In this document: piece after piece, positions 1 through 58,103 of the stretch | How positions within the stretch are numbered: the first letter of the stretch is position 1 | How the letters are laid out: each line of letters begins with the position of its first letter | Assembly: GCA_023396555.1 (NCBI GenBank) | Contig: JAEWWC010000058.1 | Span: forward strand, 1-58,103 | Origin: Bacillota bacterium | Lineage (GTDB): Bacteria; Bacillota; Clostridia; Christensenellales; SZUA-584 | DNA length: 58,103 nucleotides | Reading direction: 5' to 3' | Made by a program: the position numbers and the translations under genes | The notes under the pieces: model-generated | What the model was told of the DNA's origin: nothing | Databases searched by the model: none | What the model saw: only the letters and a program-made list of their open reading frames with translations

Positions 1-299
1 CTGAGCGAGAGTATGTCGTCAATAAGCCCCATCATCGTGACGCCGGAGATACCGATCAGGAAGGCAATCACAATGTTGAGCCTAAGGCCCTCGACGAACA
101 GTATGATGAACAGAATGGTAGCGGCAATCGTCGACAGATATATGGCAATACCGCCCATCAGAGGCATGGGGTCACGGTGTGCTTTGCGAGGGTTAGGCAT
201 GTCCAGAATCTTAAGCTTTCGAGACGCCACAATCATCAGCGGCGTAAAGCCCAGTGAAAGCACCAGCGCTGTTAAAGTTGCAATTAGAAAAACAAACAT
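1..299 (-). CDS. GT4-family polyprenyl-phosphate HexNAc-1-phosphate transferase (WecA/TagO/MraY-like), N-terminal part; the gene runs off the left edge
   Basis: My own translation of the minus strand from the ATG at 299-297 gives MFVFLIATLTALVLSLGFTPLMIVASRKLKILDMPNPRKAHRDPMPLMGGIAIYLS...GLIDD. The D-x-P-x-x-RK-x-H-x-x-P-x-P-x-x-GG motif after TM1 is the WecA/TagO signature. It is absent from the ORF track because there is no stop in the window. The + ORF 13..312 is its antisense shadow. Confidence 0.8.
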   Translation of the reverse strand, partial: MFVFLIATLTALVLSLGFTPLMIVASRKLKILDMPNPRKAHRDPMPLMGGIAIYLSTIAATILFIILFVEGLRLNIVIAFLIGISGVTMMGLIDDILSL

Positions 300-367
300 T
301 TATTTGACCTAACGCACTCGGTAAAACGGGCGTTATGCTCTCCTCTGTCTATTCGGTTCCGCCCATT

Positions 368-396
368 ATTATAAGTGACAGGCTTGCCAATGTCAA
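368..396 (-). promoter_or_regulatory. Consensus sigma-A type promoter for the WecA/TagO-like gene
   Basis: The minus strand reads TTGACA (396-391), a 17-nt spacer, then TATAAT (373-368), about 70 nt upstream of the ATG at 299. Confidence 0.6.
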
Positions 397-432
397 ACGA
401 TTCGGGCCAACTGTTACAATTATATGAACCAG

Positions 433-477
433 GAACAAACAGCCGCGGAGGGTTTTGCCCGCCCCGGCTGTTTGTTC
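433..477 (-). terminator. Stem-loop directly downstream of araD
   Basis: Perfect 13-bp inverted repeat GAACAAACAGCCG...CGGCTGTTTGTTC with a 19-nt loop, 10 nt after the araD stop. There is no strong U-run on the minus strand, so it could be a terminator or a processing hairpin. Confidence 0.5.
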
Positions 478-487
478 AAGCCGTTTT

Positions 488-1177
488 TTACTTCTGACCG
501 TAATATGCATTTTTGCCGTGCTTGCGCAGGTAATGCTTGTCCAGCAGTTCCTGCCCCATCACCGCACCGTCGTTGAGGGACAGCGCATGGCGGGCCATCT
601 CGGCAACAAAATCGAGCACGAGAGCGTTCTCCACGGCGTGGGCCGCATCCTTGCCCCACGTGAATGGACCATGGTTGTTCACCAGCACCGCCTGCACCAT
701 AGCCGGGTCGATGTCCTGGTTTTTGAACGTATCCACGATGACTTTGCCCGTCTCCAGCTCGTATCCGCCGGATATCTCGGCCTCAGTCAGTTTACGCGTC
801 ACCGGCACATCGCCGTAGAAATAGTCCGCATGCGTGGTGCCCAGGAAGGGGAGACTGCGGCCTGCCTGTGCCCATATGGTGGCCCATTTGGAATGCGTAT
901 GTACCACCGCGCCGGTGTCGAAGGCTTTGTATATCTCGACGTGGGTGTCGGTGTCGGAGGAGGGCCGGTAATTACCCTCCACCACTTTACCGTCTAGATC
1001 CACCACCACCATATGCTCCGGCTTCATCACGTCATACGATACGCCGCTCGGCTTGATGACCACAAGGCCGCTTTCCCTGTCGATGGCGCTGACGTTGCCC
1101 CAGGTCAGTATCACGAGCCCGTATTCCACGAGTTTCAAATTCGCATCACAAACTTCTTTTTTTAATTGCTCCAGCAT
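488..1177 (-). CDS. araD: L-ribulose-5-phosphate 4-epimerase
   Basis: The 229-aa ORF is class II aldolase-like along its full length ([40 protein letters not shown]). It neighbours an FGGY kinase and AraR. Confidence 0.9.
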
Positions 1178-1357
1178 GTTTTTTTGTGTCCTTTCTTCAA
1201 CGCTTCACGGCGTTTCAGAACGCCGCTTTAGCCGAAGTATTTGTGTTTTGGAATAAACGCCTGCTTTGACCCAGGTTTCCATTATACGCTGGTGACGGAC
1301 AGTGAGCCATCATACCATTTTTCCATAAAACCTGACAAGAACATGTGCTTTTCCAAG

Positions 1358-1386
1358 TTGAAAAAATAAGATGATTCAAGTATAAT
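1358..1386 (+). promoter_or_regulatory. Promoter of the FGGY kinase gene
   Basis: TTGAAA (1358-1363), a 17-nt spacer, then TATAAT (1381-1386). Confidence 0.55.
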
Positions 1387-1397
1387 ACAAACGAACA

Positions 1398-1407
1398 TGT
1401 CCGTACA
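1398..1407. promoter_or_regulatory. Candidate AraR operator core
   Basis: TGTCCGTACA differs at one position from the perfect palindrome TGTACGTACA found upstream of araR at 4278-4287. It lies about 12 nt after the -10 box. Confidence 0.5.
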
Positions 1408-1523
1408 AGGTGTGCTGCGATATTTCCTCGATTTTTTGCTGTCATGTTATATCAAACTATTATGTGCGAAGGGACTTTGGCTACATTCCGTTTCGTCTCT
1501 TATGCAGAAAGGAACATATAAAT

Positions 1524-3086
1524 ATGAATATGAACGACGCGTATCTTGGCATTGAACTGGGCTCCACACGTATTAAGGCTGTGCTGATAGACAAAATGCA
1601 TCGTCCGATTGCATCCGGTGACCATACCTGGGAAAATCGCTTTGAGGATGGCAAATGGACATATGCTCTGGACGATGTCTGGAACGGCATTCAGGACTGC
1701 TACGCGAATCTGGCCAAGGATGTTAAACAAAAATTCGGCTGCGAATTGGAGCAGGTGGGGGCCATCGGCGTTTCGGCGATGATGCATGGATACATGGCGT
1801 TCGGTCAGGACGATAATCTGCTGGCGCCGTTCCGCACCTGGCGCAACACCATTACCGGCGAAGCCGCGAAAAAGCTTACGACGCTGTTCGACTTCAACAT
1901 TCCCCAGCGCTGGAGCATCGCGCATTTGTATCAGAGCATACTGAACAACGAGCCGCATGTTGCCGAGATAAAATATCTCACCACGCTTTCAGGATATATT
2001 CACTGGCAGCTCACGGGCAAAAAGGTGCTCGGCATCGGCGATGCTTCGGGCATGTTCCCGCTGGACGACAAAACGCACTCCTACGACAGCGCCATGATAG
2101 GAAAGTTTGATCAGCTGAACGCGGGACTTCCCTGGAAACTGGCGGACATACTGCCCTGTATTGCAATGGCGGGAGAAAAGGCGGGGACGCTGAGCGAAGC
2201 GGGTGCACGGCTTCTCGACCCGAAAGGAACGCTGAAAGCCGGTATACCCATGTGTCCGCCCGAGGGTGATGCAGGGACAGGCATGGTGGCGACCAACAGC
2301 GTACGTCAGCGGACGGGCAACATCAGTGCGGGGACCAGCGTGTTTGCCATGATCGTGCTGGAAAACGCGCTGAAGAGGGTGCACGCCGAGGTGGATATGG
2401 TGACCACGCCCGCGGGCGATCCGGTGGCGATGGTACACTGCAACAACTGCCTTGGCGATCTGGACGCGTGGGTGAAGCTGCTGGGCGAAGCGGGCAGGCT
2501 GCTGGGCGCGGAATTTGACATCAATGCGCTTTACAGAAAGCTACTTAATGAGGCGCTCAGCGGTAATGCCGACTGCGGCGGACTGCTGTCCTACAACTAT
2601 ATATCGGGAGAGCATGTGACAGAGCTGGAGGAGGGGCGGCCGATGTTTGTACGGACGACGGACTCATCCTTCACACTGGCCAACTTCATGAGAACGCATC
2701 TGTATTCGTCTTTGGCTTCACTCAAAATGGGCATGAGGATACTGATCGAGGAGGAAGGCGCGTCCATCGATTCGATCACAGGACACGGCGGTTTCTTTAA
2801 AGTCACAAACGTGGGCCTTCGCATCATGGCGACTGCGATGGGCGTTCCGGTCACCGTCATGGCGACAGCCGGAGAAGGCGGCCCCTGGGGTATCGCAATA
2901 CTTGCAGCTTATATGATGAACAAGCAGGGCGAAACCCTGGCGGATTACTTAAGCGACAGCGTGTTCACGGACAGCGAACGCACCACCGTCGCGCCGGAGG
3001 ATTCGGATATAGAAGGGTTCGGAGCATTCATGCAGCGGTATAGAGCCGGGCTTGATATCGAACGCAAGGCAGTTGAATCCATATAA
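1524..3086 (+). CDS. FGGY-family sugar kinase, probably an L-ribulokinase (AraK-type)
   Basis: I trimmed the ORF to the ATG at 1524, which follows AGAAAGGAAC. It reads [23 protein letters not shown] (actin-fold phosphate-1 motif) and shows FGGY N and C domains. The context is araD/araR. Confidence 0.75.
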
Positions 3087-3176
3087 GCGATAAGGATATA
3101 CATCTTACTCAAAATGTAACGGGCAGCCATCATCGGGCTGCCCGTTTTATGTTTTAATTGATATCTGAACAGCAGG

Positions 3177-4259
3177 TTATTTACTGCTCTGGAAAGGGCG
3201 GCAGGAGTCCCGTGCGACCAGCTCGGGATGGAATACCCGGCAGGGGATGCCGGCGCGGCCTTCAAGCATATCCACCATGAACCGGGCCGCCATACGCCCC
3301 ATTTCCTTCATTGGGTGGCGTATGGTAGTCAGCTTCGCGGTGCTGTGGGTTGTCAGCGAATCATCATATCCCACTACCGCTAAGTCCTGCGGCACCTTGA
3401 GTCCGCGTTCCGCCGCCGCCTGCAGCACCTGCAGCGCGCACTGGTCGTTGTAGCACACGATGGATGACGGGCGGTCTTGGCGGTTCAGCAGGTTCTGCGC
3501 GAACGTGAACGGATAGTCGTACATGTTGCTCGTTTCGTATTCACCGACGGAGACAGCCTGTGCGCCGCCGCTCGCTTCGATGGCGTCCAGAAAGCCTGCC
3601 CGTCGCATCACGCCCTGTTTGTCGTCCGTCTTGAACAGGCCGGCCAGCCGGCGATGCCCCAGAGACAGCAGGTGCTGAGTCAGCAGGCGGCCACCTTCCC
3701 GGTCGTCCATCACCGTGTACGCACTATCAAAATCGTCGTAACAGGCGTTGAGGTATACAAAGCGGGTGCCTTTTCGCCGAAGCTCCTCCAGCAGCTCCCG
3801 GTTGGTATTGGGATGGGCGCTGCGTGTGGGCTCGATGATGATGCCCGCTACGCCCAGTTCCAGCATGCTGGTTAAGTGTTGCGCCTCGCTTTGCTTGGAG
3901 TTGCCGGTGTTGCACAGCAGCATCATATACCCTTTGTCGGAAAGCACCTGCTCGATGCCGGAAATGATGCCCGGGAAAACAAATTCGGATATGTAGGTGG
4001 TGATCACCGCCACGATCTGGCGGGGCTGCGTGTTCCGGTATCCGCAGAACGTCCCTTTTCCTTGTTCCTTGTAGAGCAGGCCTTCGGCGGTGAGCTCCGC
4101 GAAAGCCTGCCGCACCGTCTGACGGCTGACGCCGAACTTGACCATCAGGTCGTGTTCGGAGGGGAGCTGTTGTCCATATATGATCAGGCCGTCCCGTATC
4201 AGATGGCGGACGTAATCCTTGACGATCTGATATTTCGGCAGTTTTGTCAGGTTTGCCAT
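3177..4259 (-). CDS. araR: Arabinose repressor AraR (GntR-type HTH fused to a LacI/PBP1-type sugar-binding domain)
   Basis: Start placed at MANLTKLPKYQ (ATG 4259-4257). N-terminus: LPSEHDLMVKFGVSRQTVRQAFAELTAEGLLYKEQGKGTF. C-terminal periplasmic-binding-fold region: IVAVITTYISEFVFPGII ... LAVVGYDD. Confidence 0.85.
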   Translation of the reverse strand: MANLTKLPKYQIVKDYVRHLIRDGLIIYGQQLPSEHDLMVKFGVSRQTVRQAFAELTAEGLLYKEQGKGTFCGYRNTQPRQIVAVITTYISEFVFPGIISGIEQVLSDKGYMMLLCNTGNSKQSEAQHLTSMLELGVAGIIIEPTRSAHPNTNRELLEELRRKGTRFVYLNACYDDFDSAYTVMDDREGGRLLTQHLLSLGHRRLAGLFKTDDKQGVMRRAGFLDAIEASGGAQAVSVGEYETSNMYDYPFTFAQNLLNRQDRPSSIVCYNDQCALQVLQAAAERGLKVPQDLAVVGYDDSLTTHSTAKLTTIRHPMKEMGRMAARFMVDMLEGRAGIPCRVFHPELVARDSCRPFQSSK

Positions 4260-4277
4260 AATTTTTAGCCTTTCGCT

Positions 4278-4287
4278 TGTACGTACA
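4278..4287. promoter_or_regulatory. AraR operator core (autoregulation)
   Basis: Perfect 10-bp palindrome TGTACGTACA, 19 nt upstream of the araR start codon. Confidence 0.55.
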
Positions 4288-4484
4288 TCCAATTATACAT
4301 GAGGAGCCTTTATGCAGCAAGGATGATCTTCGCCAATAGGAAAGGGAGCTTAGCAAAAAAATCGAGGACCATCTGCAAGTGCCGGACCCGCTTTGCAGCC
4401 GGATTGTATAAGTGTTTGTTAAATTAGTCGGTGCACGAGTGGATAAATGTGATATAATAGAAAAATACAGGCAGGAGGTTTTAC

Positions 4485-4910
4485 ATGGACGTAATACACA
4501 ACCCGGCTGTGACACCGGATATACCGGCAATAGAAGGTTCAATGGCAGGGGAGGCCCGCGAGCGCTGGCGCAACCTGACGGCACATATTGAGAACACTTA
4601 CAAGTCGGCGCCGCTGATCGTGTACAGCGTGTGCGCGGGGCAGCCGGGATGGAATGTGAAATACAAGAAAGGGAGCAAGGCTCTGTGTACACTGTATCCC
4701 GAGCCAGACAGCTTCATCGCTCTGGTGGTACTGGGGCAGGCAGATCTGGTGAAGCTGGACGCGGTACGCCCCGTCTATACGCCATATCTGCTGGAACTAG
4801 CGGACGGCGCACGCCTGTTCAACAACACCAAATGGCTGATGATCCGCGTGACGGACGACGCCGTACTGGATGATGTGAAAAAGCTGTTGCGTTTAAAGTT
4901 GGCCAAGTAA
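4485..4910 (+). CDS. DUF3788-family protein
   Basis: 141 aa. The stretch QPGWNVKYKKGSKALCTLYPEPDSFIALVVLG and the C-terminal KWLMIRVTDDAVLDDVKKLL match my memory of DUF3788 proteins. Confidence 0.6.
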   Translation: MDVIHNPAVTPDIPAIEGSMAGEARERWRNLTAHIENTYKSAPLIVYSVCAGQPGWNVKYKKGSKALCTLYPEPDSFIALVVLGQADLVKLDAVRPVYTPYLLELADGARLFNNTKWLMIRVTDDAVLDDVKKLLRLKLAK

Positions 4911-4962
4911 GTCCAACAAACATATGCATAAGTATATCGTAACAGGAAATGTGCAATATAAT

Positions 4963-5002
4963 AAAAGCCGCAGAGCCAGTCATTTGGCCACGCGGCTTTT
5001 TT
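4963..5002. terminator. Bidirectional terminator between convergent genes
   Basis: AAAAGCCGC ... GCGGCTTTTTT, a stem flanked by an A-run and a T-run, between the DUF3788 gene and the ABC-2 permease gene. Confidence 0.5.
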
Positions 5003-5022
5003 GATGGAGACAGGTTATACCG

Positions 5023-5649
5023 CTATGCCTGTTTTCGTTTGAAAATGCGGTAGGAGAGTGCGATGGAAACTGCCGCACAGGCGATGAGGACCAGCGGCGA
5101 GAAGATGAACAGCTGCGAGAGCAGCGTTTTTTCCGGCATGGTGAGAACGCCTGTCTGCGACAGTACGATCAGCGAGGAGGTCGGAAGTGCGACTAATGCA
5201 AAGATAAGCACGCGGGAGCGCTCCACGCCAAAGCGGTAGACCAGCGGCAGCATCACGCACAGGAAAAGTACAGCTGCAGCAAACATCGTATACGATGAAA
5301 GCAGCGTTTCGGTAAAATTGGATACACCCTTGAAAAGCCCATACAACCAGCCCGACAGCAGCGCCACCGTCGTACCGAAGGCGGTAAGCAGCAACGCCAG
5401 CGCGTATTTGGCTAACACGAAGTCTTTTCGAGGCAGCGGCAACGTCAGAGCGTACGCGTCCCAACCGGACTGTTTGTCGTAAGCGAACGAGGTGATGACG
5501 GATACCGCACACATCAGCACCACAATGCCGCTCAAAAACTGAATATTTTCCATCATCGTCATAAACAAAATGTAAAACGCGATCATTATCAACACAGTAC
5601 GGCTGTATTTTTTCAGATTTTTTAAATCCTTGATGATAAGTCCTTTCAT
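5023..5649 (-). CDS. ABC-2 type transporter permease
   Basis: 208 aa with about 6 hydrophobic helices. Its start overlaps the stop of the upstream ATPase gene by 4 nt. Confidence 0.7.
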   Translation of the reverse strand: MKGLIIKDLKNLKKYSRTVLIMIAFYILFMTMMENIQFLSGIVVLMCAVSVITSFAYDKQSGWDAYALTLPLPRKDFVLAKYALALLLTAFGTTVALLSGWLYGLFKGVSNFTETLLSSYTMFAAAVLFLCVMLPLVYRFGVERSRVLIFALVALPTSSLIVLSQTGVLTMPEKTLLSQLFIFSPLVLIACAAVSIALSYRIFKRKQA

Positions 5650-6506
5650 TGTTCCTGACTCCTTACAAAAAACATCATGATTTCCTCAATGCTGACCGGG
5701 TCGATCACAAGGCCGGGGAAGCGCTGCCTGAGGTGCGCCGGGTCCTTGACCAGCGCTTCGCTGGCATACGTGCCCTTTCTCTGCCCGGCGATATACTCCG
5801 GCGATATGCGCAGCAAATCGCTTTGGTTGCAGCGCAGTATGCCGTACCCGTATTTGAGACGGTCGGCGCTTTCCGAGAACACGATACGCCCGCCGTCGAT
5901 CAGCGTGATGTAATCCGCCATCTTCTCCAGATCGCTGATGATGTGCGTGGACATCAGTATCGAGCGTTCCTCGTCCTGAATGATGTCCTGGAACATCTCA
6001 AGAATCTCGGCACGCATCACCGGGTCCAGGCCGCTGGTGGCTTCGTCGAGTATCAGCAGTCGGGGATTGTGCGCCAGCGTGGTACAGAGCGACAGCTTTG
6101 TCTTCATGCCTTTGGACAGCTGCTTGATCGTCTTGTCCGCAGGAACGCCGAACCTTTTTAAGTACTTCGCGTACAGTGCGTCGTCCCAGCTTGCGAATAT
6201 GGGCCGGAGTATGCCGGGGATATCCGATGCGCGCAGACCTTCGTAGAAGTGTAGTTCATCCAGCACCACGCCGGTATCCTGTTTGATTTGCGCCTCGTCC
6301 CGGATATGGTCCAGTCCGAACACGCTGACGTCGCCGCTGTCCTTGGATATCATGTTCAGTATGAGTTTGATGGTGGTGGTTTTGCCCGCGCCGTTCTCGC
6401 CGATGAAGCCCATGATGCTGCCCTTGGGCAGCGAGAAAGAAACGTCCTGCAGCGCGAAACCGCCGTAGTCCTTGCAAAGCCCTTCCACCCGCAATATATC
6501 TTCCAT
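5646..6506 (-). CDS. ABC transporter ATP-binding protein
   Basis: Walker A GENGAGKTTT, signature LSKGMKTKL, Walker B LLILDEATSGLD. Confidence 0.9.
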   Translation of the reverse strand: MEDILRVEGLCKDYGGFALQDVSFSLPKGSIMGFIGENGAGKTTTIKLILNMISKDSGDVSVFGLDHIRDEAQIKQDTGVVLDELHFYEGLRASDIPGILRPIFASWDDALYAKYLKRFGVPADKTIKQLSKGMKTKLSLCTTLAHNPRLLILDEATSGLDPVMRAEILEMFQDIIQDEERSILMSTHIISDLEKMADYITLIDGGRIVFSESADRLKYGYGILRCNQSDLLRISPEYIAGQRKGTYASEALVKDPAHLRQRFPGLVIDPVSIEEIMMFFVRSQEQ

Positions 6507-6508
6507 TT

Positions 6509-6889
6509 CTAGTCCTCCGTGTATATAAGCTTTAAAATTTCAATCAGTTCATACTGCGTGATGCCGCTGGTACGCGCTACGTTCACGGCGTTTTGCAGAT
6601 ATTCCTCCGCACGGCGCAGCTGTTCCTCACGCAATAGCTCCATGTTGCGGCCCGCCACAAAGCACCCCTTGCCGGCCACCGTCTCGATAAAGCCGTCGCG
6701 CTCCAGGTCTTCGTAGGCATGCTTGGTGGTGATAACGCTGATGCGCAGGTCCCGCGCCAGCACCCGCATGGAGGGCAGCGCGTCGCCCTCCCGGAGCGCC
6801 CCCGAGAGTATCATGCTCTTTATTTGCGCCGTGATCTGTTCATAGATCGGTTTCTGGCTCGAATTGCTGATGATAATATCCAAAGGCAT
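6509..6889 (-). CDS. GntR-family (YtrA-subfamily) transcriptional regulator
   Basis: Trimmed to the ATG at 6889, which follows GGAGG. It reads MPLDIIISNSSQKPIYEQITAQIKSMILSGALREGDALPSMRVLARDLRISVITTKHAYEDLERDGFI. The short C-terminus and the downstream ABC pair are typical of YtrA. Confidence 0.8.
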   Translation of the reverse strand: MPLDIIISNSSQKPIYEQITAQIKSMILSGALREGDALPSMRVLARDLRISVITTKHAYEDLERDGFIETVAGKGCFVAGRNMELLREEQLRRAEEYLQNAVNVARTSGITQYELIEILKLIYTED

Positions 6890-7239
6890 CCTCCGCGCAA
6901 TACTGTATATATACGATATACACAGCATACTAGCCTGCCATGACAATGTCAAGCGACTAAAAATATTTTTCGGTGGGATATTTCATGTTATTTTGTGCAG
7001 TACTGTCCCTGATTTGTGGTCAGGCTCGAGTTATAATAAAAACGAAGAGTCCGTTGTTGATGTTATTTATGTCTAGACTAAAATGACAGGACAGAAAAAA
7101 ACAGATCCGTTGCCGGATCGTCATTATAACTTTGATCAACTTGTGCAGACTACGCGACTGATCGCGGTAATACGTGATATATTGCGTGGTCTGCCGTCTC
7201 CCAATATCATTCTTCATTCAGCGCCCAAGGGCACTCTTT

Positions 7240-8268
7240 TTAAAGCTTTGCCGACAGTTCAGCGTCATCATAATTGGCCGGATCGATCTGCCGCTTATTT
7301 GCTTCGATCTCCTTGACCATCTGCGTGATCCGGGTGTTGACCGGGGTGGGGACGCCCAGCTCCACGCCCTTGCGCGCGATGAAGCCGTTGAAATAGTCGA
7401 TCTCGGTGGGCTTGCCGCGCCCCAGCGACTGCAGACTGGAAGACTTCAGCCGGCGGTATTTGAAGCCGATGATACGGATCATCAGGTGGCGTTTAAAGTC
7501 GTTGACAGCGCCGCGGCCATCCACCAGCGCATGATAGTCCAGCTTGCCGCCGTACGGTTTGACTTCGATCTTCATCGCCGCGGCAACCGCCAGCGCCTCG
7601 CGGATGATCGCCGTAAATATGTCGCGCGCTTTTTTCAGCTTCAGTATCTTCCCCAGATACAGTCCGCTTAAGACTCCCATGGAGGTGATGCAGGAGTTGA
7701 TGATCATTTTGGAGTAAAGGTCGGCAATGATGTTGTCGGATATGCGGGTCTCGATCATGTGATCCAGCACGGCTTTAAGCGGCGTGACGTCTTTCGTTGG
7801 CAGGTATCCGCCGATCACGAAATCGCCCTCAGACGTCATGTTCAGAGTACCGTCCGGCAGCATCGTGGAACCCCAGCCCACCACGCAGCCCACCGCTCGT
7901 TCCTTGCCCACCACATCGGCCAGCGCCTCCACGCAGATGCCGTTCTGCATCGACACCACGAAAGAATCCGGCTTCAGAAATGGCAGTACGCGTCGCGCGG
8001 CGTCCGGCATGTCGTAAGCCTTGGTCACGATCAGCACGATGTCCTTGGGACCGGAAAGCTGCTCAACATCAGCGACCGCCGGCAGGGGTGCCTGCTGCTC
8101 GCCGCGTACGCCGGTAATATGCAGCCCATGGTTTGTGATTTCCGTTGCCCGCTGAGGGTATTTGCAGACCAACTGTACGTTATATCCTGCCCGACTCAAA
8201 TAAGCTGCTGTAATGCCGCCTATAGCGCCCCCGCCGATCACGGCGACAGACCGTTTTTCTGTGTCCAC
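7240..8268 (-). CDS. panE: 2-dehydropantoate 2-reductase (ketopantoate reductase, ApbA/PanE family)
   Basis: Rossmann motif VAVIGGGAIGG and ApbA N and C domains. I chose the GTG at 8268, 6 nt after GGGAGG. The ORF-track ATG at 8382 would add an implausible 38-aa leader. Confidence 0.7.
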   Translation of the reverse strand: MDTEKRSVAVIGGGAIGGITAAYLSRAGYNVQLVCKYPQRATEITNHGLHITGVRGEQQAPLPAVADVEQLSGPKDIVLIVTKAYDMPDAARRVLPFLKPDSFVVSMQNGICVEALADVVGKERAVGCVVGWGSTMLPDGTLNMTSEGDFVIGGYLPTKDVTPLKAVLDHMIETRISDNIIADLYSKMIINSCITSMGVLSGLYLGKILKLKKARDIFTAIIREALAVAAAMKIEVKPYGGKLDYHALVDGRGAVNDFKRHLMIRIIGFKYRRLKSSSLQSLGRGKPTEIDYFNGFIARKGVELGVPTPVNTRITQMVKEIEANKRQIDPANYDDAELSAKL

Positions 8269-8443
8269 CAGCACGCCTCCCTTTTCAGTATATCTTGTGT
8301 TATCTATATGAAGTGTAAGCGATGGCGCGAAATTTGTAAATACAGGGAGATGGGCAGCAGGGGTCTCGTGAGTTGGGTGCAATTGAAAACGCTCTGCCAG
8401 CCCGAAGGCCGCGCAGAGCGCCGTTGATGCAAATCAATCCGTT

Positions 8444-10060
8444 TTAGTCGTTGGTAATAGAAAAAGCGATATTGGTGGCGTGGTCAGCCGCGCGTTCAAG
8501 TGTTGCCACCATGTTGGTGAATATCACGCCTGTCTGCGGGTCGCAGGCTTTTTCCTGCAAGCGGTCAATATGGCTGTTTAAAAGAGCCTTTTTCATCATA
8601 TCAACTTCCGACTCCAGTGCATCTACAACGGCCAAGCTGGACTTGCTTCGTTTTTCGAATGCCTCCAGGCTGGCTTTCAGCGTTTCCATCGTTCTGTCCG
8701 ACATTTTAACAAGCTCCGCTTCGGCGTCGGGTGACAGCTTCGCGCGCTTCTCGATCATGGTCAGCGCGTATTCGGCGATGTTTTCAGCCAGATCACCGAT
8801 GCGTTCCATATCGATGATGACGTGGTGCAGGCTGCCCAACGTTTTGAGGTCGTGTTCCGAGAGATCAAGACCACGGAACTCAATCATGTAATGCGTGATA
8901 TTGTGGCTCAAATAGTCGACCGTTTTTTCGATTTCCATCACGCGCCTCGCTTTTTGCTCGTCCCGGTTGAAAAATGCGTCCAATGACCGCTTCATGTTGC
9001 TGACGGCGATATCACCCATGCGGTTAAGCTCTTTGAGCGTTTGCGTCAGCGCGATGGAAGGCGTCTGTGCGATGCGTTCATCCAGATAAACGAGTCTCTT
9101 TTCCACGCGATCGGGCGCATGCTTTTCCGGAATAATGCGCGTAATGAGCCGCACCATCAATCGAGCAAACGGGAACAGCAGTACTGTGACGGTCACGTTG
9201 AATATCGTATGGAAGTTTGCGATCTGCCGGGATACGTTATCCGGCGATATGGAGGCGACCCAACTAATAATGGAGGGGAAGACTGCGAGGATTGCCAGAT
9301 AGATCATTGTTCCGAGTATGTTGAACATCAGGTGGATGCCGGCGGTGCGCCGCGAATTGGCGTTGGTGCCGATAGCCGCCAGTATCGCGGTGATGCATGT
9401 CCCGATATTCTGGCCGAGTACGACATAGACTGCCGAATCGAGCCCAATCAGCCCGAGGCCCGCGAGCGCTTGCAATATACCGACGGAGGCCGACGAACTC
9501 TGAATGACAGCAGTGAATATTGCGCCGAATAGCACGCCAACCACAGGGTTTTGAAAACTGACGAGCAGGTTGCGGAAGGCTTCCACTTCCCTCAACGGTT
9601 CCATCGCTTGGGACATTAGAGTCAGACCCACAAACAGTATGCCAAAGCCCAAGATGATCTCACCGATACGGGCGAAAATGCGTTTTCTGAGGAAGACTGT
9701 GAATAGCATGCCTGCAAAAAGTATAAGCGGCGCGATGTCTGAGAGCTTGAAGGCAATGAGTTGCGCGGTGATCGTGGTACCGATGTTGGCACCCATGATT
9801 ACGCCGGTAGCCTGCAGCAGCGTCATAAGGCCGGCATTGACAAAACCGACGACCATTACGGTCGTTGCGGAAGAGCTTTGAACGATAGCAGTAACACCGG
9901 CGCCTACGCCGACAGCTGCAAAGCGATTGCCCGTCAGAACCTCAAGAACACGGCGCATGCGGTCGCCAGCAGCGTTTTCCAGACCGTCGGACATCATCTT
10001 CATTCCATACAGGAACATGCCCAGACCGCCCAGAAGCAAGAACACCGAGAAAATACTCAT
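8444..10060 (-). CDS. Na/Pi cotransporter family protein with a C-terminal PhoU-like domain
   Basis: GGLGMFLYGMKMMSDGLE and a duplicated QSSSA motif (IVQSSSATT, VIQSSSASV). The C-terminal helical PhoU-like repeats include ERIGDLAENIA and ERAADHATNIA. Confidence 0.85.
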   Translation of the reverse strand: MSIFSVFLLLGGLGMFLYGMKMMSDGLENAAGDRMRRVLEVLTGNRFAAVGVGAGVTAIVQSSSATTVMVVGFVNAGLMTLLQATGVIMGANIGTTITAQLIAFKLSDIAPLILFAGMLFTVFLRKRIFARIGEIILGFGILFVGLTLMSQAMEPLREVEAFRNLLVSFQNPVVGVLFGAIFTAVIQSSSASVGILQALAGLGLIGLDSAVYVVLGQNIGTCITAILAAIGTNANSRRTAGIHLMFNILGTMIYLAILAVFPSIISWVASISPDNVSRQIANFHTIFNVTVTVLLFPFARLMVRLITRIIPEKHAPDRVEKRLVYLDERIAQTPSIALTQTLKELNRMGDIAVSNMKRSLDAFFNRDEQKARRVMEIEKTVDYLSHNITHYMIEFRGLDLSEHDLKTLGSLHHVIIDMERIGDLAENIAEYALTMIEKRAKLSPDAEAELVKMSDRTMETLKASLEAFEKRSKSSLAVVDALESEVDMMKKALLNSHIDRLQEKACDPQTGVIFTNMVATLERAADHATNIAFSITND

Positions 10061-10123
10061 TCAATACCCTCCACCATTAATTGTAAAAAAATCGTTAAGC
10101 TATCATCAAGCTTTTGCAAATTT

Positions 10124-10152
10124 ATTATAAGATATGTTCTTAGCTTTGTCAC
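10124..10152 (-). promoter_or_regulatory. Promoter of the Na/Pi cotransporter gene
   Basis: The minus strand reads GTGACA, a 17-nt spacer, then TATAAT. Confidence 0.45.
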
Positions 10153-10656
10153 TCTTATAATACATCCTGCTTACGCATTGTAAATTAGTGGAATGAAAAT
10201 ATTCCTGCAAGCATTGAAAATAATCTCTTGACATTGTTATTGCTGAAATATACTATAAATACAGTCATAAACTAGATCTTTTGCGGATCTTAAAAGCTTC
10301 AACCAATCTTCCTTTCAAAGCCCTGTGCAACCGGGGCCTTATTTTTTAGCCGAAAAACAGGTCATTTAATATATGAGTCTTCTCATTCGTTGATTTAATA
10401 GTTAGCAATGTAGTTTGCACAACACTGATATTTATCTTATATTCTTGAGTCGTAAATGAAGGAAGAGAGCGCCAAAAAACGAGTTAAGAATGTATAATCA
10501 AATTACCATAACTTATTATAACTTATAACTGATGTGTTGGGTTTGTCATCTTAAAAGCTGATTACAGGCGGAATGAGAATAAATTGGTATAGAGGAAACG
10601 AAAAATAGGCGATATCACCGGGTTCGACAGGCGAAAAATATAACGTGCCAAGTCAG

Positions 10657-12522
10657 CTAACTGATGGGCGATGTCCCCATTATGTGCAGCTTGAGAGCGG
10701 TATAATCTGATATATTCAGGCTTCCATCGTTGTTGACGTCTCCCGCCCGCATCGAGACGGGTGACAGCCCCCTCTTTCCCAGTATACTAAGGCGAACGTA
10801 AGTATAATCGGCAATGCTAATAGAATTGTCACCATTGACATCTCCGCGTACGGCGATGAACAGGGAATCCAAGATTACAGATTCGTTTTTTAAACAGACA
10901 AACATGCCTGTTTTGACTGTTCCGCTCGTGACTTCCTGCTGGTTTGCGTTACGGATCATGATGGTCCCGCCACGTCCTGTAAAATATGACGCCAGTGTTT
11001 CAACAGACGTACCCAAGGGTACGCCATACACCACGCGATTTCTTCGGTCCACAGAGTAACGACCGGACAAAATAGCAGGAATAGACATGATGGCTGAATT
11101 AGCATCCACACGGCCATATCCGTAATTGTTATCCCGACCGGGCGCTCCAAGATCAACCGCTGAATTGTATAAAGCTTCCTTAACATCGTTTGCATTGAGA
11201 CTGTAGTTTGCAGACAGCAAAAGCGCCGCCACACCGGCGACAACGGGAGATGCCATCGAAGTACCGGCCATCCAAGCGTAACTGGACAAACCTGTTTTGG
11301 GATCATAATATGTGGACAGTATCCAGTCCGAAGAAACATCACCGTCGCCGCCCGGTGCGGATATGTCCTTCTGCGATCCGTAGTTAGAGTAATAGGCGCG
11401 GGTGTCATATCTGCTGGTGGCGATAACGGATACCACATTCGCTTGGTCGCTGGGGTAGTGGTCGGTGGTGGTGTTGTCGTTGCCGGCAGCGGCCAAAACA
11501 AGGATGCCGTTATTAACGGCTTCATCGATGGCGTTCGATTCCGCGTAATCCAGATAGTAACTGCCGAGGCTCATATTGATGATATCGGCGTCGTTGCTGA
11601 TGGCATAGTTGATGCCCTCGACAATATCTGCCGTGGTTGCCCACCAGTCGGTGCCGTCGGTATCGAATACGTCCACCGTGATGAGGCTGACGCCGGGAGC
11701 CACGCCCGCCACGCCTAAGCCGTTGTTGGCGGTTGCCGCAATGATACCGGCTACATGCGTACCGTGGCCGTCGTCGTCGTCGGCTCTGCCGTCATAGTCC
11801 ACGACATCCGTCTGATATAGTATCCGGCCCGCAAGATCCGGATGCTTCAAGTCTACGCCGGTATCCAGCACCGCGACGCGTACGCCGGAATTGCCCATTG
11901 TTGTGTCCCATGCCGATGGGGCATTGATGGTATTCAGATGCCATTGGAGGCCAAAGCCGGGATCGTTCGCATAAGCATCTGTGCCGCCATTGCCCGGCGG
12001 AAAGCCTCCCGTGACCGGTATGCGCTCCGTATCGTCCAGATAATATATATAGTTGGGCTGAGCATACAGTACATCCGGCTGCTCCTCCAACTCATCGATG
12101 TAGCCCGTTATCGTCTCTCCGGCAGGAACCTCGGCGATGTGCAGATTATCGGTTATCTCATCCTGCTCCTCAGAATCATCCAGCGCTTGCTGGACGATGG
12201 CATCGCTGGCACTCAGTTTGAACTGGACGAGCACCTCGCCCGCAACGCACGGATATCCTTCCACCGTCACCACATCCGCGCCGCTCAGCCCGCGCTCCGG
12301 CACGGTGGCTTCGGCATCCGCAGCCATGACAGCCTTGGGAGTCGGGGGCGGCTCAGGCTCGGTTGTCTGTACTGAAGGCGTCGGTGTCTGCGCCGACGGC
12401 TCCTCGGCCAACACGAGGGGTACATCCCAAGTAAATACCGAAAAGGCCAGCAACAACGAAAGCACGCCTGCTTTTATTCGCCTGCCTGTATTTTGGCAGT
12501 ACCGGTCGTCGAATTTTATCAT
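10657..12522 (-). CDS. Secreted S8 subtilisin-family serine protease with a C-terminal conserved module plus dockerin
   Basis: Start at MIKFDD (ATG 12522, after GAGAGGAAGG), followed by a signal peptide. Catalytic triad: VAVLDTGVD, HGTHVAGIIAA, GTSMASPVVAG. The C-terminus carries two dockerin Ca-binding segments, GDVNGDNSISIADYTYVRLSILG and GDVNNDGSLNISDYTALKLHIMG. Confidence 0.85.
   Translation of the reverse strand: MIKFDDRYCQNTGRRIKAGVLSLLLAFSVFTWDVPLVLAEEPSAQTPTPSVQTTEPEPPPTPKAVMAADAEATVPERGLSGADVVTVEGYPCVAGEVLVQFKLSASDAIVQQALDDSEEQDEITDNLHIAEVPAGETITGYIDELEEQPDVLYAQPNYIYYLDDTERIPVTGGFPPGNGGTDAYANDPGFGLQWHLNTINAPSAWDTTMGNSGVRVAVLDTGVDLKHPDLAGRILYQTDVVDYDGRADDDDGHGTHVAGIIAATANNGLGVAGVAPGVSLITVDVFDTDGTDWWATTADIVEGINYAISNDADIINMSLGSYYLDYAESNAIDEAVNNGILVLAAAGNDNTTTDHYPSDQANVVSVIATSRYDTRAYYSNYGSQKDISAPGGDGDVSSDWILSTYYDPKTGLSSYAWMAGTSMASPVVAGVAALLLSANYSLNANDVKEALYNSAVDLGAPGRDNNYGYGRVDANSAIMSIPAILSGRYSVDRRNRVVYGVPLGTSVETLASYFTGRGGTIMIRNANQQEVTSGTVKTGMFVCLKNESVILDSLFIAVRGDVNGDNSISIADYTYVRLSILGKRGLSPVSMRAGDVNNDGSLNISDYTALKLHIMGTSPIS
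10660..10845 (-). other. Dockerin module (two EF-hand-like segments) of the S8 protease
   Basis: A duplicated D-x-N-x-D-G-x-x-x-x-x-D-Y loop-helix motif. Confidence 0.75.
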
Positions 12523-12713
12523 GGCTACCTTCCTCTCATAAAAATTATCGCATTTATGAGGTATTATCTGAAACCGCAAAACCGGAAAATTACAAATTTT
12601 ATATGAATATGATACAGGAAACAGTTTAAATACGCAACAAACTTGTATTAATTTGTGATAAAGCCTGCCTTGCGGCATACACATATGATAGAAACCGAAA
12701 GGGAAACCGCAGC

Positions 12714-14036
12714 GTGAAAACGATGAAGGAAGCTCTGCTTGAAAAAATAGTGCACCGGGAGCTGAGGGTCGGCGTGGTGGGGTTGGGGTATGTCGGCCTG
12801 CCGCTGGCTGTGGAAAAGGCGAAAGCAGGATTTAAGACGGTCGGCTTTGACATACAGGAGAAGAAGGTGCGCATGGTGAACACCGGGCAAAACTACATCG
12901 GCGATGTGGTGGACGCGGATTTGAACCGGCTGATAAACGAAGGCATGCTCTACGCTTCCTCCGACTTCTCGTTCGTCCGAGACGTTGATTTCGTCGCGAT
13001 ATGCGTACCAACGCCGTTAGATAAGCATCAGCAGCCGGACATTAGCTGTGTGTGCGACTCGGCAGCCAGCATCGCGCGGTATCTGAAAAGGGAGTCGGTC
13101 GTGGTGCTGGAATCCACCACGTACCCTGGCACCACGGAGGAACTACTCAAGCCGATACTGGAGAAGGAGAGCGGCCTCATTTGCGGCACGGACTTCTATC
13201 TGGGTTTTTCGCCCGAGCGCGTTGACCCCGGTAACCTGATCTACAAGACGAAGAATACGCCCAAGGTGGTGGGGGCGATAGGCACGGACGCGTGTGAGGT
13301 CATTTCGTTCATGTACCGGCAAGTGCTGCAGGGGGATGTGAAGGAGGTGTCGTCGCCCGCGGTGGCCGAGATGGAGAAGATACTGGAGAACACGTACCGC
13401 AACGTCAACATCGGCCTCATCAACGAGATTGCCATGCTGTGCGACAGAATGAGCATCAACGTCTGGGAGGTGATCGACGCAGCGGGCACCAAGCCCTACG
13501 GCTTTCAGGCATTTTACCCCGGCCCCGGTCTTGGCGGCCACTGCATCCCGCTCGACCCGTATTACCTCTCATGGAAGGCGCGGGAATACGGCTTCCACAC
13601 CTCGATGATCGAGGCGGCGGGCATGGTGAACGACCACATGCCCGACTACTGTGTGGAGCGCATCAGCCGTATGCTCAATCGGCGTCAAAAGGCGCTGAGC
13701 TGCGCTGCCGTGCTGGTGCTGGGCGTGGCCTACAAGCAGGATATCGACGACTACCGGGAGAGTCCGGCGATCAAGGTGATTGAGAAGCTGGAGGAGCAAG
13801 GGGCGGCGGTGTCCTTCTACGACCCGTATGTCAGCGAATACGTCCATGAGGGGAAGCGCAGGCGGAGCATCGGCGCACTGACGGAGGAGACGCTGAAGCA
13901 GGCGGACGCGGTGGTGGTGACGGCAGCACATAAGGCAGTGGATTATGAGCTGGTTGCGCGGTGCGCAGCGGTAGTATTCGATGCGAAGAACGCCATGAAG
14001 AATGTCCGATGCCGAGATAATATCGAGCTTTTATAA
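12714..14036 (+). CDS. wbpA: UDP-N-acetyl-D-glucosamine 6-dehydrogenase (nucleotide-sugar dehydrogenase, WbpA-like)
   Basis: GTG start. N-terminal Rossmann motif VGVVGLGYVGLP and catalytic GGHCIPLDPYY. First gene of a wbpA-B-E-D-like set. Confidence 0.75.
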   Translation: MKTMKEALLEKIVHRELRVGVVGLGYVGLPLAVEKAKAGFKTVGFDIQEKKVRMVNTGQNYIGDVVDADLNRLINEGMLYASSDFSFVRDVDFVAICVPTPLDKHQQPDISCVCDSAASIARYLKRESVVVLESTTYPGTTEELLKPILEKESGLICGTDFYLGFSPERVDPGNLIYKTKNTPKVVGAIGTDACEVISFMYRQVLQGDVKEVSSPAVAEMEKILENTYRNVNIGLINEIAMLCDRMSINVWEVIDAAGTKPYGFQAFYPGPGLGGHCIPLDPYYLSWKAREYGFHTSMIEAAGMVNDHMPDYCVERISRMLNRRQKALSCAAVLVLGVAYKQDIDDYRESPAIKVIEKLEEQGAAVSFYDPYVSEYVHEGKRRRSIGALTEETLKQADAVVVTAAHKAVDYELVARCAAVVFDAKNAMKNVRCRDNIELL

Positions 14037-14050
14037 GGGAGTTAATACCT

Positions 14051-15136
14051 ATGGGGCTGAGATATGCGCTGATCGGGTGCGGCTCTATCGCACTCAACCA
14101 TTTCACCGCCGCGCTGAACAACGGCCTTGATATTTCGGGGCTTTGCGACATCGATGTGCATTCCGTGAAAAGCCTGACGGAAAAGGCGTGTTTTTACGGC
14201 GCGGCTGCAGCGTACACGGATTATCGGGCGATGCTGAGGGAAGCGCGGCCTGAGTTGGTGGCAATCACCACGGATAACGGCAACCACGCCCGCATCGCGC
14301 TGGACTGCATCGAGGCGGGCTGCCATGTGATCGTCGAGAAGCCCATTGCGCTGTCACTCAAGGACGCGGACGCCGTGATTGCCGCGGGGCGGGAGCGGGG
14401 CGTGTGCGTGTGCGCGTCCCATCAAAACCGCTTCAACGCGTCCGTTCAAATGATGCGCAGTGCCATCGGCGCGGGGCGGATGGGACGGTTGCTGTATGGA
14501 ACGACGCATGTGCGCTGGAACAGGGGGCAGGAATACTATGCCAAAGCGCCGTGGCGGGGAACATGGGCGCAGGACGGCGGCATGCTGGTCAACCAGTGTA
14601 TCCATCACATCGACCTGCTTCTCTGGCTGATGGGCGGCAAGGCGACGGAGGTGTTTGCTTACACGGACAATCTCAGCCACCAGTATATCGAGACGGAGGA
14701 TATGGGGTTGGCGTTGGTGAAATTCGCGGGCGGCGCGTACGGCGTTATCGAGGGAACGACTGATGTTTTCCCGAGGAATCTGGAGGAGACGCTGTATGTG
14801 TTTGGCGAGAAGGGCACGATGAAGGCGGGAGGCAAGGCACTCTCCCGCATCGAGGAATGGCGATTTGAGGACGGCCTGGATGATGACGAGGCGCTGAACG
14901 CGCTGAACGGGGAAGGCTGGCTGATCGCCGGTCATACCGCGCTGTATGCGGATGTGCTCCGCGCGATCCGCACAAAGACGCGGCCGCTGGCGGACGGCGA
15001 AGCCGGGCGGTGCGCATTGGAGCTGGCGCTGGCGATCCACAAGTCGGCGTCGGAGGGGCGGCCAGTGTGCCTGCCGCTCACGGATTTTTCCGTCGAGGAT
15101 ATAATGGGACATTTTAAGCAACGAGCAGAGGAATGA
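14051..15136 (+). CDS. wbpB: Gfo/Idh/MocA-family oxidoreductase (WbpB-like UDP-GlcNAcA 3-oxidase)
   Basis: MGLRYALIGCGSIALNHF NAD-binding N-terminus and EKPIALSL. Its position between the dehydrogenase and the aminotransferase supports the call. Confidence 0.65.
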   Translation: MGLRYALIGCGSIALNHFTAALNNGLDISGLCDIDVHSVKSLTEKACFYGAAAAYTDYRAMLREARPELVAITTDNGNHARIALDCIEAGCHVIVEKPIALSLKDADAVIAAGRERGVCVCASHQNRFNASVQMMRSAIGAGRMGRLLYGTTHVRWNRGQEYYAKAPWRGTWAQDGGMLVNQCIHHIDLLLWLMGGKATEVFAYTDNLSHQYIETEDMGLALVKFAGGAYGVIEGTTDVFPRNLEETLYVFGEKGTMKAGGKALSRIEEWRFEDGLDDDEALNALNGEGWLIAGHTALYADVLRAIRTKTRPLADGEAGRCALELALAIHKSASEGRPVCLPLTDFSVEDIMGHFKQRAEE

Positions 15137-15137
15137 T

Positions 15138-16259
15138 ATGCAGTTTATCGATTTGAGCAGGCAGTGCAGCCGTCTGGAGGTGGACATCCGCGCCAGACTG
15201 GACGCCGTATACCGGCATCAACGGTTCATCATGGGGCCGGAGGTCAAGGAGCTGGAGCAGCGGCTGGCGGAGGACACCGGCAGGCGGCATGTGGTGACGT
15301 GCGCCAACGGAACCGACGCGCTGACGCTGGCGTTGATGGCATACGGACTGAGCGCGGGCGATGCGGTGTTCGTACCGGCGTTCACTTTCTTCGCATCCGC
15401 TGAATGCGTCAGCGCGGCTGGCGGGACGCCGGTGTTTGTGGATGTGGATCCCGACACGTTCAACATCTGCCCCGAAGCGTTGGAGAAGGCCGTTGCCGCA
15501 ACGCTGGAGCGGGGAGCACTGCGCCCCCGCGCCGTGATACCGGTGGATCTGTTCGGGCTGCCCGCAGATTACGACCGCCTGCTGCCCATCGCCGAACGGT
15601 ATGGCCTGTTCGTGCTGGAGGACGCCGCGCAGAGCTTCGGCGGCGTTTACAGCGGCAAAAAGGCGTGCGCCTTTGGCCACGTATCCGCCACCTCATTCTT
15701 CCCCGCCAAGCCGCTGGGGTGCTGGGGCGACGGTGGCGCGGTGTTCACGGACGACGACGCGCTCGCGGAGCGGCTGGCGTCCATCCGCGTCCACGGGCAG
15801 GGCAAGGATAAGTACGACAACGTGCGCATCGGGCTCAATTCGCGGCTGGACACGATGCAGGCGGCGATACTGCTCGCAAAGCTGGGCGTGTTTGACGACG
15901 AGCTGAGTGCGCGCAACCGCGCGGCGGCGGCCTATACGGCGCGGCTGGGCACTGCCGTCAAAACGCCGCACATTCCGGCAGACGCCGTATCCGCGTGGGC
16001 GCAGTATACGCTGACAGCGCGTAGCGCAGCACACAGGGAGGCGTTGCTGCGAGAGCTGAAAGCGCAGGGGATACCAACAGCAGTCTATTACCCGACGCCG
16101 CTGCATCTGAGCACGGCTTACAAGCATCTGAATTATAGCGAGGGAAGCCTGCCTGTCTGCGAAGACCTGAGCCGCCGCGTGCTGAGTCTGCCGATGCACC
16201 CGTATCTGACGGATGAAGAGATAGCGCGGGTCAGCGGCGCGGTTCTGGCGTTGTGCTGA
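15138..16259 (+). CDS. wbpE: DegT/DnrJ/EryC1-family PLP aminotransferase (WbpE-like)
   Basis: MQFIDLSRQ...FIMGPEVKELEQRLAE...CANGTDALTLAL...SFFPAKPLGCWGDGGAVFTDDD...NSRLDTMQAAILL is collinear with my memory of P. aeruginosa WbpE. Confidence 0.8.
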   Translation: MQFIDLSRQCSRLEVDIRARLDAVYRHQRFIMGPEVKELEQRLAEDTGRRHVVTCANGTDALTLALMAYGLSAGDAVFVPAFTFFASAECVSAAGGTPVFVDVDPDTFNICPEALEKAVAATLERGALRPRAVIPVDLFGLPADYDRLLPIAERYGLFVLEDAAQSFGGVYSGKKACAFGHVSATSFFPAKPLGCWGDGGAVFTDDDALAERLASIRVHGQGKDKYDNVRIGLNSRLDTMQAAILLAKLGVFDDELSARNRAAAAYTARLGTAVKTPHIPADAVSAWAQYTLTARSAAHREALLRELKAQGIPTAVYYPTPLHLSTAYKHLNYSEGSLPVCEDLSRRVLSLPMHPYLTDEEIARVSGAVLALC

Positions 16260-16300
16260 AAGACGGCAAGAACCTACACGAAGAAAGGCGGGGAGCATCC

Positions 16301-16861
16301 ATGAGCTATTATATGCACGAAAGCAGCATCATCGACGACGGTGTGAAGATCGGCGACGGCACGAAGATATGGCATTTTTGTCACGTGCAAAACGGCGCGG
16401 AGATAGGCCGGGATTGTATGCTGGGGCAGAACGTATATATCGGCAGCGGCGTGAAAATCGGCAACGGGGTGAAGCTGCAGAACAACGTATCGGTGTACGA
16501 GGGTGTGGAGCTGGAGGATGGCGTGTTCTGTGGCCCGTCCATGGTGTTCACCAACGACCTGACACCCAGAAGCCTGTACCCCAAGGAAAAGGGCTGCGCA
16601 GTCAGGACGCTGGTGCGGCAGGGCGCCACTATCGGCGCGAACGCCACCATCGTATGCGGAGTAACCATCGGCAGGTGGGCGCTGGTGGCGGCGGGGGCGG
16701 TGGTCGCCAAGGATGTGCCCGACTACGCGCTGGTACGTGGAACGCCCTCGTCTGTAGTGGGGTGGGTATGCGAATGTGGAAAGCCGCTGAAGGACGGCTT
16801 TCAATGCCGAAGCTGCGGCAGAAAATATAACCCGGACGGCGGTCGGCTGACAGAGGAATAG
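16301..16861 (+). CDS. wbpD: Left-handed beta-helix N-acetyltransferase (WbpD-like)
   Basis: ATG at 16301 after AAAGGCGGGGAG. MSYYMHESSIIDDGVKIGDGTKIWHFCHV...NNVSVYEGVELEDGVFCGPSMVFTND...GATIGANATIVCGVTIG closely parallels WbpD. Confidence 0.8.
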   Translation: MSYYMHESSIIDDGVKIGDGTKIWHFCHVQNGAEIGRDCMLGQNVYIGSGVKIGNGVKLQNNVSVYEGVELEDGVFCGPSMVFTNDLTPRSLYPKEKGCAVRTLVRQGATIGANATIVCGVTIGRWALVAAGAVVAKDVPDYALVRGTPSSVVGWVCECGKPLKDGFQCRSCGRKYNPDGGRLTEE

Positions 16862-17098
16862 AAATCGAAATCTTCCGAAAAGATCCCAAGCCTTAGCGGC
16901 TCATTATTTGATACGTTTTGTCGTTTAAAAGCGATTGAAATTGATTTTCACTCGCTTTTTGCATAAAGAAATTGATTTTTACTGTGATGTATGCTATATG
17001 TATATAAATATATTAAGAATATGTGACGCAAATATTACAAAAAACCATTTCAAAAAATGCTTGCTGTCGACGGATCAAAGACTGCAAAACAGGAGGAA

Positions 17099-19423
17099 AT
17101 GATGCGGAAGAAAATACTGTGGCTGGCTCTCTGTGTACTCATGTTGCTCTCTTTGTTTCCGATATCATCGGCGTTTGCAGCAAGCCCGTATGACAGAATC
17201 CGTGTTAAGCTGTCCATAGGCACTCCCACCAAGTTTTCATTTCTGGTAGACGGGAACTACAGCGTTGCCGGAAAGGCGCTGGAACGGCAGCTTTATACCG
17301 TTAAAGTTGAGGGCGGCCAGCTGAAGCTTTATCTGGGTAGCTCTCTAGTGTCCGGCGGCTCCACGATATATCTGACCCAGCACCAGATGACGCAAGCGCA
17401 AAGGAATGAGAACCTCAACAATTCTATTTGGCTGGCCAACACCAGCCAAGGCGACCGGTCTTATATCGGCGACATGTCGTTTTCCATACAAGGCGGCGTG
17501 ATTCAGCTGGTCAACAACCTGGGGCTTGACCAATATCTGTACGGCGTGGTGCCGCACGAGATGAGCGATTCCTTCCCGCTGGAGGCACTGAAAAGCCAGG
17601 CGGTGGCCGCGCGCAACTACGCGGTCAGTAAAATCAGCGGCTCCGGCACCTACGACCTGACGGACCTTTCATCGGTTGACCAGGTTTACAAGGGGTACGA
17701 TCCGACGTTAACGAACGCCATTGCGGCGGTGGACGCGACGGCGGGCAAGGTGATGACCTACGGCGGCAGCGTCATAACGGCGTACTATTCGGCGTCCAAC
17801 GGCGGCATGACGGATATTCCGTATCATCGCTGGGGAGGCGGCGCGAATTGGGTGTACTACGATATCCAACCGGATCCGTTTGACATTGCCAATCCGTCAA
17901 GCCTGTACGAGACTCTCTATTTTCCCGCGGTCAATACCGAGGGAAATGTGACGTCGGGCGGCAACACCGGAACGATGCCCAGCACAGCCATTGCTACGAA
18001 CTATATTAAGCAGGCGATACTGGACAGTGGGCAGCTATCCGCTTATAGCGTAACGGGTATCAACCAGTTTGCGCTCACCGGCATCAATGGGCTGTATGCC
18101 CACACCTACGATACCTTCAGCGGGCAGAATCATAGCCTGATGCCGTTTTCCGGAGTGAACAACTGCATTGACATGGTGCGCGCCACGGGCAGCTTCTCCG
18201 TGACGCTGCTGTCCAGCATGAACGGCGCAGCCGCTCCGGCGGAGAAGCCGACCGTGCCCGACGAGGGGACGAGCCTGGAGGAACCGGTTGCGCCGGATGA
18301 GGGGACGAGCCCGGAAGAACCGGTTGCGCCGGACGAAAGGACGAGCCCTGAGGAACCGTCCGTGCCGGATGAGGAGACGAGCTCTGAAGAACCGGATACG
18401 GCGGATGAGGGGGCTCGCGTCATTCTGGCAGGCGAAACGGATACCCAAATAGCGGACGTGCCGGCCGGGACGGTAGTCAGCGTGACGGGAGTGGACTTTT
18501 CGCTGCGCACGCTCAACGGTTCGGACGGCACCTCGGCGTACAAGGCATTTCAATCCACCAGTCTTGGCGTGGTGGTGGTGGAGCCGGTGTACAGCGGCAG
18601 CACGCTGACGGGCTACAACATCGCGCAGCGGCGCTATGGACACGGCATCGGCCTGTCGCAGCGTGGCGCGCAGCAGCGGGCCAAGGCGGTGTCGGAGGGC
18701 GGCGGCGGACAGACCTATGAGCAGATACTTGCGTTCTACTATCCGAGCACGGCGATTACCTCGCTGAATACCACAACGCCTTCGCAAACGGTGCTGGCAT
18801 CTGCCGGCTACACCAACGCCACGGTCGTTAATACGACGTCGCTGAACGTGCGCAGCGGGCCCGGAACCAACTATGGCAAAGTTGGGACGCTGCCGGGCGG
18901 CGCGCGCGTGGAGGCGATGGAAGCGGGTGTCGCGTCAAGCTGGTATATGATCGACTACGGCGGCACCGCCGCATATGTCCATAAAGACTACATTAAACAG
19001 GATACCAAGGCGCTGCTCTCCACCAAGTTTATTCGGCGCAACAACCTGCTTTACATCGGCGCCAACACGACCTGCAGCACGCTGGTCAGCAGCTTTGTGG
19101 GGTACAGCGGAACCATAACGGTACGCAACGCCTCCGGTACGGTGATATCCGGCAGCACCAAGGTGGGCGCCGGGGTAACGGTGACACTGATGAACGGGTC
19201 CACAACGCTGGATCAGGTGACGCTGTATCTGAAGGGCGACGTGAACGGAGACGGGGCGATAGGTATCGCGGATTATACCGCAATCCGCCTGCATATTCTC
19301 AACACCACTCCGCTCAATGGCTTCGGCGTCCAGATGGCGGATGTGGACGGCGACGGAGAAGTGGATATCATGGATTATACGTTGATTCGGTTGTATTTGC
19401 TGGGCCTGTGGTCAATCGGATAA
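17099..19423 (+). CDS. Secreted SpoIID/LytB-domain protein with an acidic Pro/Glu repeat linker, an SH3b domain, a conserved module and a dockerin
   Basis: Signal peptide MMRKKILWLALCVLMLLSLFPISSAFA. SpoIID/LytB core: YLYGVVPHEM, EALKSQAVAARNYA, YYSASNGGMT, GHGIGLSQRGA. SH3b: LNVRSGPGTNYGKVGTLPGGARVEAM. Dockerin: GDVNGDGAIGIADYTAIRLHIL ... DVDGDGEVDIMDYTLIRLYLLG. Confidence 0.85.
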   Translation: MMRKKILWLALCVLMLLSLFPISSAFAASPYDRIRVKLSIGTPTKFSFLVDGNYSVAGKALERQLYTVKVEGGQLKLYLGSSLVSGGSTIYLTQHQMTQAQRNENLNNSIWLANTSQGDRSYIGDMSFSIQGGVIQLVNNLGLDQYLYGVVPHEMSDSFPLEALKSQAVAARNYAVSKISGSGTYDLTDLSSVDQVYKGYDPTLTNAIAAVDATAGKVMTYGGSVITAYYSASNGGMTDIPYHRWGGGANWVYYDIQPDPFDIANPSSLYETLYFPAVNTEGNVTSGGNTGTMPSTAIATNYIKQAILDSGQLSAYSVTGINQFALTGINGLYAHTYDTFSGQNHSLMPFSGVNNCIDMVRATGSFSVTLLSSMNGAAAPAEKPTVPDEGTSLEEPVAPDEGTSPEEPVAPDERTSPEEPSVPDEETSSEEPDTADEGARVILAGETDTQIADVPAGTVVSVTGVDFSLRTLNGSDGTSAYKAFQSTSLGVVVVEPVYSGSTLTGYNIAQRRYGHGIGLSQRGAQQRAKAVSEGGGGQTYEQILAFYYPSTAITSLNTTTPSQTVLASAGYTNATVVNTTSLNVRSGPGTNYGKVGTLPGGARVEAMEAGVASSWYMIDYGGTAAYVHKDYIKQDTKALLSTKFIRRNNLLYIGANTTCSTLVSSFVGYSGTITVRNASGTVISGSTKVGAGVTVTLMNGSTTLDQVTLYLKGDVNGDGAIGIADYTAIRLHILNTTPLNGFGVQMADVDGDGEVDIMDYTLIRLYLLGLWSIG
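18254..18415 (+). repeat. About 36-bp coding tandem repeat (roughly 4 copies) encoding a PDEGTSxEEPVA linker
   Basis: VPDEGTSLEEPVAPDEGTSPEEPVAPDERTSPEEPSVPDEETSSEEP, read directly from the sequence. Confidence 0.8.
19235..19420 (+). other. Dockerin module of the SpoIID/LytB protein
   Basis: Duplicated Ca-loop/helix segments, as quoted for the parent CDS. Confidence 0.75.
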
Positions 19424-19459
19424 GCAGTAAGCGAAAAAACTGACCAAAACCGACAGCAG

Positions 19460-19489
19460 TTGACCTTACAGGTAACTTTGTATTATAAT
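19460..19489 (+). promoter_or_regulatory. Promoter of the Fn3-repeat protein gene
   Basis: TTGACC (19460-19465), an 18-nt spacer, then TATAAT (19484-19489). Confidence 0.55.
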
Positions 19490-19572
19490 GACAATAAAAT
19501 GGTGGTGTTGTACTTGTTTGGGACGGTTTTCAAGATTTTTTTGATAAAACATTTCTTTTGCGGAGGTTACTG

Positions 19573-22218
19573 ATGAAAAGACGTTTGTTGGTGGGAGCTG
19601 CGGTTATACTGTTGGTGCTCGTGACAGGAGTATCCATCGCTTTGGCTGTGGGCACAGCCAGCGTCAGCTTTTCCGGACCAACCACGGTAGAAGTGGGGAA
19701 AACATATACGTATAACTACACATTGCAGGTTAATTCGGCCTGCGCGGCAAACGCCAATATTGTCGTCGGCGGCGCGTTCGAAAAGTTATCCGGAGGCTCC
19801 GGGATTTTCTATGACTCTATAGAGAAGGGCAACACGACAGCGACCCTTTACGGAAGCGTGACAGTCAGAGTGCGGTCTGACGTGAACGCGGGAACACCCG
19901 GCACGATCACTCTTGGCGACAATAGCAAGGGCATTTATCTGGTATACCAAAACGGGGTGCTGCAAACCCCGGTTGAATTTGATGTGACGGGATCCTTAAC
20001 GGCGGCTGTGGCACCGACCGCGACCGCGACTGCTATCGGCTACGACTCCGTACGTCTGACATGGAACGCGATGACGGGTGCGACGGGGTATGAGATATTC
20101 CGATCTGTAGGAGTGAACGGCGGACTGACACTGTACGATACAACTACGCAGCCATCCTTTTTGGACACCGGGTTAGCCACGGGCACGCCGTACTATTACC
20201 GTATACGGCCTTATAGAATGAATGGGGAGGCAAAAGTATATGGTGGCTTGACGGGAGTTCTGTCGGCAACACCCACGTTGTCTACCGTCACCAATCCTGT
20301 GGCGGCCACAACGGAATACAACGTTATCACGCTGACATGGAACACGGTTCCCGGTGCGACAGGGTATGAAGTATTTCGGTCGGTGGGCGTGAACGGCGGG
20401 CTGACGCTGTACAAGACCATAACCGAGGCGTCCTATCAAGATACTGGGCTGCCGAGTGGCACGACGTGCTATTATCGGATAAGGGCGTATAGGACTGTAG
20501 GATCTACTAAGATATACGGTGGGTTGACCGGCACAGCTTTTTCCACCACAAAGACGCTGGGAACGGTGATAAATGCCAAGGCGGCAACAACAGATTTCAA
20601 TGTCATCACGCTGACATGGAATGCAGTAACAGATGCATCGGGATATGAGATATTCCGGTCTGTGGGAGTGAACGGTGGACTGACGCTGTACAAGACGGTC
20701 ACTGATGCGACCTATGTGGATACGGGACTACTGAGCGGAACAACATACTATTATCGGATAAGGGCCTACCGGACCGTTGGGGAAACAAAGGTGTACGGCG
20801 GCTTGACAGGTACTATCTACTCTACCACGCGGACACTTGGCACCGTAATGAATGCAAAAGCAGTATTGGGCGCCTATGATAGCATAGATGTAACTTGGAA
20901 CGCGGTAGTGGATGCGACGGGGTATGAGATATTCAGGTCTATGGGAGTGAATGGTGGACTGACGCTGTATGATACAACGACTGTGCCGAGCTTTACAGAT
21001 ACTAACTTGACAACGGGTACGCCGTATTATTACCGGATGAGAGCTTATCGTTTGGTGGGTGAAAGCAAGGTGTACGGTGGACTGACGGGAACGGTATCGG
21101 CAACGCCGACACTGGGGACAGTGGTAAACGCAACGGCTGTGGCGGTTAATCCTGTCAGCATCGGTCTGACGTGGAATGCGGTGCCCGGCGCAACAGGGTA
21201 TGAGATATTCCGTTCTGTGGGGGTGAACGGCGGGCTGACACTATACCGGACAATAACCGAGGTATCCTATACTGATACCGGGCTTGTTACCAATACGTCT
21301 CACTATTACCGAATAAGAGCCTATCGTATGGTCGGCGAAACCAAGGTATACGGAGGCTTGACGGGAACGGTATCGGCGATGCCGATACTGGGGACGATAA
21401 CTAACCCAAAAGCGGTGGCAAGCGATCCTGTCAGCATTGATCTGACATGGAATGCGGTGCCCGGCGCAACAGGGTATCAGATATTCCGGTCTGTAGGGGT
21501 GAACGGCGGGCTGACGCTGTATGATACAACGACTGACCCGTCCTATACGGATACAGGGCTAACCACAGGCGTTGCATGCTATTACCGGATGCGCGCTTAC
21601 TGGACGTCGGGTGATACCACGGTTTTCGGAGGCTTGACGGGAACGGTATCGGCGATGCCGATACTGGGGACGATAACTAACCCCAAAGCAGTGGCAAGCG
21701 ATCCTGTTAGCATCGATCTGACATGGAACGCGGTACCCGACGCAACCGGGTATGAGATATTTCGTTCTGTAGGCGTGAACGGTGGGCTGACACTGTACAA
21801 GACCACAACCGATCCGTCCTATACGGATACAGGGCTAACCACAGGCGTTGCATGCTATTACCGGATGCGCGCTTACTGGACGTCGGGTGACACCACAATA
21901 TACGGAGGGCTGACGGGCACGATATCGGCGACGCCGGCTTTAGGTACGGTGACGAATGCAAAAGCTACGGCGAGCAGTTCCGCCCGCGTCGACCTGGCAT
22001 GGAATGCAGTATCCGGTGCGACCGGATATGAGATATTCCGGTCTGTAGGCGTGAACGGCGGACTGACACTGTATAAGACCACAACCGACCCGTCCTATGC
22101 AGATACGGCATTGACCAAGGATGTTATATACTATTACCGGATACGGGCTTACTGGGCATCGGACGGAACCACGATATACGGAGGGTTAACGAACACGGTT
22201 TCGGCAAAGGCAATATGA
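19573..22218 (+). CDS. Secreted or membrane-anchored protein: N-terminal ~120-aa beta-sandwich-like domain followed by 8 tandem fibronectin type III-like modules
   Basis: ATG at 19573 after GGAGG, then MKRRLLVGAAVILLVLVTGVSIALA. Eight ~92-aa units each contain TWNAVPGATGYEIFRSVGVNGGLTLY...TGL..G..YYYRIRAY....T.(V/I)YGGLTG. Confidence 0.85.
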   Translation: MKRRLLVGAAVILLVLVTGVSIALAVGTASVSFSGPTTVEVGKTYTYNYTLQVNSACAANANIVVGGAFEKLSGGSGIFYDSIEKGNTTATLYGSVTVRVRSDVNAGTPGTITLGDNSKGIYLVYQNGVLQTPVEFDVTGSLTAAVAPTATATAIGYDSVRLTWNAMTGATGYEIFRSVGVNGGLTLYDTTTQPSFLDTGLATGTPYYYRIRPYRMNGEAKVYGGLTGVLSATPTLSTVTNPVAATTEYNVITLTWNTVPGATGYEVFRSVGVNGGLTLYKTITEASYQDTGLPSGTTCYYRIRAYRTVGSTKIYGGLTGTAFSTTKTLGTVINAKAATTDFNVITLTWNAVTDASGYEIFRSVGVNGGLTLYKTVTDATYVDTGLLSGTTYYYRIRAYRTVGETKVYGGLTGTIYSTTRTLGTVMNAKAVLGAYDSIDVTWNAVVDATGYEIFRSMGVNGGLTLYDTTTVPSFTDTNLTTGTPYYYRMRAYRLVGESKVYGGLTGTVSATPTLGTVVNATAVAVNPVSIGLTWNAVPGATGYEIFRSVGVNGGLTLYRTITEVSYTDTGLVTNTSHYYRIRAYRMVGETKVYGGLTGTVSAMPILGTITNPKAVASDPVSIDLTWNAVPGATGYQIFRSVGVNGGLTLYDTTTDPSYTDTGLTTGVACYYRMRAYWTSGDTTVFGGLTGTVSAMPILGTITNPKAVASDPVSIDLTWNAVPDATGYEIFRSVGVNGGLTLYKTTTDPSYTDTGLTTGVACYYRMRAYWTSGDTTIYGGLTGTISATPALGTVTNAKATASSSARVDLAWNAVSGATGYEIFRSVGVNGGLTLYKTTTDPSYADTALTKDVIYYYRIRAYWASDGTTIYGGLTNTVSAKAI
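20005..22215 (+). repeat. 8 tandem ~276-bp coding repeats (Fn3-like modules); units 6 and 7 are nearly identical
   Basis: The periodicity is visible in both DNA and protein. The string GGLTGTVSAMPILGTITNPKAVASDPVSIDLTWNAVP occurs twice, 276 bp apart. Confidence 0.9.
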
Positions 22219-22336
22219 CAGAACAAGAATCTAATTATTAACATGGATAGAGTCTGTGCTTCATTAATGCTTAGTGATTTTCAGTAAAGCCAGGCTCTAT
22301 TTTTGTCCGTGTGCCGATTATATGGATAAGAAGTAG

Positions 22337-22365
22337 TTTACACCTGACCGATCAACGTTTAGAAT
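22337..22365 (+). promoter_or_regulatory. Candidate promoter for the glycosyltransferase/polymerase/flippase/pse gene block
   Basis: TTTACA, a 17-nt spacer, then TAGAAT, about 80 nt upstream of the GT2 start. Confidence 0.4.
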
Positions 22366-22445
22366 GTGTTTGCAATGCTAACCGGACTAGATGCTGTTGT
22401 GATACCAGCAATCCAAGCCGGTATATCAGGAGAGGGGACTGCGGA

Positions 22446-23507
22446 GTGGAGAATAGGCCAAAAATCAGCGTTATTATGCCTGTATATAAGGTAGAAGGAT
22501 ATGTCGGAAAGGCGATCGAGAGCATACTGAATCAAACGTTTCAGGATTTTGAGTATCTGGTGGTAGACGACGGCAGCCCGGACGCGTGCGGCGCTATTTG
22601 CGATAAATACGCGGCAAAGGACAGCCGCATCCATGTGATACACAAGGAAAACGGCGGCGCGCCTAGCGCCCGCAACGCGGCAATGGAGCTTGCAAAAGGC
22701 AAGTATTATTACTTTATGGACTCGGACGACTGGGCCAAACCCACGATGCTGGAGGACATGTATGCGCTGGCGGAAGCCAATGAAGCGCAGCTTGTTGTGA
22801 CCGGATATTTTATCGACACGTATTACAGCAGCTCGGAATATATAACGCTGAACATGTCACATCCGGACGCCGTCTATAGCGATAGAGAGGCTTTCAGGAG
22901 GGATGCGTACCGGCTGTTCGACAAGAACCTGCTGTATACGCCATGGAATAAGCTGTTTCTGGCGGATTACCTGAATGAGAATAACATCTGGTTTCCGCAG
23001 ACGTTTTGGGACGACTTTCCGTTCAACCTGAGCGTTGTGCGTGACGTGGGGCGGGTCGTTATCTCGTCAAAGCAGTACTATCATTTTATGAGGGTGCGCG
23101 CGGAGTCGGAAACAGCCAAATATGTGGCCGCGATGTATGACAAGCGAGAGGAGGAGCACGGCTGGATGTTGGAGCTTTACCGGCACTGGGGTATCGATGA
23201 CGAGGCCAGTCGGGAGTTTCTGTCACGGCGGTACATTGAGCGACTGGTCGGGTGCATTGAGAATGTCACGAATAAGAACTGCAGGATGACGGGTAAGGAG
23301 AAAAGGCAGGAGATTCGCAGAATGCTGTCTAATCCGAACGTGCAGGAAAGCCTTGCGCTGGCCCGGCCGCGGTCTATCATGATGAAAATAATGTTGATCC
23401 CGATCAGGTGGAGCAGTGCGGGGCTGACATACCTAGAAAGCCGCATGATTACGTGGGTTAAGTCAAAGAATGCAAGGCTTTTTGCAAGCCTGAAGGCGAA
23501 ACGATGA
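22446..23507 (+). CDS. Glycosyltransferase family 2
   Basis: In-frame GTG at 22446 after AGGAGAGGGGA. PKISVIMPVYKVEGYVGKAIESILNQTFQDFEYLVVDDGSPD ... YYYFMDSDDW (the DxD motif). Confidence 0.85.
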   Translation: MENRPKISVIMPVYKVEGYVGKAIESILNQTFQDFEYLVVDDGSPDACGAICDKYAAKDSRIHVIHKENGGAPSARNAAMELAKGKYYYFMDSDDWAKPTMLEDMYALAEANEAQLVVTGYFIDTYYSSSEYITLNMSHPDAVYSDREAFRRDAYRLFDKNLLYTPWNKLFLADYLNENNIWFPQTFWDDFPFNLSVVRDVGRVVISSKQYYHFMRVRAESETAKYVAAMYDKREEEHGWMLELYRHWGIDDEASREFLSRRYIERLVGCIENVTNKNCRMTGKEKRQEIRRMLSNPNVQESLALARPRSIMMKIMLIPIRWSSAGLTYLESRMITWVKSKNARLFASLKAKR

Positions 23508-23551
23508 ACAGAAAAAGCTGACAATTGAGGCTTCAAACTTTACACATCCTC

Positions 23552-23597
23552 TTTTTAATGCTATTATGATTAGCATAAGAGAGAATAGCATTAAAAA
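23552..23597. terminator. Perfect 14-bp stem hairpin between the two GT2 genes (attenuator or bidirectional terminator-like)
   Basis: TTTTTAATGCTATT, an 18-nt loop, then AATAGCATTAAAAA. The stem is AT-rich with U/A-runs on both sides. Confidence 0.45.
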
Positions 23598-23687
23598 AGT
23601 AGTGGGGGTGGGGCTGAAAGCAGCTGCTACCCTCTATTATTGAGCAGCACCATGTGTTTCGGGTGCGGTTAGTTTGGGGAGAATGAA

Positions 23688-24755
23688 ATGGGAAACATCC
23701 TAATGATCAGTGTGATCATGCCAGTATATAACGTAGAGAATTATCTAGACAAAGCAGTGGAGAGCGTACTAGGTCAGACATACGGCAACCTAGAGCTGAT
23801 TTTGGTGGATGACCGCTCGCCCGATAACTGCAGCAGAAAATGCGACGAGTGGGCAGCTCGGGATATTCGCGTGAAGGTTATACATAAGCCGGTGAATGAA
23901 GGTCTGGGGTTAGCGAGAAACACCGGAATGCAGCTTGCACAAGGCCACTATATTATGTTCATGGATTCGGATGATTGGATCGAAGACGGTATGCTGGAAG
24001 GCATGTTAAAAGCTGCAACAGCCCATAACAGCGATATCGTAATCTGCGGATATTCGCAAGACTATGCCGACAAAGCAGGGAACGTCAACTATTCGGTCCG
24101 TGTCTCAATTCCTGAACTTAAAGCGGATGGACGTCAGGCAGTACTGAAAGCAGCTATCGAAATCGACTATGCTAAGCTTTTTTCATTTGCTTGGAACAAG
24201 CTCTATTCTGCCAATTTGATAAAAAGGAATGGGTGCCTATTCACCAAGACGAAGCTTATTGAGGATTTTCTTTTCAATATAGTAGTGTTTGGATACACGG
24301 AGCGCATTACAGTCATTTCGGAAATTTTTTACCATTACATTAAGCCTCTGCATAGTACACTTCTTTCGGCTTTTTGTGAGAATTACCAGGAAATCATCGA
24401 TTTAAGGTTTGTTAAGGCACAAGAGATTCTTGCAGAAGCCGGAGTTTATAAAGGAAGAACAAGGTCAATGCTTTGCTTTATATATGTGAAGCATATTTTT
24501 GCGCGTCTTGAAAGGGATTGTTGGCCTGAGAGCAAAATGCGCTTGATAGAGAGATATGAGGCAGTGACTAAAATGCTGCTGCTGGAGCCGGTAAAAGAAG
24601 CGGTATGTTTCAGTAAATCTTACTCCACGTCCGGCTTATTGATGAACTTTGTATTAAAAACAAAAAACGCATTTATAATTACTGTTGGTGCCAAGCTCCT
24701 TTGGCTTGTGAAGAATAAATTGCCTAGACTATTTAACGTGATTAAGCAGCACTGA
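23688..24755 (+). CDS. Glycosyltransferase family 2
   Basis: ISVIMPVYNVENYLDKAVESVLGQTYGNLELILVDDRSPD ... YIMFMDSDDW. Confidence 0.85.
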   Translation: MGNILMISVIMPVYNVENYLDKAVESVLGQTYGNLELILVDDRSPDNCSRKCDEWAARDIRVKVIHKPVNEGLGLARNTGMQLAQGHYIMFMDSDDWIEDGMLEGMLKAATAHNSDIVICGYSQDYADKAGNVNYSVRVSIPELKADGRQAVLKAAIEIDYAKLFSFAWNKLYSANLIKRNGCLFTKTKLIEDFLFNIVVFGYTERITVISEIFYHYIKPLHSTLLSAFCENYQEIIDLRFVKAQEILAEAGVYKGRTRSMLCFIYVKHIFARLERDCWPESKMRLIERYEAVTKMLLLEPVKEAVCFSKSYSTSGLLMNFVLKTKNAFIITVGAKLLWLVKNKLPRLFNVIKQH

Positions 24756-24769
24756 AAAAAGGAGATGTA

Positions 24770-27337
24770 ATGGTTGAAATCCACTCCAAGAAAGCGAATG
24801 TGAAGGTGAATGTAAAAAACAAGTATCCACTCGCATTGATCAGAGAATGGTTCATTGTACTTTATATGGTTATATGCATAGCGTGGATGTTCCCGCTGTT
24901 AGGTGATGTACGTAGTTGGATCAGCTGGGCAGTTTCGATCATGGGTGTGCTTTTGATCGTTGGGGATATATTTACTAGCCGTATAGTATTCCGAGCAAAA
25001 TACTGGTATATCAGCATTGCTTTCATGGTTGTATGTGGTGTATCCACACTATTAAATATCGGCGGCGATGTAACGTCCGGTATTAAACAAATGCTCCACT
25101 CTAGTATTTTTTTGTTTTTACTCTACATGCAAGACCCCAAAGCGTCGGAGCAAAACTATCGCAAGCTTTTGTGCAGGATCAATAGCATCATCATTGCAAT
25201 CGCGTTTGTATCAGCAGTATTATCAGTGATCATGTTCTTGATGAGCATCGGATTTTTTATTGAACAGGACGTAGCGATTTACCGTGTCGGTTTTCTGGAA
25301 AACAGATTGTATGGCGTCTATACCAGTCCGAACATAGGGGCCTTGTTCGGTATCATCTCTATTGTGAGCGGATGCATAAATTCTATATTAAAGAACGGAA
25401 AAGCACTTAAGTGGAGCGGGTTTTATGTGGCAAACGCCGTATTCCAGCTTTTCTACTTCATCTTGGCGCTTTCAAACGGGGCGACATTGTCTATTGTTGC
25501 CTTTACCGCTTTGTTCTGTGCCCTATTCGTTTTCAGAAAACTGAGAATAAAGCGAAATAGGTTGATGAGTATACTGCTGAGTTTTGCGTGCTTTGTCGGT
25601 ATTCTGGGTGGGCTATTCGCCGTGACGACAGGTCTAAAGCAGTTATTCCCCCTGCTGAGCAACGCGGTGCATAAGGTCATAGGTATTACTGCTACAGAGG
25701 ATGATATATTTTTGGATGAGAATATCAAAATAGAAAGGGTCGAGTCCGGAGAGGATTTGTCTAACAATCGATTTACCATTTGGTCTGCCGGCATTAAGCT
25801 CTGGGAAAAGCAGCCGGTTTTCGGGCTTAGCCATGCCGATTATAATGAATCACCTATAGTCATGACGGAGAAGATGGCACAAAGCCAACTGACGGATATC
25901 GAGAAGTCTTGGATACAAAAAATCAACGGCAACATGCACAATGTGTATCTGCAGGTGCTTGTTTACAGTGGTATAATGGGTTTTGTGTTGATTGGGGGGA
26001 TCATCCTTCTTGTCATGCTGAGCTACTTGAAATACCTTTTCAGGAACAAGCCGGATAACGAGCATTACTTGTTAATCAGCATTATTTTCTGTACATTAGC
26101 AATGTTGTTAGCCGATGGTTTTGTTGAATCGCATTTGTTGTTCAGCAGGCAAAACGCTATTGGATGCATATTCTGGGTATATGCGGGACTGGGCCTGGTT
26201 TTGATTAATAAACAAGATAGGAAAGACTACGAACAAAAAGGAAAAGGCAACTATGCCTTTGTGTGCGAAACCCCTTACCAAGCGCTTAACCAGATAAACT
26301 TTGTGTTGAATAAGACTGATAAGGATATGAGCTCGGCGGATATATACATACATCACCAGTTTGCGTCTGCACAGGTGATGTCAGACAAGCTTAAGGACGC
26401 AGGTGTTTTTCAAAACGTGATTGATGTCCATCCGTATTTATCAGGCAAAACGAACTTGAACAAGATGCTTACGCTGGGTCGGATTTTATTCTCCAAAGCA
26501 ACGCTCAAACGGCATGTACAAACGGGAAGCATTGATGACAGAGGATACCAGTTTATGGTCTGCTGTTCATACACGATGTTGACGATCAACCTGTTTTTGT
26601 TGCACCAGCCTGGTGTTTTCTTTCTTGAAGACGGAACAGGATCTTACTTTGGCAATATGGAGAAGGACAGCCGATCACGTATCTTCAGCTTTTTCAACCG
26701 CTTCTTCATAAATGGTGCGCTGGATTATCATCCGCAGCGGCTGTATGTCAATAACCCGGCGCTGTGCAAATCCACGATAGCGGAGGAGGTTCGTCCGTTG
26801 CCGCCGCTGGATGCGCAAAACCCGGCGCTTGCGCTGCTGGAGACGATATTTGACTATCAGGATAACCCGGCTTACTCGCAGAAGAAGACTGTCTATCTGA
26901 CACAGCCACTGGAAGAAGTTAAGGGGTACATAGCCGGGAAGCATGAGGTTATGGTCGGGATGCTTGATCCGCACCGGGACAATGTGCTGCTCCGCATACA
27001 TCCGCGTCAGAAGAACGTGTTTGCGGGAGGGCTGCTGGCTGACGAGGTAGGTAACCTGTGGGAGCTGGAATGCATCCGTAATATCACGGACGAGCATGTG
27101 CTGATCGGAGCTTTTTCCACGGCGCAGGTGACGCCCAAGCTGCTTTGTGACAAGGAGCCGTATCTGGTGTTCACCTACAAGCTGTTTTTTGACAATCTGG
27201 ACTCGGAGATGTGGTGCGGAGCCTCCGGGATGATTGAGCAATTTAAGGCGTTCTATCGCCAGACAGGCAAGCTGTTTGTGCCCGAAAGCATGGACGAACT
27301 TCGCAGGATAGTGGATCGACTGGCGGCTAGACGCTAG
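24770..27337 (+). CDS. Fusion protein: N-terminal Wzy/O-antigen-ligase-like polytopic membrane domain plus a C-terminal GT52 (bacterial sialyltransferase family)-like domain
   Basis: RBS AAGGAG precedes the start. Residues ~1-480 hold many TM helices and a Wzy_C-type loop (NRFTIWSAGIKLWEKQPVFGLSHADY...NMHNVYLQVLVYSGIMGF). The C-terminal ~370 aa are soluble and carry FFLEDGTGSYF (D/E-D/E-G motif) and LRIHPRQ (HP motif), as in Neisseria Lst-type GT52 enzymes. Confidence 0.7.
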   Translation: MVEIHSKKANVKVNVKNKYPLALIREWFIVLYMVICIAWMFPLLGDVRSWISWAVSIMGVLLIVGDIFTSRIVFRAKYWYISIAFMVVCGVSTLLNIGGDVTSGIKQMLHSSIFLFLLYMQDPKASEQNYRKLLCRINSIIIAIAFVSAVLSVIMFLMSIGFFIEQDVAIYRVGFLENRLYGVYTSPNIGALFGIISIVSGCINSILKNGKALKWSGFYVANAVFQLFYFILALSNGATLSIVAFTALFCALFVFRKLRIKRNRLMSILLSFACFVGILGGLFAVTTGLKQLFPLLSNAVHKVIGITATEDDIFLDENIKIERVESGEDLSNNRFTIWSAGIKLWEKQPVFGLSHADYNESPIVMTEKMAQSQLTDIEKSWIQKINGNMHNVYLQVLVYSGIMGFVLIGGIILLVMLSYLKYLFRNKPDNEHYLLISIIFCTLAMLLADGFVESHLLFSRQNAIGCIFWVYAGLGLVLINKQDRKDYEQKGKGNYAFVCETPYQALNQINFVLNKTDKDMSSADIYIHHQFASAQVMSDKLKDAGVFQNVIDVHPYLSGKTNLNKMLTLGRILFSKATLKRHVQTGSIDDRGYQFMVCCSYTMLTINLFLLHQPGVFFLEDGTGSYFGNMEKDSRSRIFSFFNRFFINGALDYHPQRLYVNNPALCKSTIAEEVRPLPPLDAQNPALALLETIFDYQDNPAYSQKKTVYLTQPLEEVKGYIAGKHEVMVGMLDPHRDNVLLRIHPRQKNVFAGGLLADEVGNLWELECIRNITDEHVLIGAFSTAQVTPKLLCDKEPYLVFTYKLFFDNLDSEMWCGASGMIEQFKAFYRQTGKLFVPESMDELRRIVDRLAARR

Positions 27338-27441
27338 TAATGTGCTAAAAATCTGCTATTCTTTGACCTGCACCTGTGGTAGTATTAATCGGAATTGCGT
27401 AGAGCACCACTAATCAATAGAGAACGGAACGAACCGAAGAT

Positions 27442-28869
27442 ATGGGTCTTAAAAATATACTATCAGGCATGGTAAAATCCAAAAGCGAAAACACGCTGGC
27501 GTTCTTTAACATATTAGGGCCGGTCGTCTTAAACGGCATCAACTTCTTTACGATTCCGATATTTACCCGCATGCTGGGGCCTGCAAACTTTGCTATCGTA
27601 CAGGTATATATCGCATGGGTTCAGATACTGACGCTGATCATCGGACTGCAGACCGTTTCATCTATCGGCGTGGCACGCGTTCACATCAGTGCGGATAAGC
27701 AGACGCAGTATCGGTCGAGCATACTCAGCCTGTCTTTCGTTTCGCTCATCGGGGTCAGCCTGCTGCTGCTGATATTTATTAGGCCGGTGACCCGCTTCCT
27801 GAATCTGAGTACCGTAATGGTTGGCATCATGATACTGCAAAGCTTTGGCGCGTATGTGATTTCGTTCGCGACTACAACATTTACGTATGACAAAAAAGCA
27901 CAGAAGACATTTCTGCTGTCTGTATCGACCGCGTTCGCCACGGTAGCGCTGTCGCTTGTGCTGCTGTTCCTGACGCCGGACAATGGCTCGGACAAGGCGT
28001 TCGCGCGCATCTGGGGCATCGCCCTTCCCAACGCCCTCATCGGCGCTGTGCTCTTTGCCATCTTTTTGGTGCGTGGCAAGACGACCTTTTCCAGGGAGTA
28101 TTGGAAGTTCTGCCTGCCGCTGGCACTGCCCCTGATATTTCATGGCCTGTCACACATTATTCTTTCGCAAACTGGCAAGGTGATGCTCCAGAAGATGGTG
28201 AACAACGATGTGGCGGGGGTATACAGCTTCGTCGTTGTGCTGACAGGCTTGGTCAATGTGATATGGGTGGCGCTTAACAACACATGGGTCCCGTTTTACT
28301 ATGACGATATGAACAACGGCGATAGAGAGCTTGTCGTAAAGAAAACACGTAACTATACGCTGCTGTTCACCGCGTTGACAGCGGGGTTTATACTGCTGTC
28401 TCCCGAGGTGGCGATGCTATTCGCTTCGCCGGAGTTCTGGAGCGGTATCGATCTGATACCTGTATGCACCGTCAGTATGTTCATGGTATTCCTGTATAGC
28501 TTTCCGGTTAACTTCCAGATGTTTCACAAGAAGTCCATTCATGTGGCTGTGGGTACAGCGCTGGCGGCTGCCATCAATATCGTGCTTAATTTGCTGCTGA
28601 TACCTTCCCTAGGTATGCTGGGGACGGCGGTAGCTACGATGGCGGCGTATACCGCGTTATTCATATTTCATCAGTTGATTGCCAAATACGTTATTCGGCA
28701 GGGGTATCACTTCAGCGCACGGGACTATGCGCCTGCTATCCTGGCGGTGGGCGCCAGCGTGGCGGTATTCTATCTGCTGAAGGATTTCTGGTATATCCGC
28801 TGGGCGATGGGGGCGGCAATGGGCGTATGGCTGCTTCGGCGGATCATAAAGAACAAGACGATATTCTAA
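27442..28869 (+). CDS. wzx: Wzx-type oligosaccharide flippase (MOP superfamily polysaccharide biosynthesis protein)
   Basis: 475 aa with about 12-14 TM helices. The N-terminus LAFFNILGPVVLNGINFFTIPIFTRMLGPANFAIV is typical of this family. Confidence 0.75.
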   Translation: MGLKNILSGMVKSKSENTLAFFNILGPVVLNGINFFTIPIFTRMLGPANFAIVQVYIAWVQILTLIIGLQTVSSIGVARVHISADKQTQYRSSILSLSFVSLIGVSLLLLIFIRPVTRFLNLSTVMVGIMILQSFGAYVISFATTTFTYDKKAQKTFLLSVSTAFATVALSLVLLFLTPDNGSDKAFARIWGIALPNALIGAVLFAIFLVRGKTTFSREYWKFCLPLALPLIFHGLSHIILSQTGKVMLQKMVNNDVAGVYSFVVVLTGLVNVIWVALNNTWVPFYYDDMNNGDRELVVKKTRNYTLLFTALTAGFILLSPEVAMLFASPEFWSGIDLIPVCTVSMFMVFLYSFPVNFQMFHKKSIHVAVGTALAAAINIVLNLLLIPSLGMLGTAVATMAAYTALFIFHQLIAKYVIRQGYHFSARDYAPAILAVGASVAVFYLLKDFWYIRWAMGAAMGVWLLRRIIKNKTIF

Positions 28870-28971
28870 GAAAGGTTGCACTTTGGGCCCAGCTACAGTA
28901 CAATTTGGGAAGCAATATTTTGGCGGCCAGCAGCCGATATTATGGATACAAGGATAGAGAAGGAGAAGAAC

Positions 28972-29964
28972 ATGCTGAACAACAAATCGATATTGATCAC
29001 CGGGGGGACGGGATCCTTCGGCAACCATTTTACCCAATACGTATTGGACCATTATGATCCCAAGAAGATCGTGATATATTCCCGTGACGAATATAAACAG
29101 TTTGTGATGTCCAACGCGTTTCGGGCTCATGCGGACAAGCTGCGGTTCTTTATCGGTGATGTGCGCGACAAGGAACGCCTCGTGCGCGCGCTGGACGGCA
29201 TCGATTTTGTGATACACGCCGCGGCATTAAAACAGGTGCCCGCGTGTGAGTATAACCCTATCGAAGCGGTGCGCACCAACATCGACGGCGCCATCAACGT
29301 GGTTAACGCGGCGCTGGATACCGGCGTGTCGCGCGTGGTGGCGCTGTCCACCGACAAGGCGGTGAACCCGATCAACCTGTATGGCGGCACCAAACTTGTA
29401 TCGGACAAGCTGTTTACTGCCGCCAATGCGTATGCGGGCAGTAAGGACATCCGTTTCTCCATCGTGCGCTACGGAAACGTGGCGGGCAGCCGCGGTTCCG
29501 TCATCCCCTTCTTCAAGGGGATGATCGAAAAAGGCGAGAAAGCGCTGCCGATCACAGACTACCGCATGACGCGGTTCTGGATAAGTCTGGAGCAGGGCAT
29601 CGAGCTGGTTATCAAGGCATTGAAGCTTTCGCACGGCGGAGAAACGTTCATCTCCAAAATACCCTCGTTTAAGATCACCGATCTGGCGCAGGCAATGCTG
29701 CCCGGATGCGAGATGCCTGAGGTAGGCATTCGTGAGGGGGAGAAACTGCACGAGGTGATGGTGACACGGGACGACTCGGCTAACACCTACGAATATGATG
29801 ACAGCTATGTCATCTATCCCCACTACACCTGGTGGGATAAAGCTCACATGATCCCCGGCGGCAAAAAGGTGGAGACAGGCTTTGAGTATAGCTCCGGCAC
29901 CAACAAGGAGTGGCTGTCGGTAGAACAGCTTCAGGAATTACTGGTTCAGGTGCATAAGGGGTGA
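28972..29964 (+). CDS. pseB: UDP-N-acetylglucosamine 4,6-dehydratase (inverting), PseB/FlaA1-type
   Basis: ATG at 28972 after AGAAGGAGAAG. MLNNKSILITGGTGSFGN...RFFIGDVRDKERL...DFVIHAAALKQVP..EYNP.E...TNI.GA.NV...STDKAVNPINLYGGTKL.SDKLF...RYGNVAGSRGSVIPFF...LPITD.RMTRFWISLE is collinear with C. jejuni PseB as I remember it. Confidence 0.9.
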   Translation: MLNNKSILITGGTGSFGNHFTQYVLDHYDPKKIVIYSRDEYKQFVMSNAFRAHADKLRFFIGDVRDKERLVRALDGIDFVIHAAALKQVPACEYNPIEAVRTNIDGAINVVNAALDTGVSRVVALSTDKAVNPINLYGGTKLVSDKLFTAANAYAGSKDIRFSIVRYGNVAGSRGSVIPFFKGMIEKGEKALPITDYRMTRFWISLEQGIELVIKALKLSHGGETFISKIPSFKITDLAQAMLPGCEMPEVGIREGEKLHEVMVTRDDSANTYEYDDSYVIYPHYTWWDKAHMIPGGKKVETGFEYSSGTNKEWLSVEQLQELLVQVHKG

Positions 29965-29969
29965 GTGGA

Positions 29970-30710
29970 ATGGCGAAAACGGTTGCTGTGATACAGGCGC
30001 GCGTGGGGTCGACAAGGCTGCCCGGCAAGGTGCTAAAGCTGCTGCATGGCAAAACCGTGTTGGCGCATGTGATTGAAAGGGTGCGGCAGGCCGCGGAGGT
30101 GGTCGAAATCGTGATCGCCACGACCGTCTCGCCAGGCGACGATGCGATTGTTGACGAGGCGTTGCGTTGCGCCACAACGGTGTTCCGCGGCAGCGAGGAG
30201 GATGTGCTGAGCCGTTATTACGGCGCGGCGGCGGAATCTGGTGCGAATATCGTGGTGCGCGTCACATCGGACTGCCCGCTGATCGACCCGCAGGTGATGG
30301 ACGAAATCATCAGGTTTTTTAAGAGGAATGATTATGACATCGTGACGAACGCCGCCAGCGATATATCCAAGCGGACTTATCCGCGTGGGCTGGATACCGA
30401 GGTGTTTTCGTTTTCCGCGCTGGAGGAGGCTGCAAACAAGGCGGACAAGCAGTATCAGCACGAGCACGTAACGCCCTATATCTACGAGCACGGCCGCGCC
30501 TATTATCACATGAATGACACTGACTATTCGCGCTACCGCTGGACGCTGGACACCGAGGAGGACTGGCGACTGATCGAAGCGCTGTACGACAGCCTTTATA
30601 AGGGCCGGCATGACTTTTATTTGCCGGACATATTGGACGTGATGCAGCGGCGGCCGGAGTTGTTTGATATCAACAAGGATATTGGGCAGAAAAAGCTGGG
30701 AACGGAGTAG
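29970..30710 (+). CDS. Nonulosonate cytidylyltransferase (SpsF/CTP_transf_3-type; PseF role)
   Basis: MAKTVAVIQARVGSTRLPGKVLKLL.GKTVLAHVIERV is an SpsF-like cytidylyltransferase N-terminus. The gene lies between pseB and pseI. Confidence 0.7.
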   Translation: MAKTVAVIQARVGSTRLPGKVLKLLHGKTVLAHVIERVRQAAEVVEIVIATTVSPGDDAIVDEALRCATTVFRGSEEDVLSRYYGAAAESGANIVVRVTSDCPLIDPQVMDEIIRFFKRNDYDIVTNAASDISKRTYPRGLDTEVFSFSALEEAANKADKQYQHEHVTPYIYEHGRAYYHMNDTDYSRYRWTLDTEEDWRLIEALYDSLYKGRHDFYLPDILDVMQRRPELFDINKDIGQKKLGTE

Positions 30711-30714
30711 AAGC

Positions 30715-31773
30715 GTGAACACTATTGCAATATGCGACCGTTTAATCGGTGAGGGATATCCGGCGTATATCATCGCTGAAATGTCTGCTAATCATGCAGG
30801 GAGCATGAACAATGCTAGAAAAATCATCCGCGCTGCGAAGGACGCCGGAGCCGATTGTATAAAGGTGCAGACGTATACTGCGGACACGCTTACCATCAAT
30901 TGTGACAACGAATTCTTCTCAATAAAGGACGGCCTGTGGAAGGGGGAAACGCTGTACAGCCTTTACGGCAAAGCGTACACGCCGTGGGAGTGGCAGGCCG
31001 AGATGAAGGCTGAGGCGGAGAACATCGGGCTGGACTTCTTCTCCACACCTTTTGACAACTCGGCAGTGGATTTTCTCGAAGATATCAGTGTGAAATTCTT
31101 CAAAATCGCTTCGTTTGAGCTAGTGGATATTCCGCTGATACAATATGTGGCGTCCAAGGGCAAGCCGGTGATAATTTCCACCGGCATGGCAAGCTTTGAC
31201 GAGATACGGGACGCCGTGGACGCGGTACGGTCGCAGGGAAATGAATCGCTGGCGTTGATGAAATGCTCCAGCGCTTACCCCGCCGTTCCGGATGACATGA
31301 ACCTCAGAACGCTTCAGCACATAGCGGACACTTTTCAAGTTCCCGTCGGTTTATCGGATCATTCGCTGGGTTCCATCAGCGCTGTTACGGCTGTGGCGCT
31401 GGGCGCGTGCATCATCGAAAAGCACTTCTGCCTGAGTCGCGGACTGGAGAATCCGGACGCGGCATTTTCCATGGAGCCGGACGAATTCTCGCAGATGGTA
31501 AAGGATATCCGTACCGCGGAGAAGGCGATAGGGAAAGCCGGCTACGATATTTCCGAAAAGGAGAAGGACAGCCTGCGCTTCCGGCGGTCCCTGTTCGTCG
31601 TAAAGGATATCGGCAAAGGCGAGGCGCTGACGGCAGAAAACGTACGCAGCATCCGACCGGGACAGGGGATGAAGCCCAAGCACTACTTTGAAATATTGGG
31701 GAGGAAGGCGGCACAGGATATCAAAGCCGGTACGCCCCTGCAATTTGATCTGATTGAGGGCGGCGGGAAATGA
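30715..31773 (+). CDS. pseI: Pseudaminic acid synthase (NeuB family with a C-terminal SAF domain)
   Basis: GTG at 30715 after GGAG. IGEGYPAYIIAEMSANHAGS...AKDAGADCIKVQTY...FKIASFELVDIPLI...GKPVIISTGMA...LMKCSSAYPA...GLSDHSLG, followed by a SAF-type tail. Confidence 0.85.
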   Translation: MNTIAICDRLIGEGYPAYIIAEMSANHAGSMNNARKIIRAAKDAGADCIKVQTYTADTLTINCDNEFFSIKDGLWKGETLYSLYGKAYTPWEWQAEMKAEAENIGLDFFSTPFDNSAVDFLEDISVKFFKIASFELVDIPLIQYVASKGKPVIISTGMASFDEIRDAVDAVRSQGNESLALMKCSSAYPAVPDDMNLRTLQHIADTFQVPVGLSDHSLGSISAVTAVALGACIIEKHFCLSRGLENPDAAFSMEPDEFSQMVKDIRTAEKAIGKAGYDISEKEKDSLRFRRSLFVVKDIGKGEALTAENVRSIRPGQGMKPKHYFEILGRKAAQDIKAGTPLQFDLIEGGGK

Positions 31774-33266
31774 CGCCGTTTTATCTGCGGAAGGCCGAAT
31801 GGACCGACGCCAGAACGCTGCTCGACTGGGCCAACGACCCGGATACCCGGAGGAACTCCTTTCGTTCAGACGGGATAACATGGGAGGAGCATATCGGCTG
31901 GTTTGAAGCCTGTCTGAAAAATCCCAATATCGATTTTTATATCTGCTGCTGCGAGGACCAGCCCGTCGGCCAGGTGCGCCTGAACTGTGAAGGCGAAATT
32001 GGTGTGGTGAGCTACAGCATCGCCAGGGAAGCCCGCGGACAGGGCATCGGCAGCCAGATCATACAACTGATTGAAAAGGAGGCCCTCAGATCGAGGCCGG
32101 AGCTGACGACACTGTCGGGCAGCGTCAAGACGGAAAACGTCGCCTCGCAACGGATATTTGAGAAGAATGGCTATCGGAAGGAGACCGTTCAAGCGTCGGA
32201 GCCGTATTTGCGTTATATCAAGGCGCTGACGCGGCGGCCTGCCATCGGCATACGCGTAGACGCGAATAGCCATATCGCCACCGGACATATGATGCGCTGT
32301 CTGTCCATCGCGGCGGCGGTGAGGAAGACGGGGGCGGACTGCGTCTTTTTTACGGCGGAACGCGAGGCCGCCCGTTATGCGGAGGATCGCGGTTTTGAGT
32401 GTGTGCCGCTGGATTCGCAGTGGGACGACCTTGAGCCAGAGGCGGACAGGCTGCGGAGTGCGCTACGGGAGCGGGGTATCGGTAAACTGCTTGTCGATAC
32501 GTATTACGCTACGCCCGCATATCTTGAAAGGCTCCGTACGGGCGTCAGCGCCATCTATATGGACGATCTTAATGCGTTTTTCTGTCCGGCGGACATGCTG
32601 ATAAACTACAACATATACAGTGGCCTGTTCGATTATCCCCGGCTGTATCGGAACACCGGAACGCGCCTGCTGCTGGGCTGCGACTATGCGCCGCTGCGCG
32701 AAGAGTTCCGCGGACTGCCGCCCGTTGCCCGTGATAGCGTCCGCAGGGTGCTGATCACGACGGGTGGTACGGATCCGTACAACGTGGCGGGTAAGCTGCT
32801 GAAGCGTATAGGTGAGTGCGGACTGTTCGGTGGCGTGGAGTTTCATGTGATCGCGGGGCGGTTGAATGCGCAACTTGATAGTCTGAAGGCGCTGTCGGAA
32901 AAGCGGCCCGGCTTTGTGGTGTATTCGAACGCGCAGCGCATGGCGGAGCTGATGCGAAGCTGTGATCTGGCGGTGTCGGCGGGCGGCTCAACACTGTACG
33001 AGCTGTGCGCTTGCGGATTGCCGACCGTCACGCTCTCCATGGCGGACAACCAGCTGTACGCCGTGAGGGAGTTTGCCGTGCAGGGGCTGATGCCGTATGC
33101 GGGCGACATGCGCGCGGATGAATCGGCGTGCGTTGGGGCCGTGCTGGCCGCGCTAACTGCGCTGACGGAGGATAAGGAACGCCGCAGGCAGACTGCGCAG
33201 GGCATGAGGCTGCTGGTGGATGGAAACGGCGCGGGGCGCATCGCGGATGCCATTGCCGCGCTTTAA
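31770..33266 (+). CDS. Bifunctional PseH-like GNAT N-acetyltransferase (N-terminal) / PseG-like UDP-sugar hydrolase (C-terminal)
   Basis: Residues ~1-160 form a GNAT fold (VGQVRLN...ARGQGIGSQIIQLIEKEA...ENVASQRIFEKNGY). Residues ~165-498 are PseG-like GT-B (IGIRVDANSHIATGHMMRCLSIAAAV...LITTGGTDPYN...VSAGGSTLYELCACGLP). Confidence 0.8.
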   Translation: MTPFYLRKAEWTDARTLLDWANDPDTRRNSFRSDGITWEEHIGWFEACLKNPNIDFYICCCEDQPVGQVRLNCEGEIGVVSYSIAREARGQGIGSQIIQLIEKEALRSRPELTTLSGSVKTENVASQRIFEKNGYRKETVQASEPYLRYIKALTRRPAIGIRVDANSHIATGHMMRCLSIAAAVRKTGADCVFFTAEREAARYAEDRGFECVPLDSQWDDLEPEADRLRSALRERGIGKLLVDTYYATPAYLERLRTGVSAIYMDDLNAFFCPADMLINYNIYSGLFDYPRLYRNTGTRLLLGCDYAPLREEFRGLPPVARDSVRRVLITTGGTDPYNVAGKLLKRIGECGLFGGVEFHVIAGRLNAQLDSLKALSEKRPGFVVYSNAQRMAELMRSCDLAVSAGGSTLYELCACGLPTVTLSMADNQLYAVREFAVQGLMPYAGDMRADESACVGAVLAALTALTEDKERRRQTAQGMRLLVDGNGAGRIADAIAAL

Positions 33267-33284
33267 GCGATTTTGGAGGACGAA

Positions 33285-34409
33285 ATGTTTATACCCTACG
33301 GAAGACAATGCATTGAGGAAGACGATATACAGGCGGTTGCGGAGGTACTTCGGTCGGATTTTCTGACGACCGGCCCCAAGGCGGCGGAGTTTGAGCAGGT
33401 GATGACGGCATACACCGGAGCGAAGCATGCGGTCGCCATTAGCAACGGCACCGCGGCGCTGCATGCGGCCTGCCTCGCGGCGGGTATCGGCGAGGGCGAC
33501 GAGGTGATCACCTCGGCCATCACGTTCGCTGCGTCGGCCAACTGCACGTTGTTCTGCGGCGGCCGTCCGGTGTTCGCGGACATCGAACCGGCCACGTACA
33601 ACATCGATCCTGAGGATATCCGGCGTAAGATTACGGGCCGGACGAAGGCCATAATACCGGTGCATTTCACCGGGCAGCCGTGCGACATGGACGCCATTCA
33701 CGCCATCGCGGACGAATGCGGCCTTATGGTGATCGAGGATGCCGCACACGCGCTGGGGGCGGAATACAAGGGCAAAAGGATCGGCGCGTTGTCCGACATG
33801 ACCACGATGAGCTTCCATCCCGTCAAGCATATATCGACGGGCGAGGGCGGTATGATACTGACGAATGACGATGAGCTGATCAAAAGGCTGGTGCTCTTCC
33901 GTTCGCATGGCATCACGCGCGATGACAGCCTGATGAACCGCAACGAGGGCGGCTGGTACTATGAACAGCTTGAACTGTCCACCAACTACCGCATCACCGA
34001 CTTCCAGTGCGCACTGGGCATCAGCCAGATGAAAAAGCTGGACCGCTTTGTGCAGCGCCGCCGCGAAATCGCCCGGCGTTACGACGAGGCGTTCGCGGGG
34101 CTGGAGGGCATTGTGACGCCATGGCAGTCGCCCGACGGGTACAACAGCTACCATCTCTATGTGATACAGGTGACGCACATGCCCCGGAAGGAAGCGTTCG
34201 ACAGGCTCCGCGCGGCGGGGATCGGTGTTAATGTCCACTATATTCCCGTCTATAAGCACCCTTATTATCAGGCAAACGGTTATGTGGGCGTTTCGTGCCC
34301 CAACGCCGAAGCGCTGTATGAGAGGATGATCAGCCTGCCCATGTTCCCGCTGTTGACAGACGAGCAGCAGGATTACGTGATCGCGCAGGTGCGCGCGCTG
34401 CACGGGTGA
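33285..34409 (+). CDS. pseC: UDP-4-amino-4,6-dideoxy-N-acetyl-beta-L-altrosamine transaminase (DegT family)
   Basis: ATG at 33285 after GGAGG. MFIPYGRQCIEEDDIQAVAEVLRSDFLTTGPK...AISNGTAALHAA...SFHPVKHISTGEGGMILTND is typical of PseC. Confidence 0.85.
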   Translation: MFIPYGRQCIEEDDIQAVAEVLRSDFLTTGPKAAEFEQVMTAYTGAKHAVAISNGTAALHAACLAAGIGEGDEVITSAITFAASANCTLFCGGRPVFADIEPATYNIDPEDIRRKITGRTKAIIPVHFTGQPCDMDAIHAIADECGLMVIEDAAHALGAEYKGKRIGALSDMTTMSFHPVKHISTGEGGMILTNDDELIKRLVLFRSHGITRDDSLMNRNEGGWYYEQLELSTNYRITDFQCALGISQMKKLDRFVQRRREIARRYDEAFAGLEGIVTPWQSPDGYNSYHLYVIQVTHMPRKEAFDRLRAAGIGVNVHYIPVYKHPYYQANGYVGVSCPNAEALYERMISLPMFPLLTDEQQDYVIAQVRALHG

Positions 34410-35977
34410 CGGAACTGCTGCCGGAAAACCGGAGTAAAGGAAGGCTGGCGGCATTTCTCCGGAACAGATTCTATGAGGTTTTCTGCGGATTTCCGTTCAT
34501 CGTCGCGCTGGTTTTTGGCGTTATCAGCTTTTTTAATCCGGATATGGACGGGCGTAGGATGAGCCTGTTGCTTGTCCTTGTTTTTTTCGGCCTGTGCGCA
34601 CTTTGGCTCTGGTTTGCCGGAGAGCCGCAGGGCAGGGCCGGCAGGCTGTGGCGCTGGTTGTATATGCCGATGGCGGTATGGGTGTGCGCTGCCGCAATCC
34701 GCATTGCCTGGGCTGTCCATGTCGGCCCATATGTTGAGCCTTTTTCCGATTTTGATTGGGCGTATCAGGCGGCGCTAGGCTCAACTGATTTCATCCGGCA
34801 TCATGCCACGTTTCCTTCGTGGGGGCTGTATGTCGGCTTGATTAGATTAGTTATTAATATTAGTTCGCCCGCATTTATAAGCATTCAGATTTTTAACGCG
34901 TTGGTCAACAGTTTCACAGTCATACTGGTGTACTATATCACTTTGCTCGCTGCTAAGAATTTCAAAGTTGCTGTCGTGGCAGGCCTGATGATGTGCTTTA
35001 TGCCATCAAATATACTTTATACAAGTGTACTAAGCCCGGAAATTCCATCTCTGCTGTTATTACTGCTGGTTATTCTGGGTATGATCGTTACATTCAAGCC
35101 GGAACTGAGATTATGGATACGGGTAATCATTTTGATCAGCGTAGGCGCTGTTTGTGCTGTAGCCAATTATTTAAAGGCCGTAGCGGTTATTGCGATCATC
35201 GCATACGTCATTGCACAGGTGATGTATCTGCGAAAGAGAGATACTGCCCAGGTTGAAGACAAAAAGAAACCATTGATAAAACAAGCGGCAATTGTTGGTC
35301 TGTCAATTGTTTTGATGGCTGTTCCGTTTCTACTGACAACGAAGGCTATAAACCGTTATGTTGAACAGGAACTCGGAGTGTCCATAAACCATAGTCAAAT
35401 GTCGCACTTTCTGTTTGTGGGGCTAAATACCAAAGGGGAGGGGCAGATACATATCGGTGAATACAACCATATGGATCTTGAATTTTTGGCAGAGCATGAC
35501 TATGATTATGAACTGACCGACCAATGGGTCAGGGAGTTTCTCCGCCGTGACTGGTCGGATAACTATGAGGATATCCCTGCACTGTTCTTCAGCAAGATAC
35601 AGTGGGCTTGGCAAGATGATATGATGCCGGCGGCATATACCGGTCAGCAGATTGACAGTACAAACATGGATTCAAGTCAAGTACAAGTAATAGAACAGTA
35701 TGCGCCGTCGTTGTCTCAGGCGTTTTATGTAGTTTTTATGCTTCTGGCCGTAGTAGGTAGTATTGGCATCAGGAAGCAGCATGCAGATAATAATGGCTAT
35801 TTCCTATTGTGCATGTATATTTTCGGCGTTGCGCTGGTACTGTTGCTGAGCGAAGCGCAGTCGCGCTATAAATGTATGGTCACACCTGTGATCTGTATTT
35901 TGTCATCAGTGGGTTTAGAAACAGTCACAAAAGGTATAAAGGAGAGAATTCTACACATATGGGAATCAAGCCATTAA
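34406..35977 (+). CDS. Polytopic GT-C-fold glycosyltransferase (GT39/GT83, ArnT/PMT_2-like; GtrC-type role)
   Basis: GTG start overlapping the pseC stop (GTGA). 523 aa with more than 10 TM helices, an early extracytoplasmic loop with an acidic aromatic motif (PFSDFDWAY) and a large loop near the C-terminus. It is followed by GtrA- and GtrB-like genes. Confidence 0.55.
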   Translation: MTELLPENRSKGRLAAFLRNRFYEVFCGFPFIVALVFGVISFFNPDMDGRRMSLLLVLVFFGLCALWLWFAGEPQGRAGRLWRWLYMPMAVWVCAAAIRIAWAVHVGPYVEPFSDFDWAYQAALGSTDFIRHHATFPSWGLYVGLIRLVINISSPAFISIQIFNALVNSFTVILVYYITLLAAKNFKVAVVAGLMMCFMPSNILYTSVLSPEIPSLLLLLLVILGMIVTFKPELRLWIRVIILISVGAVCAVANYLKAVAVIAIIAYVIAQVMYLRKRDTAQVEDKKKPLIKQAAIVGLSIVLMAVPFLLTTKAINRYVEQELGVSINHSQMSHFLFVGLNTKGEGQIHIGEYNHMDLEFLAEHDYDYELTDQWVREFLRRDWSDNYEDIPALFFSKIQWAWQDDMMPAAYTGQQIDSTNMDSSQVQVIEQYAPSLSQAFYVVFMLLAVVGSIGIRKQHADNNGYFLLCMYIFGVALVLLLSEAQSRYKCMVTPVICILSSVGLETVTKGIKERILHIWESSH

Positions 35978-36402
35978 GGCAGGGTCTTCCGAGGGAAATA
36001 ATACTATACGGCTTGATTGGGGGGGGGTCGGCGGGTACGGATACGCTATTGTTTTGGATGCTGTCCAAAGCCATAAGCCCGTTTGTCGCAAACTGTGTCA
36101 GTGTAACTATGGGTATAACAATCAGCTTTTTACTAAACACGTTTATTAACTTCAAAGTAAAGGACAAGTTTTTTATCAGAGCGGTCAGCTTCTATGCAAT
36201 TGGATTCACGGGTCTGGCGCTCTCCTCGCTGCTTCTTTACCTGGGTATCGAGTTACTCCAAATGGATAACTTAATCGTCAAGATCATCTCAGTTTTTGTC
36301 GTTGCGGCGGTTCAGTTTACTTTAAACAAACTAGTCACATTCAGAAAAGGCATAAAAGGAGAAGCACATGAGTCGTCTGCACATCATCATCCCGGCATAT
36401 AA
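35959..36402 (+). CDS. GtrA-family membrane protein (polyprenyl-P-sugar translocation component)
   Basis: ATG at 35959 after AAGGAGAG. 4 TM helices, with YGLIGGGSAGTDTLLFW...FLLNTFINFK...AAVQFTLNKLVTFRK typical of GtrA. The gene contains a G9 tract at 36019-36027. Confidence 0.75.
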   Translation: MGIKPLRQGLPREIILYGLIGGGSAGTDTLLFWMLSKAISPFVANCVSVTMGITISFLLNTFINFKVKDKFFIRAVSFYAIGFTGLALSSLLLYLGIELLQMDNLIVKIISVFVVAAVQFTLNKLVTFRKGIKGEAHESSAHHHPGI

Positions 36403-37081
36403 CGAGGAATCCAACATCGAAAAAGTGGCGCGAGAGTGGCACCAGGTGGTTGAGAGCCTAGGTGACGAGGGATCGAAGCTGGTTATCATTGATGATGGTT
36501 CCCGCGATAGTACCTTTGAAATTCTTAGCCAGCTTGCGAAGGAGTTAAAATGCCTTCAGCCCATCCGAAAGGAAAACAGTGGTCATGGCGCGACGGTGCT
36601 TTTCGGATACCAGTGGGCTATGCGGGACGGCGCGGACTTCATATTTCAGACGGACTCGGACGGGCAGACGATACCTGACGAGTTCGCAAAGTTCTGGGGG
36701 ATGCGGAACGAATACGACGCGGTTATTGGTCACCGGAAAAACAGGCAGGATGGCTTTTCCCGCATCTTGGTGACTAAGACACTCAAGTTGGTACTGCTGC
36801 TGACATTTGGCGTTCGTATTACGGATGCCAACACGCCTTTTCGGCTAATGAAAAGGGAGCTTCTTGAAAAATATATAAGCAGGGTACCTGATGGGTTTAA
36901 CCTGACAAATGTGCTGCTGACGGTGGCGTTTGTCAGAAACAAAGAAAGAGTGATATTCCTTCCGATCACCTTCCGGCCCAGACAAGGGGGCATTAACTCG
37001 ATCAACCTGAAGAAAATTATACGCATCGGAACGCGCGCGGTTAAGGATTTTCGTCTGGTAAACAAGCAGTCTCGGCTGTAA
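36368..37081 (+). CDS. GT2 polyprenyl-phosphate glycosyltransferase (GtrB/DPM1-like)
   Basis: LHIIIPAYNEESNIEKV...LVIIDDGSRDST...QTDSDGQ... The short, soluble form overlaps the end of gtrA. Confidence 0.75.
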   Translation: MSRLHIIIPAYNEESNIEKVAREWHQVVESLGDEGSKLVIIDDGSRDSTFEILSQLAKELKCLQPIRKENSGHGATVLFGYQWAMRDGADFIFQTDSDGQTIPDEFAKFWGMRNEYDAVIGHRKNRQDGFSRILVTKTLKLVLLLTFGVRITDANTPFRLMKRELLEKYISRVPDGFNLTNVLLTVAFVRNKERVIFLPITFRPRQGGINSINLKKIIRIGTRAVKDFRLVNKQSRL

Positions 37082-37194
37082 ACTATTCATTCGTTTAACA
37101 TTCCCGCTACCAGAAAGAACTTCATCTAGTCGGCGGAGTGGTCGCGTTTGAGTTAATAATTTAAAAAGAGTATTCCTCACCTACCTGACGGCGG

Positions 37195-38295
37195 TCAGTA
37201 TGTTACGGATACCGTTTTGGTATCCGGATGCAGCGCGATCCAGGTGTTTCCGGGCGTCAGCATGATCTCTTCTCCATCCCCGTCGAAGTATTTGGTGGCG
37301 ACGTCATAGCTGTCCCGCTGCCACGTACCCTTCACATACACGCCGTCAATCACATATTCGGCATCACCCGAGCCCAGCACATCGATGATGCGGCGACCCG
37401 CCAGCTCGTTGACACTGGGCAGCTTCACATGCTGTACGATGAGGTTTTGCAGCGTCAGCCCCTCGCCCGTTTCCGCGGAGATAAACGGCTTGTCTGCCAT
37501 GTAACGAGTCAGCAGGTTGGTTGCAGTGTCATATCTGTAGGAGACATAATTGTCATCGCCGAAAAATGGCAGGGAAATTTCGCTGATCACCTGCCCGTTG
37601 TAGGTATTGCCGTCGTCGTAGTTGTAGCGGAACGGGACGGGCTCCGGTTGATAATCGTAGAGTTGAACGATCTGCGTGAGGTCGGATATCACGTTGTGAG
37701 GCGCTTTCCTGACTTTATCGCGAACGAAGTAGTCGCTCCACGCGCCCTTGATGCCATCCACTCGAATTTTGATATGCTCGGAGTCGCTGTCGTAAATATA
37801 AGAATCGTATCCGGAGTCGCTCGGACCGCCGTAGTGTACGAATATGCAGTCGAACTGCTGCTGCATTTTGATGAAATAGATGCGTGCCGAGCGCACGGGC
37901 TCCACCTTCTGCGGCAGCACGTCGTTGAAAACCGCCATGAAACGGGTGATGGAGCTTTCCACGGGCGCTTCATAGACGATGTTTGCAAGCTGAAGCCCGT
38001 ACTGCGGGCGCGCCGCCGCCGAGTTTTCGATCATGACGGCGACCGGCGTGTAATTCCGGTTCATGTCATCGGTAAACTCGCTTAAAGGCACTCCGGACAG
38101 CAGGGATACTTCGCCAGGCCCTGGAGAGGGTGACGGCGTGGGCGGCGCGGGTTCGGGCGTCGGCGTTGGTGCGACTGTTTGGAATGCCGTCGGCACGGAC
38201 GGGGGGGGGGCGGCAGGTTCCGGCTCGTCTGGCTGTGTGCAAGCGCAAAGCGCCGTCAGCGCAACGCAAACCATCATCAGGAGTACCCTTTTCAT
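37195..38295 (-). CDS. DUF3048-domain lipoprotein (YerB-like)
   Basis: Lipoprotein signal MKRVLLMMVCVALTALCAC, a Pro-rich linker, and the DUF3048 core PVAVMIENSAAARPQYGLQLANIVYEAPVESSITRFMAVF. The gene contains a G10 (coding C10) tract at 38201-38210. Confidence 0.75.
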   Translation of the reverse strand: MKRVLLMMVCVALTALCACTQPDEPEPAAPPPSVPTAFQTVAPTPTPEPAPPTPSPSPGPGEVSLLSGVPLSEFTDDMNRNYTPVAVMIENSAAARPQYGLQLANIVYEAPVESSITRFMAVFNDVLPQKVEPVRSARIYFIKMQQQFDCIFVHYGGPSDSGYDSYIYDSDSEHIKIRVDGIKGAWSDYFVRDKVRKAPHNVISDLTQIVQLYDYQPEPVPFRYNYDDGNTYNGQVISEISLPFFGDDNYVSYRYDTATNLLTRYMADKPFISAETGEGLTLQNLIVQHVKLPSVNELAGRRIIDVLGSGDAEYVIDGVYVKGTWQRDSYDVATKYFDGDGEEIMLTPGNTWIALHPDTKTVSVTY

Positions 38296-38615
38296 ACCAG
38301 AACCTCCTCGCTATTATCTGGATAAATTGTATGGGCTGAATTGCCCTGTTGTCAAGGGAAAATGTCCGCAAAGCCCCGATGGGTTACCAGTTTGAGAGCC
38401 TCGCTTCGATAGAGCGGCAGATTCCATCACACCAACAGAATAATTTCGATTTTTAATTTAAAATAGTTTATGGAGAAATATTCTTGAAAAATCCAAACAA
38501 TGGGGATATAATATTACATAATCATTACAAAAGTTTCGCTGGCGTTATATTTTAGTCTTTCCAAGCCGGTTTGTTGGCTATAATAAGCAGGCGAGGAGCT
38601 GTGTTGAAAACAGTT

Positions 38616-40487
38616 ATGTTAAACGGCATTCAGAAAATCAAAAAAATATCCCGCGTTGTTTTACTGCTTCTTCTTGAGGTCAGCATGGCGGCGGGCTTTG
38701 GTCTGTGGCCCGCTCCAGCGGCTTACGCGGCGGATTACGAAGACGAGCCGGAGGAGGAGCCTGTGACGGCGTCGGGCCTCGTGATCGACGCTGAGGAACT
38801 GAGCTTGTATGTGGGAGACGAAGCCTTGCTGACCGTTACGGTGCAGCCGGAAGGAGCGGCCTGTCCGCCGCTGGAATGGATAAGCAGTGACGAGAGCGTG
38901 GTGTCGGTGGACGAGGAGGGGCTGGTAACGGCGGCCGGCGAAGGCGTTGCTGAGGTTACCGTGACGGGCGGCGGAATGACGGACACCTGCGATATTACAG
39001 TGTCGGCTGCTCCGACGTTTATGATACAATTGGCGAGCGACGAAGTGACACTGGCGCAGCACGACACGGTGGCGCTGGAAATAGCGAGTGAGACGGAAGA
39101 TGCCGGTAAAGAAAGTGTCAGCTGGGTAAGCAGCGATCCGGATGTGGCTTCCGTGGACGCGGCGGGCAACGTGACGGCCTGCTGCCCCGGGGTGGCTACC
39201 ATATCCGTATCCGCGGGCATTGTGACGGATACGTGCACTGTTACAGTGGTGCCGTGCGAGATACAGTCCAGCCGGTATCTGGTGGACAGAGAGAACGGAT
39301 TGCTCAAAGGTGTGCGGCTGAACACCACGGTGGACGATCTCAAGTCCCGTCTGGACAACGACGCGGATTTTATTGAGGTGATAAGGGATGGCGAGCGGGT
39401 TGAGTCGGGCCGTATCGGTACCGGCATGGATGTCAGGCTGGTCGTCAATAAAGCGGTAAAGGACGAACTGAACGTCAGCGTTCCCGGCGATGTCGACGGC
39501 GACGGACTGACGAGCGTCTATGAGTATACGATGGCGCGGATGTATCTGCTGGGCAAATCCGTGTTGGATGCGGACCCGGAGCTGTACGATCTCAACGCGG
39601 ACGGCCGGGTGAGCATCACGGACTATACGTTGATCAGGCTCAACATACTGGGCGTCATACCGGATGGCGACGATCTCTCCGGCTTCCCTGAAATCGTGCC
39701 GGCGCTGAAAGCTTCGGCGCTGGGATGCAGCGCTACGCTGTCTTGGGATGCCGTGCCGGATGCGGGCGGATATGAGCTGCTGAGATCCGGTTCGGCGTCC
39801 GGCCCGTTCGTACCGGTGGGAACCGCCAGCGGCGGAACCTTAAGCTTTACGGACAATACCCTCGCGATGGAAAGCTCATACTATTACAAGCTGCTGGCCT
39901 ACAGGACGCTGGATGGCGTGCGCGTAGATACGCAGTACTCCGCGGTGAAATCCGTCTCGACGCCGAACTATACGGTATATTATCAGGGCGACCCCAAATG
40001 GGGGTTCTCCAGCTCTGTCCGCAAGAGCGCCTGCGTGATCACCGCCTATGCCGTCACTATCAACAACATGGGCACACCCTGTACGCCACCGGATATCTAT
40101 AAGTCCAACGGCAACCAGACCCCGATGAAGATAGATAACCTTAAGAAGAACTTCGGCGTGAAGCCGGTGAGCGGCCTTGGTTCATCGTCCAAATATCTCG
40201 CCAGCTTTGACGGGGCGTATACATTCATCAAGAACCCGTCCTCAAATTACGAGGCGGCGGTAAAGGAAGCGCTGGCTCGCAATCCGGAGGGCGTGATACT
40301 TTACTTCAAGAAGGGGAGCGACGCGCATGCGGTGGTGGCCTGCAAACTGTCGGACGGAAAGATCTACTACAGCGATCCGGGACGCAACCGGACGACGCTG
40401 GTGGACTTTTCCGAGACGTGGTGCAAGGTGGGACACAATATGAGCTACACGAATCTGGCGTATATGATCGCGCTGGATCGGTCGTGA
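38616..40487 (+). CDS. Secreted multidomain protein: 3x Big_2 Ig-like, conserved module plus internal dockerin, Fn3, and a C-terminal papain-like (peptidase C39-like) domain
   Basis: The start is uncertain: ATG at 38616, or TTG at 38604 after GAGGAG. Signal peptide ...AAGFGLWPAPAAYA. Big_2-like repeats: LSLYVGDEALLTVTVQPEGA..., VTLAQHDTVALEI.... Dockerin: GDVDGDGLTSVYEYTMARMYLLG ... DLNADGRVSITDYTLIRLNILG. Fn3: LSWDAVPDAGGYELLRS...YYYKLLAY. C-terminus: YYQGDPKWG...KSACVITAYAV...DAHAVVAC (Cys/His). Confidence 0.75.
   Translation: MLNGIQKIKKISRVVLLLLLEVSMAAGFGLWPAPAAYAADYEDEPEEEPVTASGLVIDAEELSLYVGDEALLTVTVQPEGAACPPLEWISSDESVVSVDEEGLVTAAGEGVAEVTVTGGGMTDTCDITVSAAPTFMIQLASDEVTLAQHDTVALEIASETEDAGKESVSWVSSDPDVASVDAAGNVTACCPGVATISVSAGIVTDTCTVTVVPCEIQSSRYLVDRENGLLKGVRLNTTVDDLKSRLDNDADFIEVIRDGERVESGRIGTGMDVRLVVNKAVKDELNVSVPGDVDGDGLTSVYEYTMARMYLLGKSVLDADPELYDLNADGRVSITDYTLIRLNILGVIPDGDDLSGFPEIVPALKASALGCSATLSWDAVPDAGGYELLRSGSASGPFVPVGTASGGTLSFTDNTLAMESSYYYKLLAYRTLDGVRVDTQYSAVKSVSTPNYTVYYQGDPKWGFSSSVRKSACVITAYAVTINNMGTPCTPPDIYKSNGNQTPMKIDNLKKNFGVKPVSGLGSSSKYLASFDGAYTFIKNPSSNYEAAVKEALARNPEGVILYFKKGSDAHAVVACKLSDGKIYYSDPGRNRTTLVDFSETWCKVGHNMSYTNLAYMIALDRS
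39486..39662 (+). other. Dockerin module, in an internal position
   Basis: Two Ca-binding loop/helix segments, as quoted for the parent CDS. Confidence 0.7.
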
Positions 40488-40522
40488 CGTTCCAAACAAT
40501 GCTGAATCGGGGCGGACAGCTG

Positions 40523-40544
40523 AAAGGCACCTCGCCTTTTTTTT
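40523..40544 (+). terminator. Intrinsic terminator after the Big2/C39-like gene
   Basis: AAAGGC ACCTC GCCTTT followed by TTTTTT. Confidence 0.55.
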
Positions 40545-40912
40545 ATGCGGTTTAGCGAAAATCGGGTACGGCATTACCGTGTTTCACGCTCCATGCTACA
40601 ACGAACGGCAAGTCAGTTCCCGGTTATCTCCAATGGTATAGGTTATAAAGTTATTCGGCGTGCCCGAGACGATTACGCCTGACCTTGGAAGGAGAGGTTT
40701 TCCCGTGACACTCCGGTAACCGTTCATCTGCTCGTAACATTCCGGACAGACCGGCGATGCCCGCTCATATGGTGGCTTTTCGCTTCGATACCTTATCCCC
40801 CTGCCTATGATTTTGCCATGATTCTACTATATGCCACGAAAAATGAATATATAGAGACAGGGCAAAAACGTATGATGGGAAGAAAAAATTACAAAATAAT
40901 GTGAGAGACCTC

Positions 40913-40941
40913 TTGATTTTTTACTGTCAGAGTATTATATT
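40913..40941 (+). promoter_or_regulatory. Promoter of the J-protein/clpB unit
   Basis: TTGATT (40913-40918), a 17-nt spacer, then TATATT (40936-40941). Confidence 0.5.
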
Positions 40942-40950
40942 TGTATTAAA

Positions 40951-40967
40951 GATCAAAGAAGGTCAAA
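40951..40967 (+). promoter_or_regulatory. CtsR operator (direct heptad repeat)
   Basis: GATCAAAGAAGGTCAAA versus the CtsR consensus (A/G)GTCAAAnAn(A/G)GTCAAA has one mismatch. It sits 10 nt after the -10 box. Confidence 0.65.
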
Positions 40968-41053
40968 GTCATATCCGAATCGTCAGACGGCGGCGACTGG
41001 GGCCCCCGGCCGGACGTGTCCGGCTAGGGTAAAGAAAGGAGGGATATGGCAAC

Positions 41054-42040
41054 ATGCAATACAAGGATTATTATGCGATACTCGGCGTAGACAAAGGCGC
41101 ATCTAAGGACGACATCAAGAAGGCGTACCGCAAGCTCGCCAAGCAGCACCATCCGGACGCTAACAAGGGCAACAAGGCCTCGGAGGATAAGTTCAAGGAG
41201 ATCAGCGAGGCGTACGAGGTACTGGGGGACGACGAGAAGCGCAAGAAATACGATATGTTCGGCAGCCAGGCGCAGTATGCGAACGGCGCGGATTTCGACC
41301 CGTCGCAGTACGGATTTAACGGTGGCAACGTGCGCTATGAATACGCGGGCGCCGGCGACCACAGTGACTTCTTCAACATGTTCTTCTCGGAGGGGTTCGA
41401 CCTGTCTTCGCTGTTCGGCGGAGCTGGACGGACGGGCCGCACCACGTCGCGCGTGTATCAGGGCGACGATCTCTCCGAGTTATTCGGCGGCGGACAGACA
41501 GCCGGGCGCGCGCCGCGCGTGCGTGACGGCCAGCACATAGAGGCCCAGATCGAGATCACGCCGGAGGAGGGTGCAATGGGCACGGAGAAGCGGATCTCCC
41601 TCCAGACGGAGACGGGTGTGCGCACCATCAATTTCAGGGTGCCTAAGGGCGTGAAGGACGGTGAAACTATCCGCCTGAAGGGGCAGGGCCATCCCGGCAT
41701 GAACGGCGGACAGACGGGCGATCTCAGGATGACGGTGAAGCTGACGACCGGCGGTCGGTTCGCGTTTGAGGATGGGCAGCTGGTGACGGCGCTGGATGTA
41801 TATCCGTGGGACGCGGCGCTGGGCGCGAAGCAGCCGGTGGATACGCTGGACGGGCGCATCGCGGTAAATATCCCGGCGGGGGTGCAGACGGGCAGCAAGA
41901 TTCGTATTGCGGGCAAGGGTTACCCGAGTCGTGACGGGTCCCGAGGCGATCTGTACATCAAGCTGCGCCTCGTGAACCCCGCGCACCTGACTTCGGAGCA
42001 GAAAGCGCTGTACGAAAAGCTGAAAGCAACTGTGAAGTGA
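41054..42040 (+). CDS. J-domain co-chaperone, CbpA-like (DnaJ N- and C-terminal domains, no zinc-finger domain)
   Basis: [35 protein letters not shown] includes the HPD motif, followed by a G/F-like region and DnaJ_C repeats. No CxxCxGxG motifs are present. Confidence 0.85.
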
Positions 42041-42067
42041 GCGAGTGTTTACGGGCTTAAGGTCGCA

Positions 42068-42256
42068 GGGACGCTGCCCCCGCACCCCCGCTTAAGGGAT
42101 GTCTCCCTTAAGAATCCCATAAAATATTCTTCTATTTGGAAGTAGCAGCTTGTATGGAAGAGAAGGCAAAAAGATTACGAAAATGCGTTAAGCATTTTTG
42201 GGGCGGGATTCTAAGGGGCTGCGCCCCTTTAGCGGAGGTTTGGAGGCAGAGCCTCC
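42068..42256. repeat. MITE-like element: two inverted ~52-bp GC-rich double-hairpin repeats flanking an AT-rich ~84-bp core
   Basis: Left arm, 42068-42120: GGGACGCTGCCCCCGCACCCCCGCTTAAGGGATGTCTCCCTTAAGAATCCCAT. Right arm, 42205-42256, has the same architecture in inverted orientation: GGGATTCTAAGGGGCTGCGCCCCTTTAGCGGAGGTTTGGAGGCAGAGCCTCC. Confidence 0.6.
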
Positions 42257-42316
42257 AAGGTCTTAGACCTGAAATAGATAAAATACCATAGCCTTTTCGA
42301 AGGAGGACTTATAGAT

Positions 42317-44905
42317 ATGGATATGGACAAATTGACTGAAAAAGCAATGGCCGCGGTGGCCGCGGCGCAGGAAACCGGCATACGGCTGGGGCACCAGCAA
42401 ATAGACGGGGAACACCTGCACTACGCCCTTGCGGCGCAGCAGGACGGTCTGATACCCAAGCTGCTGGGATACATGGGGCTGGACACCTCGCAGTATACGC
42501 GCAGCGTGGAAAAGGAACTAGCTAAGCTGCCAAAAGTGCAGGGCGCGTCGGCGTCAGTGTACGCTTCGCGGCGCTTTTCCGAACTGCTGGTGAAAGCGCA
42601 GGACGAAGCCAAGCGCTTCAAGGACGAATATACCGGGGTGGAGCACCTCTATATCGCGCTGCTCAAGGAACGCGGCACACCGTCGGCGGCAATCTTCAAG
42701 CAGTACGGCATCACGCTGGACAGCTTCATGGCGGCGCTGACCAAGGTGCGCGGCAACCAGCGCGTCACGTCGCAAAACCCCGAGGAGACGTACGACTCGC
42801 TCACGCGGTTCGGGCGCGACCTGGTGGAGATGGCGAAGCAGGGCAAGATCGACCCGGTGATCGGGCGTGACGGCGAGATACGCCGCGCGATACGCATACT
42901 GTCACGCCGTACCAAGAACAACCCCGTGCTCATCGGCGAGCCGGGCGTGGGCAAAACCGCGGTGGTGGAAGGCCTCGCGCAACGCATACTCGCGGGCGAC
43001 GTGCCGGAAGGCCTCAAGGACAAGACGATATTCGCGCTGGATTTGGGCGCGCTGATCGCCGGGGCCAAGTACCGCGGCGAGTTCGAGGAGCGTCTGAAAG
43101 CGGTGCTGGCCGACGTGAACAAGAGTGACGGAAAGATTATACTGTTCATCGACGAGCTGCACAACATTGTGGGCGCGGGCAAGGCCGAGGGCGCGATGGA
43201 CGCGGGCAACATACTGAAACCCATGCTCGCAAGGGGCGAGCTGCACTGCATCGGCGCGACGACGCTGGACGAATATCGCAAATACATCGAGAAGGATGCG
43301 GCGCTGGAGCGGAGGTTCCAGCCCATACTGGTTGAGCCGCCGTCGGTGGAGGACACCATCTCCATACTGCGCGGGCTTAAAGAACGTTTCGAGATACACC
43401 ATGGCGTGAAGATCACGGACGGCGCGCTGATCGCGTGCGCGGTGCTGTCCGATCGGTATATCAGCGATCGCTTCCTGCCCGACAAGGCCATCGACCTGAT
43501 GGACGAGGCGGCGGCGATGATCCGCACCGAGATCGACAGCATGCCGACCGAACTGGACGACATATCGCGGCGCGTGATGCAGCTGGAGATCGAGCGGCAG
43601 GCGCTCAAAAAGGAGGACGACGCGGCGGCAAAAGCCCGTCTGGAAGCGCTGGAGAAGGAGCTGGCGGCGCAGAAGGAGCAGGCCGACAAGCTCAAAGCTC
43701 AGTGGGAGCTGGAGAAGGTGGCACTCACGCGGGAGAAGGAGCTCAAGCAGCAGATCGAGGAGGTACACCGGCATATCGAGGAGGCTAAGCGTGCGTACGA
43801 CCTCGAGCAGGCGGCAAAGCTGGAGTACGGCGAGCTGCCGGGGCTGCAGCGGCAGCTGGAGGAGGAGCGTCGCCGCAACGCCCAGAACGAGAACGTGCTG
43901 CTGAAGGAGGAGGTCACCGAGGAGGAGATCGCCGAGATCGTGGCGCGCTGGACGGGCATACCGGTATCCAAGCTGGTGGAGAAGGAGAAGGATAAGCTGC
44001 TGGGGCTGGAGGACATACTCCACAAGCGGGTGATCGGGCAGGACGAGGCGGTGACCGCGGTCAGCGAGGCTGTGATTCGCGCGCGCTCCGGTCTGAAAGA
44101 CCCCAAGCGTCCCATCGGTTCGTTTATATTTCTTGGGCCCACGGGCGTGGGCAAGACGGAGCTGGCGCGCGCCGTAGCCGAGGCGCTGTTCGACAGCGAG
44201 GAGAACATGGTGCGCATCGACATGAGCGAGTACATGGAGAAGCACTCGGTGGCCCGGCTGATCGGCGCGCCTCCGGGCTACGTGGGCTACGACGAGGGCG
44301 GACAGCTGACCGAGGCTGTGCGCCGCCGGCCGTACTGCGTGATACTGTTCGACGAGATCGAGAAGGCGCACCACGACGTGTTCAACGTACTGCTGCAGCT
44401 GCTGGACGACGGGCGCCTGACGGACAGCCAGGGCCGCACGGTGGATTTCAAGAACACTGTGGTGATCATGACGAGCAACATCGGCAGCGAATACCTGCTC
44501 TCCGGCATCGACGCGGAGGGCAACCTCAGTGACGAGGCCCGCGTGCAGGTGATAGGGGACCTGTCAAAGCATTTCCGCCCGGAGTTCCTGAACCGTGTGG
44601 ACGACATCGTGATGTTCCGCCCGCTGACGAGGGACGACATCATCCAGATCATCGACCTCAGCGTGGTGGCCATACAGAAGCGCCTCGACGAGAGGATGAT
44701 ACGCCTGAAGCTGACTGACGCGGCGAAGCGCCTGATTGCCGACAAGTCGTACACGCCTATCTACGGCGCGCGCCCGGTGAAGCGCTACCTCCAGAAAGAG
44801 ATAGAGACGCAACTGGGCCGCATGTTGGTGGCCGGTTCCATCGTGGACGGCGACATTGCTTTGGTGGACGCGGACGGCGGGGCATTGAAGATAACGGTGG
44901 GATGA
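42317..44905 (+). CDS. clpB: ATP-dependent chaperone ClpB
   Basis: 862 aa. Clp_N repeats, two AAA+ modules (GEPGVGKTA and GPTGVGKTE), and a long coiled-coil middle domain between them. Confidence 0.95.
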
Positions 44906-44924
44906 AGCTAATTTGTGAGGGTTC

Positions 44925-45000
44925 GTGGCGCTAACGCGCCACAGGCGGGGGCGCTGCCCCCGCACCCCTGCCAAAGGGACGCGTCCCTTGGGAATCCCAT
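44925..45000. repeat. Third copy of the GC-rich double-hairpin repeat, preceded by a GTGGCGC/GCGCCAC hairpin
   Basis: 44947-45000 reads GGGGCGCTGCCCCCGCACCCCTGCCAAAGGGACGCGTCCCTTGGGAATCCCAT. By eye it is about 80 percent identical to 42068-42120 and sits in the same position, directly after a stop codon. Confidence 0.6.
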
Positions 45001-45034
45001 TGTTATAATGCTGGTTGGTTGATATATGTGTGGA

Positions 45035-45079
45035 GAAGCGGCGCTTATTGGTGGTGAACGGATGGGGCGCCGCTTTTCT
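45035..45079 (+). terminator. Possible clpB terminator
   Basis: GAAGCGGCGC, a 22-nt loop, GCGCCGCTTT, then TCT. The large loop makes this uncertain. Confidence 0.35.
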
Positions 45080-45097
45080 ACGTTGTGCGGGTTATTG

Positions 45098-45121
45098 GCC
45101 TCCCTCGGATGAGGGAGGTGG
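45098..45121. repeat. 24-bp direct repeat, left copy (contains an 8-bp-stem hairpin)
   Basis: GCCTCCCTCGGATGAGGGAGGTGG is identical to 46210-46233. Confidence 0.85.
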
Positions 45122-45346
45122 AGTCATCCTCTTTTCGTGATATTGCACATTCAAAACATCAAAATTTACTGGAACTATCAGCACTCCTTTTCCGTATCCG
45201 AAGCGTTCATATCTCTTCATCTTTTTCTACCCACATCGTTTTGCATGACTTGTAAGCGCCAAAAGCAGCGTAGCGCCCATGATTAGTGCGGTGACGATAT
45301 TTTCCCCGCTAATTGTATGAACTCACTGATAGCAACCCAATGGCTA

Positions 45347-45514
45347 TTAAAAACATGCCAATCCCAAAGGATATGCTGATGACTTTGTGGCACTTCTAGA
45401 AATCGGCTTGCCCATGGCATTGATAATAAACCTGAAGATAAAAACGAAAACAAAGGCTACCGCCAATGCGCCAACCGTCCTACCTATAAAGTAACCGGCA
45501 GAATTTCCATTCAT
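45347..45514 (-). CDS. Small hydrophobic protein (55 aa), possibly the 5' remnant of a frameshifted membrane-protein gene
   Basis: My own translation after AAAGGAGAC-N5-ATG gives MNGNSAGYFIGRTVGALAVAFVFVFIFRFIINAMGKPISRSATKSSAYPLGLACF. Downstream out-of-frame segments are also hydrophobic. It is below the ORF-track size cutoff. Confidence 0.3.
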   Translation of the reverse strand: MNGNSAGYFIGRTVGALAVAFVFVFIFRFIINAMGKPISRSATKSSAYPLGLACF

Positions 45515-45617
45515 TTGCGGTCTCCTTTATGATGCCTAGTTGTGCCTTAATGTTTCAGCCCTACGCTTGTTCCTCAATGTAAAAATCAGCTTTCCATCAG
45601 TGAATAAGAATGTTTCC

Positions 45618-46001
45618 TCATAGATCAGCTTCAAAATAGTGCTGTAAATGTTCCTGATATTTTTGTATAGCCGCCAGATCAGCAGCGCCCATCGCTGCCT
45701 TATCAGTTTTATTTAGCCGTATATTTGCTATTTTGATAAATTCTCCGAAATCATCTTCAGATAAATTGCGGCCTCTTTTATAAGCTAAATCGTTAAATTG
45801 ATCGACCCTGTAATCAATATACATATTCTTGTCGTATGCCTTCCCTTTGTAATAAAAGACTTCCGTTTGTCCGTCTGGTGTTTCAATAATCATTTTGTTC
45901 ATTGCGTTTTTTTCTTTTGTTGTTTCAACAATAGCTTTAATCAATTTAGGCAGAGAAAATACGAAAACAACCAAAGCCCCTATAAGTGCACTATATAACA
46001 T
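45618..46001 (-). CDS. Hypothetical membrane-anchored protein (127 aa) in a low-GC cassette
   Basis: RBS AAGGGAG precedes the start. There is an N-terminal TM helix (MLYSALIGALVVFVFSLP) and then a soluble Lys/Asp/Tyr-rich domain. I recognise no family. Confidence 0.55.
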   Translation of the reverse strand: MLYSALIGALVVFVFSLPKLIKAIVETTKEKNAMNKMIIETPDGQTEVFYYKGKAYDKNMYIDYRVDQFNDLAYKRGRNLSEDDFGEFIKIANIRLNKTDKAAMGAADLAAIQKYQEHLQHYFEADL

Positions 46002-46209
46002 AATATTCTCCCTTAATACTTAGATGAAATTAGTGGCTTGTATTTAGTGTAACATAATGTATGTATGTGTCAATATTATCTACGCTTGGACTAAAGAGAA
46101 GGATTATCACCTCACTGTCTTTCGATCTCCTCAACATCTTGTTCTACGCTCCCCTCACCTTGTGAAGTGCACTCGGCATACGCCGGCTGATGCTCTATCG
46201 CACGAATTA

Positions 46210-46233
46210 GCCTCCCTCGGATGAGGGAGGTGG
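46210..46233. repeat. 24-bp direct repeat, right copy
   Basis: GCCTCCCTCGGATGAGGGAGGTGG is identical to 45098-45121. Confidence 0.85.
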
Positions 46234-46500
46234 CGCGTAGCGCCGGAGGGAGTGACCGCGCAGCAGCTGCGAAGTATCCCTCCCTCAGTACCTACGGTGA
46301 CAGCTCCGAACCGGGGTCCCCGAAAAGCGCAACTTTTTGGGGTGGTCGTTTGAGGGAGCCTTTCAGTCGCCGTAGCAAAAAGCCTTCTCCTTGAGGAGAA
46401 GGTGGCACGCAGTGCCGGATGAGGTGTCGAGGGTACAGTCACGGCGCTACACCTCATCAGTCACCTTCGGTGCCAGCTTCCCCTCGAGGGGAAGCCTTTT
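46210..46500. repeat. Cluster of GC-rich perfect hairpins (REP-like extragenic repeat array)
   Basis: There are two ~46-nt units with the same architecture: CCTCCCTCGGATGAGGGAGGTGGCGCGTAGCGCCGGAGGGAG and CCTTCTCCTTGAGGAGAAGGTGGCACGCAGTGCCGGATGAGG. Two more hairpins follow: GAGGTGT...ACACCTC and CTTCCCCTCGAGGGGAAG. Confidence 0.7.
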
Positions 46501-46545
46501 TATTTCCATCAAAAAAGGGACGCGTTATTGTCCCTTTGCGTTTGC

Positions 46546-47070
46546 CTATTTCGGCGGCTCCGGCGGAGTCTGCGTCGGCGGTTGCGGGTATTGCGAATAC
46601 TGCTGCGGCGGGAATTGCGGCGGATACTGCGGTTGCGGGGGATACGGGTAATACTGCGGCGGGTAGGCGGGATACGGAACCATCACGGGCTGTGGCTCAC
46701 GCCTCATTGCCATCACCGCGCCGATGATGAACAGCGTCATGGACGCTACGTTGAAGAAGGTAAACAGGCTGATTACCGCCGCGACGATCAGCATTGCGCC
46801 CGAAGCCATGTTCTTCCGCTTCACGATGATGCCGCTCACCGCCCCCAGCACGCCCGCAATGATTGCCGCGATGCCGAAGCTTAGGAATACCGCACCTGCC
46901 GTGTGGTTTCCTTCAATAACAGTTGCGCTGTCGATGTGCGGCGAGCTGTCATATGCGCTTTCCCACAGGCTGTCGTTCAGGAAGGTAAGTCCGCCGAAGC
47001 ACATGAATATACCGAACAGTATGGATATGGCCGCGCCGATGATGGCGAGCACCCTGCTTGTGTTGCGCAT
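46546..47070 (-). CDS. Membrane protein (about 4 TM) with a Pro/Gln/Tyr-rich C-terminal tail
   Basis: Start at the ATG at 47070, 8 nt after GGAGG. MRNTSRVLAIIGAAISILFGIFMCFGG..., with the tail PQPVMVPYPAYPPQYYPYPPQPQYPPQFPPQQYSQYPQPPTQTPPEPPK. Confidence 0.6.
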   Translation of the reverse strand: MRNTSRVLAIIGAAISILFGIFMCFGGLTFLNDSLWESAYDSSPHIDSATVIEGNHTAGAVFLSFGIAAIIAGVLGAVSGIIVKRKNMASGAMLIVAAVISLFTFFNVASMTLFIIGAVMAMRREPQPVMVPYPAYPPQYYPYPPQPQYPPQFPPQQYSQYPQPPTQTPPEPPK

Positions 47071-47261
47071 AATATCTGCCTCCGAAAGTATTTCTGTTCC
47101 AGTTACAGTATATACCATGACGGCAGCGGATTCAACATTTGCCACAAAACGCTCTGGCTCTATGGAACGCCACGCCTTATATCCGTAGCGGCTATAACCA
47201 TAATGCATATAACATCACCGCCCGTCGGCCCGCCACACCACGCGGCGGGAGTGTGCGCCGC

Positions 47262-47963
47262 TCACACGCCCTCAGGCTTTCGCTTCAGCCGGTAGTTGCG
47301 CCCCGCCTTGTACCCGATGCAGAAGCAGAACTGCCCGCACATATGCATGATGCGCCCGCCCAGCGCCTCGTCGTACCCGACGATCTCTTCCATTGACTTC
47401 TCGGACGTGAATATGGTGATGCCCCGGTTCACCACGCGCCGGTTGATCAGCTCAAAGGTGTGCTTTAAGTCCGCAGCCGTCGGTTCGTTCCGCATGAAGT
47501 CATCGATGTACAGCACCTCCGCTTTGCCATAGCGGGATAGCACATCGCCGTACGCCTCGTCGTTGACGGCGCTCTTCATCTCGTTCATCAACTGCTGAAA
47601 GGTGATGTATAGCGTCGTGCGCCCGCTGCTGATGAAGTGCTCGCATACCGCGGTACCCAGGTGCGTCTTGCCCGTCCCCGTCTGCCCGCTGATGTACAGG
47701 AACCGGCTGTCCTTCTGCGCGATGAAGTCGCGGCACAGCTTGAGCATGCGCTTCTGAAAGTCCTCCTTCGCCACAAAGTTGTCGAAGCGGAACCGGCTGA
47801 TGGAGTCCTCCAGGCCGGACTTCTTCAGCGCGATCAGTGAATGCCTCTGGGCGTCGCACGAGCATTTGGCATACATGTTCCTGCCGTTCTCTACCACCGG
47901 CACCAGCCCGGTATTGTTGCACTTGTCGCAGTGCATTGCGTTTTCAAATGTCAGCTCCATCAT
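47262..47963 (-). CDS. DnaC/IstB-like AAA+ ATPase (phage-type helicase loader)
   Basis: N-terminal Cys cluster CDKCNNTG...CSC, Walker A GQTGTGKTHL, Walker B LYIDDF. Confidence 0.8.
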   Translation of the reverse strand: MMELTFENAMHCDKCNNTGLVPVVENGRNMYAKCSCDAQRHSLIALKKSGLEDSISRFRFDNFVAKEDFQKRMLKLCRDFIAQKDSRFLYISGQTGTGKTHLGTAVCEHFISSGRTTLYITFQQLMNEMKSAVNDEAYGDVLSRYGKAEVLYIDDFMRNEPTAADLKHTFELINRRVVNRGITIFTSEKSMEEIVGYDEALGGRIMHMCGQFCFCIGYKAGRNYRLKRKPEGV

Positions 47964-48643
47964 AGCACCTCGCTGTATATGTATTCGATCACCTTGGGTT
48001 TATCCTTGCCCGGCGCGGCGCGCGCGTCCTGCTCCCATAGGCGCACGGAAGCCCGCCAGTCCTTCATCGGCGATTTGCCCACCATCCAACCCTTGGACTC
48101 GTAGAAGTCCATGAAGCGTTGTGCGTCCACGCCGCAGCCCCGCTCGGCGCAGTAGGCCTTCACGTCATCCAGCGTCGGCTTTTGAAAACGGGGTTTGGAA
48201 GTAGGGGTGTGTGTGTGCGGCCCGCCGCCGCGTATAAACACACTCTCCTTATCCTTATCCGTATCCGTATCCTTGTCCTTATCCTTATAGCTTATTTTGG
48301 GCTGGCTGTGGGATTCGGTGGGTTCCGTTGGGTTATTGCCGGTTTCTATGGATTTATCCGGGGCATCGCCGGTTTCCTCCGGGGCTTCGTCGCTTTTGGA
48401 CGGCCTGCCGCCTTTCATGCCGTTGGCGCGGTTGCGTTCACACATCGCCGTGTAATTGACGCGGTCGCGGTCCAGCTGTTTAGCCAGTAGCATGAAAGTC
48501 GCCTTGATCTGGCCTTCCAGCGATACGCTTCTGCCTTCCTCATGCGCGAACAGCCCCTTAATGAGCAGTCCGGCGTCCTCGTTGCTCATCGACTCAAACA
48601 CATCGCCGTAATCCCTGTACATCAGAAACGATTTCTTTTTCAT
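47960..48643 (-). CDS. Phage-type replication/replisome-organizer-like protein (DUF6291-like N-terminus)
   Basis: The N-terminus is FLMYRDYGDVFESMSNEDAGLLIKGLFAH. The C-terminus KPTLDDVKAYCAERGCGVDAQRFMDFYESKGWMVGKSPMKDWRASVRLW is typical of prophage replication genes. A low-complexity KDKDKDTDTDKDK linker separates them. Confidence 0.65.
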   Translation of the reverse strand: MKKKSFLMYRDYGDVFESMSNEDAGLLIKGLFAHEEGRSVSLEGQIKATFMLLAKQLDRDRVNYTAMCERNRANGMKGGRPSKSDEAPEETGDAPDKSIETGNNPTEPTESHSQPKISYKDKDKDTDTDKDKESVFIRGGGPHTHTPTSKPRFQKPTLDDVKAYCAERGCGVDAQRFMDFYESKGWMVGKSPMKDWRASVRLWEQDARAAPGKDKPKVIEYIYSEVL

Positions 48644-48879
48644 GGCATCCCTTTCATATTGAACGAAGCTTTAGCTGCCTTAGATGATGCCACAGAATTT
48701 ATTTCAGAACCGTTCAACTTTATTAAACCGGCGGATATTTCTGCGTACGGGGGAGGAGGGCAGACGAAAAGCCCCAACGGTGAACTGGGGCTGTCAGAGG
48801 GCATATACTCTGTAGAGGCCTATTCCACCCTATTCCACCGTAACCTTATACACTTAACGCCGCCCAAGGGAGGGTAAAA

Positions 48880-48896
48880 AATTATTAATAATAATT
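48880..48896. promoter_or_regulatory. PerR/Fur-family-like 8-1-8 palindrome upstream of rubrerythrin
   Basis: AATTATTA-A-TAATAATT is a perfect inverted repeat 11 nt upstream of the -35 box. Compare the PerR box TTATAATnATTATAA. Confidence 0.45.
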
Positions 48897-48907
48897 ACGA
48901 ATAAGTA

Positions 48908-48937
48908 TTGCCAAGTCCCATAATGTGGTGATATAAT
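48908..48937 (+). promoter_or_regulatory. Rubrerythrin promoter (extended -10)
   Basis: TTGCCA, an 18-nt spacer, then TATAAT preceded by TGA (a TGnTATAAT extended -10). Confidence 0.55.
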
Positions 48938-49016
48938 GACCGTGAAATTAAGGTTCCCGATAGAAAGCACGGCAAAAGGGAACAATCCAAAATAATAATA
49001 TGTAAATGGAGGTACG

Positions 49017-49511
49017 ATGACAATGAGCAACACACAGGACAATTTAATGGCGGCATTTGCGGGTGAATCCCAGGCGAACAGAAAGTATACGGCGTATGCT
49101 AAAAAGGCGGAGGCAGACGGTAAGCTGAACGCGGCCAAACTGTTCCGTGCGGCTGCGGACGCGGAGACCATTCATGCGCTCAAGCACTTCGACGTAGCCG
49201 GCAAGGTTGGCAGCACGGCAGACAACCTGAAGGACGCGGTGGCGGGCGAAACCTACGAATATAAGGATATGTACCCGGATTTCGTGAAGCAGGCGGAGGC
49301 CGAGGGCAACAAGGGTGCGATCATTTCGTTTACCGGCGCAATGAAGGCGGAAGAGGTGCACGCGCGGCTTTATCAGGAAGCGCTGGACAATCTGGACGCG
49401 GAAGGCGAAGTGTTCTACTACCTGTGCCCTGTGTGCGGCAACATCGAGAAGGCTGTTCCGGAAAAGTGCCCCATCTGCGGCGCTCCCGGCAGCAAGTTCA
49501 TCAAATACTGA
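49017..49511 (+). CDS. rbr: Rubrerythrin (ferritin-like diiron domain plus a C-terminal rubredoxin-like CxxC...CxxC)
   Basis: NLMAAFAGESQANRKYTAYA, EAETIHA-type and EEVHARLY diiron ligand helices, and the C-terminal CPVCG...CPICG. Confidence 0.9.
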   Translation: MTMSNTQDNLMAAFAGESQANRKYTAYAKKAEADGKLNAAKLFRAAADAETIHALKHFDVAGKVGSTADNLKDAVAGETYEYKDMYPDFVKQAEAEGNKGAIISFTGAMKAEEVHARLYQEALDNLDAEGEVFYYLCPVCGNIEKAVPEKCPICGAPGSKFIKY

Positions 49512-49528
49512 GCAGAGCGGCTTAAGCC

Positions 49529-50302
49529 ATGACGGACGGGAAACGGATGCCGGTGCTGTTCGCGGGGCACGGCTCCCCGATGAACGCGATAGAGGACAAC
49601 GCGTTTACGCGCGAATGGCGGCGCATCGGCGGGATGCTGCCGCGTCCGCAGGCGATACTCGCGGTGTCGGCCCACTGGTACGGTGAGGGCACGCGCACAT
49701 CGGACGCGGCGCAGCCGCGCATGGTGTACGACATGTACGGCTTCCCGCGTCCGCTCTACGAGGTGAAATACCCCGTGCCCGGCTCGCCGGAGCTGGCGAA
49801 GCGGGTCAAGGCGCTGCTGCCCGGAACGGTAACGGACAACGGCTGGGGCATCGACCACGGCACATGGTCGGTACTGGTGCACCTGTTCCCGGAGGCGGAC
49901 GTGCCGGTGGTGCAGCTGAGCGTGGATGCGCGTAAAAGCCCGCAAGCACACCTTGAGCTGGGGCGCGCGCTGGCCCCGCTGCGCGACGACGGCGTGTTGA
50001 TACTGGGCAGCGGCAACGTGGTGCACAATCTGCACCTGATCGGCTGGAACGTGCCGGGCGGCTTCCCGTGGGCGGACGCGTTCGACCGGTACATACGCGG
50101 GCGCATCGAGGAGGGAGATTACGCTTCAGTGGCGGATTACCGCAGCGCGGGTGAGTCCGCAGAGAAGGCGTTCTTCACGCCGGACCATTACTTTCCGCTG
50201 CTGTACGCGCTGGGCGCGGCGGACGCGGCGGATGGTCTGACGGTGTTCAACGACGCGCGGGTATACGGCTCCATATCGATGACGGGCTATCTGTTCCAAT
50301 AA
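49529..50302 (+). CDS. ygiD: 4,5-DOPA dioxygenase extradiol-like (class III extradiol dioxygenase, YgiD/LigB family)
   Basis: MPVLFAGHGSPMNAIEDN...AILAVSAHW...DHGTWSVL...LGSGNVVHNL. Confidence 0.8.
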   Translation: MTDGKRMPVLFAGHGSPMNAIEDNAFTREWRRIGGMLPRPQAILAVSAHWYGEGTRTSDAAQPRMVYDMYGFPRPLYEVKYPVPGSPELAKRVKALLPGTVTDNGWGIDHGTWSVLVHLFPEADVPVVQLSVDARKSPQAHLELGRALAPLRDDGVLILGSGNVVHNLHLIGWNVPGGFPWADAFDRYIRGRIEEGDYASVADYRSAGESAEKAFFTPDHYFPLLYALGAADAADGLTVFNDARVYGSISMTGYLFQ

Positions 50303-50318
50303 TGTGTATATATGAAAG

Positions 50319-50345
50319 ACGGGTTCGGCGCAACCCGTTTTTTAT
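50319..50345 (+). terminator. Intrinsic terminator after ygiD
   Basis: ACGGGTT CGGCGC AACCCGT followed by TTTTTAT. Confidence 0.7.
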
Positions 50346-50483
50346 ATGCGTTTTTCGGAAGTATTCTAAAATGAAGCATTCATGTTGGAGATAACGGTAT
50401 ATCCAGAAACAAGGACGGGATACGAGCCGTCTTTTATATTGAGCAGGTCATTTATTTTGAAGCACCGAAAAACGCAACGGAGG

Positions 50484-50513
50484 AAATAAAAAGCCGGCGG
50501 GAGCACCGCCGGC
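50484..50513 (-). terminator. Intrinsic terminator after LCP paralogue 1
   Basis: The minus strand reads GCCGGCGG TGCTC CCGCCGGC followed by TTTTTATTT. Confidence 0.7.
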
Positions 50514-50529
50514 CCTGATATACCGTAAA

Positions 50530-52506
50530 TTATCTGAAGTCCACGACGACCTCATTTTTGCTCTCATAGTTCACGCGCCAGCTGGGCAGGCTGATGGAGA
50601 ATAGCTTGCACAATGACTCAATGTTGGTTTTAACTGCTTCAACGCTGCCGGAGGACAATGAATCGACCTGATCCCGGCATTTGTGATATAGCGCCCATTC
50701 CGGTCCGTCGGGCAAATACTGGCGGTATCCCTTCGGTGCGCCAGAGGTGAGCGTTACGCTGCCCGCCGTGCCCGGCAATGCCAGCCTGTTCGTCAGCAGG
50801 ATGCCGGAGGAAACCGCTTCTTCGCCGGAGCTTTCCGTAGTGGCGGGCGGCGTCGGCGTCGTTACAGGCGGCGTCGGTGTCGTCACAGGCGGTGTGGGCG
50901 TCGTCACAGGCGGTGTGGGTGTTGTGACAGGCGGCGTCGGCGTCGTCACAGGCGGCGTTGTTTCCGTCGGCTCGGGAGTCGGCGTGGCCGCCCCGTATAC
51001 GGGCAGTTTGGCGTCCGCGTCCAGTTTGGCCTTCACCTTGGACAGCACGCTTTCCGCGCCCTTTCGGACAACGGGCAGCTGCATCCGGTTCCATTTCGCC
51101 ACAGCCGCTGAGTAGGAGTAGTCCTTGTATTTATCCACCTTGACGCCATATATCTTCTCAATCAATGCCACGCGCGCATCCTGGTCCGTCAGCACGAAGT
51201 TCCAGTTGAATATGCCGGCACAGGAGCGCCCGCCCATCGAATACATGCCGATGTCGTCGGGGTTCACGTTGTAGCCGAAAGCCGCCAGCGCCGCCGTCTG
51301 CGGCAGCGTAGTATTGGTGTACAGGTTGCCCTCAAACGCGTCCAGCAGATTGGGGATGCTCGCCAGCAGGCCGTTTGACTTGATCTTGTCGAATATGGCG
51401 ACCAGCATCTTTTTTTGCCTGTTGATGCGGTTGAGGTCGCCCGCCTCCGAGACGCCCTTGCGTACGCGCAGATAGTCCAGCACGGCCTGGCCGCTCATGT
51501 CCTGTACGCCCGCCTTATACGAACGCCCCTGCATCTTGAAGTCCATCTCCACGTCGAAGCCCTGCACGCCGCCGATTGCGTCCACCAGCCCCTTGACGGC
51601 GTTCATGTCTACCGCGTAGTAGTAGTCCACCGGTATGCCGCCCAGCATCCATTCCGCCGACTCACACACCTTCTCGAAGCCGCTCATGGAATACTTGTTG
51701 GCTTCTGAGGGCCAGCCGCCGCCGCAGTCGATGGATGCGTTCAGCTTGTATATGCCGTCGATATCGGGAATCTTAGCGTACGTATCGCGCGGGAGCGAGA
51801 TCATGTTGACCGCGCCCGTCACCTTGTTGACGGAAAGCACGATCATCACGTCCGAGTGGAACGCCTTTTTGCCGCTCCACGTATCGCGCTCCTCAGCATG
51901 GTCCACGCCGATCAGCATGATGTTAACGATGTCCTTCAAAAAGCCGGTATCGGCCTGCGCCAGCAGTACCTCGTACGGATCCGGCGTGGCGGTGGGGCCC
52001 GGTATGGAGGAATCCGACGGGTCCTTCGTGGCCTGAGAAGTGGGCGGCGGCGCCGTGATCTGGTCCGCCACTTGGTTGAACTGCGCCATCGGGTCGGTCC
52101 AGATGGACCAGGCCCATGCGCCCGCACCGATCAGCAGCAGCACGACAAAGCCCACGATGCTGAGTGCGACGATCTTCTTTGTGCTCCAGCGCTTGCGGAC
52201 CTTTCTATCCGGCTGACCGGTTGCTTCGTTCTCTGTATCCGCGCCAAATGTGAAAGGCTCACCGGGGGAGTCCTGTCCGGCGTCCGCTGCGGCGGCCTTT
52301 TTGCTGCTGCCAAACCATACGGCCTTCTTCTTTGCGGATTTCATACTGCCCGCACTGCTTTGCCCGACGGCGCTGTCTTCAGCGCTGCCGGCGTCCGTTT
52401 CATCCGGGCTGTTCTCCAGCCCATCGCCCGCATAATCCATACCCTCGGATTGCTGCTCGCCGTCGTGTCTGTCTTTCCTTCCGAACCACCAATTCTTACT
52501 CTTCAT
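50530..52506 (-). CDS. LCP (LytR-CpsA-Psr) family glycopolymer ligase, paralogue 1, with a Pro/Thr heptad linker and a conserved C-terminal domain of unknown function
   Basis: A cytoplasmic tail and one TM helix (IVALSIVGFVVLLLIGAGAWAW) precede the LCP core, IMLIGVDHAEERD...FHSDVMIVLSVNKVTGAVNMISLPRDTYAKIP...KLNASIDCGG. A (TPTPPVT)x5 linker follows, then a ~100-aa tail ending WRVNYESKNEVVVDFR. Confidence 0.85.
   Translation of the reverse strand: MKSKNWWFGRKDRHDGEQQSEGMDYAGDGLENSPDETDAGSAEDSAVGQSSAGSMKSAKKKAVWFGSSKKAAAADAGQDSPGEPFTFGADTENEATGQPDRKVRKRWSTKKIVALSIVGFVVLLLIGAGAWAWSIWTDPMAQFNQVADQITAPPPTSQATKDPSDSSIPGPTATPDPYEVLLAQADTGFLKDIVNIMLIGVDHAEERDTWSGKKAFHSDVMIVLSVNKVTGAVNMISLPRDTYAKIPDIDGIYKLNASIDCGGGWPSEANKYSMSGFEKVCESAEWMLGGIPVDYYYAVDMNAVKGLVDAIGGVQGFDVEMDFKMQGRSYKAGVQDMSGQAVLDYLRVRKGVSEAGDLNRINRQKKMLVAIFDKIKSNGLLASIPNLLDAFEGNLYTNTTLPQTAALAAFGYNVNPDDIGMYSMGGRSCAGIFNWNFVLTDQDARVALIEKIYGVKVDKYKDYSYSAAVAKWNRMQLPVVRKGAESVLSKVKAKLDADAKLPVYGAATPTPEPTETTPPVTTPTPPVTTPTPPVTTPTPPVTTPTPPVTTPTPPATTESSGEEAVSSGILLTNRLALPGTAGSVTLTSGAPKGYRQYLPDGPEWALYHKCRDQVDSLSSGSVEAVKTNIESLCKLFSISLPSWRVNYESKNEVVVDFR
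50846..50960 (-). repeat. 21-bp coding tandem repeat (about 5.4 copies) encoding TPTPPVT
   Basis: GGCGGCGTCGGCGTCGTCACA-type units, read on the plus strand. Confidence 0.85.
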
Positions 52507-52726
52507 GTGGGACTGCTCTTCCTTTGTGATATATGCTTATCCGGACAGGTTGTCGCGGTTAATGCCGATATAACAAACTGGTTTACACTGATTTAACATA
52601 AACTAATATAATACAAACTTTGGTATGTTTCCAACTGTTTTATCTCTTTATACCAAAAAAGTTTACACTTTGATTAATTTATTGCAGTATAAGACAGCAG
52701 AGGGAGGCGTAACCGCGGGGAATAGA

Positions 52727-52756
52727 TTAAGACCGGCTGTTCAAAGCCGGTCTTAA
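52727..52756 (-). terminator. Stable hairpin after LCP paralogue 2
   Basis: TTAAGACCGGCT GTTCAA AGCCGGTCTTAA is a 12-bp perfect stem 9 nt after the stop. The U-run is weak. Confidence 0.5.
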
Positions 52757-52764
52757 AAGGGCCT

Positions 52765-54546
52765 TTAGTTGAAGTCTACGAATATCTCGTTTTTGTTCTT
52801 CTCGTAGTTGACACGCCAGTAATCCTTGGTCACGGTAATACCGAAGGTGGCGCTGATGGAGGTGACGTCCGCGACCGCCTGATCGTTGGCGGCTTTCATC
52901 GCGCTGGTGGAGCCGCTGGCCGAGAGCTTTTCGCACTCTCTCACCGCCTTGTTGTATAGCGCCCAGACAGGACCATCCTCCGGATACTGCCGGAATCCTG
53001 ACGGTATGCCGGCGGTGTTCAGCGTAACGGTATCCGCGCGGGTACCTGTTGTGTTCGCCAGCCTGTTCAGCACCGCACCACTGTTTAACGCTTCGCCGGT
53101 GTCTTCCGGCGCGGGCGTGGGTGTCGCGGGCGGGGGTGTCGGCGTTGACGTTTCTGCGGGCGGTGGGGGCGTCGGTGTCACGGCGGGGGGCGTGGGCGTC
53201 GGCGGCGTGTATACAGGCAACTTCGCGTCCGCGTCCAGCTTGTCCTTCACCTTGGCCAGCGCTTTTAAGCCCTGGCTTTTAATGACGGGGGCGCGCATAC
53301 GCTCCCAGAGCCGGGTGGCTGCCGGGGCGGCGTAGTCCGAATACTCCGGCACGTCCACGCCGTATATCTGTTTGATCAGCTCCACGCGGGCCTTCTGGTC
53401 GGTGATGACGAAGTTCCAGTTGAATATGCCGTTATAATAACGGCCGCCCATCGAGTGCATGCCGATGCTGTCCGGCTCCACATCCATGGCGAACAGCGCG
53501 AGGCCCGCCGTATACGAGAGCGGCACGTTGGTGTAAAGGTTGCCGTCGAAGGCTTCGATGAGACCGGGGATGCTGGTCAGCAGCCCGTTCTTTTTGATCT
53601 TGTCGAATATGGCCACCAGCATCTTCTTCTGCCGGTTGACGCGGTTTAAGTCGCCTGAATCATCGATGTGTTTGCGTACGCGCAAATAGTCCAGCACCGC
53701 CTGCCCGTTCATGTCCTGCACGCCCGCCTTGTATTTGCGGCCCGCCATCTCAAAGTCCATCTCCACATCGAAGCCCTGCACGCCGCCGACGGCGTCCGCC
53801 AGCCCCTTGACGGCGTTCATGTCTACGGCATAATAATACTGCACCGGAATGCCGCCCAGCATCCAGCTAGCCGCCTCGCAGACCTTCTCGAAGCCCTTCG
53901 GCGAATATTGGTTGGCTTCCGTAGGCCAGCCGCCGCCGCAGTCGATGGAGGCGTTCAGCTTGTATATGCCGTCGATATCCGGTATCTGGGCGTACGTATC
54001 ACGCGGGAGCGAGATCATGTTGACCGTGCCTGTAGACTTGTTGACGGCCAGCACCAGCATCACGTCGGAGTGGAACGCCTGCTTGCCGCCATGCTTCACC
54101 CACTCTTCGGTATCGCGGTCCACCGAATGGTCCACGCCGATAAGCAGTATGTTGACGGTATCCTTCAAAAAGCTGGTGTCCGCCTGCGCCATCAGCAGGT
54201 CCAGCGGACTGGGCGTTGCTGTTGCGCCCGGCTCCATCGAAGCGCCGGGAGCCGCGGTCTGCGCCGCGTCAGGAGCCGGCGTCAGTTGATTGATCGCGGT
54301 GTCGAACCCGCCCATGGGATCGCTGCGGAGCGTCCAGTACCAGATGCCCGCGCCCGCCAGCGCCAGCACCACCACGCCGACGATGCTGAGGAGCACGATC
54401 TTTTTTCTGGTCCAGCCGCTGCGGGGCTTCGTTTTTTCACCGGACGGTTTCGCACTTGAGTCGTCCGCATCCAGAAAATCCAGCGTATAGTCGGGCACCT
54501 GTGCCGATCGGTTTGCGTCGTCCCTGATCTTTCTTTTCATCTTCAT
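52765..54546 (-). CDS. LCP family glycopolymer ligase, paralogue 2, with the same linker and C-terminal domain
   Basis: ILLIGVDHSVDRD...FHSDVMLVLAVNKSTGTVNMISLPRDTYAQIP. The linker is PPTPTPPAVTPTPPPPAETSTPTPPPATPTPAP. The tail reads GFRQYPEDGPVWALYNK...YWRVNYEKNKNEIFVDFN. Confidence 0.85.
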   Translation of the reverse strand: MKMKRKIRDDANRSAQVPDYTLDFLDADDSSAKPSGEKTKPRSGWTRKKIVLLSIVGVVVLALAGAGIWYWTLRSDPMGGFDTAINQLTPAPDAAQTAAPGASMEPGATATPSPLDLLMAQADTSFLKDTVNILLIGVDHSVDRDTEEWVKHGGKQAFHSDVMLVLAVNKSTGTVNMISLPRDTYAQIPDIDGIYKLNASIDCGGGWPTEANQYSPKGFEKVCEAASWMLGGIPVQYYYAVDMNAVKGLADAVGGVQGFDVEMDFEMAGRKYKAGVQDMNGQAVLDYLRVRKHIDDSGDLNRVNRQKKMLVAIFDKIKKNGLLTSIPGLIEAFDGNLYTNVPLSYTAGLALFAMDVEPDSIGMHSMGGRYYNGIFNWNFVITDQKARVELIKQIYGVDVPEYSDYAAPAATRLWERMRAPVIKSQGLKALAKVKDKLDADAKLPVYTPPTPTPPAVTPTPPPPAETSTPTPPPATPTPAPEDTGEALNSGAVLNRLANTTGTRADTVTLNTAGIPSGFRQYPEDGPVWALYNKAVRECEKLSASGSTSAMKAANDQAVADVTSISATFGITVTKDYWRVNYEKNKNEIFVDFN

Positions 54547-54681
54547 AATTCCTTAGTATATACTCAACCGCACAGCTTGTCCGGTTTGTTCCCACATGTG
54601 AGGAGATGCCATGGTCGGAATAATATGTATATTATATCCGTTGTTTGGACGACATGGAAGCGCGAGAAGTTCCCGAAAAGG

Positions 54682-54710
54682 TAAAAAAAGAGACCGGATT
54701 TCCGGCCTCT
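54682..54710 (-). terminator. Intrinsic terminator after LCP paralogue 3
   Basis: The minus strand reads AGAGGCCGG AAAT CCGGTCTCT followed by TTTTTTT. Confidence 0.7.
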
Positions 54711-54728
54711 CATTATAAAGCGGTTTGT

Positions 54729-56537
54729 TCAGTTGAAGTCTACAGTTACCTCATTGAAGCTCTTGTCGCTCTCGTAGTTGACGCGCCAGTAGCTGGCAGA
54801 CAGCGGGATGGAGAACGTGCCGCACAGCGACCTTACGTCTGCGATCACCTGATCGTTGGCGGTTTTTTTCGCATCCGTGCCGCCCTGCGAACCAAGCGCT
54901 GCACAGGCGGCGACCGTCTTGTTGTACAGCGTCCACAGCGGGCCGTCCGGCAGATACTGCCTGTATCCCGGCGGTATCACGGTGGTGGCGGCCAGCGTAA
55001 CGCGGTTTTGGCCTGTTCCCGTTGCGCTCAGCAGCATGAACGAGTTGCTGAGTACCGCGCTGCCGGACAGCGGTTCGCCGGTGATCTCCGGCGTCGGCGT
55101 CGGGGTGGGCGTCGGCGTCGGGGTGGGCGTCGGTGAGGGCGTCGGTGTCGGCGTCGTTACCGGCGGCTTGGGTGTCGGCGTGGGCTTGGGCGTCGGCGAG
55201 GGCGTGGGCGTCGGGGCCACGTAAATGGGCAGCTTGGCATCCGCGTCCAGCTTGGCCTTCACCTTGGCCAGCGCCTTTTCAGCCTGTTTCTGAATCACCG
55301 GGGCCCGCATGTCTTCCCACCTGGTTTCCGCCGCCGCTGCGGTGAAATTCTTGTACTGGTCCACCTTCACGCCGTATATCTGCTCGATCAGCGCCACGCG
55401 CGCCTTCTGGTCCGTCAGCACGAAGTTCCAGTTGAATATGCCGTAGTTGTATTTGCCGCCCATCGAGTACATGCCGATGTCGTCGGGGTTCACGTTGTAG
55501 CCGAAAGCCGCCAGCGCCGCAGTCTGGGGCAGCGTGGTGTTGGTGTATAGGTTGCCGTCGAACGCGTCCAGCAAATTGGGGATGCTCGTCAACAGGCCGT
55601 TTGACTTGATCTTGTTGAATATGGCCACCAGCATCTTCTTCTGGCGGTTGATGCGGTTGAGATCACCAGCGCTGGAGATGCCCTTGCGAACGCGCAGATA
55701 ATCCAGCACGGCCTGGCCGTTCATGTCCTGCACGCCCTTTGTGTAGGAGCGGCCCTGCATTTTGAAGTCCATCTCCACGTCGAAGCCCTGCACGCCGCCG
55801 ATGGCGTCCACCAGCCCCTTCACGGCGTTCATATCCACCGCGTAGTAGTAGTCCACCGGTATGCCGCCCAGCATCCATTCCGCCGACTCGCACACCTTTT
55901 CAAAGCCGCTCATGGAATAATTGTTGGCTTCCGTGGGCCAGCCGCCGCCGCAGTCGATGGACGCGTTCAGCTTGTATATGCCGTCCACGCCGGGTATCTG
56001 GGCGTACGTATCGCGCGGGAGCGAGATCATGTTGACCGCACCTGTCGCCTTGTTGACGGACAGCACGATCATCACGTCCGAATGGAACGCCTTTTTGCCG
56101 CTCCACGTGTCGCGCTCCACCGCATGGTCCACGCCGATCAGCATTATGTTGACGGTATCCTTCAAAAAGCCGGTGTCCGACTGAGCCAGCAGCGCCTCGT
56201 ACGGGTCTATCGTGGGCGAAGGGCCCGGCGTGGCCGAATCCGACGGATCGTCGGTGACCTGCGGCGCTTCCGTCTGCGCCGGCGGAGGAGTGATCTGATC
56301 CTCAACGTTGTTGAATTGCGCCATCGGGTCGGTCCAGATGGAATAAGCGTAAGCGCCGCCGCCGATGAGTATCAGCACGAGCGCGCCCACGATGCCCATG
56401 ACAATGATCTTTTTGTTGCTCCAGCGCCCGCCCTTTTTCCTGCGGGGCTTAACGCCGTCCACCTTCACCCGGTCGATGCCGTTTTCCGCGGAATCCTCCA
56501 GATAGTCGTTCCCAGTTCCCCTCAACCTCTTCATCAT
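54729..56537 (-). CDS. LCP family glycopolymer ligase, paralogue 3, with the same linker and C-terminal domain
   Basis: Start probably at MMKRLRGTG (ATG 56537); the ORF-track start at 56615 lacks an RBS. The core is nearly identical to paralogue 1. The linker is PTPTPSPTPKPTPTPKPPVTTPTPTPSPTPTPTPTPTPTPTP. The tail reads GYRQYLPDGPLWTLYNK...YWRVNYESDKSFNEVTVDFN. Confidence 0.85.
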   Translation of the reverse strand: MMKRLRGTGNDYLEDSAENGIDRVKVDGVKPRRKKGGRWSNKKIIVMGIVGALVLILIGGGAYAYSIWTDPMAQFNNVEDQITPPPAQTEAPQVTDDPSDSATPGPSPTIDPYEALLAQSDTGFLKDTVNIMLIGVDHAVERDTWSGKKAFHSDVMIVLSVNKATGAVNMISLPRDTYAQIPGVDGIYKLNASIDCGGGWPTEANNYSMSGFEKVCESAEWMLGGIPVDYYYAVDMNAVKGLVDAIGGVQGFDVEMDFKMQGRSYTKGVQDMNGQAVLDYLRVRKGISSAGDLNRINRQKKMLVAIFNKIKSNGLLTSIPNLLDAFDGNLYTNTTLPQTAALAAFGYNVNPDDIGMYSMGGKYNYGIFNWNFVLTDQKARVALIEQIYGVKVDQYKNFTAAAAETRWEDMRAPVIQKQAEKALAKVKAKLDADAKLPIYVAPTPTPSPTPKPTPTPKPPVTTPTPTPSPTPTPTPTPTPTPTPEITGEPLSGSAVLSNSFMLLSATGTGQNRVTLAATTVIPPGYRQYLPDGPLWTLYNKTVAACAALGSQGGTDAKKTANDQVIADVRSLCGTFSIPLSASYWRVNYESDKSFNEVTVDFN

Positions 56538-56894
56538 ATGTATCTGCTCTTTCATTATAATATGTATGTTTATCCCGGCAAGCTGCCGGCGTTTTATGCT
56601 GTCAAACGGCAACACGCTTTATATTAATACAGCCGCTCATTCAGTACCAACATTTTTATTGCGCATCCCAGAAAAATTTACACTTTAGTAATTTTCCCGT
56701 GCAATTTTCCAACGCTTAAGACGTCGGACAGACGCCAAATGTTCCGGCGGACAATGAAGAATTATATGTGAAATCAGCAAAAAATCAAGCCGCTGTTCGC
56801 AATTGGAGTATAGGGCTGCGGCAAAACATATGAGCTGGGCGGCAGCATCCAGGAACAACGCGTCCTTTGAGGCGAATATTCGGAAATAATCCGG

Positions 56895-56925
56895 CTAAAC
56901 AAAACGCCCCGCAAAAAGCGGGGCG
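56895..56925 (-). terminator. Intrinsic terminator after the CotF-like pair
   Basis: The minus strand reads CGCCCCGC TTTTT GCGGGGCG followed by TTTTGTTT. Confidence 0.7.
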
Positions 56926-56987
56926 CATGTGTGCGGGGTTTTAATTCCCCCGATGAAATGGGTGCCGGCTGAAAGCCGTGAGGCCTG

Positions 56988-57272
56988 TCAGCCGCTGCTC
57001 AGCTGGCTTTTCACCTGCTGCACTTCGTTGTCGTCTGCCATTGTCGCCGGCTGATAGAAGCCTTTGCTCTGCGCCAGCTTGAACAGCTCGTATTGCGACG
57101 TTTCATCGCTGTTCCTGATCTGCTGTATCGTCTGCCGCAGATTCGGATTGGAGCATTCGGATATCACGTTGGCATACGTCGTCAGGCTGGCTTTCACCGA
57201 GCCCATCGTGTCGTTGACCATGGCCTTTTCCTGCAGGGTGCCGCCTGCTTGGGATGTGTTCTGGTTCATCAT
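56988..57272 (-). CDS. Spore coat protein, CotF-like (Coat_F domain)
   Basis: 94 aa. EKAMVNDTMGSVKASLTTYANVISECSNPNLRQTIQQIRNSDETSQYELFKLAQSKGFYQPA fits the Coat_F helical pattern. Confidence 0.65.
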   Translation of the reverse strand: MMNQNTSQAGGTLQEKAMVNDTMGSVKASLTTYANVISECSNPNLRQTIQQIRNSDETSQYELFKLAQSKGFYQPATMADDNEVQQVKSQLSSG

Positions 57273-57286
57273 TTTCGTATCTCCTC

Positions 57287-57472
57287 CTAACCCAGGAATG
57301 ACATCAGCTGTTGTTTGGTCTTCTGCGCGTCCTGCGCGGACTTCTCAAAGTAAGCCCTAATCTGCGGGTCGGAAGACTGCTGGGCGTATGTGTTCATTTT
57401 TTGAAATGCCGTATCATGCGCCCCGATAAGATGCCGTAAATGCTGAAGCTCAAGTTTGTTCAATTGTGACAT
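57287..57472 (-). CDS. Small helical spore-coat-associated protein (partner of the CotF-like gene)
   Basis: 61 aa: LELQHLRHLIGAHDTAFQKMNTYAQQSSDPQIRAYFEKSAQDAQKTKQQLMSFL. It lies 14 nt upstream of the CotF-like gene and has its own RBS. Confidence 0.5.
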   Translation of the reverse strand: MSQLNKLELQHLRHLIGAHDTAFQKMNTYAQQSSDPQIRAYFEKSAQDAQKTKQQLMSFLG

Positions 57473-57619
57473 AGAAGGACTCCTTTCATCGTATTCACAT
57501 CATTAGTATCCTTCACGCGGGTCTTTTGATATGCCATACATGTTTTGTATTATCGGGGAAAAAATAATATTTCGAGCCGGGCCTGCATTCAGACTAAAGA
57601 TCAAAAGACAGCTTCTGCT

Positions 57620-57654
57620 CAAAAAAAGAAAACAGGCGGTCCGGCCCGTCTGTT
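57620..57654 (-). terminator. Intrinsic terminator after the MFS gene
   Basis: The minus strand reads AACAGACGG GCCGGA CCGCCTGTT followed by TTCTTTTTTT. Confidence 0.7.
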
Positions 57655-57692
57655 CTTCATTTGCGTCAGTATTCTCGTACCGTTAGTAGCCG

Positions 57693-58103
57693 TCACGCCT
57701 TGTTTTCGCTGGCCTGCCGCTCGCGAACGCGGCCTTTGGTGAGCGACGCGGCCATCGCGCCCAGCGCCACGCACGCGGCCACGATGAACGTGAGGCGCAT
57801 CGCGTAGATGAAAGCGGCAGGAGAGGTTTCCGCCAGTGCCGCGGTGCCCGAGCCGCCTGCCCGCCCCGCGAACAGCGAGAACAATAGCCCCGAGAACGCC
57901 ACGCCCAGCACCATGCCCATGTTGCGTGCGGTGGCCAGCATGCCGGACGCGACGCCGCGGTTTTGCGCCGGGGCGTTGCCCATCAGCGCGCTGTTGTTGG
58001 GCGTCTGGAACAGCCCGGAACCCACCCCCGTCAGCGCCATGGATACCACGATATACCACGAGGGCGTGTCCGACTGCATGCGGCTTAATAGGAACAGGCC
58101 GGC
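57693..58103 (-). CDS. MFS transporter, C-terminal part (the gene runs off the right edge)
   Basis: The reading frame is open to the window end. GVGSGLFQTPNNSALMGNAPAQNRGVASGMLATARNMGMVLG is the typical TM11-14 region of DHA2/EmrB-type MFS proteins. Confidence 0.75.
   Translation of the reverse strand, partial: AGLFLLSRMQSDTPSWYIVVSMALTGVGSGLFQTPNNSALMGNAPAQNRGVASGMLATARNMGMVLGVAFSGLLFSLFAGRAGGSGTAALAETSPAAFIYAMRLTFIVAACVALGAMAASLTKGRVRERQASENKA

Follow-up and report, generated by a model that had tools for sequence, protein, structure and literature searches.

A beta module joined to a dockerin recurs on three secreted proteins around a wall-glycan locus of a gut Clostridia-like bacterium and may be a surface-attachment tag

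The window, by which we mean the whole 58,103-nucleotide stretch of DNA analyzed here, contains three genes for secreted proteins (A, B and C) that share a cassette consisting of a small beta-rich module followed by a dockerin. The genes lie in or around a wall-glycan biosynthesis locus, and the features are as follows.

10657..12684, minus strand: protein A, a secreted S8 (subtilisin-type) protease with a prodomain and the cassette at its end (longest ORF 675 aa)
10849..11076, minus strand: beta module of cassette A, residues about 537-612 (module HMM E 5e-30; AF2 pLDDT 96.4)
10660..10848, minus strand: dockerin of cassette A, residues about 613-675 (Dockerin_1 39.2 bits; calcium loops DVNGDNSISIAD and DVNNDGSLNISD)
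12714..37081, plus strand: wall-glycan biosynthesis locus, from the Pfam domains of the window ORFs
17057..19423, plus strand: protein B, with a signal peptide, a SpoIID/LytB domain, SH3_3 and then the cassette
19007..19231, plus strand: beta module of cassette B, residues about 651-725 (module HMM E 3e-26; alignments)
19232..19420, plus strand: dockerin of cassette B, residues about 726-788 (Dockerin_1 41.3 bits; calcium loops DVNGDGAIGIAD and DVDGDGEVDIMD)
19558..22218, plus strand: ORF downstream of B, with a signal-anchor, an orphan N-domain of ~118 aa and then about ten Fn3-like repeats
37195..38295, minus strand: DUF3048 protein, forming a divergent pair with protein C; a cassette gene of locus L079 is paired in the same way
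38571..40487, plus strand: protein C, with a signal peptide, two Big_2 domains, an internal cassette, a fibronectin-like region and a 170-aa C-terminal domain
39252..39482, plus strand: beta module of cassette C, residues about 228-304 (module HMM E 6e-29)
39483..39665, plus strand: dockerin of cassette C, residues about 305-365 (Dockerin_1 27.9 bits; calcium loops DVDGDGLTSVYE and DLNADGRVSITD)

Protein A is likely to start at the Met of MIKFDD.. (about 12522), which is followed by a signal peptide as judged by eye. Pfam identifies a Fervidolysin_NPro-like region, a Peptidase_S8 domain (residues 266-524, E 1e-58) and Dockerin_1 (residues 614-668). For protein B, the Pfam matches are SpoIID, SH3_3 and Dockerin_1 (residues 726-782), and the SpoIID/LytB domain, which is broken up by a PDEGTSPEEPVA repeat, scores 159.9 bits against NCBIfam TIGR02669 (SpoIID_LytB; cut-off 83.3); no report of a SpoIID/LytB-dockerin fusion was found in the literature searched. 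Protein C, called at 627 aa in public assemblies (P0031), matches two Big_2 domains and Dockerin_1 (residues 305-356). Its C-terminal domain is possibly a papain/C39-like peptidase, a candidacy raised by a Pfam Peptidase_C39 match at E 0.046 (14 bits, below the cut-off of 22) and by a Cys (..KSACVITAY..) and a His (..DAHAVVA..) that by eye stand in the expected order; the domain has no sequence relative in the PDB.

A six-frame HMM scan of the 58-kb window finds three module-dockerin cassettes and no more (E 1e-25 to 1e-31), the module and dockerin HMMs matching the same three sites and nothing further even at E<=10. The bearers, a subtilisin-type protease (A), a SpoIID/LytB wall-remodelling enzyme (B) and an Ig-repeat protein (C), are otherwise unrelated, and their likeness by BLASTP is limited to the cassette: residues 537-670 of A are 41% identical to 652-783 of B (E 2e-24) and 39% identical to 231-364 of C (E 4e-20), and B and C are 35% identical (E 3e-15). 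At the DNA level there is no repeat except a 68-nt stretch of 75% identity. Protein identity of 35%–41% and the lack of a DNA repeat together rule out a recent duplication or an assembly artefact. The initial annotation had proposed that the same ~75-aa module plus dockerin is carried by three unrelated proteins, and this is borne out: all three ORFs are present, and the cassette is their only similarity. In protein C, however, the cassette is internal, since the fibronectin-like region and the 170-residue domain come after it.

The second half of each cassette is a genuine type-I-like, calcium-loop dockerin, which we infer to bind a cohesin. All three segments, at the scores given above, pass the curated Pfam gathering threshold of Dockerin_1 (PF00404, 22.9 bits), in agreement with the earlier identification. 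Each of A, B and C has two calcium loops of the form D-x-[DN]-x-[DN]...D (the first loop of C ends in E), and the loop starts are 34 residues apart in 97/100 family cassettes. Both repeats have the common consensus I10-T11-D12-Y13-T14-L15-[VI]16-[RK]17 across the family cassettes; near-identical internal repeats are the symmetry typical of dual-binding-mode dockerins. In PDB sequences, the dockerin of cassette A has dockerin matches from E 8e-7, and these include solved dockerins in complex with cohesins. An AF2 model of the cassette (pLDDT 95.3, pTM 0.88) places the dockerin helices at 89-99, 107-113 and 123-133, and Foldseek aligns the modelled dockerin with 1ohz_B (TM 0.95, rmsd 0.6 A), 2ccl_B (TM 0.89, rmsd 0.7 A) and 5nrm_B (TM 0.85, rmsd 1.8 A). 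A generic EF-hand or thrombospondin repeat is ruled out, as the segments have a dockerin fold and score much lower with the EF-hand models of Pfam than with Dockerin_1.

The first half of the cassette is modelled as a ~75-residue beta-sandwich of seven strands and one helix, and it belongs to a family so far uncatalogued. An HMM of this module describes a real conserved domain, as had been supposed, and one with no known family: no relative was found in Pfam, NCBIfam, PDB sequences or Foldseek-PDB despite an AF2 pLDDT of 96, and the best Foldseek-PDB match, the RgpB CTD (7PQ4), is not significant (E 0.48, TM 0.38). A word-index search with the module alone returned the window's own protein only. 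Conservation is strong: there is a T-G-M motif, one Gly is invariant and one Ser nearly so. Since the fold is predicted with very high confidence yet has no solved relative, the module deserves a family entry and a structure. Its last strand ends one residue before the first calcium loop, with no linker, and it is this together with the pTM of 0.88 for the two-domain model that leads us to predict that module and dockerin form one rigid unit.

An exhaustive HMMER search with a module-only profile (E<=1e-3) yields 1,540 clusters at 50% identity. A dockerin directly follows the module in 132 of the 149 best-scoring members, at the extreme C-terminus in 123 of those 132, and Pfam detects Dockerin_1 at 1e-5 in 58/64 family members. 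Dockerins in general are not accompanied by the module. This is seen from a contig scan with degenerate dockerin motifs, which returned 77 loci (124 dockerin ORFs), mostly generic dockerins of rumen Bacteroidales, that served as a control for the pairing and also show how common orphan dockerins are. The cassette is a common feature of surface proteins in gut Clostridia. Its cargo domains across the family include Big_2, Flg_new (the Listeria-Bacteroides repeat), Big_3, BspA-type LRR and Glug, while Peptidase_S8 occurs in 7/64 and SpoIID in 2/64 family members. The initial annotation's emphasis on cell-wall or proteolytic enzymes was thus too narrow, the family cassettes being found mostly on adhesin-like repeat proteins.

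Members that lack a dockerin carry tandem arrays of up to 10 modules, which end in SLH in P0027 and in T9SS sorting domains in P0067, P0109, P0148, P0156 and P0147. Such endings suggest that the module serves as a pedestal beside an anchor. They could also be taken to mean that the module itself, Ig-like or CBM-like, is the functional binder, of a wall glycan or of a protein, and that the dockerin merely recruits further partners or self-associates. Arrays in SLH-anchored and T9SS-sorted surface proteins, and the strong conservation described above, would be in keeping with this, and there is no relative from which the module's function could be read. However, arrays beside C-terminal anchors are typical of Ig-like domains that act as stalks or spacers, and neither Pfam nor the PDB contains a CBM or lectin that resembles the module. 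In addition, the module is present only once, fused to a dockerin, in 89% of the top members, as would suit a supporting role. We consider a binding module to be quite unlikely.

The setting of the cassette genes is a wall-glycan locus, as the initial annotation had indicated: A is immediately upstream of it, B is embedded in it and C is about 1.5 kb downstream. Exact-protein matches place the locus in NCBI assembly GCA_023443505.1 and in several ENA and Logan metagenomes. The locus encodes a UDP-sugar dehydrogenase, an oxidoreductase, an aminotransferase, an acetyltransferase, GT2, Wzy_C and a flippase, its nonulosonic-acid genes encode PseB-like, CMP-transferase, NeuB, GNAT/GT28 and DegT proteins, and PMT-like, GtrA and GT2 genes are also present. 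The association recurs elsewhere, with cassette genes near wall-glycopolymer loci in other genomes (L081/L082, L079 and L084); the surroundings in L079 include PEP mutase, LicD and Glyphos_transf. In a cellulosome, dockerins are borne by CAZymes; here the S8 protease, the SpoIID/LytB enzyme and the Big_2 protein bear them. No glycoside hydrolase catalytic domain and no Pfam-detectable cohesin occurs in the sizeable window ORFs, which agrees with the earlier statement that neither glycoside hydrolases nor a scaffoldin are visible.

Pfam finds no cohesin in the 58-kb window, and an HMM made from a cohesin of the module family (that of P0082, with the domain order Cohesin-Big_3-module-dockerin) has a best window match of only E 0.25. 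No cohesin gene was found beside the cassette genes in the neighborhoods inspected, which include those of three further family members. Two jackhmmer searches, one from a C. thermocellum cohesin (an approximate seed) and one from the cohesin-like N-domain of P0023, found no cohesin among the retrieved family proteins. Cohesins are often missed by sequence HMMs, and sequence-invisible cohesins have been documented (PMC13463774), so this negative result is weak.

The top six-frame match to the P0082 HMM, at the non-significant E of 0.25, is the N-domain of the ORF at 19558-22218, a weak candidate on its sequence and the only one in the window. If this domain were a highly divergent cohesin on an Fn3 stalk, it could be the receptor for the three cassettes, and the display system would be local and self-contained. 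The domain, ~118 aa long, rich in beta structure and secreted or anchored, has its gene just downstream of B, and its Smith-Waterman comparison with the P0082 cohesin gives z 3.6 (a score reached by 0.65% of shuffles), where two accepted cohesins scored likewise give only z 2.0. The resemblance is confined to the first 36 residues, however, and the domain is shorter than typical cohesins. It has no Pfam Cohesin match even at E<=10, NCBIfam is negative or below cut-off, no PDB relative exists, and a word-index search found no homologues. An N-terminal membrane anchor would also put the domain on the side of the stalk nearest the membrane, which would be strange for a receptor. The domain had been put forward earlier as a candidate cohesin; given these searches, we regard its role as the receptor as improbable. 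PDB matches of the same ORF to designed 'Bagel' propellers proved to be repeat-summed artefacts.

A broader form of the idea, which we hold to be a long shot, is that the module-dockerin cassette constitutes a general, unrecognised surface-display system of non-cellulolytic gut Clostridia, whose receptors would be cohesins that have diverged beyond the reach of sequence models; here the receptor would be the Fn3-stalked N-domain of ORF 19558-22218, encoded within the same envelope locus. The role of such a system would be comparable to SLH, LPXTG or CWB2 anchoring. The wall, decorated with nonulosonic acid, would then carry a protease, an enzyme that remodels peptidoglycan and a putative cysteine peptidase, all docked together.

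If no cohesin takes part, the dockerins may be orphans that act as calcium-dependent stability or folding elements, or that bind a non-cohesin ligand such as the nonulosonic-acid wall glycan or another envelope component. The absence of a detectable cohesin from the window and from next to the cassette genes is compatible with this, as is the recurrence of these genes beside wall-glycopolymer loci. Set against it are the retention of the two-repeat architecture and the symmetric helix residues of cohesin-binding dockerins, the occurrence of a Pfam Cohesin in the same polypeptide in 3/64 family members, and the ease with which cohesins escape HMMs. On balance, we think orphan dockerins rather unlikely. 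The initial annotation had allowed for a dockerin-glycan interaction, for which nothing in our analysis speaks, and we know of no such interaction. Peer and colleagues are said to have found, in 2009, many dockerin-rich genomes without a recognisable cohesin.

We favor the view, with a probability of roughly 55%, that the two domains of the cassette make up a portable tag for attachment, similar to an X-module plus dockerin, that binds a cohesin-type partner and in which the module is the pedestal. The tag would have been shuffled onto three secreted proteins of a Gram-positive, spore-former-like gut bacterium, namely the S8 protease, the SpoIID/LytB-type peptidoglycan-remodelling enzyme with its SH3 wall-binding region, and the Big_2/Fn3 protein with its putative cysteine-peptidase domain. 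The partner of the dockerin would be a cohesin-type module, bound in a calcium-dependent manner and borne by another protein of the surface or anchored in the wall, which may be encoded elsewhere in the genome or be too divergent to detect. Docking would keep the enzymes on the cell surface, and the beta module would support and stabilise the dockerin. A display system of this kind had been suggested for these proteins, and the genuine dockerins, the non-cellulosomal cargoes and the wall-glycan locus uphold that suggestion in part; since no cohesin was found in the window, the cohesin-dockerin pairing itself is one that we infer from knowledge of the family.

One uncatalogued module welded to a dockerin in more than 1,000 protein clusters makes a discrete, searchable tag, which could help to find its receptor and to map the surface-held proteins of gut Clostridia. 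If the receptor is a cohesin, the cohesin-dockerin principle extends to envelope maintenance and proteolysis in non-fibrolytic commensals. If it is not, a new dockerin ligand would be revealed.

The dockerins of the window have the duplicated 12-residue calcium loop plus helix of type-I cellulosomal dockerins, such as those of C. thermocellum Xyn10B (1OHZ/2CCL) and A. cellulolyticus Cel5 (5NRM), and share their fold (TM up to 0.95, rmsd 0.6-1.8 A). They differ in that their cargoes are not CAZymes and in that the beta module is directly upstream, with no Pro/Thr linker. At the recognition positions, the window dockerins read I-T/A...Y-T-L-[IV]-R, compared to S-T...L-L-K-R in the type-I cellulosomal dockerins.

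As in the XDoc dyads of CipA (X-DocII, 2B59) and of R. flavefaciens ScaB/CttA (4WKZ), an Ig-like beta module is immediately N-terminal to the dockerin. In the known cases, attachment to the anchoring cohesins of the cell surface is by way of the dyad. At ~75 aa the module here is smaller than theirs and shows no detectable relation to them in sequence or fold, the dockerin scores as type I, and the dyad is borne by enzymes and adhesins, not by scaffoldins. Searches of the PDB, Pfam and NCBIfam found no homology between the beta module and the X modules of CipA or ScaB/CttA; 2b59_B aligns with the cassette over the dockerin only (E 0.66), and the alignment with 4wkz_A has an rmsd of 13.5 A. Because the module is unlike any known X module, the analogy is functional only, and by this analogy we take the cassette to be a surface-attachment tag of the X-Doc type whose X module is of a new kind. 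In the dockerless relatives the placement of the module recalls the IgSF + CTD of Porphyromonas RgpB, where an Ig-like domain likewise precedes a C-terminal anchor, although no homology is claimed.

Dockerins on non-cellulosomal proteins are already known; catalogues have listed them for years, but no clear function has emerged. In R. flavefaciens FD-1 they occur on peptidases, LRR proteins and transglutaminases (group-4), and in a five-gene cluster of that strain conservation extends to the sequence upstream of the dockerin, with a proposed role in cell-surface structuring (PMC2930009). The double dockerin of the C. thermocellum serine protease Clo1313_0689 (PDB 8X39) is a precedent for dockerins on non-cellulosomal or non-CAZyme proteins, the Acetivibrio scaffoldin ScaO contains an S8 peptidase (PMC11557425), and a cohesin-XDoc protein of R. 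flavefaciens bears a papain-like module (PMC3573020). These proteins display the same link of dockerins to subtilisin-type proteases, LRR adhesins and papain-like modules. Their organisms have demonstrated cellulosomes and scaffoldins, whereas no glycoside hydrolase or cohesin is seen in the window, whose host looks like a non-fibrolytic gut Clostridium.

Three open reading frames (ORFs) in the window carry a common cassette, a β module of ~75 residues followed by a dockerin:

10657–12684, − strand, protein A, an S8 protease (675 aa as the longest ORF)
17057–19423, + strand, protein B, a SpoIID/LytB enzyme (788 aa)
38571–40487, + strand, protein C, a Big_2 protein (638 aa)

Pfam assigns to protein A a fervidolysin-type prodomain, Peptidase_S8 (E 1e-58), and Dockerin_1 at residues 614–668; to B SpoIID (SpoIID_LytB by NCBIfam too), SH3_3, and Dockerin_1 at 726–782; and to C two Big_2 domains and Dockerin_1 at 305–356. 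By BLASTP the three are alike solely over the ~135-residue cassette (35%–41% identity, E 3e-15 to 2e-24), and no meaningful repeat was found at DNA level. These two observations mark the cassettes as old shuffled domains, and rule out recent duplication or an assembly artefact as their origin. In a six-frame translation, the module and dockerin HMMs match exactly these three sites, with no further module or dockerin site in the window even at E ≤ 10. The initial annotation's claim of three ORFs sharing a cassette is thus borne out by ORF coordinates, BLASTP, and the HMM scan. Two details of C call for amendment: the cassette is internal rather than C-terminal, and the only putatively C39-like C-terminal domain scores a Pfam E of 0.046, below threshold, and has no PDB relative. 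Protein B also contains a 36-bp tandem repeat (18256–18412, + strand, 4.4 copies) encoding an acidic insert rich in Pro, PDEGTSPEEPVA; TIGR02669 SpoIID_LytB matches in two segments, which suggests that the insert splits the SpoIID/LytB domain.

Dockerin_1 scores of 39.2, 41.3, and 27.9 bits for A, B, and C all exceed the curated Pfam cut-off of 22.9 bits, and solved cohesin-binding dockerins are matched by sequence (5nrm_B, E 8e-7; 2ccl_B; 1ohz_B). Cassette A was modelled with AF2 from an alignment of ten sequences (pLDDT 95.3, pTM 0.88); the dockerin half of the model superposes on 1ohz_B with a TM of 0.95 and an rmsd of 0.6 Å, and on 2ccl_B and 5nrm_B as well. Each dockerin repeat has a canonical D1/N3/D5/D12 loop. 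On the strength of these scores, matches, fold, and loops, the segments are dockerins, as first proposed, and neither HMM failures nor generic EF-hands. The two calcium-loop starts are 34 residues apart in 97 of 100 family cassettes, and both repeats have the consensus I10-T11-D12-Y13-T14-L15-[VI]16-[RK]17. Dual-binding-mode dockerins show internal repeat symmetry of this kind.

The β module is new as a family, being absent from Pfam, NCBIfam, and PDB. Module A has no Pfam match even at E ≤ 10, modules B and C have only weak unrelated ones far below cut-off at that threshold, and there is neither an NCBIfam family nor a PDB sequence relative. A module-only AF2 model from 53 aligned sequences (pLDDT 96.4) has strands at residues 3–5, 9–11, 16–21, 33–35, 39–43, 60–65, and 68–78 and a helix at 26–31. 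Foldseek finds nothing significant for it in PDB (top match E 0.48, TM 0.38), which sets it apart from the known X modules. An exhaustive HMMER search of 1.84 billion representatives with a module-only profile returned 1,540 proteins at E ≤ 1e-3, of which 132 reach E ≤ 1e-10. A dockerin directly follows the module in 132 of the 149 best family members, forming the extreme C-terminus in 123 of these, and of 64 members sampled, 58 have a Dockerin_1 domain by Pfam. This near-obligate fusion is likewise new. The converse pairing does not hold: the module is absent among 124 dockerin ORFs from loci that are mostly rumen Bacteroidales, where it occurs only in relatives of the window and, weakly, in one Clostridia MAG. 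The last module strand stops just one residue short of the first calcium loop, and this, together with the pTM of 0.88, argues that the two domains probably form a rigid dyad.

Cargoes in the 64 members include Big_2 (18), Listeria-Bacteroides repeat (14), Big_3 (13), BspA-type LRR (11), LRR_8 (10), Glug (8), Peptidase_S8 (7), SH3_3 (4), Cohesin (3), and SpoIID (2). By these counts the tag marks secreted surface or adhesin-type proteins generally, with S8 proteases and SpoIID enzymes recurrent yet minority cargoes. One family protein, P0082, runs in the order Cohesin, Cys-rich repeats, Big_3, module, dockerin, an architecture that resembles an adaptor. Members without a dockerin are tandem module arrays; one (P0027) has 10 module copies with SLH at the end, and five (P0067, P0109, P0148, P0156, and P0147) end in a T9SS sorting domain (Por_Secre_tail in several), so the module is common to Firmicutes-type and Bacteroidota-type surface proteins. 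In every setting it lies beside a surface-attachment domain, as a presumed stalk or pedestal element; that it is instead the real binding element seems improbable.

The following genes surround the three cassette genes:

12.7–37 kb, wall-glycan locus, with sugar genes (UDP-sugar dehydrogenase, oxidoreductase, aminotransferase, acetyltransferase), GT2 enzymes, a flippase, a polymerase or ligase of Wzy type, and PMT-like, GtrA, and GT2 genes
12714–16861, + strand, within this locus, a set separate from the nonulosonic-acid pathway: UDP-sugar dehydrogenase, GFO oxidoreductase, DegT, hexapeptide acetyltransferase
28876–34409, + strand, also within the locus, nonulosonic-acid pathway: PseB-like dehydratase, CMP-transferase, NeuB, GNAT + GT28-C fusion, DegT
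50530–52506, 52765–54546, and 54729–56615, all − strand, three tandem LytR-CpsA-Psr paralogues

The set at 12714–16861 is typical of diacetamido-uronic acid synthesis, and the nonulosonic-acid pathway looks complete and of pseudaminic/legionaminic type. In each LytR-CpsA-Psr paralogue an N-terminal membrane anchor and the LCP domain are followed by a Pro/Thr-rich linker and then, at the C-terminus, by a conserved domain of ~90 residues (GYRQY.PDGP.W.LY.K ... WRVNYE ... VDF) with no Pfam assignment. Protein A lies just upstream of the glycan locus, B inside it, and C ~1.5 kb downstream, where it forms a divergent pair with a DUF3048 gene (37195–38295, − strand). NCBI assembly GCA_023443505.1 contains this locus too, and its protein C is identical. 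In a distant relative (L079), genes for PEP mutase, LicD, and Glyphos_transf come before DUF3048 (8813–9853, −) and a cassette gene (10001–10528, +), which are again divergent. Both there and in the window the DUF3048/cassette-gene pair adjoins wall-glycopolymer genes. Elsewhere (L084), PEP mutase and a TPP enzyme precede an S8-Big_2-cassette protein. In a metagenome contig (ENA ERZ21831019 ctg7689l, 1466–3798; L080), homologues of B and C are adjacent, without the intervening 19-kb glycan locus; both genes are fragmented, probably by long-read frameshift errors. The recurrent glycopolymer neighbours support a functional link of the cassette to the cell envelope, as a correlation. An IstB-like ATPase and DUF6291 pair sits at a strain-variable spot (47262–48643, − strand; 18158–21333 in L081); in the NCBI relative with identical C, Transposase_mut adjoins it and gene content from ClpB to the pair differs.

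Our preferred reading, at slightly better than even odds (about 0.55), is that the cassette serves as an attachment tag of X-Doc-like type. Its dockerin would bind, with calcium, a cohesin-type module; the anchored protein bearing that module would be encoded elsewhere, or the module would have diverged beyond recognition. The β module would support and space the dockerin, and the tag would hold three proteins at the cell surface: the S8 protease, protein C, and the SpoIID/LytB enzyme, which also bears an SH3 wall-binding domain. Domain identities, fold, family statistics, and synteny are demonstrated here, whereas binding, display, and the part played by the module are inferred. The display system initially proposed is partly upheld, in its genuine dockerins and cell-envelope setting; Pfam finds no cohesin in any sizeable ORF of the window. 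No cohesin genes were seen next to other cassette genes in the neighbourhoods inspected, which bears on an unlikely alternative, that these are orphan dockerins whose ligand is something other than a cohesin or whose role is structural alone; the matches to solved cohesin-binding dockerins count against it. The N-domain of the neighbour of B (19558–22218, + strand), listed among the candidate cohesins in the initial annotation, is an improbable lead for a local receptor. It is the top six-frame window segment for a P0082-cohesin HMM, but at an E of only 0.25, and shows no Cohesin signal in Pfam even at E ≤ 10, no PDB relative, and no homologues in a word-index search. Smith-Waterman comparison with the P0082 cohesin gives z 3.6, over the first 36 residues only, a score reached by 0.65% of 2,000 shuffles; two accepted cohesins give only z 2.0, so such pairwise tests are low-powered either way. 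Many ruminococcal cohesins escape sequence models and need structure-based detection (2026 study, PMC13463774). This ORF (886 aa) has a signal-anchor, the orphan N-domain, and about ten Fn3-like repeats matching GH85_C and fn3, the last four forming a 276-bp DNA tandem array (81% identity, 21028–22106); its "Bagel" PDB matches are repeat-summed noise.

Dockerins on non-CAZyme proteins are already established. In Ruminococcus flavefaciens FD-1 they occur on peptidases as well as on LRR and transglutaminase-like proteins, and in one gene cluster there a conserved region lies upstream of the dockerin, with a surface-structuring role proposed (PMC2930009). A Clostridium thermocellum serine protease with a double dockerin (8X39) is among our PDB matches. 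In Acetivibrio, ScaO bears an S8-like domain, and "scaffoldin-containing" microbes that are not cellulolytic have been described (PMC11557425). Use of the cassette on a SpoIID/LytB enzyme is new; no such pairing with a dockerin was found in the literature searched. In architecture XDoc dyads come closest, but no homology of the module to known X modules was found. Non-cellulosomal dockerins in themselves hold little surprise for the specialist, but a large, uncatalogued module ahead of the dockerin, with a new and confidently predicted fold and a tie to wall-glycan loci, gives a concrete and testable way into the function of such dockerins.

Follow-up and report, generated by a model that had tools for sequence, protein, structure and literature searches.

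A mosaic gene cluster for a probable surface polysaccharide, with a Wzy_C–sialyltransferase-like fusion protein, in an uncultured gut member of the Clostridia

Results

Gene content and layout of the locus

A 24-kb cluster (positions 12714–37081 of the 58,103-nucleotide stretch analysed, hereafter the window) from an uncultured, spore-forming gut anaerobe of the Clostridia is a real and fairly ordinary mix-and-match set of genes for a cell-surface sugar polymer. Its sole unusual part is the fusion of a membrane polymerase/ligase-like domain to a sialyltransferase-like domain. With moderate confidence, we interpret the cluster as a mosaic Wzx-dependent surface-polysaccharide locus whose product is probably wall-linked. 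The enzyme subfamilies, domain architecture, cassette conservation and mosaic composition are observed features of the locus.

Open reading frame and domain scans recovered 18 genes, all on the plus strand and with the expected domains, in agreement with the inventory of an earlier note on this DNA. The closest relatives of the locus are Christensenellaceae MAGs. Because its 5′ half recurs in L108–L113 at 99.4–100% nucleotide identity and the gene order of its 3′ half is kept in L114–L117, all independent assemblies, the layout is not chimeric. From pseB to the GT-C gene, neighbouring genes are closely packed, their stop and start codons meeting or overlapping by at most 4 nt (4 nt between the pseC stop and the GT-C start), and the overlaps are larger where gtrA and gtrB begin. 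Such tight spacing points to a single transcription unit, Gtr trio included.

A Wbp-like block for a diacetamido uronic acid

12714–14036, plus strand: nucleotide-sugar 6-dehydrogenase (TIGR03026, 421.6 bits vs. cut-off 189.8)
14051–15136, plus strand: UDP-GlcNAcA 3-dehydrogenase of WlbA/WbpB type, GFO/IDH/MocA (WlbA structures 3Q2K/3Q2I, 1e-67)
15138–16259, plus strand: WbpE/WlbC-like PLP aminotransferase, DegT (WbpE structures 3NU7/3NYS/3NYU, 1e-103)
16301–16861, plus strand: WbpD/WlbB-like hexapeptide N-acetyltransferase (WlbB structure 3MQG, 5e-59); start adopted from L108 gene calls, the longest ORF beginning at 16253

Judged by homology, these four genes correspond to the steps of the UDP-GlcNAc3NAcA (Wbp/Wlb) pathway, and the wbpA/B/E/D-like set proposed earlier was borne out. 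WlbA, WbpE and WlbB are by far the nearest solved relatives of the last three proteins; the next solved relative is at only 1e-25 for the 3-dehydrogenase and at 3e-37 for the acetyltransferase. One source annotates a homologue of the 3-dehydrogenase as UDP-N-acetyl-2-amino-2-deoxyglucuronate dehydrogenase, and the aminotransferase misses the PseC equivalog (231 vs. 423.5 bits). For the 6-dehydrogenase, no NCBIfam equivalog model reaches its cut-off, and among proteins of solved structure it is closest to UDP-ManNAc(A)-type dehydrogenases; gene context points to a WbpA-like role. No 2-epimerase (WbpI/WlbD) was found among the main window ORFs scanned. Therefore, the predicted uronic acid would be the gluco form, unless an epimerase is encoded elsewhere.

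A pseudaminic acid cassette with flippase and Gtr-type trio

27442–28869, plus strand: Wzx-type flippase (PF01943, Polysacc_synt, 78.8 bits)
28972–29964, plus strand: PseB, inverting UDP-GlcNAc 4,6-dehydratase (TIGR03589, 536 vs. 407.75 bits); start adopted from L114 gene calls
29970–30710, plus strand: PseF-like cytidylyltransferase (PF02348, CTP_transf_3, 114 bits)
30715–31773, plus strand: PseI, pseudaminic acid synthase (TIGR03586, 487.6 vs. 340.25 bits)
31770–33266, plus strand: PseH-like GNAT fused to PseG (PseG, 195.6 vs. 153.55 bits)
33285–34409, plus strand: PseC aminotransferase (TIGR03588, 503.4 vs. 423.5 bits)
34406–35977, plus strand: GT-C fold membrane glycosyltransferase, PMT/ArnT-like (PF02366, 24.5 vs. 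22.7 bits)
35959–36402, plus strand: GtrA-family small membrane protein (PF04138, 63 bits); start adopted from L114 gene calls
36368–37081, plus strand: GtrB-like GT2 of the polyprenyl-phosphate sugar synthase type (PF00535)

Profile and homology searches with each ORF placed both sugar-nucleotide pathways in the subfamilies given in the earlier note. The Pse calls rest on NCBIfam equivalog cut-offs, which PseB, PseC, PseG and PseI pass (PseI misses that of NeuB), whereas the PseH-like GNAT part (50.6 vs. 93.1 bits) and the PseF-like protein (28 vs. 205.7 bits) stay below theirs. The latter is a divergent CTP_transf_3 member whose best match among solved structures is an unnamed cytidylyltransferase, 6OEW; counterparts 69–74% identical occupy the same position in the related loci L007 and L009, and its gene context is consistent with a CMP-Pse synthetase role. 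The Wzx flippase and the GT-C/GtrA/GtrB trio were both present as previously described. The best NCBIfam matches of the GtrB-like protein are PgfS and ArnC-type models, all under cut-off.

The Wzy_C–sialyltransferase-like fusion

22446–23507, plus strand: GT2 "a", of a widely conserved type (PF00535)
23688–24755, plus strand: GT2 "b", the variable one (PF00535)
24770–26212, plus strand: N-terminal membrane domain of the fusion, Wzy_C/WaaL/O-oligosaccharyltransferase family (PF04932, 61.5 bits)
26213–27337, plus strand: C-terminal GT-B domain of the fusion, sialyltransferase-like (AlphaFold model, fold match)

The fusion protein (855 aa) follows two GT2 glycosyltransferases, as had been noted. 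GT2 "a" is 61–81% identical across many fusion loci and has more than 557 metagenome relatives, in loci without wbp or Pse genes; GT2 "b" reaches merely 31–63% identity in related loci. Wzx adjoins the fusion in nearly all of them.

The C-terminal domain has no Pfam match of its own. Among the 36 members of its family, PF07388 (GT38) is matched by 14 and PF07922 (GT52) by six, and its AlphaFold model (pLDDT 92.4) has the polysialyltransferase 5WC6 (GT38) as top fold match (E 4e-10). Thus the fusion with a Wzy_C domain described earlier is real, but its partner is closer to GT38 polysialyltransferases than to GT52. Across the family, the E-D-G, H-P and S-T motifs show little or no variation at Asp, Gly, His, Pro, Ser and Thr. 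Hydropathy and the positive-inside rule both indicate that the domain is cytoplasmic. Moreover, of about 14 genome loci that have a full-length fusion and enough flank, 10 encode a NeuB/PseI-family synthase no more than 10 kb away, mostly with an adjacent Wzx. The GT-B fold, polysialyltransferase match, GT38/GT52 hits, motifs, cytoplasmic location and nearby synthases together make the domain a nonulosonate transferase candidate, here a putative pseudaminic acid transferase.

The N-terminal domain has roughly 12 hydrophobic segments, and its loop of 105 aa carries an H-N-x9-G-x-x-G motif at residue 390. Its family profile matches WaaL (7TPG, 4e-6) and an oligosaccharyltransferase (9RMK, 9e-5), and the WaaL-type motif H[NSQ]x9Gxx[GTY] occurs in the external loop of 26 of the 38 fused representatives. 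Because the solved matches are a ligase and an O-oligosaccharyltransferase and the motif is of WaaL type, polymerase activity is not established. These features favour protein O-glycosylation, in which the Wzy_C domain would be an O-oligosaccharyltransferase (like PglL, or WsaB/WsfB of S-layer glycosylation) moving a flipped Pse-containing oligosaccharide onto surface proteins. Pfam Wzy_C also takes in true polymerases of Gram-positive capsule loci, so that the match itself does not discriminate between the two activities.

A candidate target of such glycosylation lies directly 5′ of the glycosyltransferase genes, in the second of two middle genes:

17102–19423, plus strand: secreted SpoIID/LytB-domain protein with SH3 and dockerin (TIGR02669, 159.9 vs. 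83.3 bits; Pfam SpoIID, SH3_3, Dockerin_1)
19573–22218, plus strand: fibronectin-III-like repeat protein, membrane-anchored or secreted (fn3 and GH85_C repeat matches)

The repeat protein is Thr/Ser/Tyr-rich, has an N-terminal membrane anchor or signal peptide and a tandem repeat period of 276 bp, and is kept in L001. However, other fusion loci are without it, and the related L007 cassette is adjoined by an LCP ligase and an initiating transferase. Protein O-glycosylation is considered rather unlikely, though a serious competing reading, and a polymer-forming locus is preferred.

Both middle genes had been called exoenzyme genes. The first does have an enzyme domain (it falls short of the NCBIfam sporulation SpoIID equivalog), but domain scans found none in the repeat protein. 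Nor is the pair a one-off insertion; orthologues (53% and 65% identity, respectively) occupy the same positions in L001, a Christensenellaceae MAG.

Initiation, wall attachment and flanks

1–299, minus strand: WecA/TagO-like polyprenyl-phosphate GlcNAc-1-P transferase, first 99 residues (six-frame translation)
37195–38295, minus strand: DUF3048 protein at the locus flank (domain scan)
50530–52506, minus strand: LCP-family glycopolymer-peptidoglycan ligase
52765–54546, minus strand: LCP-family glycopolymer-peptidoglycan ligase
54729–56615, minus strand: LCP-family glycopolymer-peptidoglycan ligase

The three LCP ligases were confirmed, all with PF03816; the first also passes TIGR00350 (96 vs. 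62.3 bits). Wall attachment is suggested by these genes and by the L007 cassette, which adjoins an LCP ligase, a Bac_transf initiating transferase and a homologue of the DUF3048 protein. The WecA/TagO-like gene exists as a candidate, but on the minus strand and as a 99-aa fragment truncated where the window begins. Among NCBIfam models it matches ECA_wecA best (E 1e-7), ahead of MraY models, and it has no Pfam or PDB match; by sequence similarity it may be the initiating enzyme.

Several observations count against the preferred reading. The only initiating-transferase candidate in the window is this fragment 12 kb upstream, and the LCP genes are 13–19 kb away on the opposite strand, beyond unrelated genes including dnaJ and clpB. 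In addition, neither a chain-length regulator nor a tyrosine kinase (Wzz, CpsC/D) turned up in the window; the missing regulator also favours O-glycosylation.

Mosaic composition and relatives

GC content differs by block: 0.60–0.65 in wbp, 0.40–0.50 from GT2 "b" to Wzx, 0.55–0.61 in the pse genes and 0.44–0.48 in the Gtr trio. In the related genome L026 (flank proteins 61–92% identical, about 82% at the DNA level), wbpA/wlbA/wbpE stand at the same chromosomal site, with an 80% identical 6-dehydrogenase, and are followed by other glycosyltransferases and another Wzx; that locus has no Pse genes. These GC differences, together with an upstream flank and wbpA/B/E shared with L026 around a different centre, indicate a mosaic origin. 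The synteny comparison also showed the Pse cassette to be separable: L007 and L009 carry GT2-GT2-fusion-Wzx-PseB-F-I-HG-C without wbp genes within 10 kb. The Gtr trio is absent beside the L007 cassette, and the L009 sequence ends at pseC.

The same data bear on whether the locus instead joins two independent systems, in which the wbp block would feed UDP-GlcNAc3NAcA into a glycan built by enzymes encoded elsewhere in the genome and the GT2-GT2-fusion-Wzx-Pse-Gtr cassette would make a separate Pse glycan without uronic acid. This would accord with the L026 and L007/L009 arrangements, the first of which has the wbp block ahead of a different Wzx/GT set, and with the blocks' different GC, 5.4-kb separation and promoter-like sites in the gaps. 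The separation, occupied by two non-glycan genes, and the cassettes lacking nearby wbp genes likewise weigh against a single locus. However, the wbp block has no glycosyltransferase, flippase or polymerase of its own within the window, all genes are on one strand, the arrangement is stable in independent assemblies, and the L026 wbp genes plainly serve the adjoining Wzx locus. Hence we regard two separate systems as improbable. An island for glycosylating flagellin, the task that Pse genes most commonly serve in Clostridia and Campylobacter, would account for the complete Pse pathway but is very improbable, as the ORFs scanned include no flagellar or Maf-type genes and Wzx with a Wzy_C membrane protein indicates a lipid-linked, extracytoplasmic route.

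The combination of wbp and Pse genes in an anaerobic spore-former, previously considered unusual, does not appear so. At least 7971 WlbA-like proteins with 57–67% identity were found at E ≤ 1e-40, those with a named source belonging to gut Firmicutes (Eubacteriales, Lachnospiraceae, Christensenellales, Eubacterium and Succiniclasticum), in addition to the wbp genes of L026 and the Pse cassettes of L007 and L009. Furthermore, a 2,3-diacetamido-mannuronic acid wall polymer has long been known in the spore-former Geobacillus stearothermophilus (PMC4232325), and Bacillus subtilis spores bear a nonulosonate (PMC7439481).

Discussion

Under the preferred interpretation of a mosaic Wzx-dependent surface-polysaccharide locus, four Wbp-like enzymes would convert UDP-GlcNAc to UDP-GlcNAc3NAcA, and six activities (PseB, PseC, the GNAT-PseG protein, PseI and the divergent cytidylyltransferase) would yield CMP-pseudaminic acid. 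A repeat unit would be assembled on undecaprenyl phosphate at the inner membrane face by an initiating transferase (possibly the distant WecA-like one), the two GT2s and, on the cytoplasmic side, the sialyltransferase-like domain of the fusion, which would add pseudaminic acid. Wzx would then flip the unit, the Wzy_C membrane domain may polymerise it outside, and an LCP enzyme would join the polymer to peptidoglycan; the GtrB-like, GtrA and GT-C trio would add a side-chain sugar outside the membrane. The donor and acceptor specificities are likewise predictions. The wall-linked acidic heteropolymer proposed earlier is reasonable by homology, but that both acidic sugars belong to one polymer we infer from the single flippase and single Wzy_C protein of the whole window and from the wbp block lacking a glycosyltransferase.

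Streptococcus agalactiae and S. suis, also Gram-positive, have sialylated Wzx/Wzy capsule loci (cpsA-L plus neuBCDA) with which the predicted system would share a repeat unit on a lipid carrier, a GT-B sialyltransferase adding a nonulosonate, Wzx with a Wzy_C-type polymerase and LCP attachment to peptidoglycan; the nonulosonate genes likewise lie at the 3′ end. In contrast to their Neu5Ac and separate GT52 enzyme, the present locus has predicted pseudaminic acid and a GT38-like transferase fused to the Wzy_C protein; it is without CpsBCD regulators, its LCP genes are distant, and it has the extra Wbp block and Gtr trio. That trio resembles three-component extracytoplasmic glycosylation modules (GtrA/GtrB/Gtr-type, CsbB/GtcA/YfhO, GacI-L), in which a GT2 polyprenyl-phosphate sugar synthase, a small GtrA-family protein and a GT-C transferase occur together; unlike them, it appears translationally coupled to the pse operon.

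The sps genes of B. subtilis are expressed during sporulation and are not known to include a Wzx/Wzy_C pair, whereas nothing found here links the present locus to sporulation. They provide a legionaminic acid rather than a Pse pathway, for the spore crust (PMC7439481); in both cases a spore-forming Firmicute would carry a nonulosonate in a surface glycan. The Geobacillus system, compared at the level of its polymer, has manno configuration, with no nonulosonate reported there, while the present locus has no 2-epimerase among the ORFs scanned; both would be wall-bound acidic polymers built on a di-N-acetylated uronic acid in a Gram-positive spore-former. The K loci of Acinetobacter baumannii differ in being Gram-negative, with Pse transferases and Wzy as separate proteins and Wza-Wzb-Wzc export. 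Nevertheless, in these modular Wzx/Wzy capsule loci interchangeable sugar modules are the norm, with gna/dgaABC for GlcNAc3NAcA in 26 K loci and psa modules for Pse in 39 (24, 13 and 2 by module type) (PMC9676051), and the present locus resembles them in this use of interchangeable modules, including those for GlcNAc3NAcA and Pse.

Gene content and integrity of the glycan locus

ORF calling placed 18 ORFs in a row in the glycan locus at 12714-37081, all on the plus strand, and the Pfam and NCBIfam matches across them bore out the gene inventory that the earlier note had drawn up from the sequence alone. The three LCP genes that it had listed are also present, on the minus strand.

Gene content of the locus and position of the LCP genes (Pfam and NCBIfam matches; LCP genes, Pfam)
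wbp block, plus strand: nucleotide-sugar dehydrogenase; GFO/IDH/MocA oxidoreductase; DegT aminotransferase; hexapeptide acetyltransferase
Between the wbp block and the GT2 genes, plus strand: SpoIID/LytB-SH3-dockerin protein; fibronectin-III-like repeat protein
Centre of the locus, plus strand: two GT2 glycosyltransferases (GT2a, 22446-23507; GT2b, 23688-24755); 855-aa Wzy_C-domain protein (24770-27337); Polysacc_synt (Wzx) flippase
Pse block, plus strand: PseB; CTP_transf_3 cytidylyltransferase; PseI; GNAT-PseG fusion; PseC
3' end of the locus, plus strand: PMT-like GT-C; GtrA; GtrB-like GT2 (the Gtr trio)
50530-56615, minus strand: three LCP genes

Contigs L108-L113, which come from other samples, carry the 5' half of the locus at 99.4-100% nucleotide identity, and the 3' half occurs with identical gene order in four further contigs (L114-L117), of which one belongs to an NCBI MAG. 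Recovery of the layout in independent assemblies ruled out an assembly chimera or artefact, and the gene calls in these contigs refined several start codons. The GC content shifts by block along the locus, from 0.60-0.65 to 0.40-0.50, then to 0.55-0.61 and finally to 0.44-0.48. Scanning of the window returned 26 promoter-like and 18 terminator-like sites, against 17.7 and 16.2 expected from shuffled sequence; both counts are near the shuffled expectation and do not delimit operons. An Rfam scan of the window gave no match.

Two predicted sugar-nucleotide pathways

The possibility that the wbp-like and pse-like ORFs belong to other functional subfamilies was not borne out. The WbpB/WlbA step (UDP-GlcNAcA 3-dehydrogenase) is represented by a protein matching WlbA (3Q2K/3Q2I) at 1e-67, with the next structure at 1e-25, 42 orders of magnitude behind. 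For the WbpE/WlbC step (3-aminotransferase), WbpE was matched at 1e-103, the sole better match being an unnamed DegT structure (4QGR), and for the WbpD/WlbB step (3-N-acetyltransferase), WlbB (3MQG) was matched at 5e-59, followed by the next match at 3e-37. PseB, PseC, PseG and PseI all (4/4) scored above their NCBIfam equivalog cut-offs.

The remaining subfamily calls were weaker. The WbpA-like protein passes only the nucleotide-sugar dehydrogenase subfamily model, every equivalog model falling below cut-off, and its closest structures are ManNAc-type dehydrogenases; this first dehydrogenase is assignable at the family level only, and its WbpA (UDP-GlcNAc 6-dehydrogenase) role rests on context. 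The GNAT domain fused to PseG reached 50.6 bits with the PseH model (cut-off 93.1). The putative PseF scored 28 bits with the equivalog (cut-off 205.7) and 114 bits with Pfam CTP_transf_3. This cytidylyltransferase is a divergent CTP_transf_3 member whose place inside the Pse cluster is kept in L007 and L009, two other loci with a Pse cassette, and its PseF role rests on that conserved position. No Epimerase_2-type 2-epimerase (WbpI/WlbD, which gives the manno form) was present among the ORFs scanned in the window. Therefore, the predicted uronic acid is GlcNAc3NAcA and not ManNAc3NAcA, unless an epimerase is encoded elsewhere in the genome.

A predicted sialyltransferase-like domain fused to a Wzy_C-family membrane domain

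Taken alone, the C-terminal 374 residues of the 855-aa protein matched nothing in Pfam (E<=10), NCBIfam or PDB sequence searches; with direct sequence searches empty, the link to sialyltransferases comes from family members and the predicted fold only. An exhaustive search recovered 1230 representative clusters at E<=0.001, including 258 at E<=1e-30. These relatives include stand-alone proteins of ~360 aa and fusions of 800-920 aa; 37 of the best 150 clusters of the 1230 were such fusions, and the stand-alone form made up most of the others in that best 150. The genome loci recovered with the fusion are mostly from gut Clostridia MAGs. Among 36 aligned family members, 14 matched GT38 (PF07388) and 6 matched GT52 (PF07922).

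The AlphaFold model of the C-terminal domain built with the family alignment showed a GT-B fold (pLDDT 92.4), whereas that of the full-length fusion, built from a 4-sequence alignment, was unusable (pLDDT 41). The closest PDB fold was the bacterial polysialyltransferase 5WC6 (GT38; E 4e-10), with generic GT-B enzymes next at ~1e-6, and no enzyme described as GT52 was among the top 50 fold matches. Members of the GT-B sialyltransferase superfamily (GT38/52/80/100) carry D/E-D/E-G and H-P motifs. The E-D-G, R-x-H-P and S-T motifs, which we take to be signature motifs of bacterial sialyltransferases, were invariant or almost so in the 36-37 aligned sequences. By predicted fold and motifs, the domain fits this superfamily, with a putative sialyltransferase-type activity. 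The name 'Wzy::GT52-like fusion' given in the earlier note holds only loosely for this domain: given the lack of a Pfam match, the balance of GT38 over GT52 matches and the GT38 top fold, it resembles GT38 more closely than GT52.

The N-terminal half contains ~12 hydrophobic segments and a 105-aa loop that bears H-N-x9-G-x-x-G, and the three further segments after this loop would place the GT domain in the cytoplasm. The fused-family profile matched the ligase WaaL (7TPG, 4e-6) and an oligosaccharyltransferase (9RMK, 9e-5). As the Wzy polymerase candidate, the protein possesses a Wzy_C domain and has a ligase and an O-oligosaccharyltransferase as its solved relatives; at the sequence level, polymerase and ligase activities of the membrane domain are inseparable. 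A better label is a membrane domain of the Wzy_C/WaaL family joined to a GT38/52-like, predicted nonulosonate transferase.

A literature search returned no paper on a Wzy-sialyltransferase fusion. We tentatively suggest that the 855-aa protein represents an undescribed family, in which a cytoplasmic GT38/GT52-like nonulosonate transferase joined to a WaaL/Wzy_C domain might couple the last cytoplasmic step, addition of a Pse or other nonulosonate cap, to polymerisation or ligation outside, and that the stand-alone form might constitute an uncatalogued nonulosonate-transferase family that has no Pfam model.

Comparative loci and mosaic structure

A scan of species-representative genomes identified 20 loci, mostly in MAGs of uncultured Christensenellaceae, Oscillospiraceae and other Clostridia. 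Almost every full-length fusion adjoins a Wzx, and a NeuB/PseI-family synthase lies within 10 kb of the fusion in ~10 of the 14 loci with enough flank. A separate arrangement was seen on contig L002 (10001-12496; also L003 and L004), where a full-length homologue (34% identity) stands alone between valS and prfC with neither a Wzx nor a nonulosonate gene adjoining; this contig, which also has spoIIIA genes, has its only glycan-type genes ~8-10 kb upstream.

Both L007 and L009 carry the order GT2a-GT2b-fusion-Wzx-PseB-cytidylyltransferase-PseI-PseHG-PseC with extra genes interspersed, and within 10 kb of the cassette both lack wbp genes as well as the genes for the repeat protein and the SpoIID-like protein. 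In L007, Glf precedes the cassette, an LCP ligase, a Bac_transf initiating transferase and a DUF3048 gene lie beside it, and the Gtr trio is absent; the L009 sequence ends at pseC. The related genome L026 resembles the window in its upstream flank (proteins 61-92% identical, DNA ~82%) and, at the same chromosomal site, has wbpA (80% identity), wlbA (67%) and wbpE (72%); GT4s, another Wzx and wbpD (67%) come next, and the locus lacks both Pse genes and the fusion. The locus in the window, whose GC content also steps between blocks, is a mosaic at a fixed site, with wbp genes common to the related genome and a Pse cassette common to other lineages. The combination of the two was found only in this species among ~25 comparable loci.

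The two genes between the wbp block and the GT2 genes had been described as inserted exoenzyme genes. SpoIID/LytB is the only enzyme domain among them, and the protein that carries it does not reach the sporulation SpoIID equivalog. The other gene (19573-22218) encodes no enzyme domain; its product has a signal peptide or anchor at the N-terminus and then ~8-9 near-identical, fibronectin-III-like 92-aa repeats with a high Thr, Ser and Tyr content (276-bp period in the DNA), and is possibly a glycoprotein substrate or a surface fibril. In a MAG of an uncultured Christensenellaceae member (L001/L006), orthologues of both genes (53% and 65% identity) occupy the equivalent place, ahead of GT2-GT2-fusion-Wzx-PseB. 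The two genes are a lineage-conserved part of the neighbourhood rather than a one-off insertion. GT2a has >557 metagenome relatives at 50-69% identity, many labelled human gut, and the scan of their loci gave only generic GT2 loci, free of wbp, Pse and fusion genes. GT2a resembles a generic glycosyltransferase for an early step, common to many Clostridia glycan loci.

Several features of the surroundings were also recorded. Type-I dockerins occur in three proteins: an S8 protease (10657-12522, minus strand), the SpoIID/LytB-SH3 protein (17102-19423, plus strand) and a Big_2 protein (38604-40487, plus strand). No cohesin was seen in the window, and the trio hints at cohesin-dockerin surface display unrelated to cellulose degradation. 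An AT-rich intergenic gap of ~600 bp (10061-10656; GC 0.39 at 10-11 kb) separates the protease gene from a Na/Pi cotransporter gene; in L026 the place of the protease gene, after the cotransporter gene and before wbpA, is taken by a GT4 gene. The window (37195-38295, minus strand) and L007 (4077-5084, minus strand) each have a DUF3048 gene at the flank of the Pse cassette, the other neighbours being different, and the DUF3048 protein may have a functional link to wall-glycan assembly. The low-GC region at 45000-48643 (0.405 at 45-46 kb), beside a DnaC/IstB-like ATPase (47262-47963, minus strand) and DUF6291 (47960-48643, minus strand), may represent what is left of a small mobile element or prophage in the interval from the glycan locus to the LCP genes. 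A Coat F spore-coat protein (56988-57272, minus strand) and a rubrerythrin (49017-49511, plus strand) are consistent with an anaerobic spore-former.

Assembly of the predicted glycan

The Wzx flippase matched PF01943. The putative initiating transferase noted earlier at the start of the window is WecA-like (best model ECA_wecA, E 1e-7; no Pfam match) and runs on the minus strand (299 to 1) as a fragment with only 99 residues inside the window, 12 kb upstream of the locus; a frame-1 plus-strand ORF at 13-312 was rejected as 'WecA'. This fragment is the sole candidate for an initiating phosphoglycosyl transferase in the window. The Gtr trio scored 63 bits for PF04138 (GtrA), 64 bits for PF00535 (GtrB-like GT2) and 24.5 bits against a threshold of 22.7 for PF02366 (GT-C); its genes are adjacent and overlapping, and appear translationally coupled to the pse genes.

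The most economical model, which we consider probable, has both sugar nucleotides feeding one Wzx-dependent glycan. The fused GT domain would complete the repeat unit in the cytoplasm, Wzx would flip it, the Wzy_C domain would polymerise it, an LCP enzyme would link the polymer to peptidoglycan, and the Gtr trio would decorate it outside. The main rival, in which the Wzy_C domain would act as an oligosaccharyltransferase for protein O-glycosylation, draws on the ligase-like matches of the membrane domain, the adjacent fibronectin-III-like repeat protein and the absence of a chain-length regulator among the ORFs scanned in the window; we give it a small but real chance. A tyrosine kinase was likewise not seen in the scanned ORFs. 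It seems improbable that the wbp block and the Pse cassette serve different glycans. A role in flagellin glycosylation is unlikely, since the scanned ORFs include no flagellar or Maf genes and a Wzx route is present.

Should its product be confirmed, the single-glycan model would bring a wall glycan that is doubly acidic and Pse-capped into the surface chemistry of Christensenellaceae-like gut anaerobes, about which little is known; such a glycan would matter for phage receptors and for recognition by host lectins or the immune system. The more useful lead lies in the fusion and its stand-alone relatives, which are candidate pseudaminic- or legionaminic-acid transferases, a class with few characterised members.

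Comparison with known systems

The pathways and the general model proposed in the earlier note held up; its view that the combination is unusual did not. At least 7971 WlbA-like proteins with 57-67% identity were counted at E<=1e-40, those with names coming from gut Firmicutes. The literature search returned no paper on a Christensenella Pse glycan and no report of a Gram-positive glycan with both sugars. The only element that might be new is the fused polymerase/ligase-sialyltransferase-like protein with its stand-alone relatives. Geobacillus stearothermophilus has long been known to have a wall polymer with 2,3-diacetamido-2,3-dideoxymannuronic acid (PMC4232325), a nonulosonate is one component of the spore crust in Bacillus subtilis (PMC7439481), and NeuB-family synthases are widespread in Firmicutes (PMC8208679). 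Moreover, the GlcNAc3NAcA and Pse modules each occur commonly as interchangeable cassettes in Acinetobacter K loci (PMC9676051). The combination is of the kind that modular glycan loci routinely produce, and the locus fits the familiar rule that surface-glycan loci combine exchangeable sugar modules at one set position in the chromosome.

Follow-up and report, generated by a model that had tools for sequence, protein, structure and literature searches.

Introduction

CMP-Pse or CMP-Leg is the donor of the Maf flagellin glycosyltransferases and of Acinetobacter KpsS1, a retaining Pse transferase, while in the Gram-positive Wzx/Wzy capsule locus of Group B Streptococcus the cytoplasmic sialyltransferase CpsK completes the repeat unit. 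The polysialyltransferases of family GT38 (Pfam PF07388), for example NeuS of E. coli, SiaD of N. meningitidis and PST of Mannheimia haemolytica (MhPST; PDB 5WC6), are GT-B enzymes that use a CMP-activated nine-carbon acid, Neu5Ac, and serve the ABC-transporter (group 2) capsules of Gram-negative bacteria. The monosialyltransferases of families GT52 and GT80 (Neisseria Lst/NST, CpsK, Pasteurella PmST1), which are separate proteins not fused to a polymerase, have two motifs, D/E-D/E-G and HP, and an inverting mechanism in common with GT38 (PMC5517516). Glycan nonulosonate transferases have been implicated genetically in Tannerella forsythia, where Tanf_01245 and TFUB4_00887 carry the D/E-D/E-G and HP motifs and represent strain-specific variants for Pse or Leg (PMC5420450). 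Both are TagB-like / GT-B proteins that stand alone, measure about 445 aa, carry a DXD motif and belong to a Gram-negative protein O-glycosylation system. On the side of polymerization and ligation, the Wzy_C superfamily includes the Wzy polymerases, the ligase WaaL (PDB 7TPG) and the O-oligosaccharyltransferases PglL and WsaB.

Here we describe a gene in which a Wzy_C domain and a GT38-like GT-B domain are joined, found in a window of 58,103 nucleotides (the whole stretch of DNA analyzed). We propose, with a probability of about 0.62, that its product is a two-domain enzyme of a Wzx-dependent surface-glycan pathway, acting as Pse transferase and polymerase in a Gram-positive gut bacterium of the Clostridia. 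CpsK, although a separate protein, is what we take to be the functional analogue of the C-terminal domain. Maf and KpsS1, by contrast, belong to unrelated families with other mechanisms (Maf acts on a protein acceptor, and KpsS1 is a retaining enzyme with a Kdo-transferase-like fold) and were not detected by searches with the window protein; likewise, no sequence relationship was seen between the two Tannerella proteins and the fusion family.

The Fusion Gene and Its Neighbourhood

The fusion is encoded on the forward strand, as are the neighbouring genes given below with coordinates, by a single open frame of 855 codons (24770..27337, including the stop codon), whose ATG is preceded by an AGGAG ribosome-binding site 8 nt on its 5' side. 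Upstream lie two GT2 glycosyltransferase genes, the first assigned to repeat-unit assembly (22311..23507; Pfam Glycos_transf_2, E 5e-36) and conserved upstream of the fusion in six related loci (L009, L010, L012, L015, L018 and L021), the second directly adjacent to the fusion (23688..24755; Pfam E 8e-40).

An earlier note on this DNA, made from the sequence alone, had listed the next genes as a flippase, pseB, a pseF-like gene, pseI, pseH-G and pseC, and searches of Pfam and NCBIfam confirm this order. The Wzx-type flippase (27442..28869; Pfam Polysacc_synt, PF01943, E 6e-22) is followed by PseB (28876..29964; TIGR03589, 536 bits against a cut-off of 408), a PseF-like CMP-nonulosonate synthetase (29961..30710; Pfam CTP_transf_3, E 1e-32, with no equivalog-level NCBIfam match), the pseudaminic acid synthase PseI (30664..31773; TIGR03586, 488 bits against 340), a PseH (GNAT)::PseG fusion (31770..33266; Pfam GNAT and Glyco_tran_28_C) and PseC (33273..34409; TIGR03588, 503 bits against 424). 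In the PseH::PseG protein the PseG part reaches 196 bits against the TIGR03590 cut-off of 154, and the PseH part 51 bits, below its cut-off of 93. PseB, PseC, PseG and PseI are thus above their NCBIfam equivalog cut-offs, and with PseH (GNAT) and the PseF-like protein the Pse5Ac7Ac pathway is complete.

The N-Terminal Membrane Domain

The N-terminal domain (aa 1-490; 24770..26239) is assigned to the Wzy/WaaL superfamily by Pfam, AlphaFold2 (AF2) and Foldseek. Pfam Wzy_C (PF04932) matches aa 223-408 with E 1e-16 (61.5 bits, cut-off 31.7), the AF2 model has 12 long helices, and WaaL (7TPG, E 4e-5) is the only match of this half among the Foldseek PDB hits listed, so that the description of the N-terminal half as polytopic and of Wzy_C type stands. 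Homologues P0016-P0019 and L020 have the Wzy_C domain as well. Between helices 9 and 10 a large acidic loop of 87 aa, predicted to be extracytoplasmic (aa 305-391; 25682..25942), was delimited from AF2 secondary structure, charge count and conservation; it contains 8 K/R against 15 D/E and bears a conserved SNNRFTIW...PVFG segment. Across 35 fusions, R179, G182 and G401 do not vary, and conservation is at least 90% for R334, W338, P349 and G352. The domain resembles other members of the superfamily in its Pfam match, in having 12 helices of which the ninth and tenth are joined by a large outer loop, in the WaaL match and in the conserved arginines of the outer loops, and differs from them by the cytoplasmic glycosyltransferase of about 365 aa at its C-terminus.

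The cytoplasmic placement, where CMP-sugars are found, is a prediction from the number of helices and the bias of loop charges: with 12 helices, the AF2-derived inside loops carry 13 K/R and 3 D/E (+10 net) and the outside loops 11 K/R and 20 D/E (–9). A check of topology had been suggested in the earlier note, and its outcome agrees with the needs of a CMP-sugar-dependent enzyme.

Polymerase or Ligase

The more specific claim that the N-terminal domain is the repeat-unit polymerase held only as far as the superfamily, since the Wzy_C profile covers ligases and O-oligosaccharyltransferases besides polymerases and does not discriminate among them, and the structural match is to WaaL. A less probable reading leaves the glycosyltransferase half as described and makes the Wzy_C domain a ligase or O-oligosaccharyltransferase (WaaL-, PglL- or WsaB-like); the lipid carrier would then give up one Pse-capped oligosaccharide at a time to a protein (e.g., an S-layer or dockerin-bearing one) or to a lipid or wall acceptor. 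The Pfam family is itself named "O-antigen ligase" and includes ligases, the JGI label of one homologue is also "O-antigen ligase," and neither a priming phosphoglycosyltransferase nor a Wzz/CpsCD chain-length regulator was found in the window. Moreover, orphan fusions occur outside polysaccharide loci, with neither Wzx nor nonulosonate genes nearby (L007/L008, between valS and prfC, and similarly L011). The WaaL match, however, does not separate polymerase from ligase, because no polymerase structure is among the Foldseek PDB matches listed. In three loci where the two functions are unfused (L003, L005 and L022), the position directly upstream of the glycosyltransferase gene is occupied by a polytopic protein, which in L022 is of the EpsG-family polymerase type. 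Furthermore, no other Wzy-type candidate was recognized among the cluster genes scanned, despite the presence of Wzx. In Gram-positive bacteria attachment of the glycan to the wall is normally carried out by LCP enzymes, and the window has three genes for LCP ligases. Polymerization is the role that we tentatively prefer for the N-terminal domain.

The C-Terminal GT-B Domain

The C-terminal domain (aa 491-855; 26240..27334) is assigned as a cytoplasmic, GT38-like GT-B domain from AF2, Foldseek and the PF07388 scores of its homologues. Modelled alone it adopts a GT-B fold (pLDDT 85), as was expected from the proposed kinship with sialyltransferases, and its top PDB match in Foldseek is the Mannheimia polysialyltransferase (5WC6_A; E 1e-9, TM-score 0.57 and about 13% identity for the domain alone, E 1.6e-6 for the full-length model). 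In sequence searches the window domain has no Pfam, NCBIfam or PDB match, and none to PF07388 at E ≤ 1, whereas three of its close homologues (P0002, P0005 and P0012; 29-39% identity to it, E 4e-75 to 2e-40) pass the PF07388 gathering score, with 29.4-30.0 bits against a cut-off of 23.3. Its link to GT38 is thus transitive, through homologues, and the domain stands at the edge of the PF07388 family; by both sequence and modelled structure, its nearest relatives are the GT38 bacterial polysialyltransferases.

The D/E-D/E-G and HP motifs named in the earlier note lie exactly where it had placed them, and both are conserved in the family, which sets them apart from short matches due to chance. 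The first is E620-D621-G622 (26627..26635), with [DE][DE]G in 35/35 fusions; the second is R742-I-H744-P745-R746 (26993..27007, with the H744-P745 codons at nt 26999-27004), in which H, P and R746 are found in all 35 fusions and R742 in 34. Two further pairs, W764-E765 (27059..27064) and S783-T784 (27116..27121), are likewise kept in 35/35, and 15 family members all share the D and G that belong to the first motif as well as R-x-H-P in the second. In MhPST the catalytic residues are E152-E153, H291, E323 and S339-T340 (PMC5517516), and the base loop, the HP histidine, the ribose Glu and the Ser-Thr pair come in the same order in the window domain. By this order and by conservation, rather than by superposition of residues, D621 would be the catalytic base (equivalent to E153), H744 the stabilizer of the CMP phosphate (H291), E765 the ribose-binding Glu (E323) and S783-T784 the phosphate-coordinating pair (S339-T340).

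Since the two motifs are common to GT38, GT52 and GT80, their presence does not place the domain in GT52, the family favoured in the earlier note. The Glyco_transf_52 profile (PF07922) has no match at E ≤ 1 in the window protein, and is absent among the families returned for 15 family members and 10 homologues scanned individually; of the two Pfam families proposed for the protein, therefore, Wzy_C was recovered and Glyco_transf_52 was not, and the GT52 label was rejected in favour of a GT38-like one.

Proposed Mechanism and Donor

The inherited idea of a Pse (or Leg) transferase physically coupled to a polymerase is supported, for the transferase, by fold, catalytic set, predicted cytoplasmic topology and nonulosonate context, and is weaker for the polymerase, as stated above. 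Its core withstood each of the refuting conditions that the earlier note had set. We infer that the C-terminal domain is a CMP-pseudaminic acid transferase. Positioned at the inner surface of the membrane, it would take CMP-pseudaminic acid from the adjacent pathway and transfer one Pse residue, by an inverting, SN2-like reaction, onto the undecaprenyl-PP-linked oligosaccharide made by the GT2 enzymes, with D621 acting as the base and H744, S783 and T784 stabilizing the leaving CMP. The finished unit would be flipped across the membrane by Wzx and the units polymerized at the outer face by the N-terminal domain; the LCP enzymes, whose genes lie 23 kb downstream, may then attach the product to the wall. 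The fusion may have two advantages, in that it would tether to the membrane an otherwise peripheral transferase, and would combine in a single heritable unit the two steps most specific to the glycan, namely the addition of a nonulosonate and the recognition, for polymerization, of the unit that bears it. In relatives the same domain may serve Leg/Neu-type or other nonulosonate pathways.

Compared with the known GT38 enzymes, the window domain would thus probably add one residue instead of building a polymer, would use Pse and not Neu5Ac, is fused to a 12-helix membrane domain, and is found in a Gram-positive, Wzx-type heteropolysaccharide locus. That it is nevertheless processive, and builds a pseudaminic acid homopolymer or a poly-nonulosonate side chain, is suggested by the nature of its nearest family and nearest structure, both of polysialyltransferases, yet seems very improbable: the surroundings (Wzx, Wzy_C, the pair of GT2 genes and another amino-sugar pathway in the cluster) indicate a heteropolymeric repeat unit, the cluster showed neither an ABC exporter of KpsMT type nor KpsS/KpsC genes, the window domain remains below the PF07388 threshold, and in size and diversity the family far exceeds the known producers of polysialic acid.

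Slighter still is the chance that the GT-B enzyme uses a donor other than a nonulosonate (e.g., CMP-Kdo or a CDP- or UDP-activated sugar), with the Pse genes serving another transferase. The donor is deduced indirectly, generic GT-B enzymes and UDP-GlcNAc 2-epimerases are also among the fold matches, and in five loci (L007, L011, L015, L022 and L026) no nonulosonate synthase was seen in the available flank. Against this, the full CMP-sialic-acid catalytic constellation is invariant, the domain is co-located with NeuB-family synthases and CMP-synthetases across pathway types (see below), and sialyltransferase features are lacking in every other glycosyltransferase of the cluster, the upstream pair being GT2 enzymes, users of NDP-sugars. 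Transfer of a single Pse residue from CMP-Pse remains our putative assignment for the domain.

Conservation of the Fusion and Distribution of the Family

The fusion gene is genuine and its junction is conserved in evolution, as is evident from a 100% identical 855-aa protein on several contigs of separate assemblies (NCBI, ENA, Logan) and from a collinear architecture kept in homologues of 55, 35 and 34% identity and down to 29%; the observation of one ORF joining two domains has therefore been substantiated. The junction DNA is without a long homopolymer run and without an in-frame internal start, and in the full-length AF2 model (pLDDT 87.7, pTM 0.84) helix 12 continues with high confidence into the glycosyltransferase domain. 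That the fusion of two adjacent genes is an artefact, whether of a frameshift in sequencing, of a stop that was missed or of chimeric assembly, a concern raised in the earlier note, is effectively refuted already, for although L003, L005 and L022 have separate adjacent genes for the two functions and the gene on scaffold L002 contains an N-gap, the same product in separate assemblies, the same short junction in dozens of diverged full-length homologues, the unbroken model and the junction DNA itself all speak against it. L002 is a further fusion, of 40% identity, interrupted solely by that gap.

The fusion is not a one-off but belongs to a sizeable, unannotated family of gut Clostridia, which by its sequence distribution is widespread though uncharacterized. 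A survey of homologues, as had been advised, found full-length fusions of 29-55% identity in about 14 of 20 species-level genome loci of Clostridia, with hosts among Christensenellaceae, Oscillospiraceae, Ruminococcus and other Clostridia. At E ≤ 1e-3 the glycosyltransferase-domain family comprises 2,661 cluster representatives, and fusions account for 34 of the best 150, with lengths of 805-919 aa and the glycosyltransferase domain always C-terminal. Whether fused or free, the GT38-like domain nearly always adjoins Wzx, which is directly downstream of it in 16/20 species loci.

The family is a good candidate for the enzymes, so far little known, by which sialic-acid-like sugars are attached to surface glycans. 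More tentatively, the family (about 2,600 representatives, roughly one quarter of the closest being fused to a Wzy_C domain) could be the class of dedicated glycan nonulosonate transferases that has been missing for Gram-positive bacteria of the gut. It would then form a sister group to GT38, in which donors have been switched between sugars of the Pse, Leg and Neu types. The fusion would couple the two activities both physically and in specificity: the capping enzyme in the cytoplasm and the polymerase or ligase at the outer face would recognize one nonulosonate residue in common, and polymerization would be confined to capped units. If true, this would add a new type of architecture to the Wzx/Wzy-type pathways and would provide Pse and Leg transferases for use in glycoengineering.

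A NeuB-family nonulosonate synthase is encoded within 10 kb in 13/20 species loci, and also in the unfused L003 and L005. The type of pathway differs by locus, being Pse-type in some, NeuC-containing (Leg/Neu-like) in others, and of further types elsewhere. The fused loci with Pse-type genes (L009, whose contig breaks off at PseB, L010 and L012) are those whose glycosyltransferase domains are closest to that of the window, at 50-61% identity.

The GT38-like C-terminal domain

The C-terminal half of the fusion protein (aa 491-855) is predicted, from homology, fold and active-site conservation, to be a GT38-like inverting glycosyltransferase of the CMP-nonulosonate type. Searched alone, it matched no Pfam or NCBIfam family, and PDB sequence searches with the window domain, the family profile A1, the homologue P0012 and the sub-profile A4 returned noise only. 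Most of its homologues stand alone as proteins of 353-395 aa, and three of them (P0002, P0005 and P0012, 29-39% identical to the window domain) exceed the curated threshold of PF07388, the GT38 alpha-2,8-polysialyltransferase family (29.4-30.0 bits vs 23.3). The window domain itself lies below this threshold and the polysialic-capsule context of GT38 is absent at its locus, and for these reasons it is called here GT38-like and not a GT38 member. The earlier note had assigned it to GT52; this label has to be dropped, as PF07922 (GT52) matched neither the window protein nor any of the scanned homologues, and the domain is best placed at the edge of GT38, the nearest family.

The AlphaFold model of the domain, built on the family alignment (pLDDT 85, pTM 0.86), consists of two Rossmann-like halves, in keeping with the GT-B sialyltransferase fold anticipated from the motifs. 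Its top PDB structural match is the polysialyltransferase of Mannheimia haemolytica, MhPST (5WC6, E 1e-9), followed by generic GT-B enzymes, and 5WC6 was again the first structural match of a model of the full-length protein. In MhPST, E152-E153 lie in the D/E-D/E-G motif, with E153 as catalytic base, H291 is the acid stabilising CMP, E323 binds the ribose and S339-T340 coordinate the phosphate (PMC5517516). A series in the same order is present in the window protein, namely E620-D621-G622 (D/E-D/E-G motif, nt 26627-26635, forward strand), H744-P745 (HP motif, nt 26999-27004, forward strand), W764-E765 and S783-T784; since the PDB sequence searches gave no residue-level alignment, the equivalence of these motifs to those of 5WC6 rests on order and conservation. 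The whole series is kept in 35/35 aligned fusions, with E or D at position 620, D or E at 621 and G622 invariant, so that the two sialyltransferase motifs initially read from the window are both in place and conserved.

The gene cluster of the window

The genes follow one another in the order GT2, GT2, fusion, Wzx, PseB, PseF-like, PseI, PseH-G, PseC and a GT-C/GtrA/GT2 module. The neighbours of the fusion had been correctly named: the Wzx-type flippase matches PF01943, PseB, PseI, PseG and PseC all exceed the NCBIfam equivalog cut-offs, the PseF-like gene encodes a CTP_transf_3 cytidylyltransferase, and PseH (GNAT) and PseG form a single protein of 498 aa (31770-33266, forward strand), of which the PseH part is below the NCBIfam cut-off. 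The PseF-like (29961-30710) and PseI (30664-31773) ORFs as listed overlap by 47 nt; because the PseI match begins at residue 34, the true PseI start probably lies 3' of the TTG given in the ORF list. On the 3' side of PseC, a PMT-like GT-C membrane protein, a GtrA-family protein and a small GT2 (34406-37081, forward strand) look like a three-part module that decorates the glycan with a sugar on the outer side of the membrane.

Four consecutive genes at 12714-16861 (forward strand), encoding an NDP-sugar 6-dehydrogenase, a GFO/IDH/MocA oxidoreductase, a DegT aminotransferase and a hexapeptide acetyltransferase, resemble the WbpA/B/E/D route to UDP-2,3-diacetamido-2,3-dideoxy-uronic acid and would probably supply another component of the same glycan. 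Between this amino-sugar pathway and the GT2 genes, two secreted proteins are encoded (17057-22218, forward strand), one with SpoIID, SH3_3 and dockerin domains and one with fn3 and GH85_C; in the Christensenellaceae locus L006/L009, too, a GH85_C/fn3 protein is encoded 5' of the two GT2 genes. On the reverse strand, three tandem LytR-CpsA-Psr (LCP) genes (50530-56615, products of 593-658 aa) are candidates for attaching the polymer to peptidoglycan, and an IstB-like ATPase with an adjoining DUF6291 protein (47262-48643) is possibly a mobile-element remnant. No ORF of at least 150 aa occurs in 44905-46546, tRNA and Rfam scans of the whole window gave no match, and neither a priming phosphoglycosyltransferase nor a Wzz/CpsCD chain-length regulator was found among the window ORFs scanned.

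Homologous loci

In a tblastn comparison of the window genes against all fetched loci, Wzx was located directly 3' of the GT38-like domain, fused or free, in 16/20 species loci and 5' of it in 2 more, and a NeuB-family synthase was present within the available flank in 13/20. Pathway genes are of the Pse type in the window, L003, L009 (which ends at a PseB 93% identical to that of the window), L010 and L012, while NeuC-containing, Leg- or Neu-like sets occur in L005, L014, L016, L017 and L027, and a third arrangement in L013 and L018-L021. Within the fused set, it is the GT domains nearest to that of the window (50-61%) that adjoin Pse-type genes. The two halves are also found apart: in the unfused loci L003, L005 and L022 a polytopic membrane protein, belonging in L022 to the EpsG polymerase-type family, is encoded just 5' of the GT gene, and therefore the fusion unites genes that are adjacent elsewhere.

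Orphan fusions (L007 10001-12496, L008 3009-5504 and L011 10001-12514) have intact catalytic residues and flanks with no Wzx or nonulosonate genes; the L007/L008 fusion is located between valS and prfC, and the situation in L011 is similar. These copies are unexplained by a locus-coupled model. An Oscillospiraceae MAG (L025, 10022-12477) has a tandem pair of GT38-like paralogues, with 68% identity to each other, 5' of a polytopic protein and NeuB/NeuA-like genes.

The N-terminal domain and membrane topology

The expected Wzy_C domain was recovered in the N-terminal half, at aa 223-408 (Pfam, 61.5 bits vs a cut-off of 31.7). The source annotation of a homologue reads "O-antigen ligase" only. 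The full-length AlphaFold model (pLDDT 87.7, pTM 0.84) has 12 long helices, a beta-hairpin in the helix 5-6 loop and a helix 9-10 loop of 87 aa, with helix 12 running directly into the GT-B domain; it supersedes a crude Kyte-Doolittle scan, in which the helices were under-called (8-10). Twelve helices would leave both termini on one side of the membrane. On the N-terminal side, the loops carry 13 K/R and 3 D/E, as against 11 K/R and 20 D/E on the opposite side, the large helix 9-10 loop having 8 K/R vs 15 D/E. From the helix count and, under the positive-inside rule, these charges, the GT domain is predicted to be cytoplasmic, where the earlier note had expected a CMP-sugar-dependent enzyme, and the conserved Wzy_C loop to be outside; the argument is topological, not geometric. 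Such a topology would suit an enzyme using a CMP-sugar as well as a polymerase or ligase working at the outer face.

A degenerate N-terminal domain, retained as a mere membrane anchor, was rejected because outer-loop residues are kept across the 35 fusions, with R179 and G182 invariant and R334, W338, P349 and G352 conserved in at least 90%. Of the proposed polymerase, the Wzy_C domain stands, while the polymerase role itself is not established, a Wzy_C/WaaL match fitting a ligase equally. It is possible, albeit unlikely, that the domain is a ligase or O-oligosaccharyltransferase: the Pfam family itself would fit, the O-antigen ligase WaaL (7TPG) is the second-best PDB match of the full-length model, no chain-length regulator was found in the window and orphan copies of the fusion exist, against which stand the LCP genes of the window and the EpsG-type protein encoded at the corresponding position in L022.

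Proposed role and relation to known systems

In the reading that we favour, with a polymerase at the outer face, the Pse enzymes, whose pathway is drawn from equivalogs, would produce CMP-Pse5Ac7Ac, and the GT2 enzymes would assemble a lipid-linked oligosaccharide, to which the membrane-tethered GT38-like domain would add one Pse at the cytoplasmic face; judging from conservation, D621 would act as base, and H744, S783 and T784 would stabilise CMP. Wzx would flip the unit, the Wzy_C domain would polymerise it outside and the LCP enzymes would attach the polymer to the wall. Being fused would anchor an otherwise peripheral enzyme at the membrane and keep the two most glycan-specific steps together. 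Speculatively, if units are polymerised at the nonulosonate or beside it, any change of this sugar would require a concerted change of both domains, which might therefore be neighbours or fused in many lineages. The earlier hypothesis of a Pse/nonulosonate transferase is thus supported in substance by fold, active site, topology and context, apart from the family label, the uniqueness of the fusion and an established polymerase. A processive poly-Pse synthase is improbable given the Wzx/GT2 context, and the use of a different donor is slightly more so, the sialyltransferase residues being invariant and the domain co-located with nonulosonate genes.

The domain is predicted to work like the GT38/GT52/GT80 sialyltransferases. 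Functionally, the nearest analogue is CpsK of Group B Streptococcus, which adds sialic acid to the repeat unit of a Wzx/Wzy capsule locus but is a separate, unfused protein and belongs to GT52. Nonulosonate transfer to flagellin is carried out by Maf proteins. Pse/Leg transferases of Tannerella, genetically implicated, share both motifs but are TagB-like (PMC5420450), unlike the window domain. No description of a Wzy_C::sialyltransferase-like fusion was found in the full-text literature searched, nor one, for Wzx/Wzy-type pathways, of a single polypeptide combining a membrane domain of the polymerase/ligase type with the final cytoplasmic transferase; with this fusion one could study, in a natural setting, how the specificities of assembly in the cytoplasm and polymerisation at the outer face are matched.

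Both domains come from known superfamilies and all functions given here are predictions; the architecture and the nonulosonate-transferase family are uncharacterised. Pse and Leg sugars shape immune recognition and phage susceptibility, and to our knowledge the enzymes attaching them to polysaccharides are barely known. The large unannotated GT38-like family defined here, each candidate transferase of which has the predicted catalytic residues, accompanies nonulosonate pathways of the Pse, Leg/Neu and other types in gut Clostridia and provides, together with the fusion, candidates that can be tested for an enzyme class still poorly catalogued. Since annotation pipelines recognise the "O-antigen ligase" half only, nonulosonate-decorated surface glycans are probably under-counted in commensal Firmicutes.

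Authenticity and spread of the fusion

As claimed, the fusion is encoded by one 855-codon frame without interruption (24770-27337, forward strand), with an AGGAG box 8 nt 5' of its ATG. The identical 855-aa product was found on several contigs of separate assemblies (NCBI, ENA, Logan), and a variant of at least 90% identity on a 471-kb contig. Collinear proteins of 852, 853 and 831 aa, retrieved by whole-protein search at 55, 35 and 34% identity, align with it end to end across the short junction; in a further copy (L002, 40% identity) a scaffold gap is the sole interruption. The DNA at the junction contains neither a long homopolymer nor an internal in-frame start. A frameshift or assembly error, the concern raised earlier, is excluded by the separate assemblies, the diverged collinear homologues and the junction DNA, and the fusion is real.

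Nor is it the one-off that it had appeared to be. When one genome per species was scanned with the four-fusion alignment A2 as query, a full-length fusion was present in about 14/20 species loci (29-55% identity), all of these loci being from Clostridia MAGs (Christensenellaceae, Oscillospiraceae, Ruminococcus and others) from the guts of human, chicken, rabbit, goat and deer; the same scan with a single protein as query gave no matches. At E <= 1e-3, a profile search of 1.84 billion representatives returned 2,661 proteins related to the C-terminal domain, and 34 of the best 150 are 805-919 aa long and carry the GT domain at the C-terminus. A rough neighbour-joining tree, of low reliability, built from 165 GT domains, requires about 12 changes between the fused and unfused states, with 12/41 in the largest all-fusion clade; weak as it is, this tree suggests repeated fusion or fission.

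Follow-up and report, generated by a model that had tools for sequence, protein, structure and literature searches.

LCP-family enzymes move undecaprenyl-pyrophosphate-linked glycopolymers onto peptidoglycan. The canonical Firmicute trios are TagT/TagU/TagV in B. subtilis, LcpA/B/C in S. aureus, and Cps2A/LytR/Psr in S. pneumoniae. The presence of several LCP paralogues per genome is the norm for the family (PMC7831098). Some members carry accessory domains. LytR_C (PF13399) is found in Lcp1/Rv3267 and CpsA/Rv3484 of M. tuberculosis and LcpA of C. glutamicum, and also stands alone in the LytR_C-only proteins VirR and Cei. This domain is specific to the LCP world and lies C-terminal to the LCP domain; C. 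glutamicum requires it for function, and it has been implicated in protein–protein interaction (PMC7831098, PMC11832169). The accessory domain of Cps2A/CpsA (CATH 3tflA01) is a non-catalytic extracellular LCP add-on that modulates function (PMC7831098).

The window analysed here, a stretch of 58,103 nucleotides from a Bacillota bacterium, contains three LCP genes in a head-to-tail arrangement. The genes and all their parts lie on the minus strand. In transcription order, they are g3 (LCP paralogue 3, 54729..56537), g2 (paralogue 2, 52765..54546), and g1 (paralogue 1, 50530..52506), encoding proteins of 602, 593, and 658 aa, respectively. The length of g3 was counted from ATG; its mechanical ORF reaches a GTG at 56615. 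This tandem arrangement distinguishes the window genes from the canonical Firmicute trios. All three proteins matched PF03816 (LytR_cpsA_psr; E = 5.9e-33 for g3, 2.8e-31 for g1, and 3.8e-29 for g2) and TIGR00350, both with scores over the cut-offs, and PDB sequence matches included TagU, TagV, TagT, Cps2A, and MsrR. The full-length AlphaFold model of g3 (mean pLDDT 82, core >90) matched 33 solved LCP chains in Foldseek with E values of 1e-10 to 1e-17, and the best targets were TagT/U/V, Cps2A, and LcpA (E 1e-15 to 1e-17). The LCP catalytic core of g3, supported by the Pfam, TIGRFAM, and PDB matches, spans residues 119–394 (55356..56183; equivalents at 53344-54186 in g2 and 51130-51957 in g1). 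Across 113 homologues, 52 columns are invariant, including the GVD, PRD, RxR, and GD..R..RQ motifs and the core residues D137, R142, D154, R175, D176, R282, R284, D292, R295, R298, and Q299. Judged from sequence and model, the three proteins are almost certainly LCP phosphotransferases, predicted to be anchored by a single membrane pass with the N-terminus inside and the catalytic domain outside. All three are probably enzymatically active, because they keep the invariant Asp/Arg residues of the family.

The window proteins resemble canonical Firmicute LCPs in the Pfam/TIGRFAM domain, the predicted fold, the Asp/Arg residues, the N-terminal TM anchor, and the extracytoplasmic domain. However, at 593–658 aa they are roughly twice as long as the canonical proteins (about 300 aa), adding a core insertion of roughly 13 aa that holds two invariant cysteines and, beyond the core, a longer post-catalytic helix followed by a PT loop and the conserved tail. 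These extra parts align to no solved LCP chain, and the PDB sequence matches end by residue 363. The three genes encode ordinary LCP ligases of a well-known family, and the new part is a conserved, uncatalogued C-terminal piece.

The architecture given in the preliminary description for three head-to-tail paralogues was confirmed. From the N-terminus, each protein has a cytoplasmic tail of 43–111 aa (longest, 111 aa, in g1) and a TM helix, then a juxtamembrane stalk rich in Pro, Ser, and Thr; the LCP core follows, and a PT linker leads to the conserved tail. The TM anchor of g3, read from the sequence, covers residues 44–68 (56334..56408; AlphaFold helix 41–69) and is preceded by the basic cluster RRKKGGRWSNKK; its equivalents lie at 54325-54399 in g2 and 52099-52173 in g1. 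The post-catalytic helix, helix A, occupies residues 400–434 within a region of residues 395–437 in g3 (55227..55355; 53215-53343 in g2 and 51001-51129 in g1) and is closed by a conserved LDADAxLP. Its pLDDT is 97–98 in the full-length model, and a conserved stripe (A403, W407, M410, L423, V426, L430) runs along it. The Pro/Thr-rich linker that follows (g3 residues 438–520, 54978..55226; 53008-53214 in g2 and 50740-51000 in g1) is encoded by tandemly repeated DNA whose periods are 21 nt, 15/27 nt, and 6/18 nt. The 6/18-nt repeats belong to g3, where a TRF array covers 55089-55214, and g1 carries a 21-nt x 5.4 repeat at 50846-50958. Linker residues 483–514 of g3 have pLDDT <50 in the full-length model. 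Among homologues, the linker measures 12–153 aa (median 73 aa); several have just 12–25 aa, and the M56 fusions 16 aa. Pfam matches to PARP and Gp350 were spurious and originated from this low-complexity segment.

The conserved C-terminal tail comprises residues 521–602 of g3 (54732..54977), 514–593 of g2 (52768..53007), and 590–658 of g1 (50533..50739), in which the inter-helix loop is shorter. The order in g3 is GYRQY, helix B (533–546), helix C (554–574), and WRVNYE...NEVTVDFN-COOH. The motifs quoted in the preliminary description were all found in alignments of the three tails, namely G(Y/F)RQY..DGP.W(A/T)LY(N/H)K, a Cys-containing helix, and, at the extreme C-terminus, WRVNYE...NE(V/I)xVDF(N/R)-COOH. 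A shared domain of ~100 aa had been proposed; the tail is indeed shared, but its conserved core amounts to ~70–82 aa, and the 20–35 aa ahead of it are poorly conserved. A tail HMM scored the three window tails at E 1e-38 to 1e-58, a likeness well above what chance would give, and located the tail, always at the extreme C-terminus, in 120 of 123 proteins, a set made up of 120 full-length LCP homologues (117 with the tail) and the three fragments from which the HMM was built. More than 110 homologues share the tail at 40–85% identity. Among 113 homologues, N595 and F601 never vary, like the catalytic residues, and Y528, Y538, L571, W584, and D600 are conserved in at least 90%.

The tail did not match any Pfam or NCBIfam entry at E<=1 in the full g1, g2, and g3 proteins, and 60 diverse tails showed no consistent family match. 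There was likewise no match among PDB sequences, and Foldseek comparison of the tail fold with the PDB gave nothing better than E = 1.2. The earlier statement that the tail is not a named domain therefore holds. Neither sequence nor fold matched a carbohydrate-binding or wall-binding family, and the tail stays uncatalogued. An exhaustive HMMER search with the tail against 1.84e9 representative proteins returned 31 hits. The full-length hits checked were LCP proteins, the short ones resemble C-terminal fragments, and the multi-stretch hits checked were repetitive proteins. The tail sits on an LCP protein at 9/9 genome loci, and some genomes carry only one tail-bearing LCP. Two apparent stand-alone tails whose contigs were examined proved to be frameshifted or fragmented LCP genes. 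We consider with good confidence that the tail is an LCP-only element lacking annotation.

Among described domains, LytR_C provides the best functional analogy to the tail. PF13399 was nevertheless not matched at E<=1 by g1, g2, g3, or any of the 60 tails. LytR_C is actinobacterial, from another phylum, and it also occurs as a stand-alone domain, whereas no apparent stand-alone window-type tail held up among those examined; in the window proteins, moreover, the PT loop parts the tail from the core. The Cps2A/CpsA accessory domain lies on the N-terminal side of the LCP core, following the TM helix, while the window tail is C-terminal, and Foldseek alignments to 3tfl and 3tep span the LCP part only (TM-score to target 0.57). 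FIVAR and other small helical Gram-positive surface modules share with the tail a short extracellular helical unit and a Y..(S)W..L...A...L-like pattern, and sub-threshold FIVAR matches were obtained for 2/60 tails (E about 1e-3). However, FIVAR has no counterpart of the invariant C-terminal W.V.YE...NE..VDF of the tail.

In the full-length model of g3, tail residues 521–600 and helix residues 400–440 have pLDDT values of 95–98. When the tail was modelled alone, the helices stayed at ~90 and the N- and C-terminal conserved motifs fell to about 50–70, with the two models using unlike alignments (113 sequences for the full-length protein and 60 for the tail). The C-terminal 28 residues contain no strands by DSSP, though their pLDDT is high in the full protein. 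Because it is based on pLDDT differences between models, docking is inferred, not directly seen; an intramolecular fold-back of the tail onto the enzyme is moderately favoured. In mean-field DCA (Meff 84), V426–F575 ranked third and R411–I565 thirteenth of about 178,000 pairs, and E408–N561, I415–N561, E408–K558, and A412–N561 also scored. The top 300 included 6 pairs in helix A x 554–580 against 1.6 expected (p about 0.006, uncorrected, for a region picked after viewing the top pairs). All six pairs fit a single parallel register (j about i+150). A band test was confounded by helix A being more variable than the core, and it does not fix the helix orientation. The covarying states are Q411/K565 vs R411/(I,V)565 and V426/F575 vs A426/L575, and these swaps look physical. 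The states also follow paralogue clades, and shared ancestry could yield them. Overall, the covariation is weak and connects helix A with the second helix of the tail.

At the DNA level, g1 and g3 share 83.5% identity across 1246 bp. The long identical stretches reported for this pair were overstated, as no exact run exceeds 53 nt. The greater divergence of g2 was corroborated, with ~79% DNA identity and 61–62% protein identity to either g1 or g3. The proteins group by orthology (78–86% identity, vs 60–70% between paralogues): g3 with L002:5540, L001:6543, and L003:6465, g2 with L002:7509 (82%), and g1 with L002:9491, L001:8823, and L003:8965. Since the related MAG locus L002 holds all three orthologues in unchanged order, the triplication is very probably old and stably retained, not a recent amplification. 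The paralogue differences are located in the cytoplasmic tail, the stalk, helix A, and the C-terminal tail. The g1 and g3 cores are 92% identical, but the figure falls to 56% for helix A and 57% for the tail. Helix A is 52–62% identical between paralogues, compared with 77–94% between orthologues (74–83% for the tail). P0093, the only close relative that lacks the tail, has 80% identity in the core and aligns to g3 just up to residue 407; in this single protein, similarity is lost from residue 408 on, and most of helix A is thus missing.

We moderately favour, as the best overall explanation, a helix–loop–tail module that folds back and gives each paralogue its identity. In this view, the tail would be no separate wall-binder at the end of a stalk but would form one LCP-specific module with helix A. 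Helix A would run up, the variable Pro/Thr loop of 12–153 aa would be inserted after it, and the two tail helices would pack back on it, giving an up-down-up three-helix bundle in the simplest form. The terminal motifs GYRQY and W-x-V-N-Y-E...N-E-x-x-V-D-F-COOH would rest on helix A or on the LCP core. Because the cores are nearly identical, whereas helix A, the tail, and the cytoplasmic N-tail set each paralogue apart and are conserved among its orthologues, the module together with the N-tail would be the likeliest carrier of paralogue identity. That the helix A–tail module itself confers paralogue specificity is a more tentative suggestion. Such identity could mean different partner machinery, a different localisation, or different gating of the donor/acceptor site; a different catalytic chemistry is less probable. 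Distinct substrate glycans for the three paralogues, as raised in the preliminary description, are possible. The near-identical catalytic cores (g1–g3 92%) form a counterpoint to that idea.

Long PT linkers are classically extended spacers separating independent modules. The tail might accordingly be a module that folds on its own and binds wall glycan, peptidoglycan, or a spore layer, borne on an extended, possibly glycosylated Pro/Thr stalk and directed to a different target layer in each paralogue. Tandem-repeat PT linkers such as these, with their median of 73 aa, typically separate a catalytic from a binding module. The tail has many conserved aromatics (Y528, W535, Y538, W584, Y588, F601), and tails differ between paralogues while being conserved among orthologues. 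The helical hairpin confidently predicted for the tail alone and the sub-threshold FIVAR matches would also suit such a module. We nevertheless regard it as unlikely. The tail fold is a small helical hairpin, not a beta-sandwich, and the lack of any carbohydrate- or wall-binding family match also speaks against targeting to distinct wall or spore layers. Unlike genuine wall-binding modules, the tail was not found on other protein types. This reading corresponds to the earlier picture of a distal domain held on a flexible stalk, which is not supported: the most conserved motifs are confidently placed in the full protein and unplaced in the tail-only model, linkers shrink to 12–16 aa in some homologues, and helix A and the tail covary and diverge together.

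Docking in trans, in which the tail clasps helix A or the core of another LCP of the same or a different paralogue to give homo- or hetero-oligomers, seems a little more doubtful still. The pLDDT and covariation evidence fits it equally, monomer prediction being blind to cis vs trans; linkers of 70–150 aa would bridge neighbouring molecules, and three paralogues are co-retained at one locus. As precedents, LytR_C mediates VirR–Lcp interactions in M. tuberculosis (PMC11832169) and has been discussed regarding LcpA oligomers in C. glutamicum (PMC7831098). However, the co-divergence of helix A and tail in each paralogue favours own-helix over cross-paralogue pairing, and homologues with 12–16 aa linkers and genomes with a single tail-bearing LCP do without partner paralogues, although homo-oligomeric swapping is still compatible with them. 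The strictly C-terminal position and the invariant ...VDF(N/R)-COOH end might be expected of a sorting, secretion, or processing signal, or of a cleaved propeptide outside the function of the mature enzyme. This is very improbable, given that inspection of the tail revealed no LPXTG-type motif, hydrophobic segment, or basic tail, that an N-terminal membrane anchor is already present, and that about 80 aa with two well-predicted helices far exceed a signal. Least credible is a non-functional tail, either disordered low complexity, as the neighbouring linker with its spurious PARP and Gp350 matches might suggest, or alike through recent duplication only. It is refuted by the conservation at 40–85% in more than 110 homologues, the invariant residues, and the orthologue-level conservation, and the two helices, at pLDDT about 90 even alone, dispel the concern over disorder.

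A strong hairpin lies directly 3' of each gene on the minus strand (-17 to -22 kcal/mol, z -3.1 to -4.6), in agreement with the description of one terminator per gene. Those following g3 (54688..54711; -16.8 kcal/mol, z -4.2) and g1 (50490..50516; -21.9 kcal/mol, z -3.1) are terminator hairpins with a U-run, whereas the hairpin following g2 (52725..52756; 12-bp stem, -20 kcal/mol, z -4.6) has a weak U-tract. The upstream regions of g1 and g3 align with each other. The motif AAAGTGTAAAyTTTTTyTGG occurs at 56667..56686 on the minus strand, ~130 nt before g3, with a second copy at 52652-52671, ~150 nt before g1 (2 matches observed vs 0.01 expected), and it also precedes the g1 orthologues in L001 and L002. 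In these two loci, the flanking synteny MFS-CotF-LCPx3-LigB-rubrerythrin is kept, in keeping with an old triplet. A CotF-like gene adjoins the LCP triplet in the window and is the sole basis of the spore idea.

The three tandem LytR-CpsA-Psr (LCP) paralogues are encoded head to tail on the minus strand by the ORFs g3 (54729-56537), g2 (52765-54546), and g1 (50530-52506), with intergenic gaps of 182 and 258 bp. Alignment of their products bore out the shared architecture proposed in the preliminary description. Each protein consists of a cytoplasmic N-tail (43, 49, and 111 aa in the triplet), a transmembrane (TM) helix, a juxtamembrane stalk, the LCP core, a long helix, a Pro/Thr-rich (PT) linker, and a conserved C-terminal piece, referred to here as the tail. 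The TM helix comprises 25 residues and is preceded by a basic cluster, the stalk is rich in Pro, Ser, and Thr, and the PT linkers are encoded by DNA tandem repeats. The observation made in that description is real and was described accurately, and every tail motif quoted in it was found in g1-g3. Some details required revision. The three proteins do share a C-terminal domain, but its conserved core spans 70-82 aa instead of ~100 aa. A terminator had been proposed for each gene, and a stable hairpin lies directly 3' of each (-17 to -22 kcal/mol, z -3.1 to -4.6); a U-run is present on the g3 and g1 hairpins and is weak on that of g2. The likeness of g1 and g3 at the DNA level was also confirmed, but the "long identical stretches" were overstated, as the identity is 83.5% over 1246 bp and the longest exact run is 53 nt. 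In view of these two values and of the separate orthologue of each paralogue, it was rejected that g1 and g3 had recently undergone gene conversion.

The products of g1-g3 are members of the LCP family and carry all of its testable defining features. They matched PF03816 (LytR_cpsA_psr) with E-values of 4e-29 to 6e-33 (102-115 bits; cut-off 24.6) and TIGR00350 with 84-101 bits (curated cut-off 62.3). AlphaFold modeling of full-length g3 from 113 homologues gave a mean pLDDT of 82, with values above 90 in the core. In a fold search, the resulting model matched 33 solved LCP chains, including TagT, TagU, TagV, Cps2A, S. aureus LcpA, MsrR, and Psr (E 1e-10 to 1e-17; TM-score to target 0.56-0.83); as modeled, g3 has the LCP alpha-beta-alpha fold. 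Sequence searches of the PDB agreed with this identity, and the solved structures were alignable only to approximately residue 363 (g3 numbering throughout). D137, R142, D154, R175, D176, R282, R284, D292, R295, R298, and Q299 are invariant in the 113 homologues, including g1-g3, and the Asp/Arg positions align with the GVD, aD, PRD, RxR, and GD..R..RQ motifs of TagU and Lmo1026. We take these Asp and Arg residues to be the published Mg2+- and donor-pyrophosphate-binding residues, mapped from Cps2A and TagT. According to the positive-inside rule, an N-terminal anchor would be followed by an extracytoplasmic catalytic domain. The defining activity of LCP proteins is that of a phosphotransferase or pyrophosphatase attaching a glycopolymer to peptidoglycan; judging from the sequences and the model, all three paralogues are probably active LCP phosphotransferases. 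A subfamily-specific core insertion of ~13 aa holds the invariant C196 and C216 (CGGGWP...KVCE; window ~55950 and 55890, minus strand). A third cysteine, C572, in helix C, the second tail helix (554-574), is 85% conserved and lacks an obvious partner (window ~54822, minus strand). The protein bearing these three cysteines is extracytoplasmic, and its host is a presumed anaerobe.

The tail had been described as an unnamed domain, and it remained so after comparison with Pfam, NCBIfam, and PDB sequences and folds, none of which gave a consistent match. The tail region of the full g1-g3 proteins had no Pfam or NCBIfam match at E ≤ 1, and nothing consistent emerged when 60 diverse tails were individually compared with Pfam (DUF3444 in 4/60 and FIVAR in 2/60, below threshold and all weak). 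The best PDB sequence matches to the tail profile were unrelated proteins (E 0.55; subtilisin, ribosomal protein S20), and Foldseek comparison of a tail-only model with PDB folds, a weak test given the low confidence of the model's ends, returned generic helical hairpins (best E 1.2). A known carbohydrate- or wall-binding family, which would have made the tail a familiar module, was not matched in the profile searches: the window tails had no profile or fold match to CBM, SLH, LysM, SH3b, PG_binding, or CW_binding. The tail is thus recognizable neither as such a module nor as a sorting signal, as the end of g3 (...SFNEVTVDFN) is polar and without LPXTG. Linker matches to Trypan_PARP, Gp350, SslE, and ClfB were dismissed as low-complexity artefacts.

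At the sequence level, the tail is nevertheless a real protein family and not a known domain. A tail HMM detected it in 120 of 123 proteins (117 of 120 full-length LCP homologues, plus the three fragments used to build the HMM), always at the extreme C-terminus, and two of the three proteins missed still end in ...NE(I/V)KVDFR. An exhaustive HMMER search over 1.84 billion representatives yielded 31 matches; among those checked, the full-length proteins were LCP proteins and the short ones resembled C-terminal fragments. Occurrence on many unrelated catalytic domains was not found, the credible checked matches being LCP C-termini or short fragments. The proteins with multi-stretch matches (P0133, P0137, P0141, P0142, and P0144) were repetitive, with incoherent Pfam assignments, and were rejected as compositional. 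In word-indexed searches, the tail profiles retrieved only 3 and 23 proteins, all of them short, and several of these resembled stand-alone tails; this possibility was rejected, as the two contigs inspected carry frameshifted or fragmented LCP genes. Two of the short proteins, the JGI LCP tail fragments P0150 and P0162, bear the name 'flagellar hook-basal body complex protein FliE', probably because their helical hairpin was misannotated. Another protein, P0164, encoded on an 853-bp contig, has a putative lipoprotein signal peptide (LAVAGC) followed by the tail.

The preliminary description placed the tail as a distal domain on a flexible stalk. We lean, at somewhat better than even odds, toward a different arrangement, in which the tail folds back onto its own protein via helix A, the post-catalytic helix (400-434). 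In the full-length g3 model, the tail (521-600) and the helix (400-440) both have pLDDT values of 95-98, with a disordered linker between them. In the tail-only model, the two helices stayed near pLDDT 90, while the GYRQY start and the WRVNYE...NEVTVDFN end fell to about 50-70. This contrast, between models of different alignment depths, implies that the end motifs, as predicted, become ordered only when they lie against the remainder of the protein. DSSP assigned no strands in the last 28 residues of the full-length g3 model. Mean-field DCA of the 113-sequence alignment (Meff 84) ranked V426-F575 third and R411-I565 thirteenth of about 178,000 pairs; the covariation is weak, and the helix A-tail signal is entangled with the paralogue phylogeny. 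These two and the pairs that follow (E408-N561, I415-N561, E408-K558, and A412-N561) all fit a single parallel register, and the covarying swaps (Q/K versus R/(I,V), V/F versus A/L) look physical. Helix A and residues 554-580, a region picked post hoc, contributed 6 pairs to the DCA top 300 versus 1.6 expected. In a diagonal-band test, helix A scored above 80/80 control windows (z 3.7), a result confounded by its variability, ambiguous in orientation, and given no weight here.

Linker length among the homologues ranges from 12 to 153 aa (median 73). In P0047 and P0049, relatives with an N-terminal BlaR1-type Peptidase_M56 fusion, helix A and the tail are kept and the linker is 16 aa; linkers as short as 12-16 aa mean that the tail must adjoin the end of helix A. 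These observations, and the predicted ordering of the tail motifs only in the full protein, speak against a distal domain on a stalk. The 153-aa linker of another relative, P0070, contains an Ig-like, non-repetitive insertion (TVIDTGDTVMFTVQITNISADAIDSFEVRN...), and the helix A-tail loop evidently tolerates whole-domain insertions. The only close relative without the tail, P0093, is also an M56-fused LCP protein; its core is 80% identical, it is alignable to g3 only through residue 407, and a NAGPA domain replaces its C-terminus. Between g1 and g3, the identity is 92% in the core, 56% in helix A, and 57% in the tail, and between orthologues it is 77-94% in helix A and 74-83% in the tail. N595 and F601 are invariant, just like the catalytic residues.

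The reading of the tail as an independent binding module is opposed by six lines of evidence, namely the pLDDT contrast, the covariation, the linker length, the joint absence, the co-divergence, and the invariance, and we consider it unlikely. Docking in trans onto another LCP molecule, or oligomerization, appears slightly more unlikely still, although the evidence for docking fits the cis and the trans arrangement alike. For the favored fold-back arrangement, the natural topology would be an up-down-up three-helix bundle of helix A and the two tail helices, into which the PT segment is inserted as a loop. The earlier interpretation stands for the LCP paralogues and their unnamed tail, and not for the distal arrangement. 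Literature searches found no description of the tail, and neither the family nor the fold-back predicted for it, by way of a PT loop, appears to have been described in the libraries and literature searched.

A genome scan recovered nine loci, all in MAGs of uncultured Bacillota, Christensenellales, or Clostridia, and the tail ends the LCP protein in 9/9. Tandem pairs or triplets recur among them, and in L002, a locus in a related MAG, the full triplet is present with its gene order unchanged. Both an identity matrix and an NJ tree group each window paralogue with its own orthologues (78-86% identity, versus 60-70% between paralogues). The synteny of an MFS transporter, a CotF-like gene, the LCP triplet, a LigB-type dioxygenase, and rubrerythrin is kept in L002 and in L001, a second such locus. 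This grouping and the syntenic flanks indicate that the triplication predates these lineages and was retained, which argues for sub-functionalization, not recent amplification or gene conversion. Two distant genomes each have a single tail-bearing LCP protein; their contexts are unrelated, and conserved functional neighbors were rejected on this basis.

The last step in decorating the Gram-positive wall is carried out by LCP enzymes, which are regarded as drug targets. To our knowledge, the assignment of LCP paralogues of the same cell to polymers, sites, or partners is still poorly understood. Here, LCP-family enzymes with intact signature residues carry a conserved C-terminal module that is exclusive to LCP proteins and differs between paralogues. 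This uncatalogued, lineage-specific module varies where the catalytic core does not, which makes it a concrete candidate for the element encoding paralogue identity. The helix A-loop-tail module, the divergent cytoplasmic N-tails, and the stalks would together carry this identity, which might correspond to partner machinery, to localization, or to a gate at the donor or acceptor site, and less probably to a different catalytic chemistry. The proposal that the tails target spore layers gained nothing beyond the adjacent CotF-like gene. It is conceivable, at long odds, that the helix A-loop-tail module acts as a regulated clasp on the LCP ectodomain, with docking and undocking of its invariant C-terminal peptide gating the donor tunnel or acceptor groove or reporting their occupancy. 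If so, LCP plus tail in the M56 fusions (P0047, P0049) would be a transmembrane sensor of wall-glycopolymer status, and the three paralogues would be differently tuned ligases or sensors, beyond redundant enzymes. The sequences of the M56-LCP fusions themselves hint at a sensor-like use of the LCP ectodomain.

In Firmicutes, LCP paralogues normally occur as trios (PMC7831098), and reviews already acknowledge that some LCP proteins have unannotated C-terminal domains (PMC7831098), so the existence of such a domain is not surprising. The closest functional analogue of the tail is the actinobacterial LytR_C domain. LytR_C has a C-terminal position and a proposed role in protein-protein interaction (PMC7831098, PMC11832169), and C. 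glutamicum LcpA needs it to function (PMC7831098). The tail likewise follows the LCP domain, a resemblance of position only. It fails the LytR_C profile PF13399 (no match at E ≤ 1 for g1-g3, and absent among the families matched by the 60 tails) and, unlike LytR_C, showed no credible stand-alone form. Nor is it the accessory domain of Cps2A, which is N-terminal. The triplet belongs to an ordinary enzyme family with an uncatalogued accessory module, restricted to LCP proteins of uncultured Christensenellales-like Clostridia and constituting a new family for domain databases. The practical impact is limited, since the host is uncultured and such C-terminal domains are already acknowledged (PMC7831098).

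A 20-nt motif, AAAGTGTAAAyTTTTTyTGG, lies on the minus strand 130-150 nt upstream of g3 (56667-56686) and g1 (52652-52671), with 0.01 matches expected by chance; both copies fall within the alignable upstream regions of the two genes. It is kept upstream of the g1 orthologues (L001 8659-8673, L002 9370-9384), is absent upstream of g2, and may represent a promoter or operator (TGTAAA-N17/18-ATAAAA). For the 5' leaders of the triplet, a structured RNA was rejected, as no Rfam match occurs anywhere in the window.

A Wzx/Wzy-type polysaccharide biosynthesis cluster (22311-35977, plus strand), 14 kb from the triplet, is a candidate donor pathway supplying it with lipid-linked glycan. It encodes two GT2 proteins, an 855-aa Wzy_C protein, a Polysacc_synt flippase, a Polysacc_synt_2 (PseB-like) dehydratase, a NeuB-type nonulosonic acid synthase, a GNAT+GT28_C fusion, and a weak PMT-like GT-C. 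Type I dockerins were found on a SpoIID+SH3_3 protein (17057-19423, plus strand) and a Big_2 protein (38571-40487, plus strand); it is unusual for wall or sporulation-type proteins that are non-cellulolytic to carry dockerins. A phage- or mobile-element-type replication pair (47262-48643, minus strand), made up of a DUF6291 protein and an IstB/DnaC-like ATPase, lies between ClpB/DnaJ and the rubrerythrin gene and is also found in L001 at 80-83% identity.
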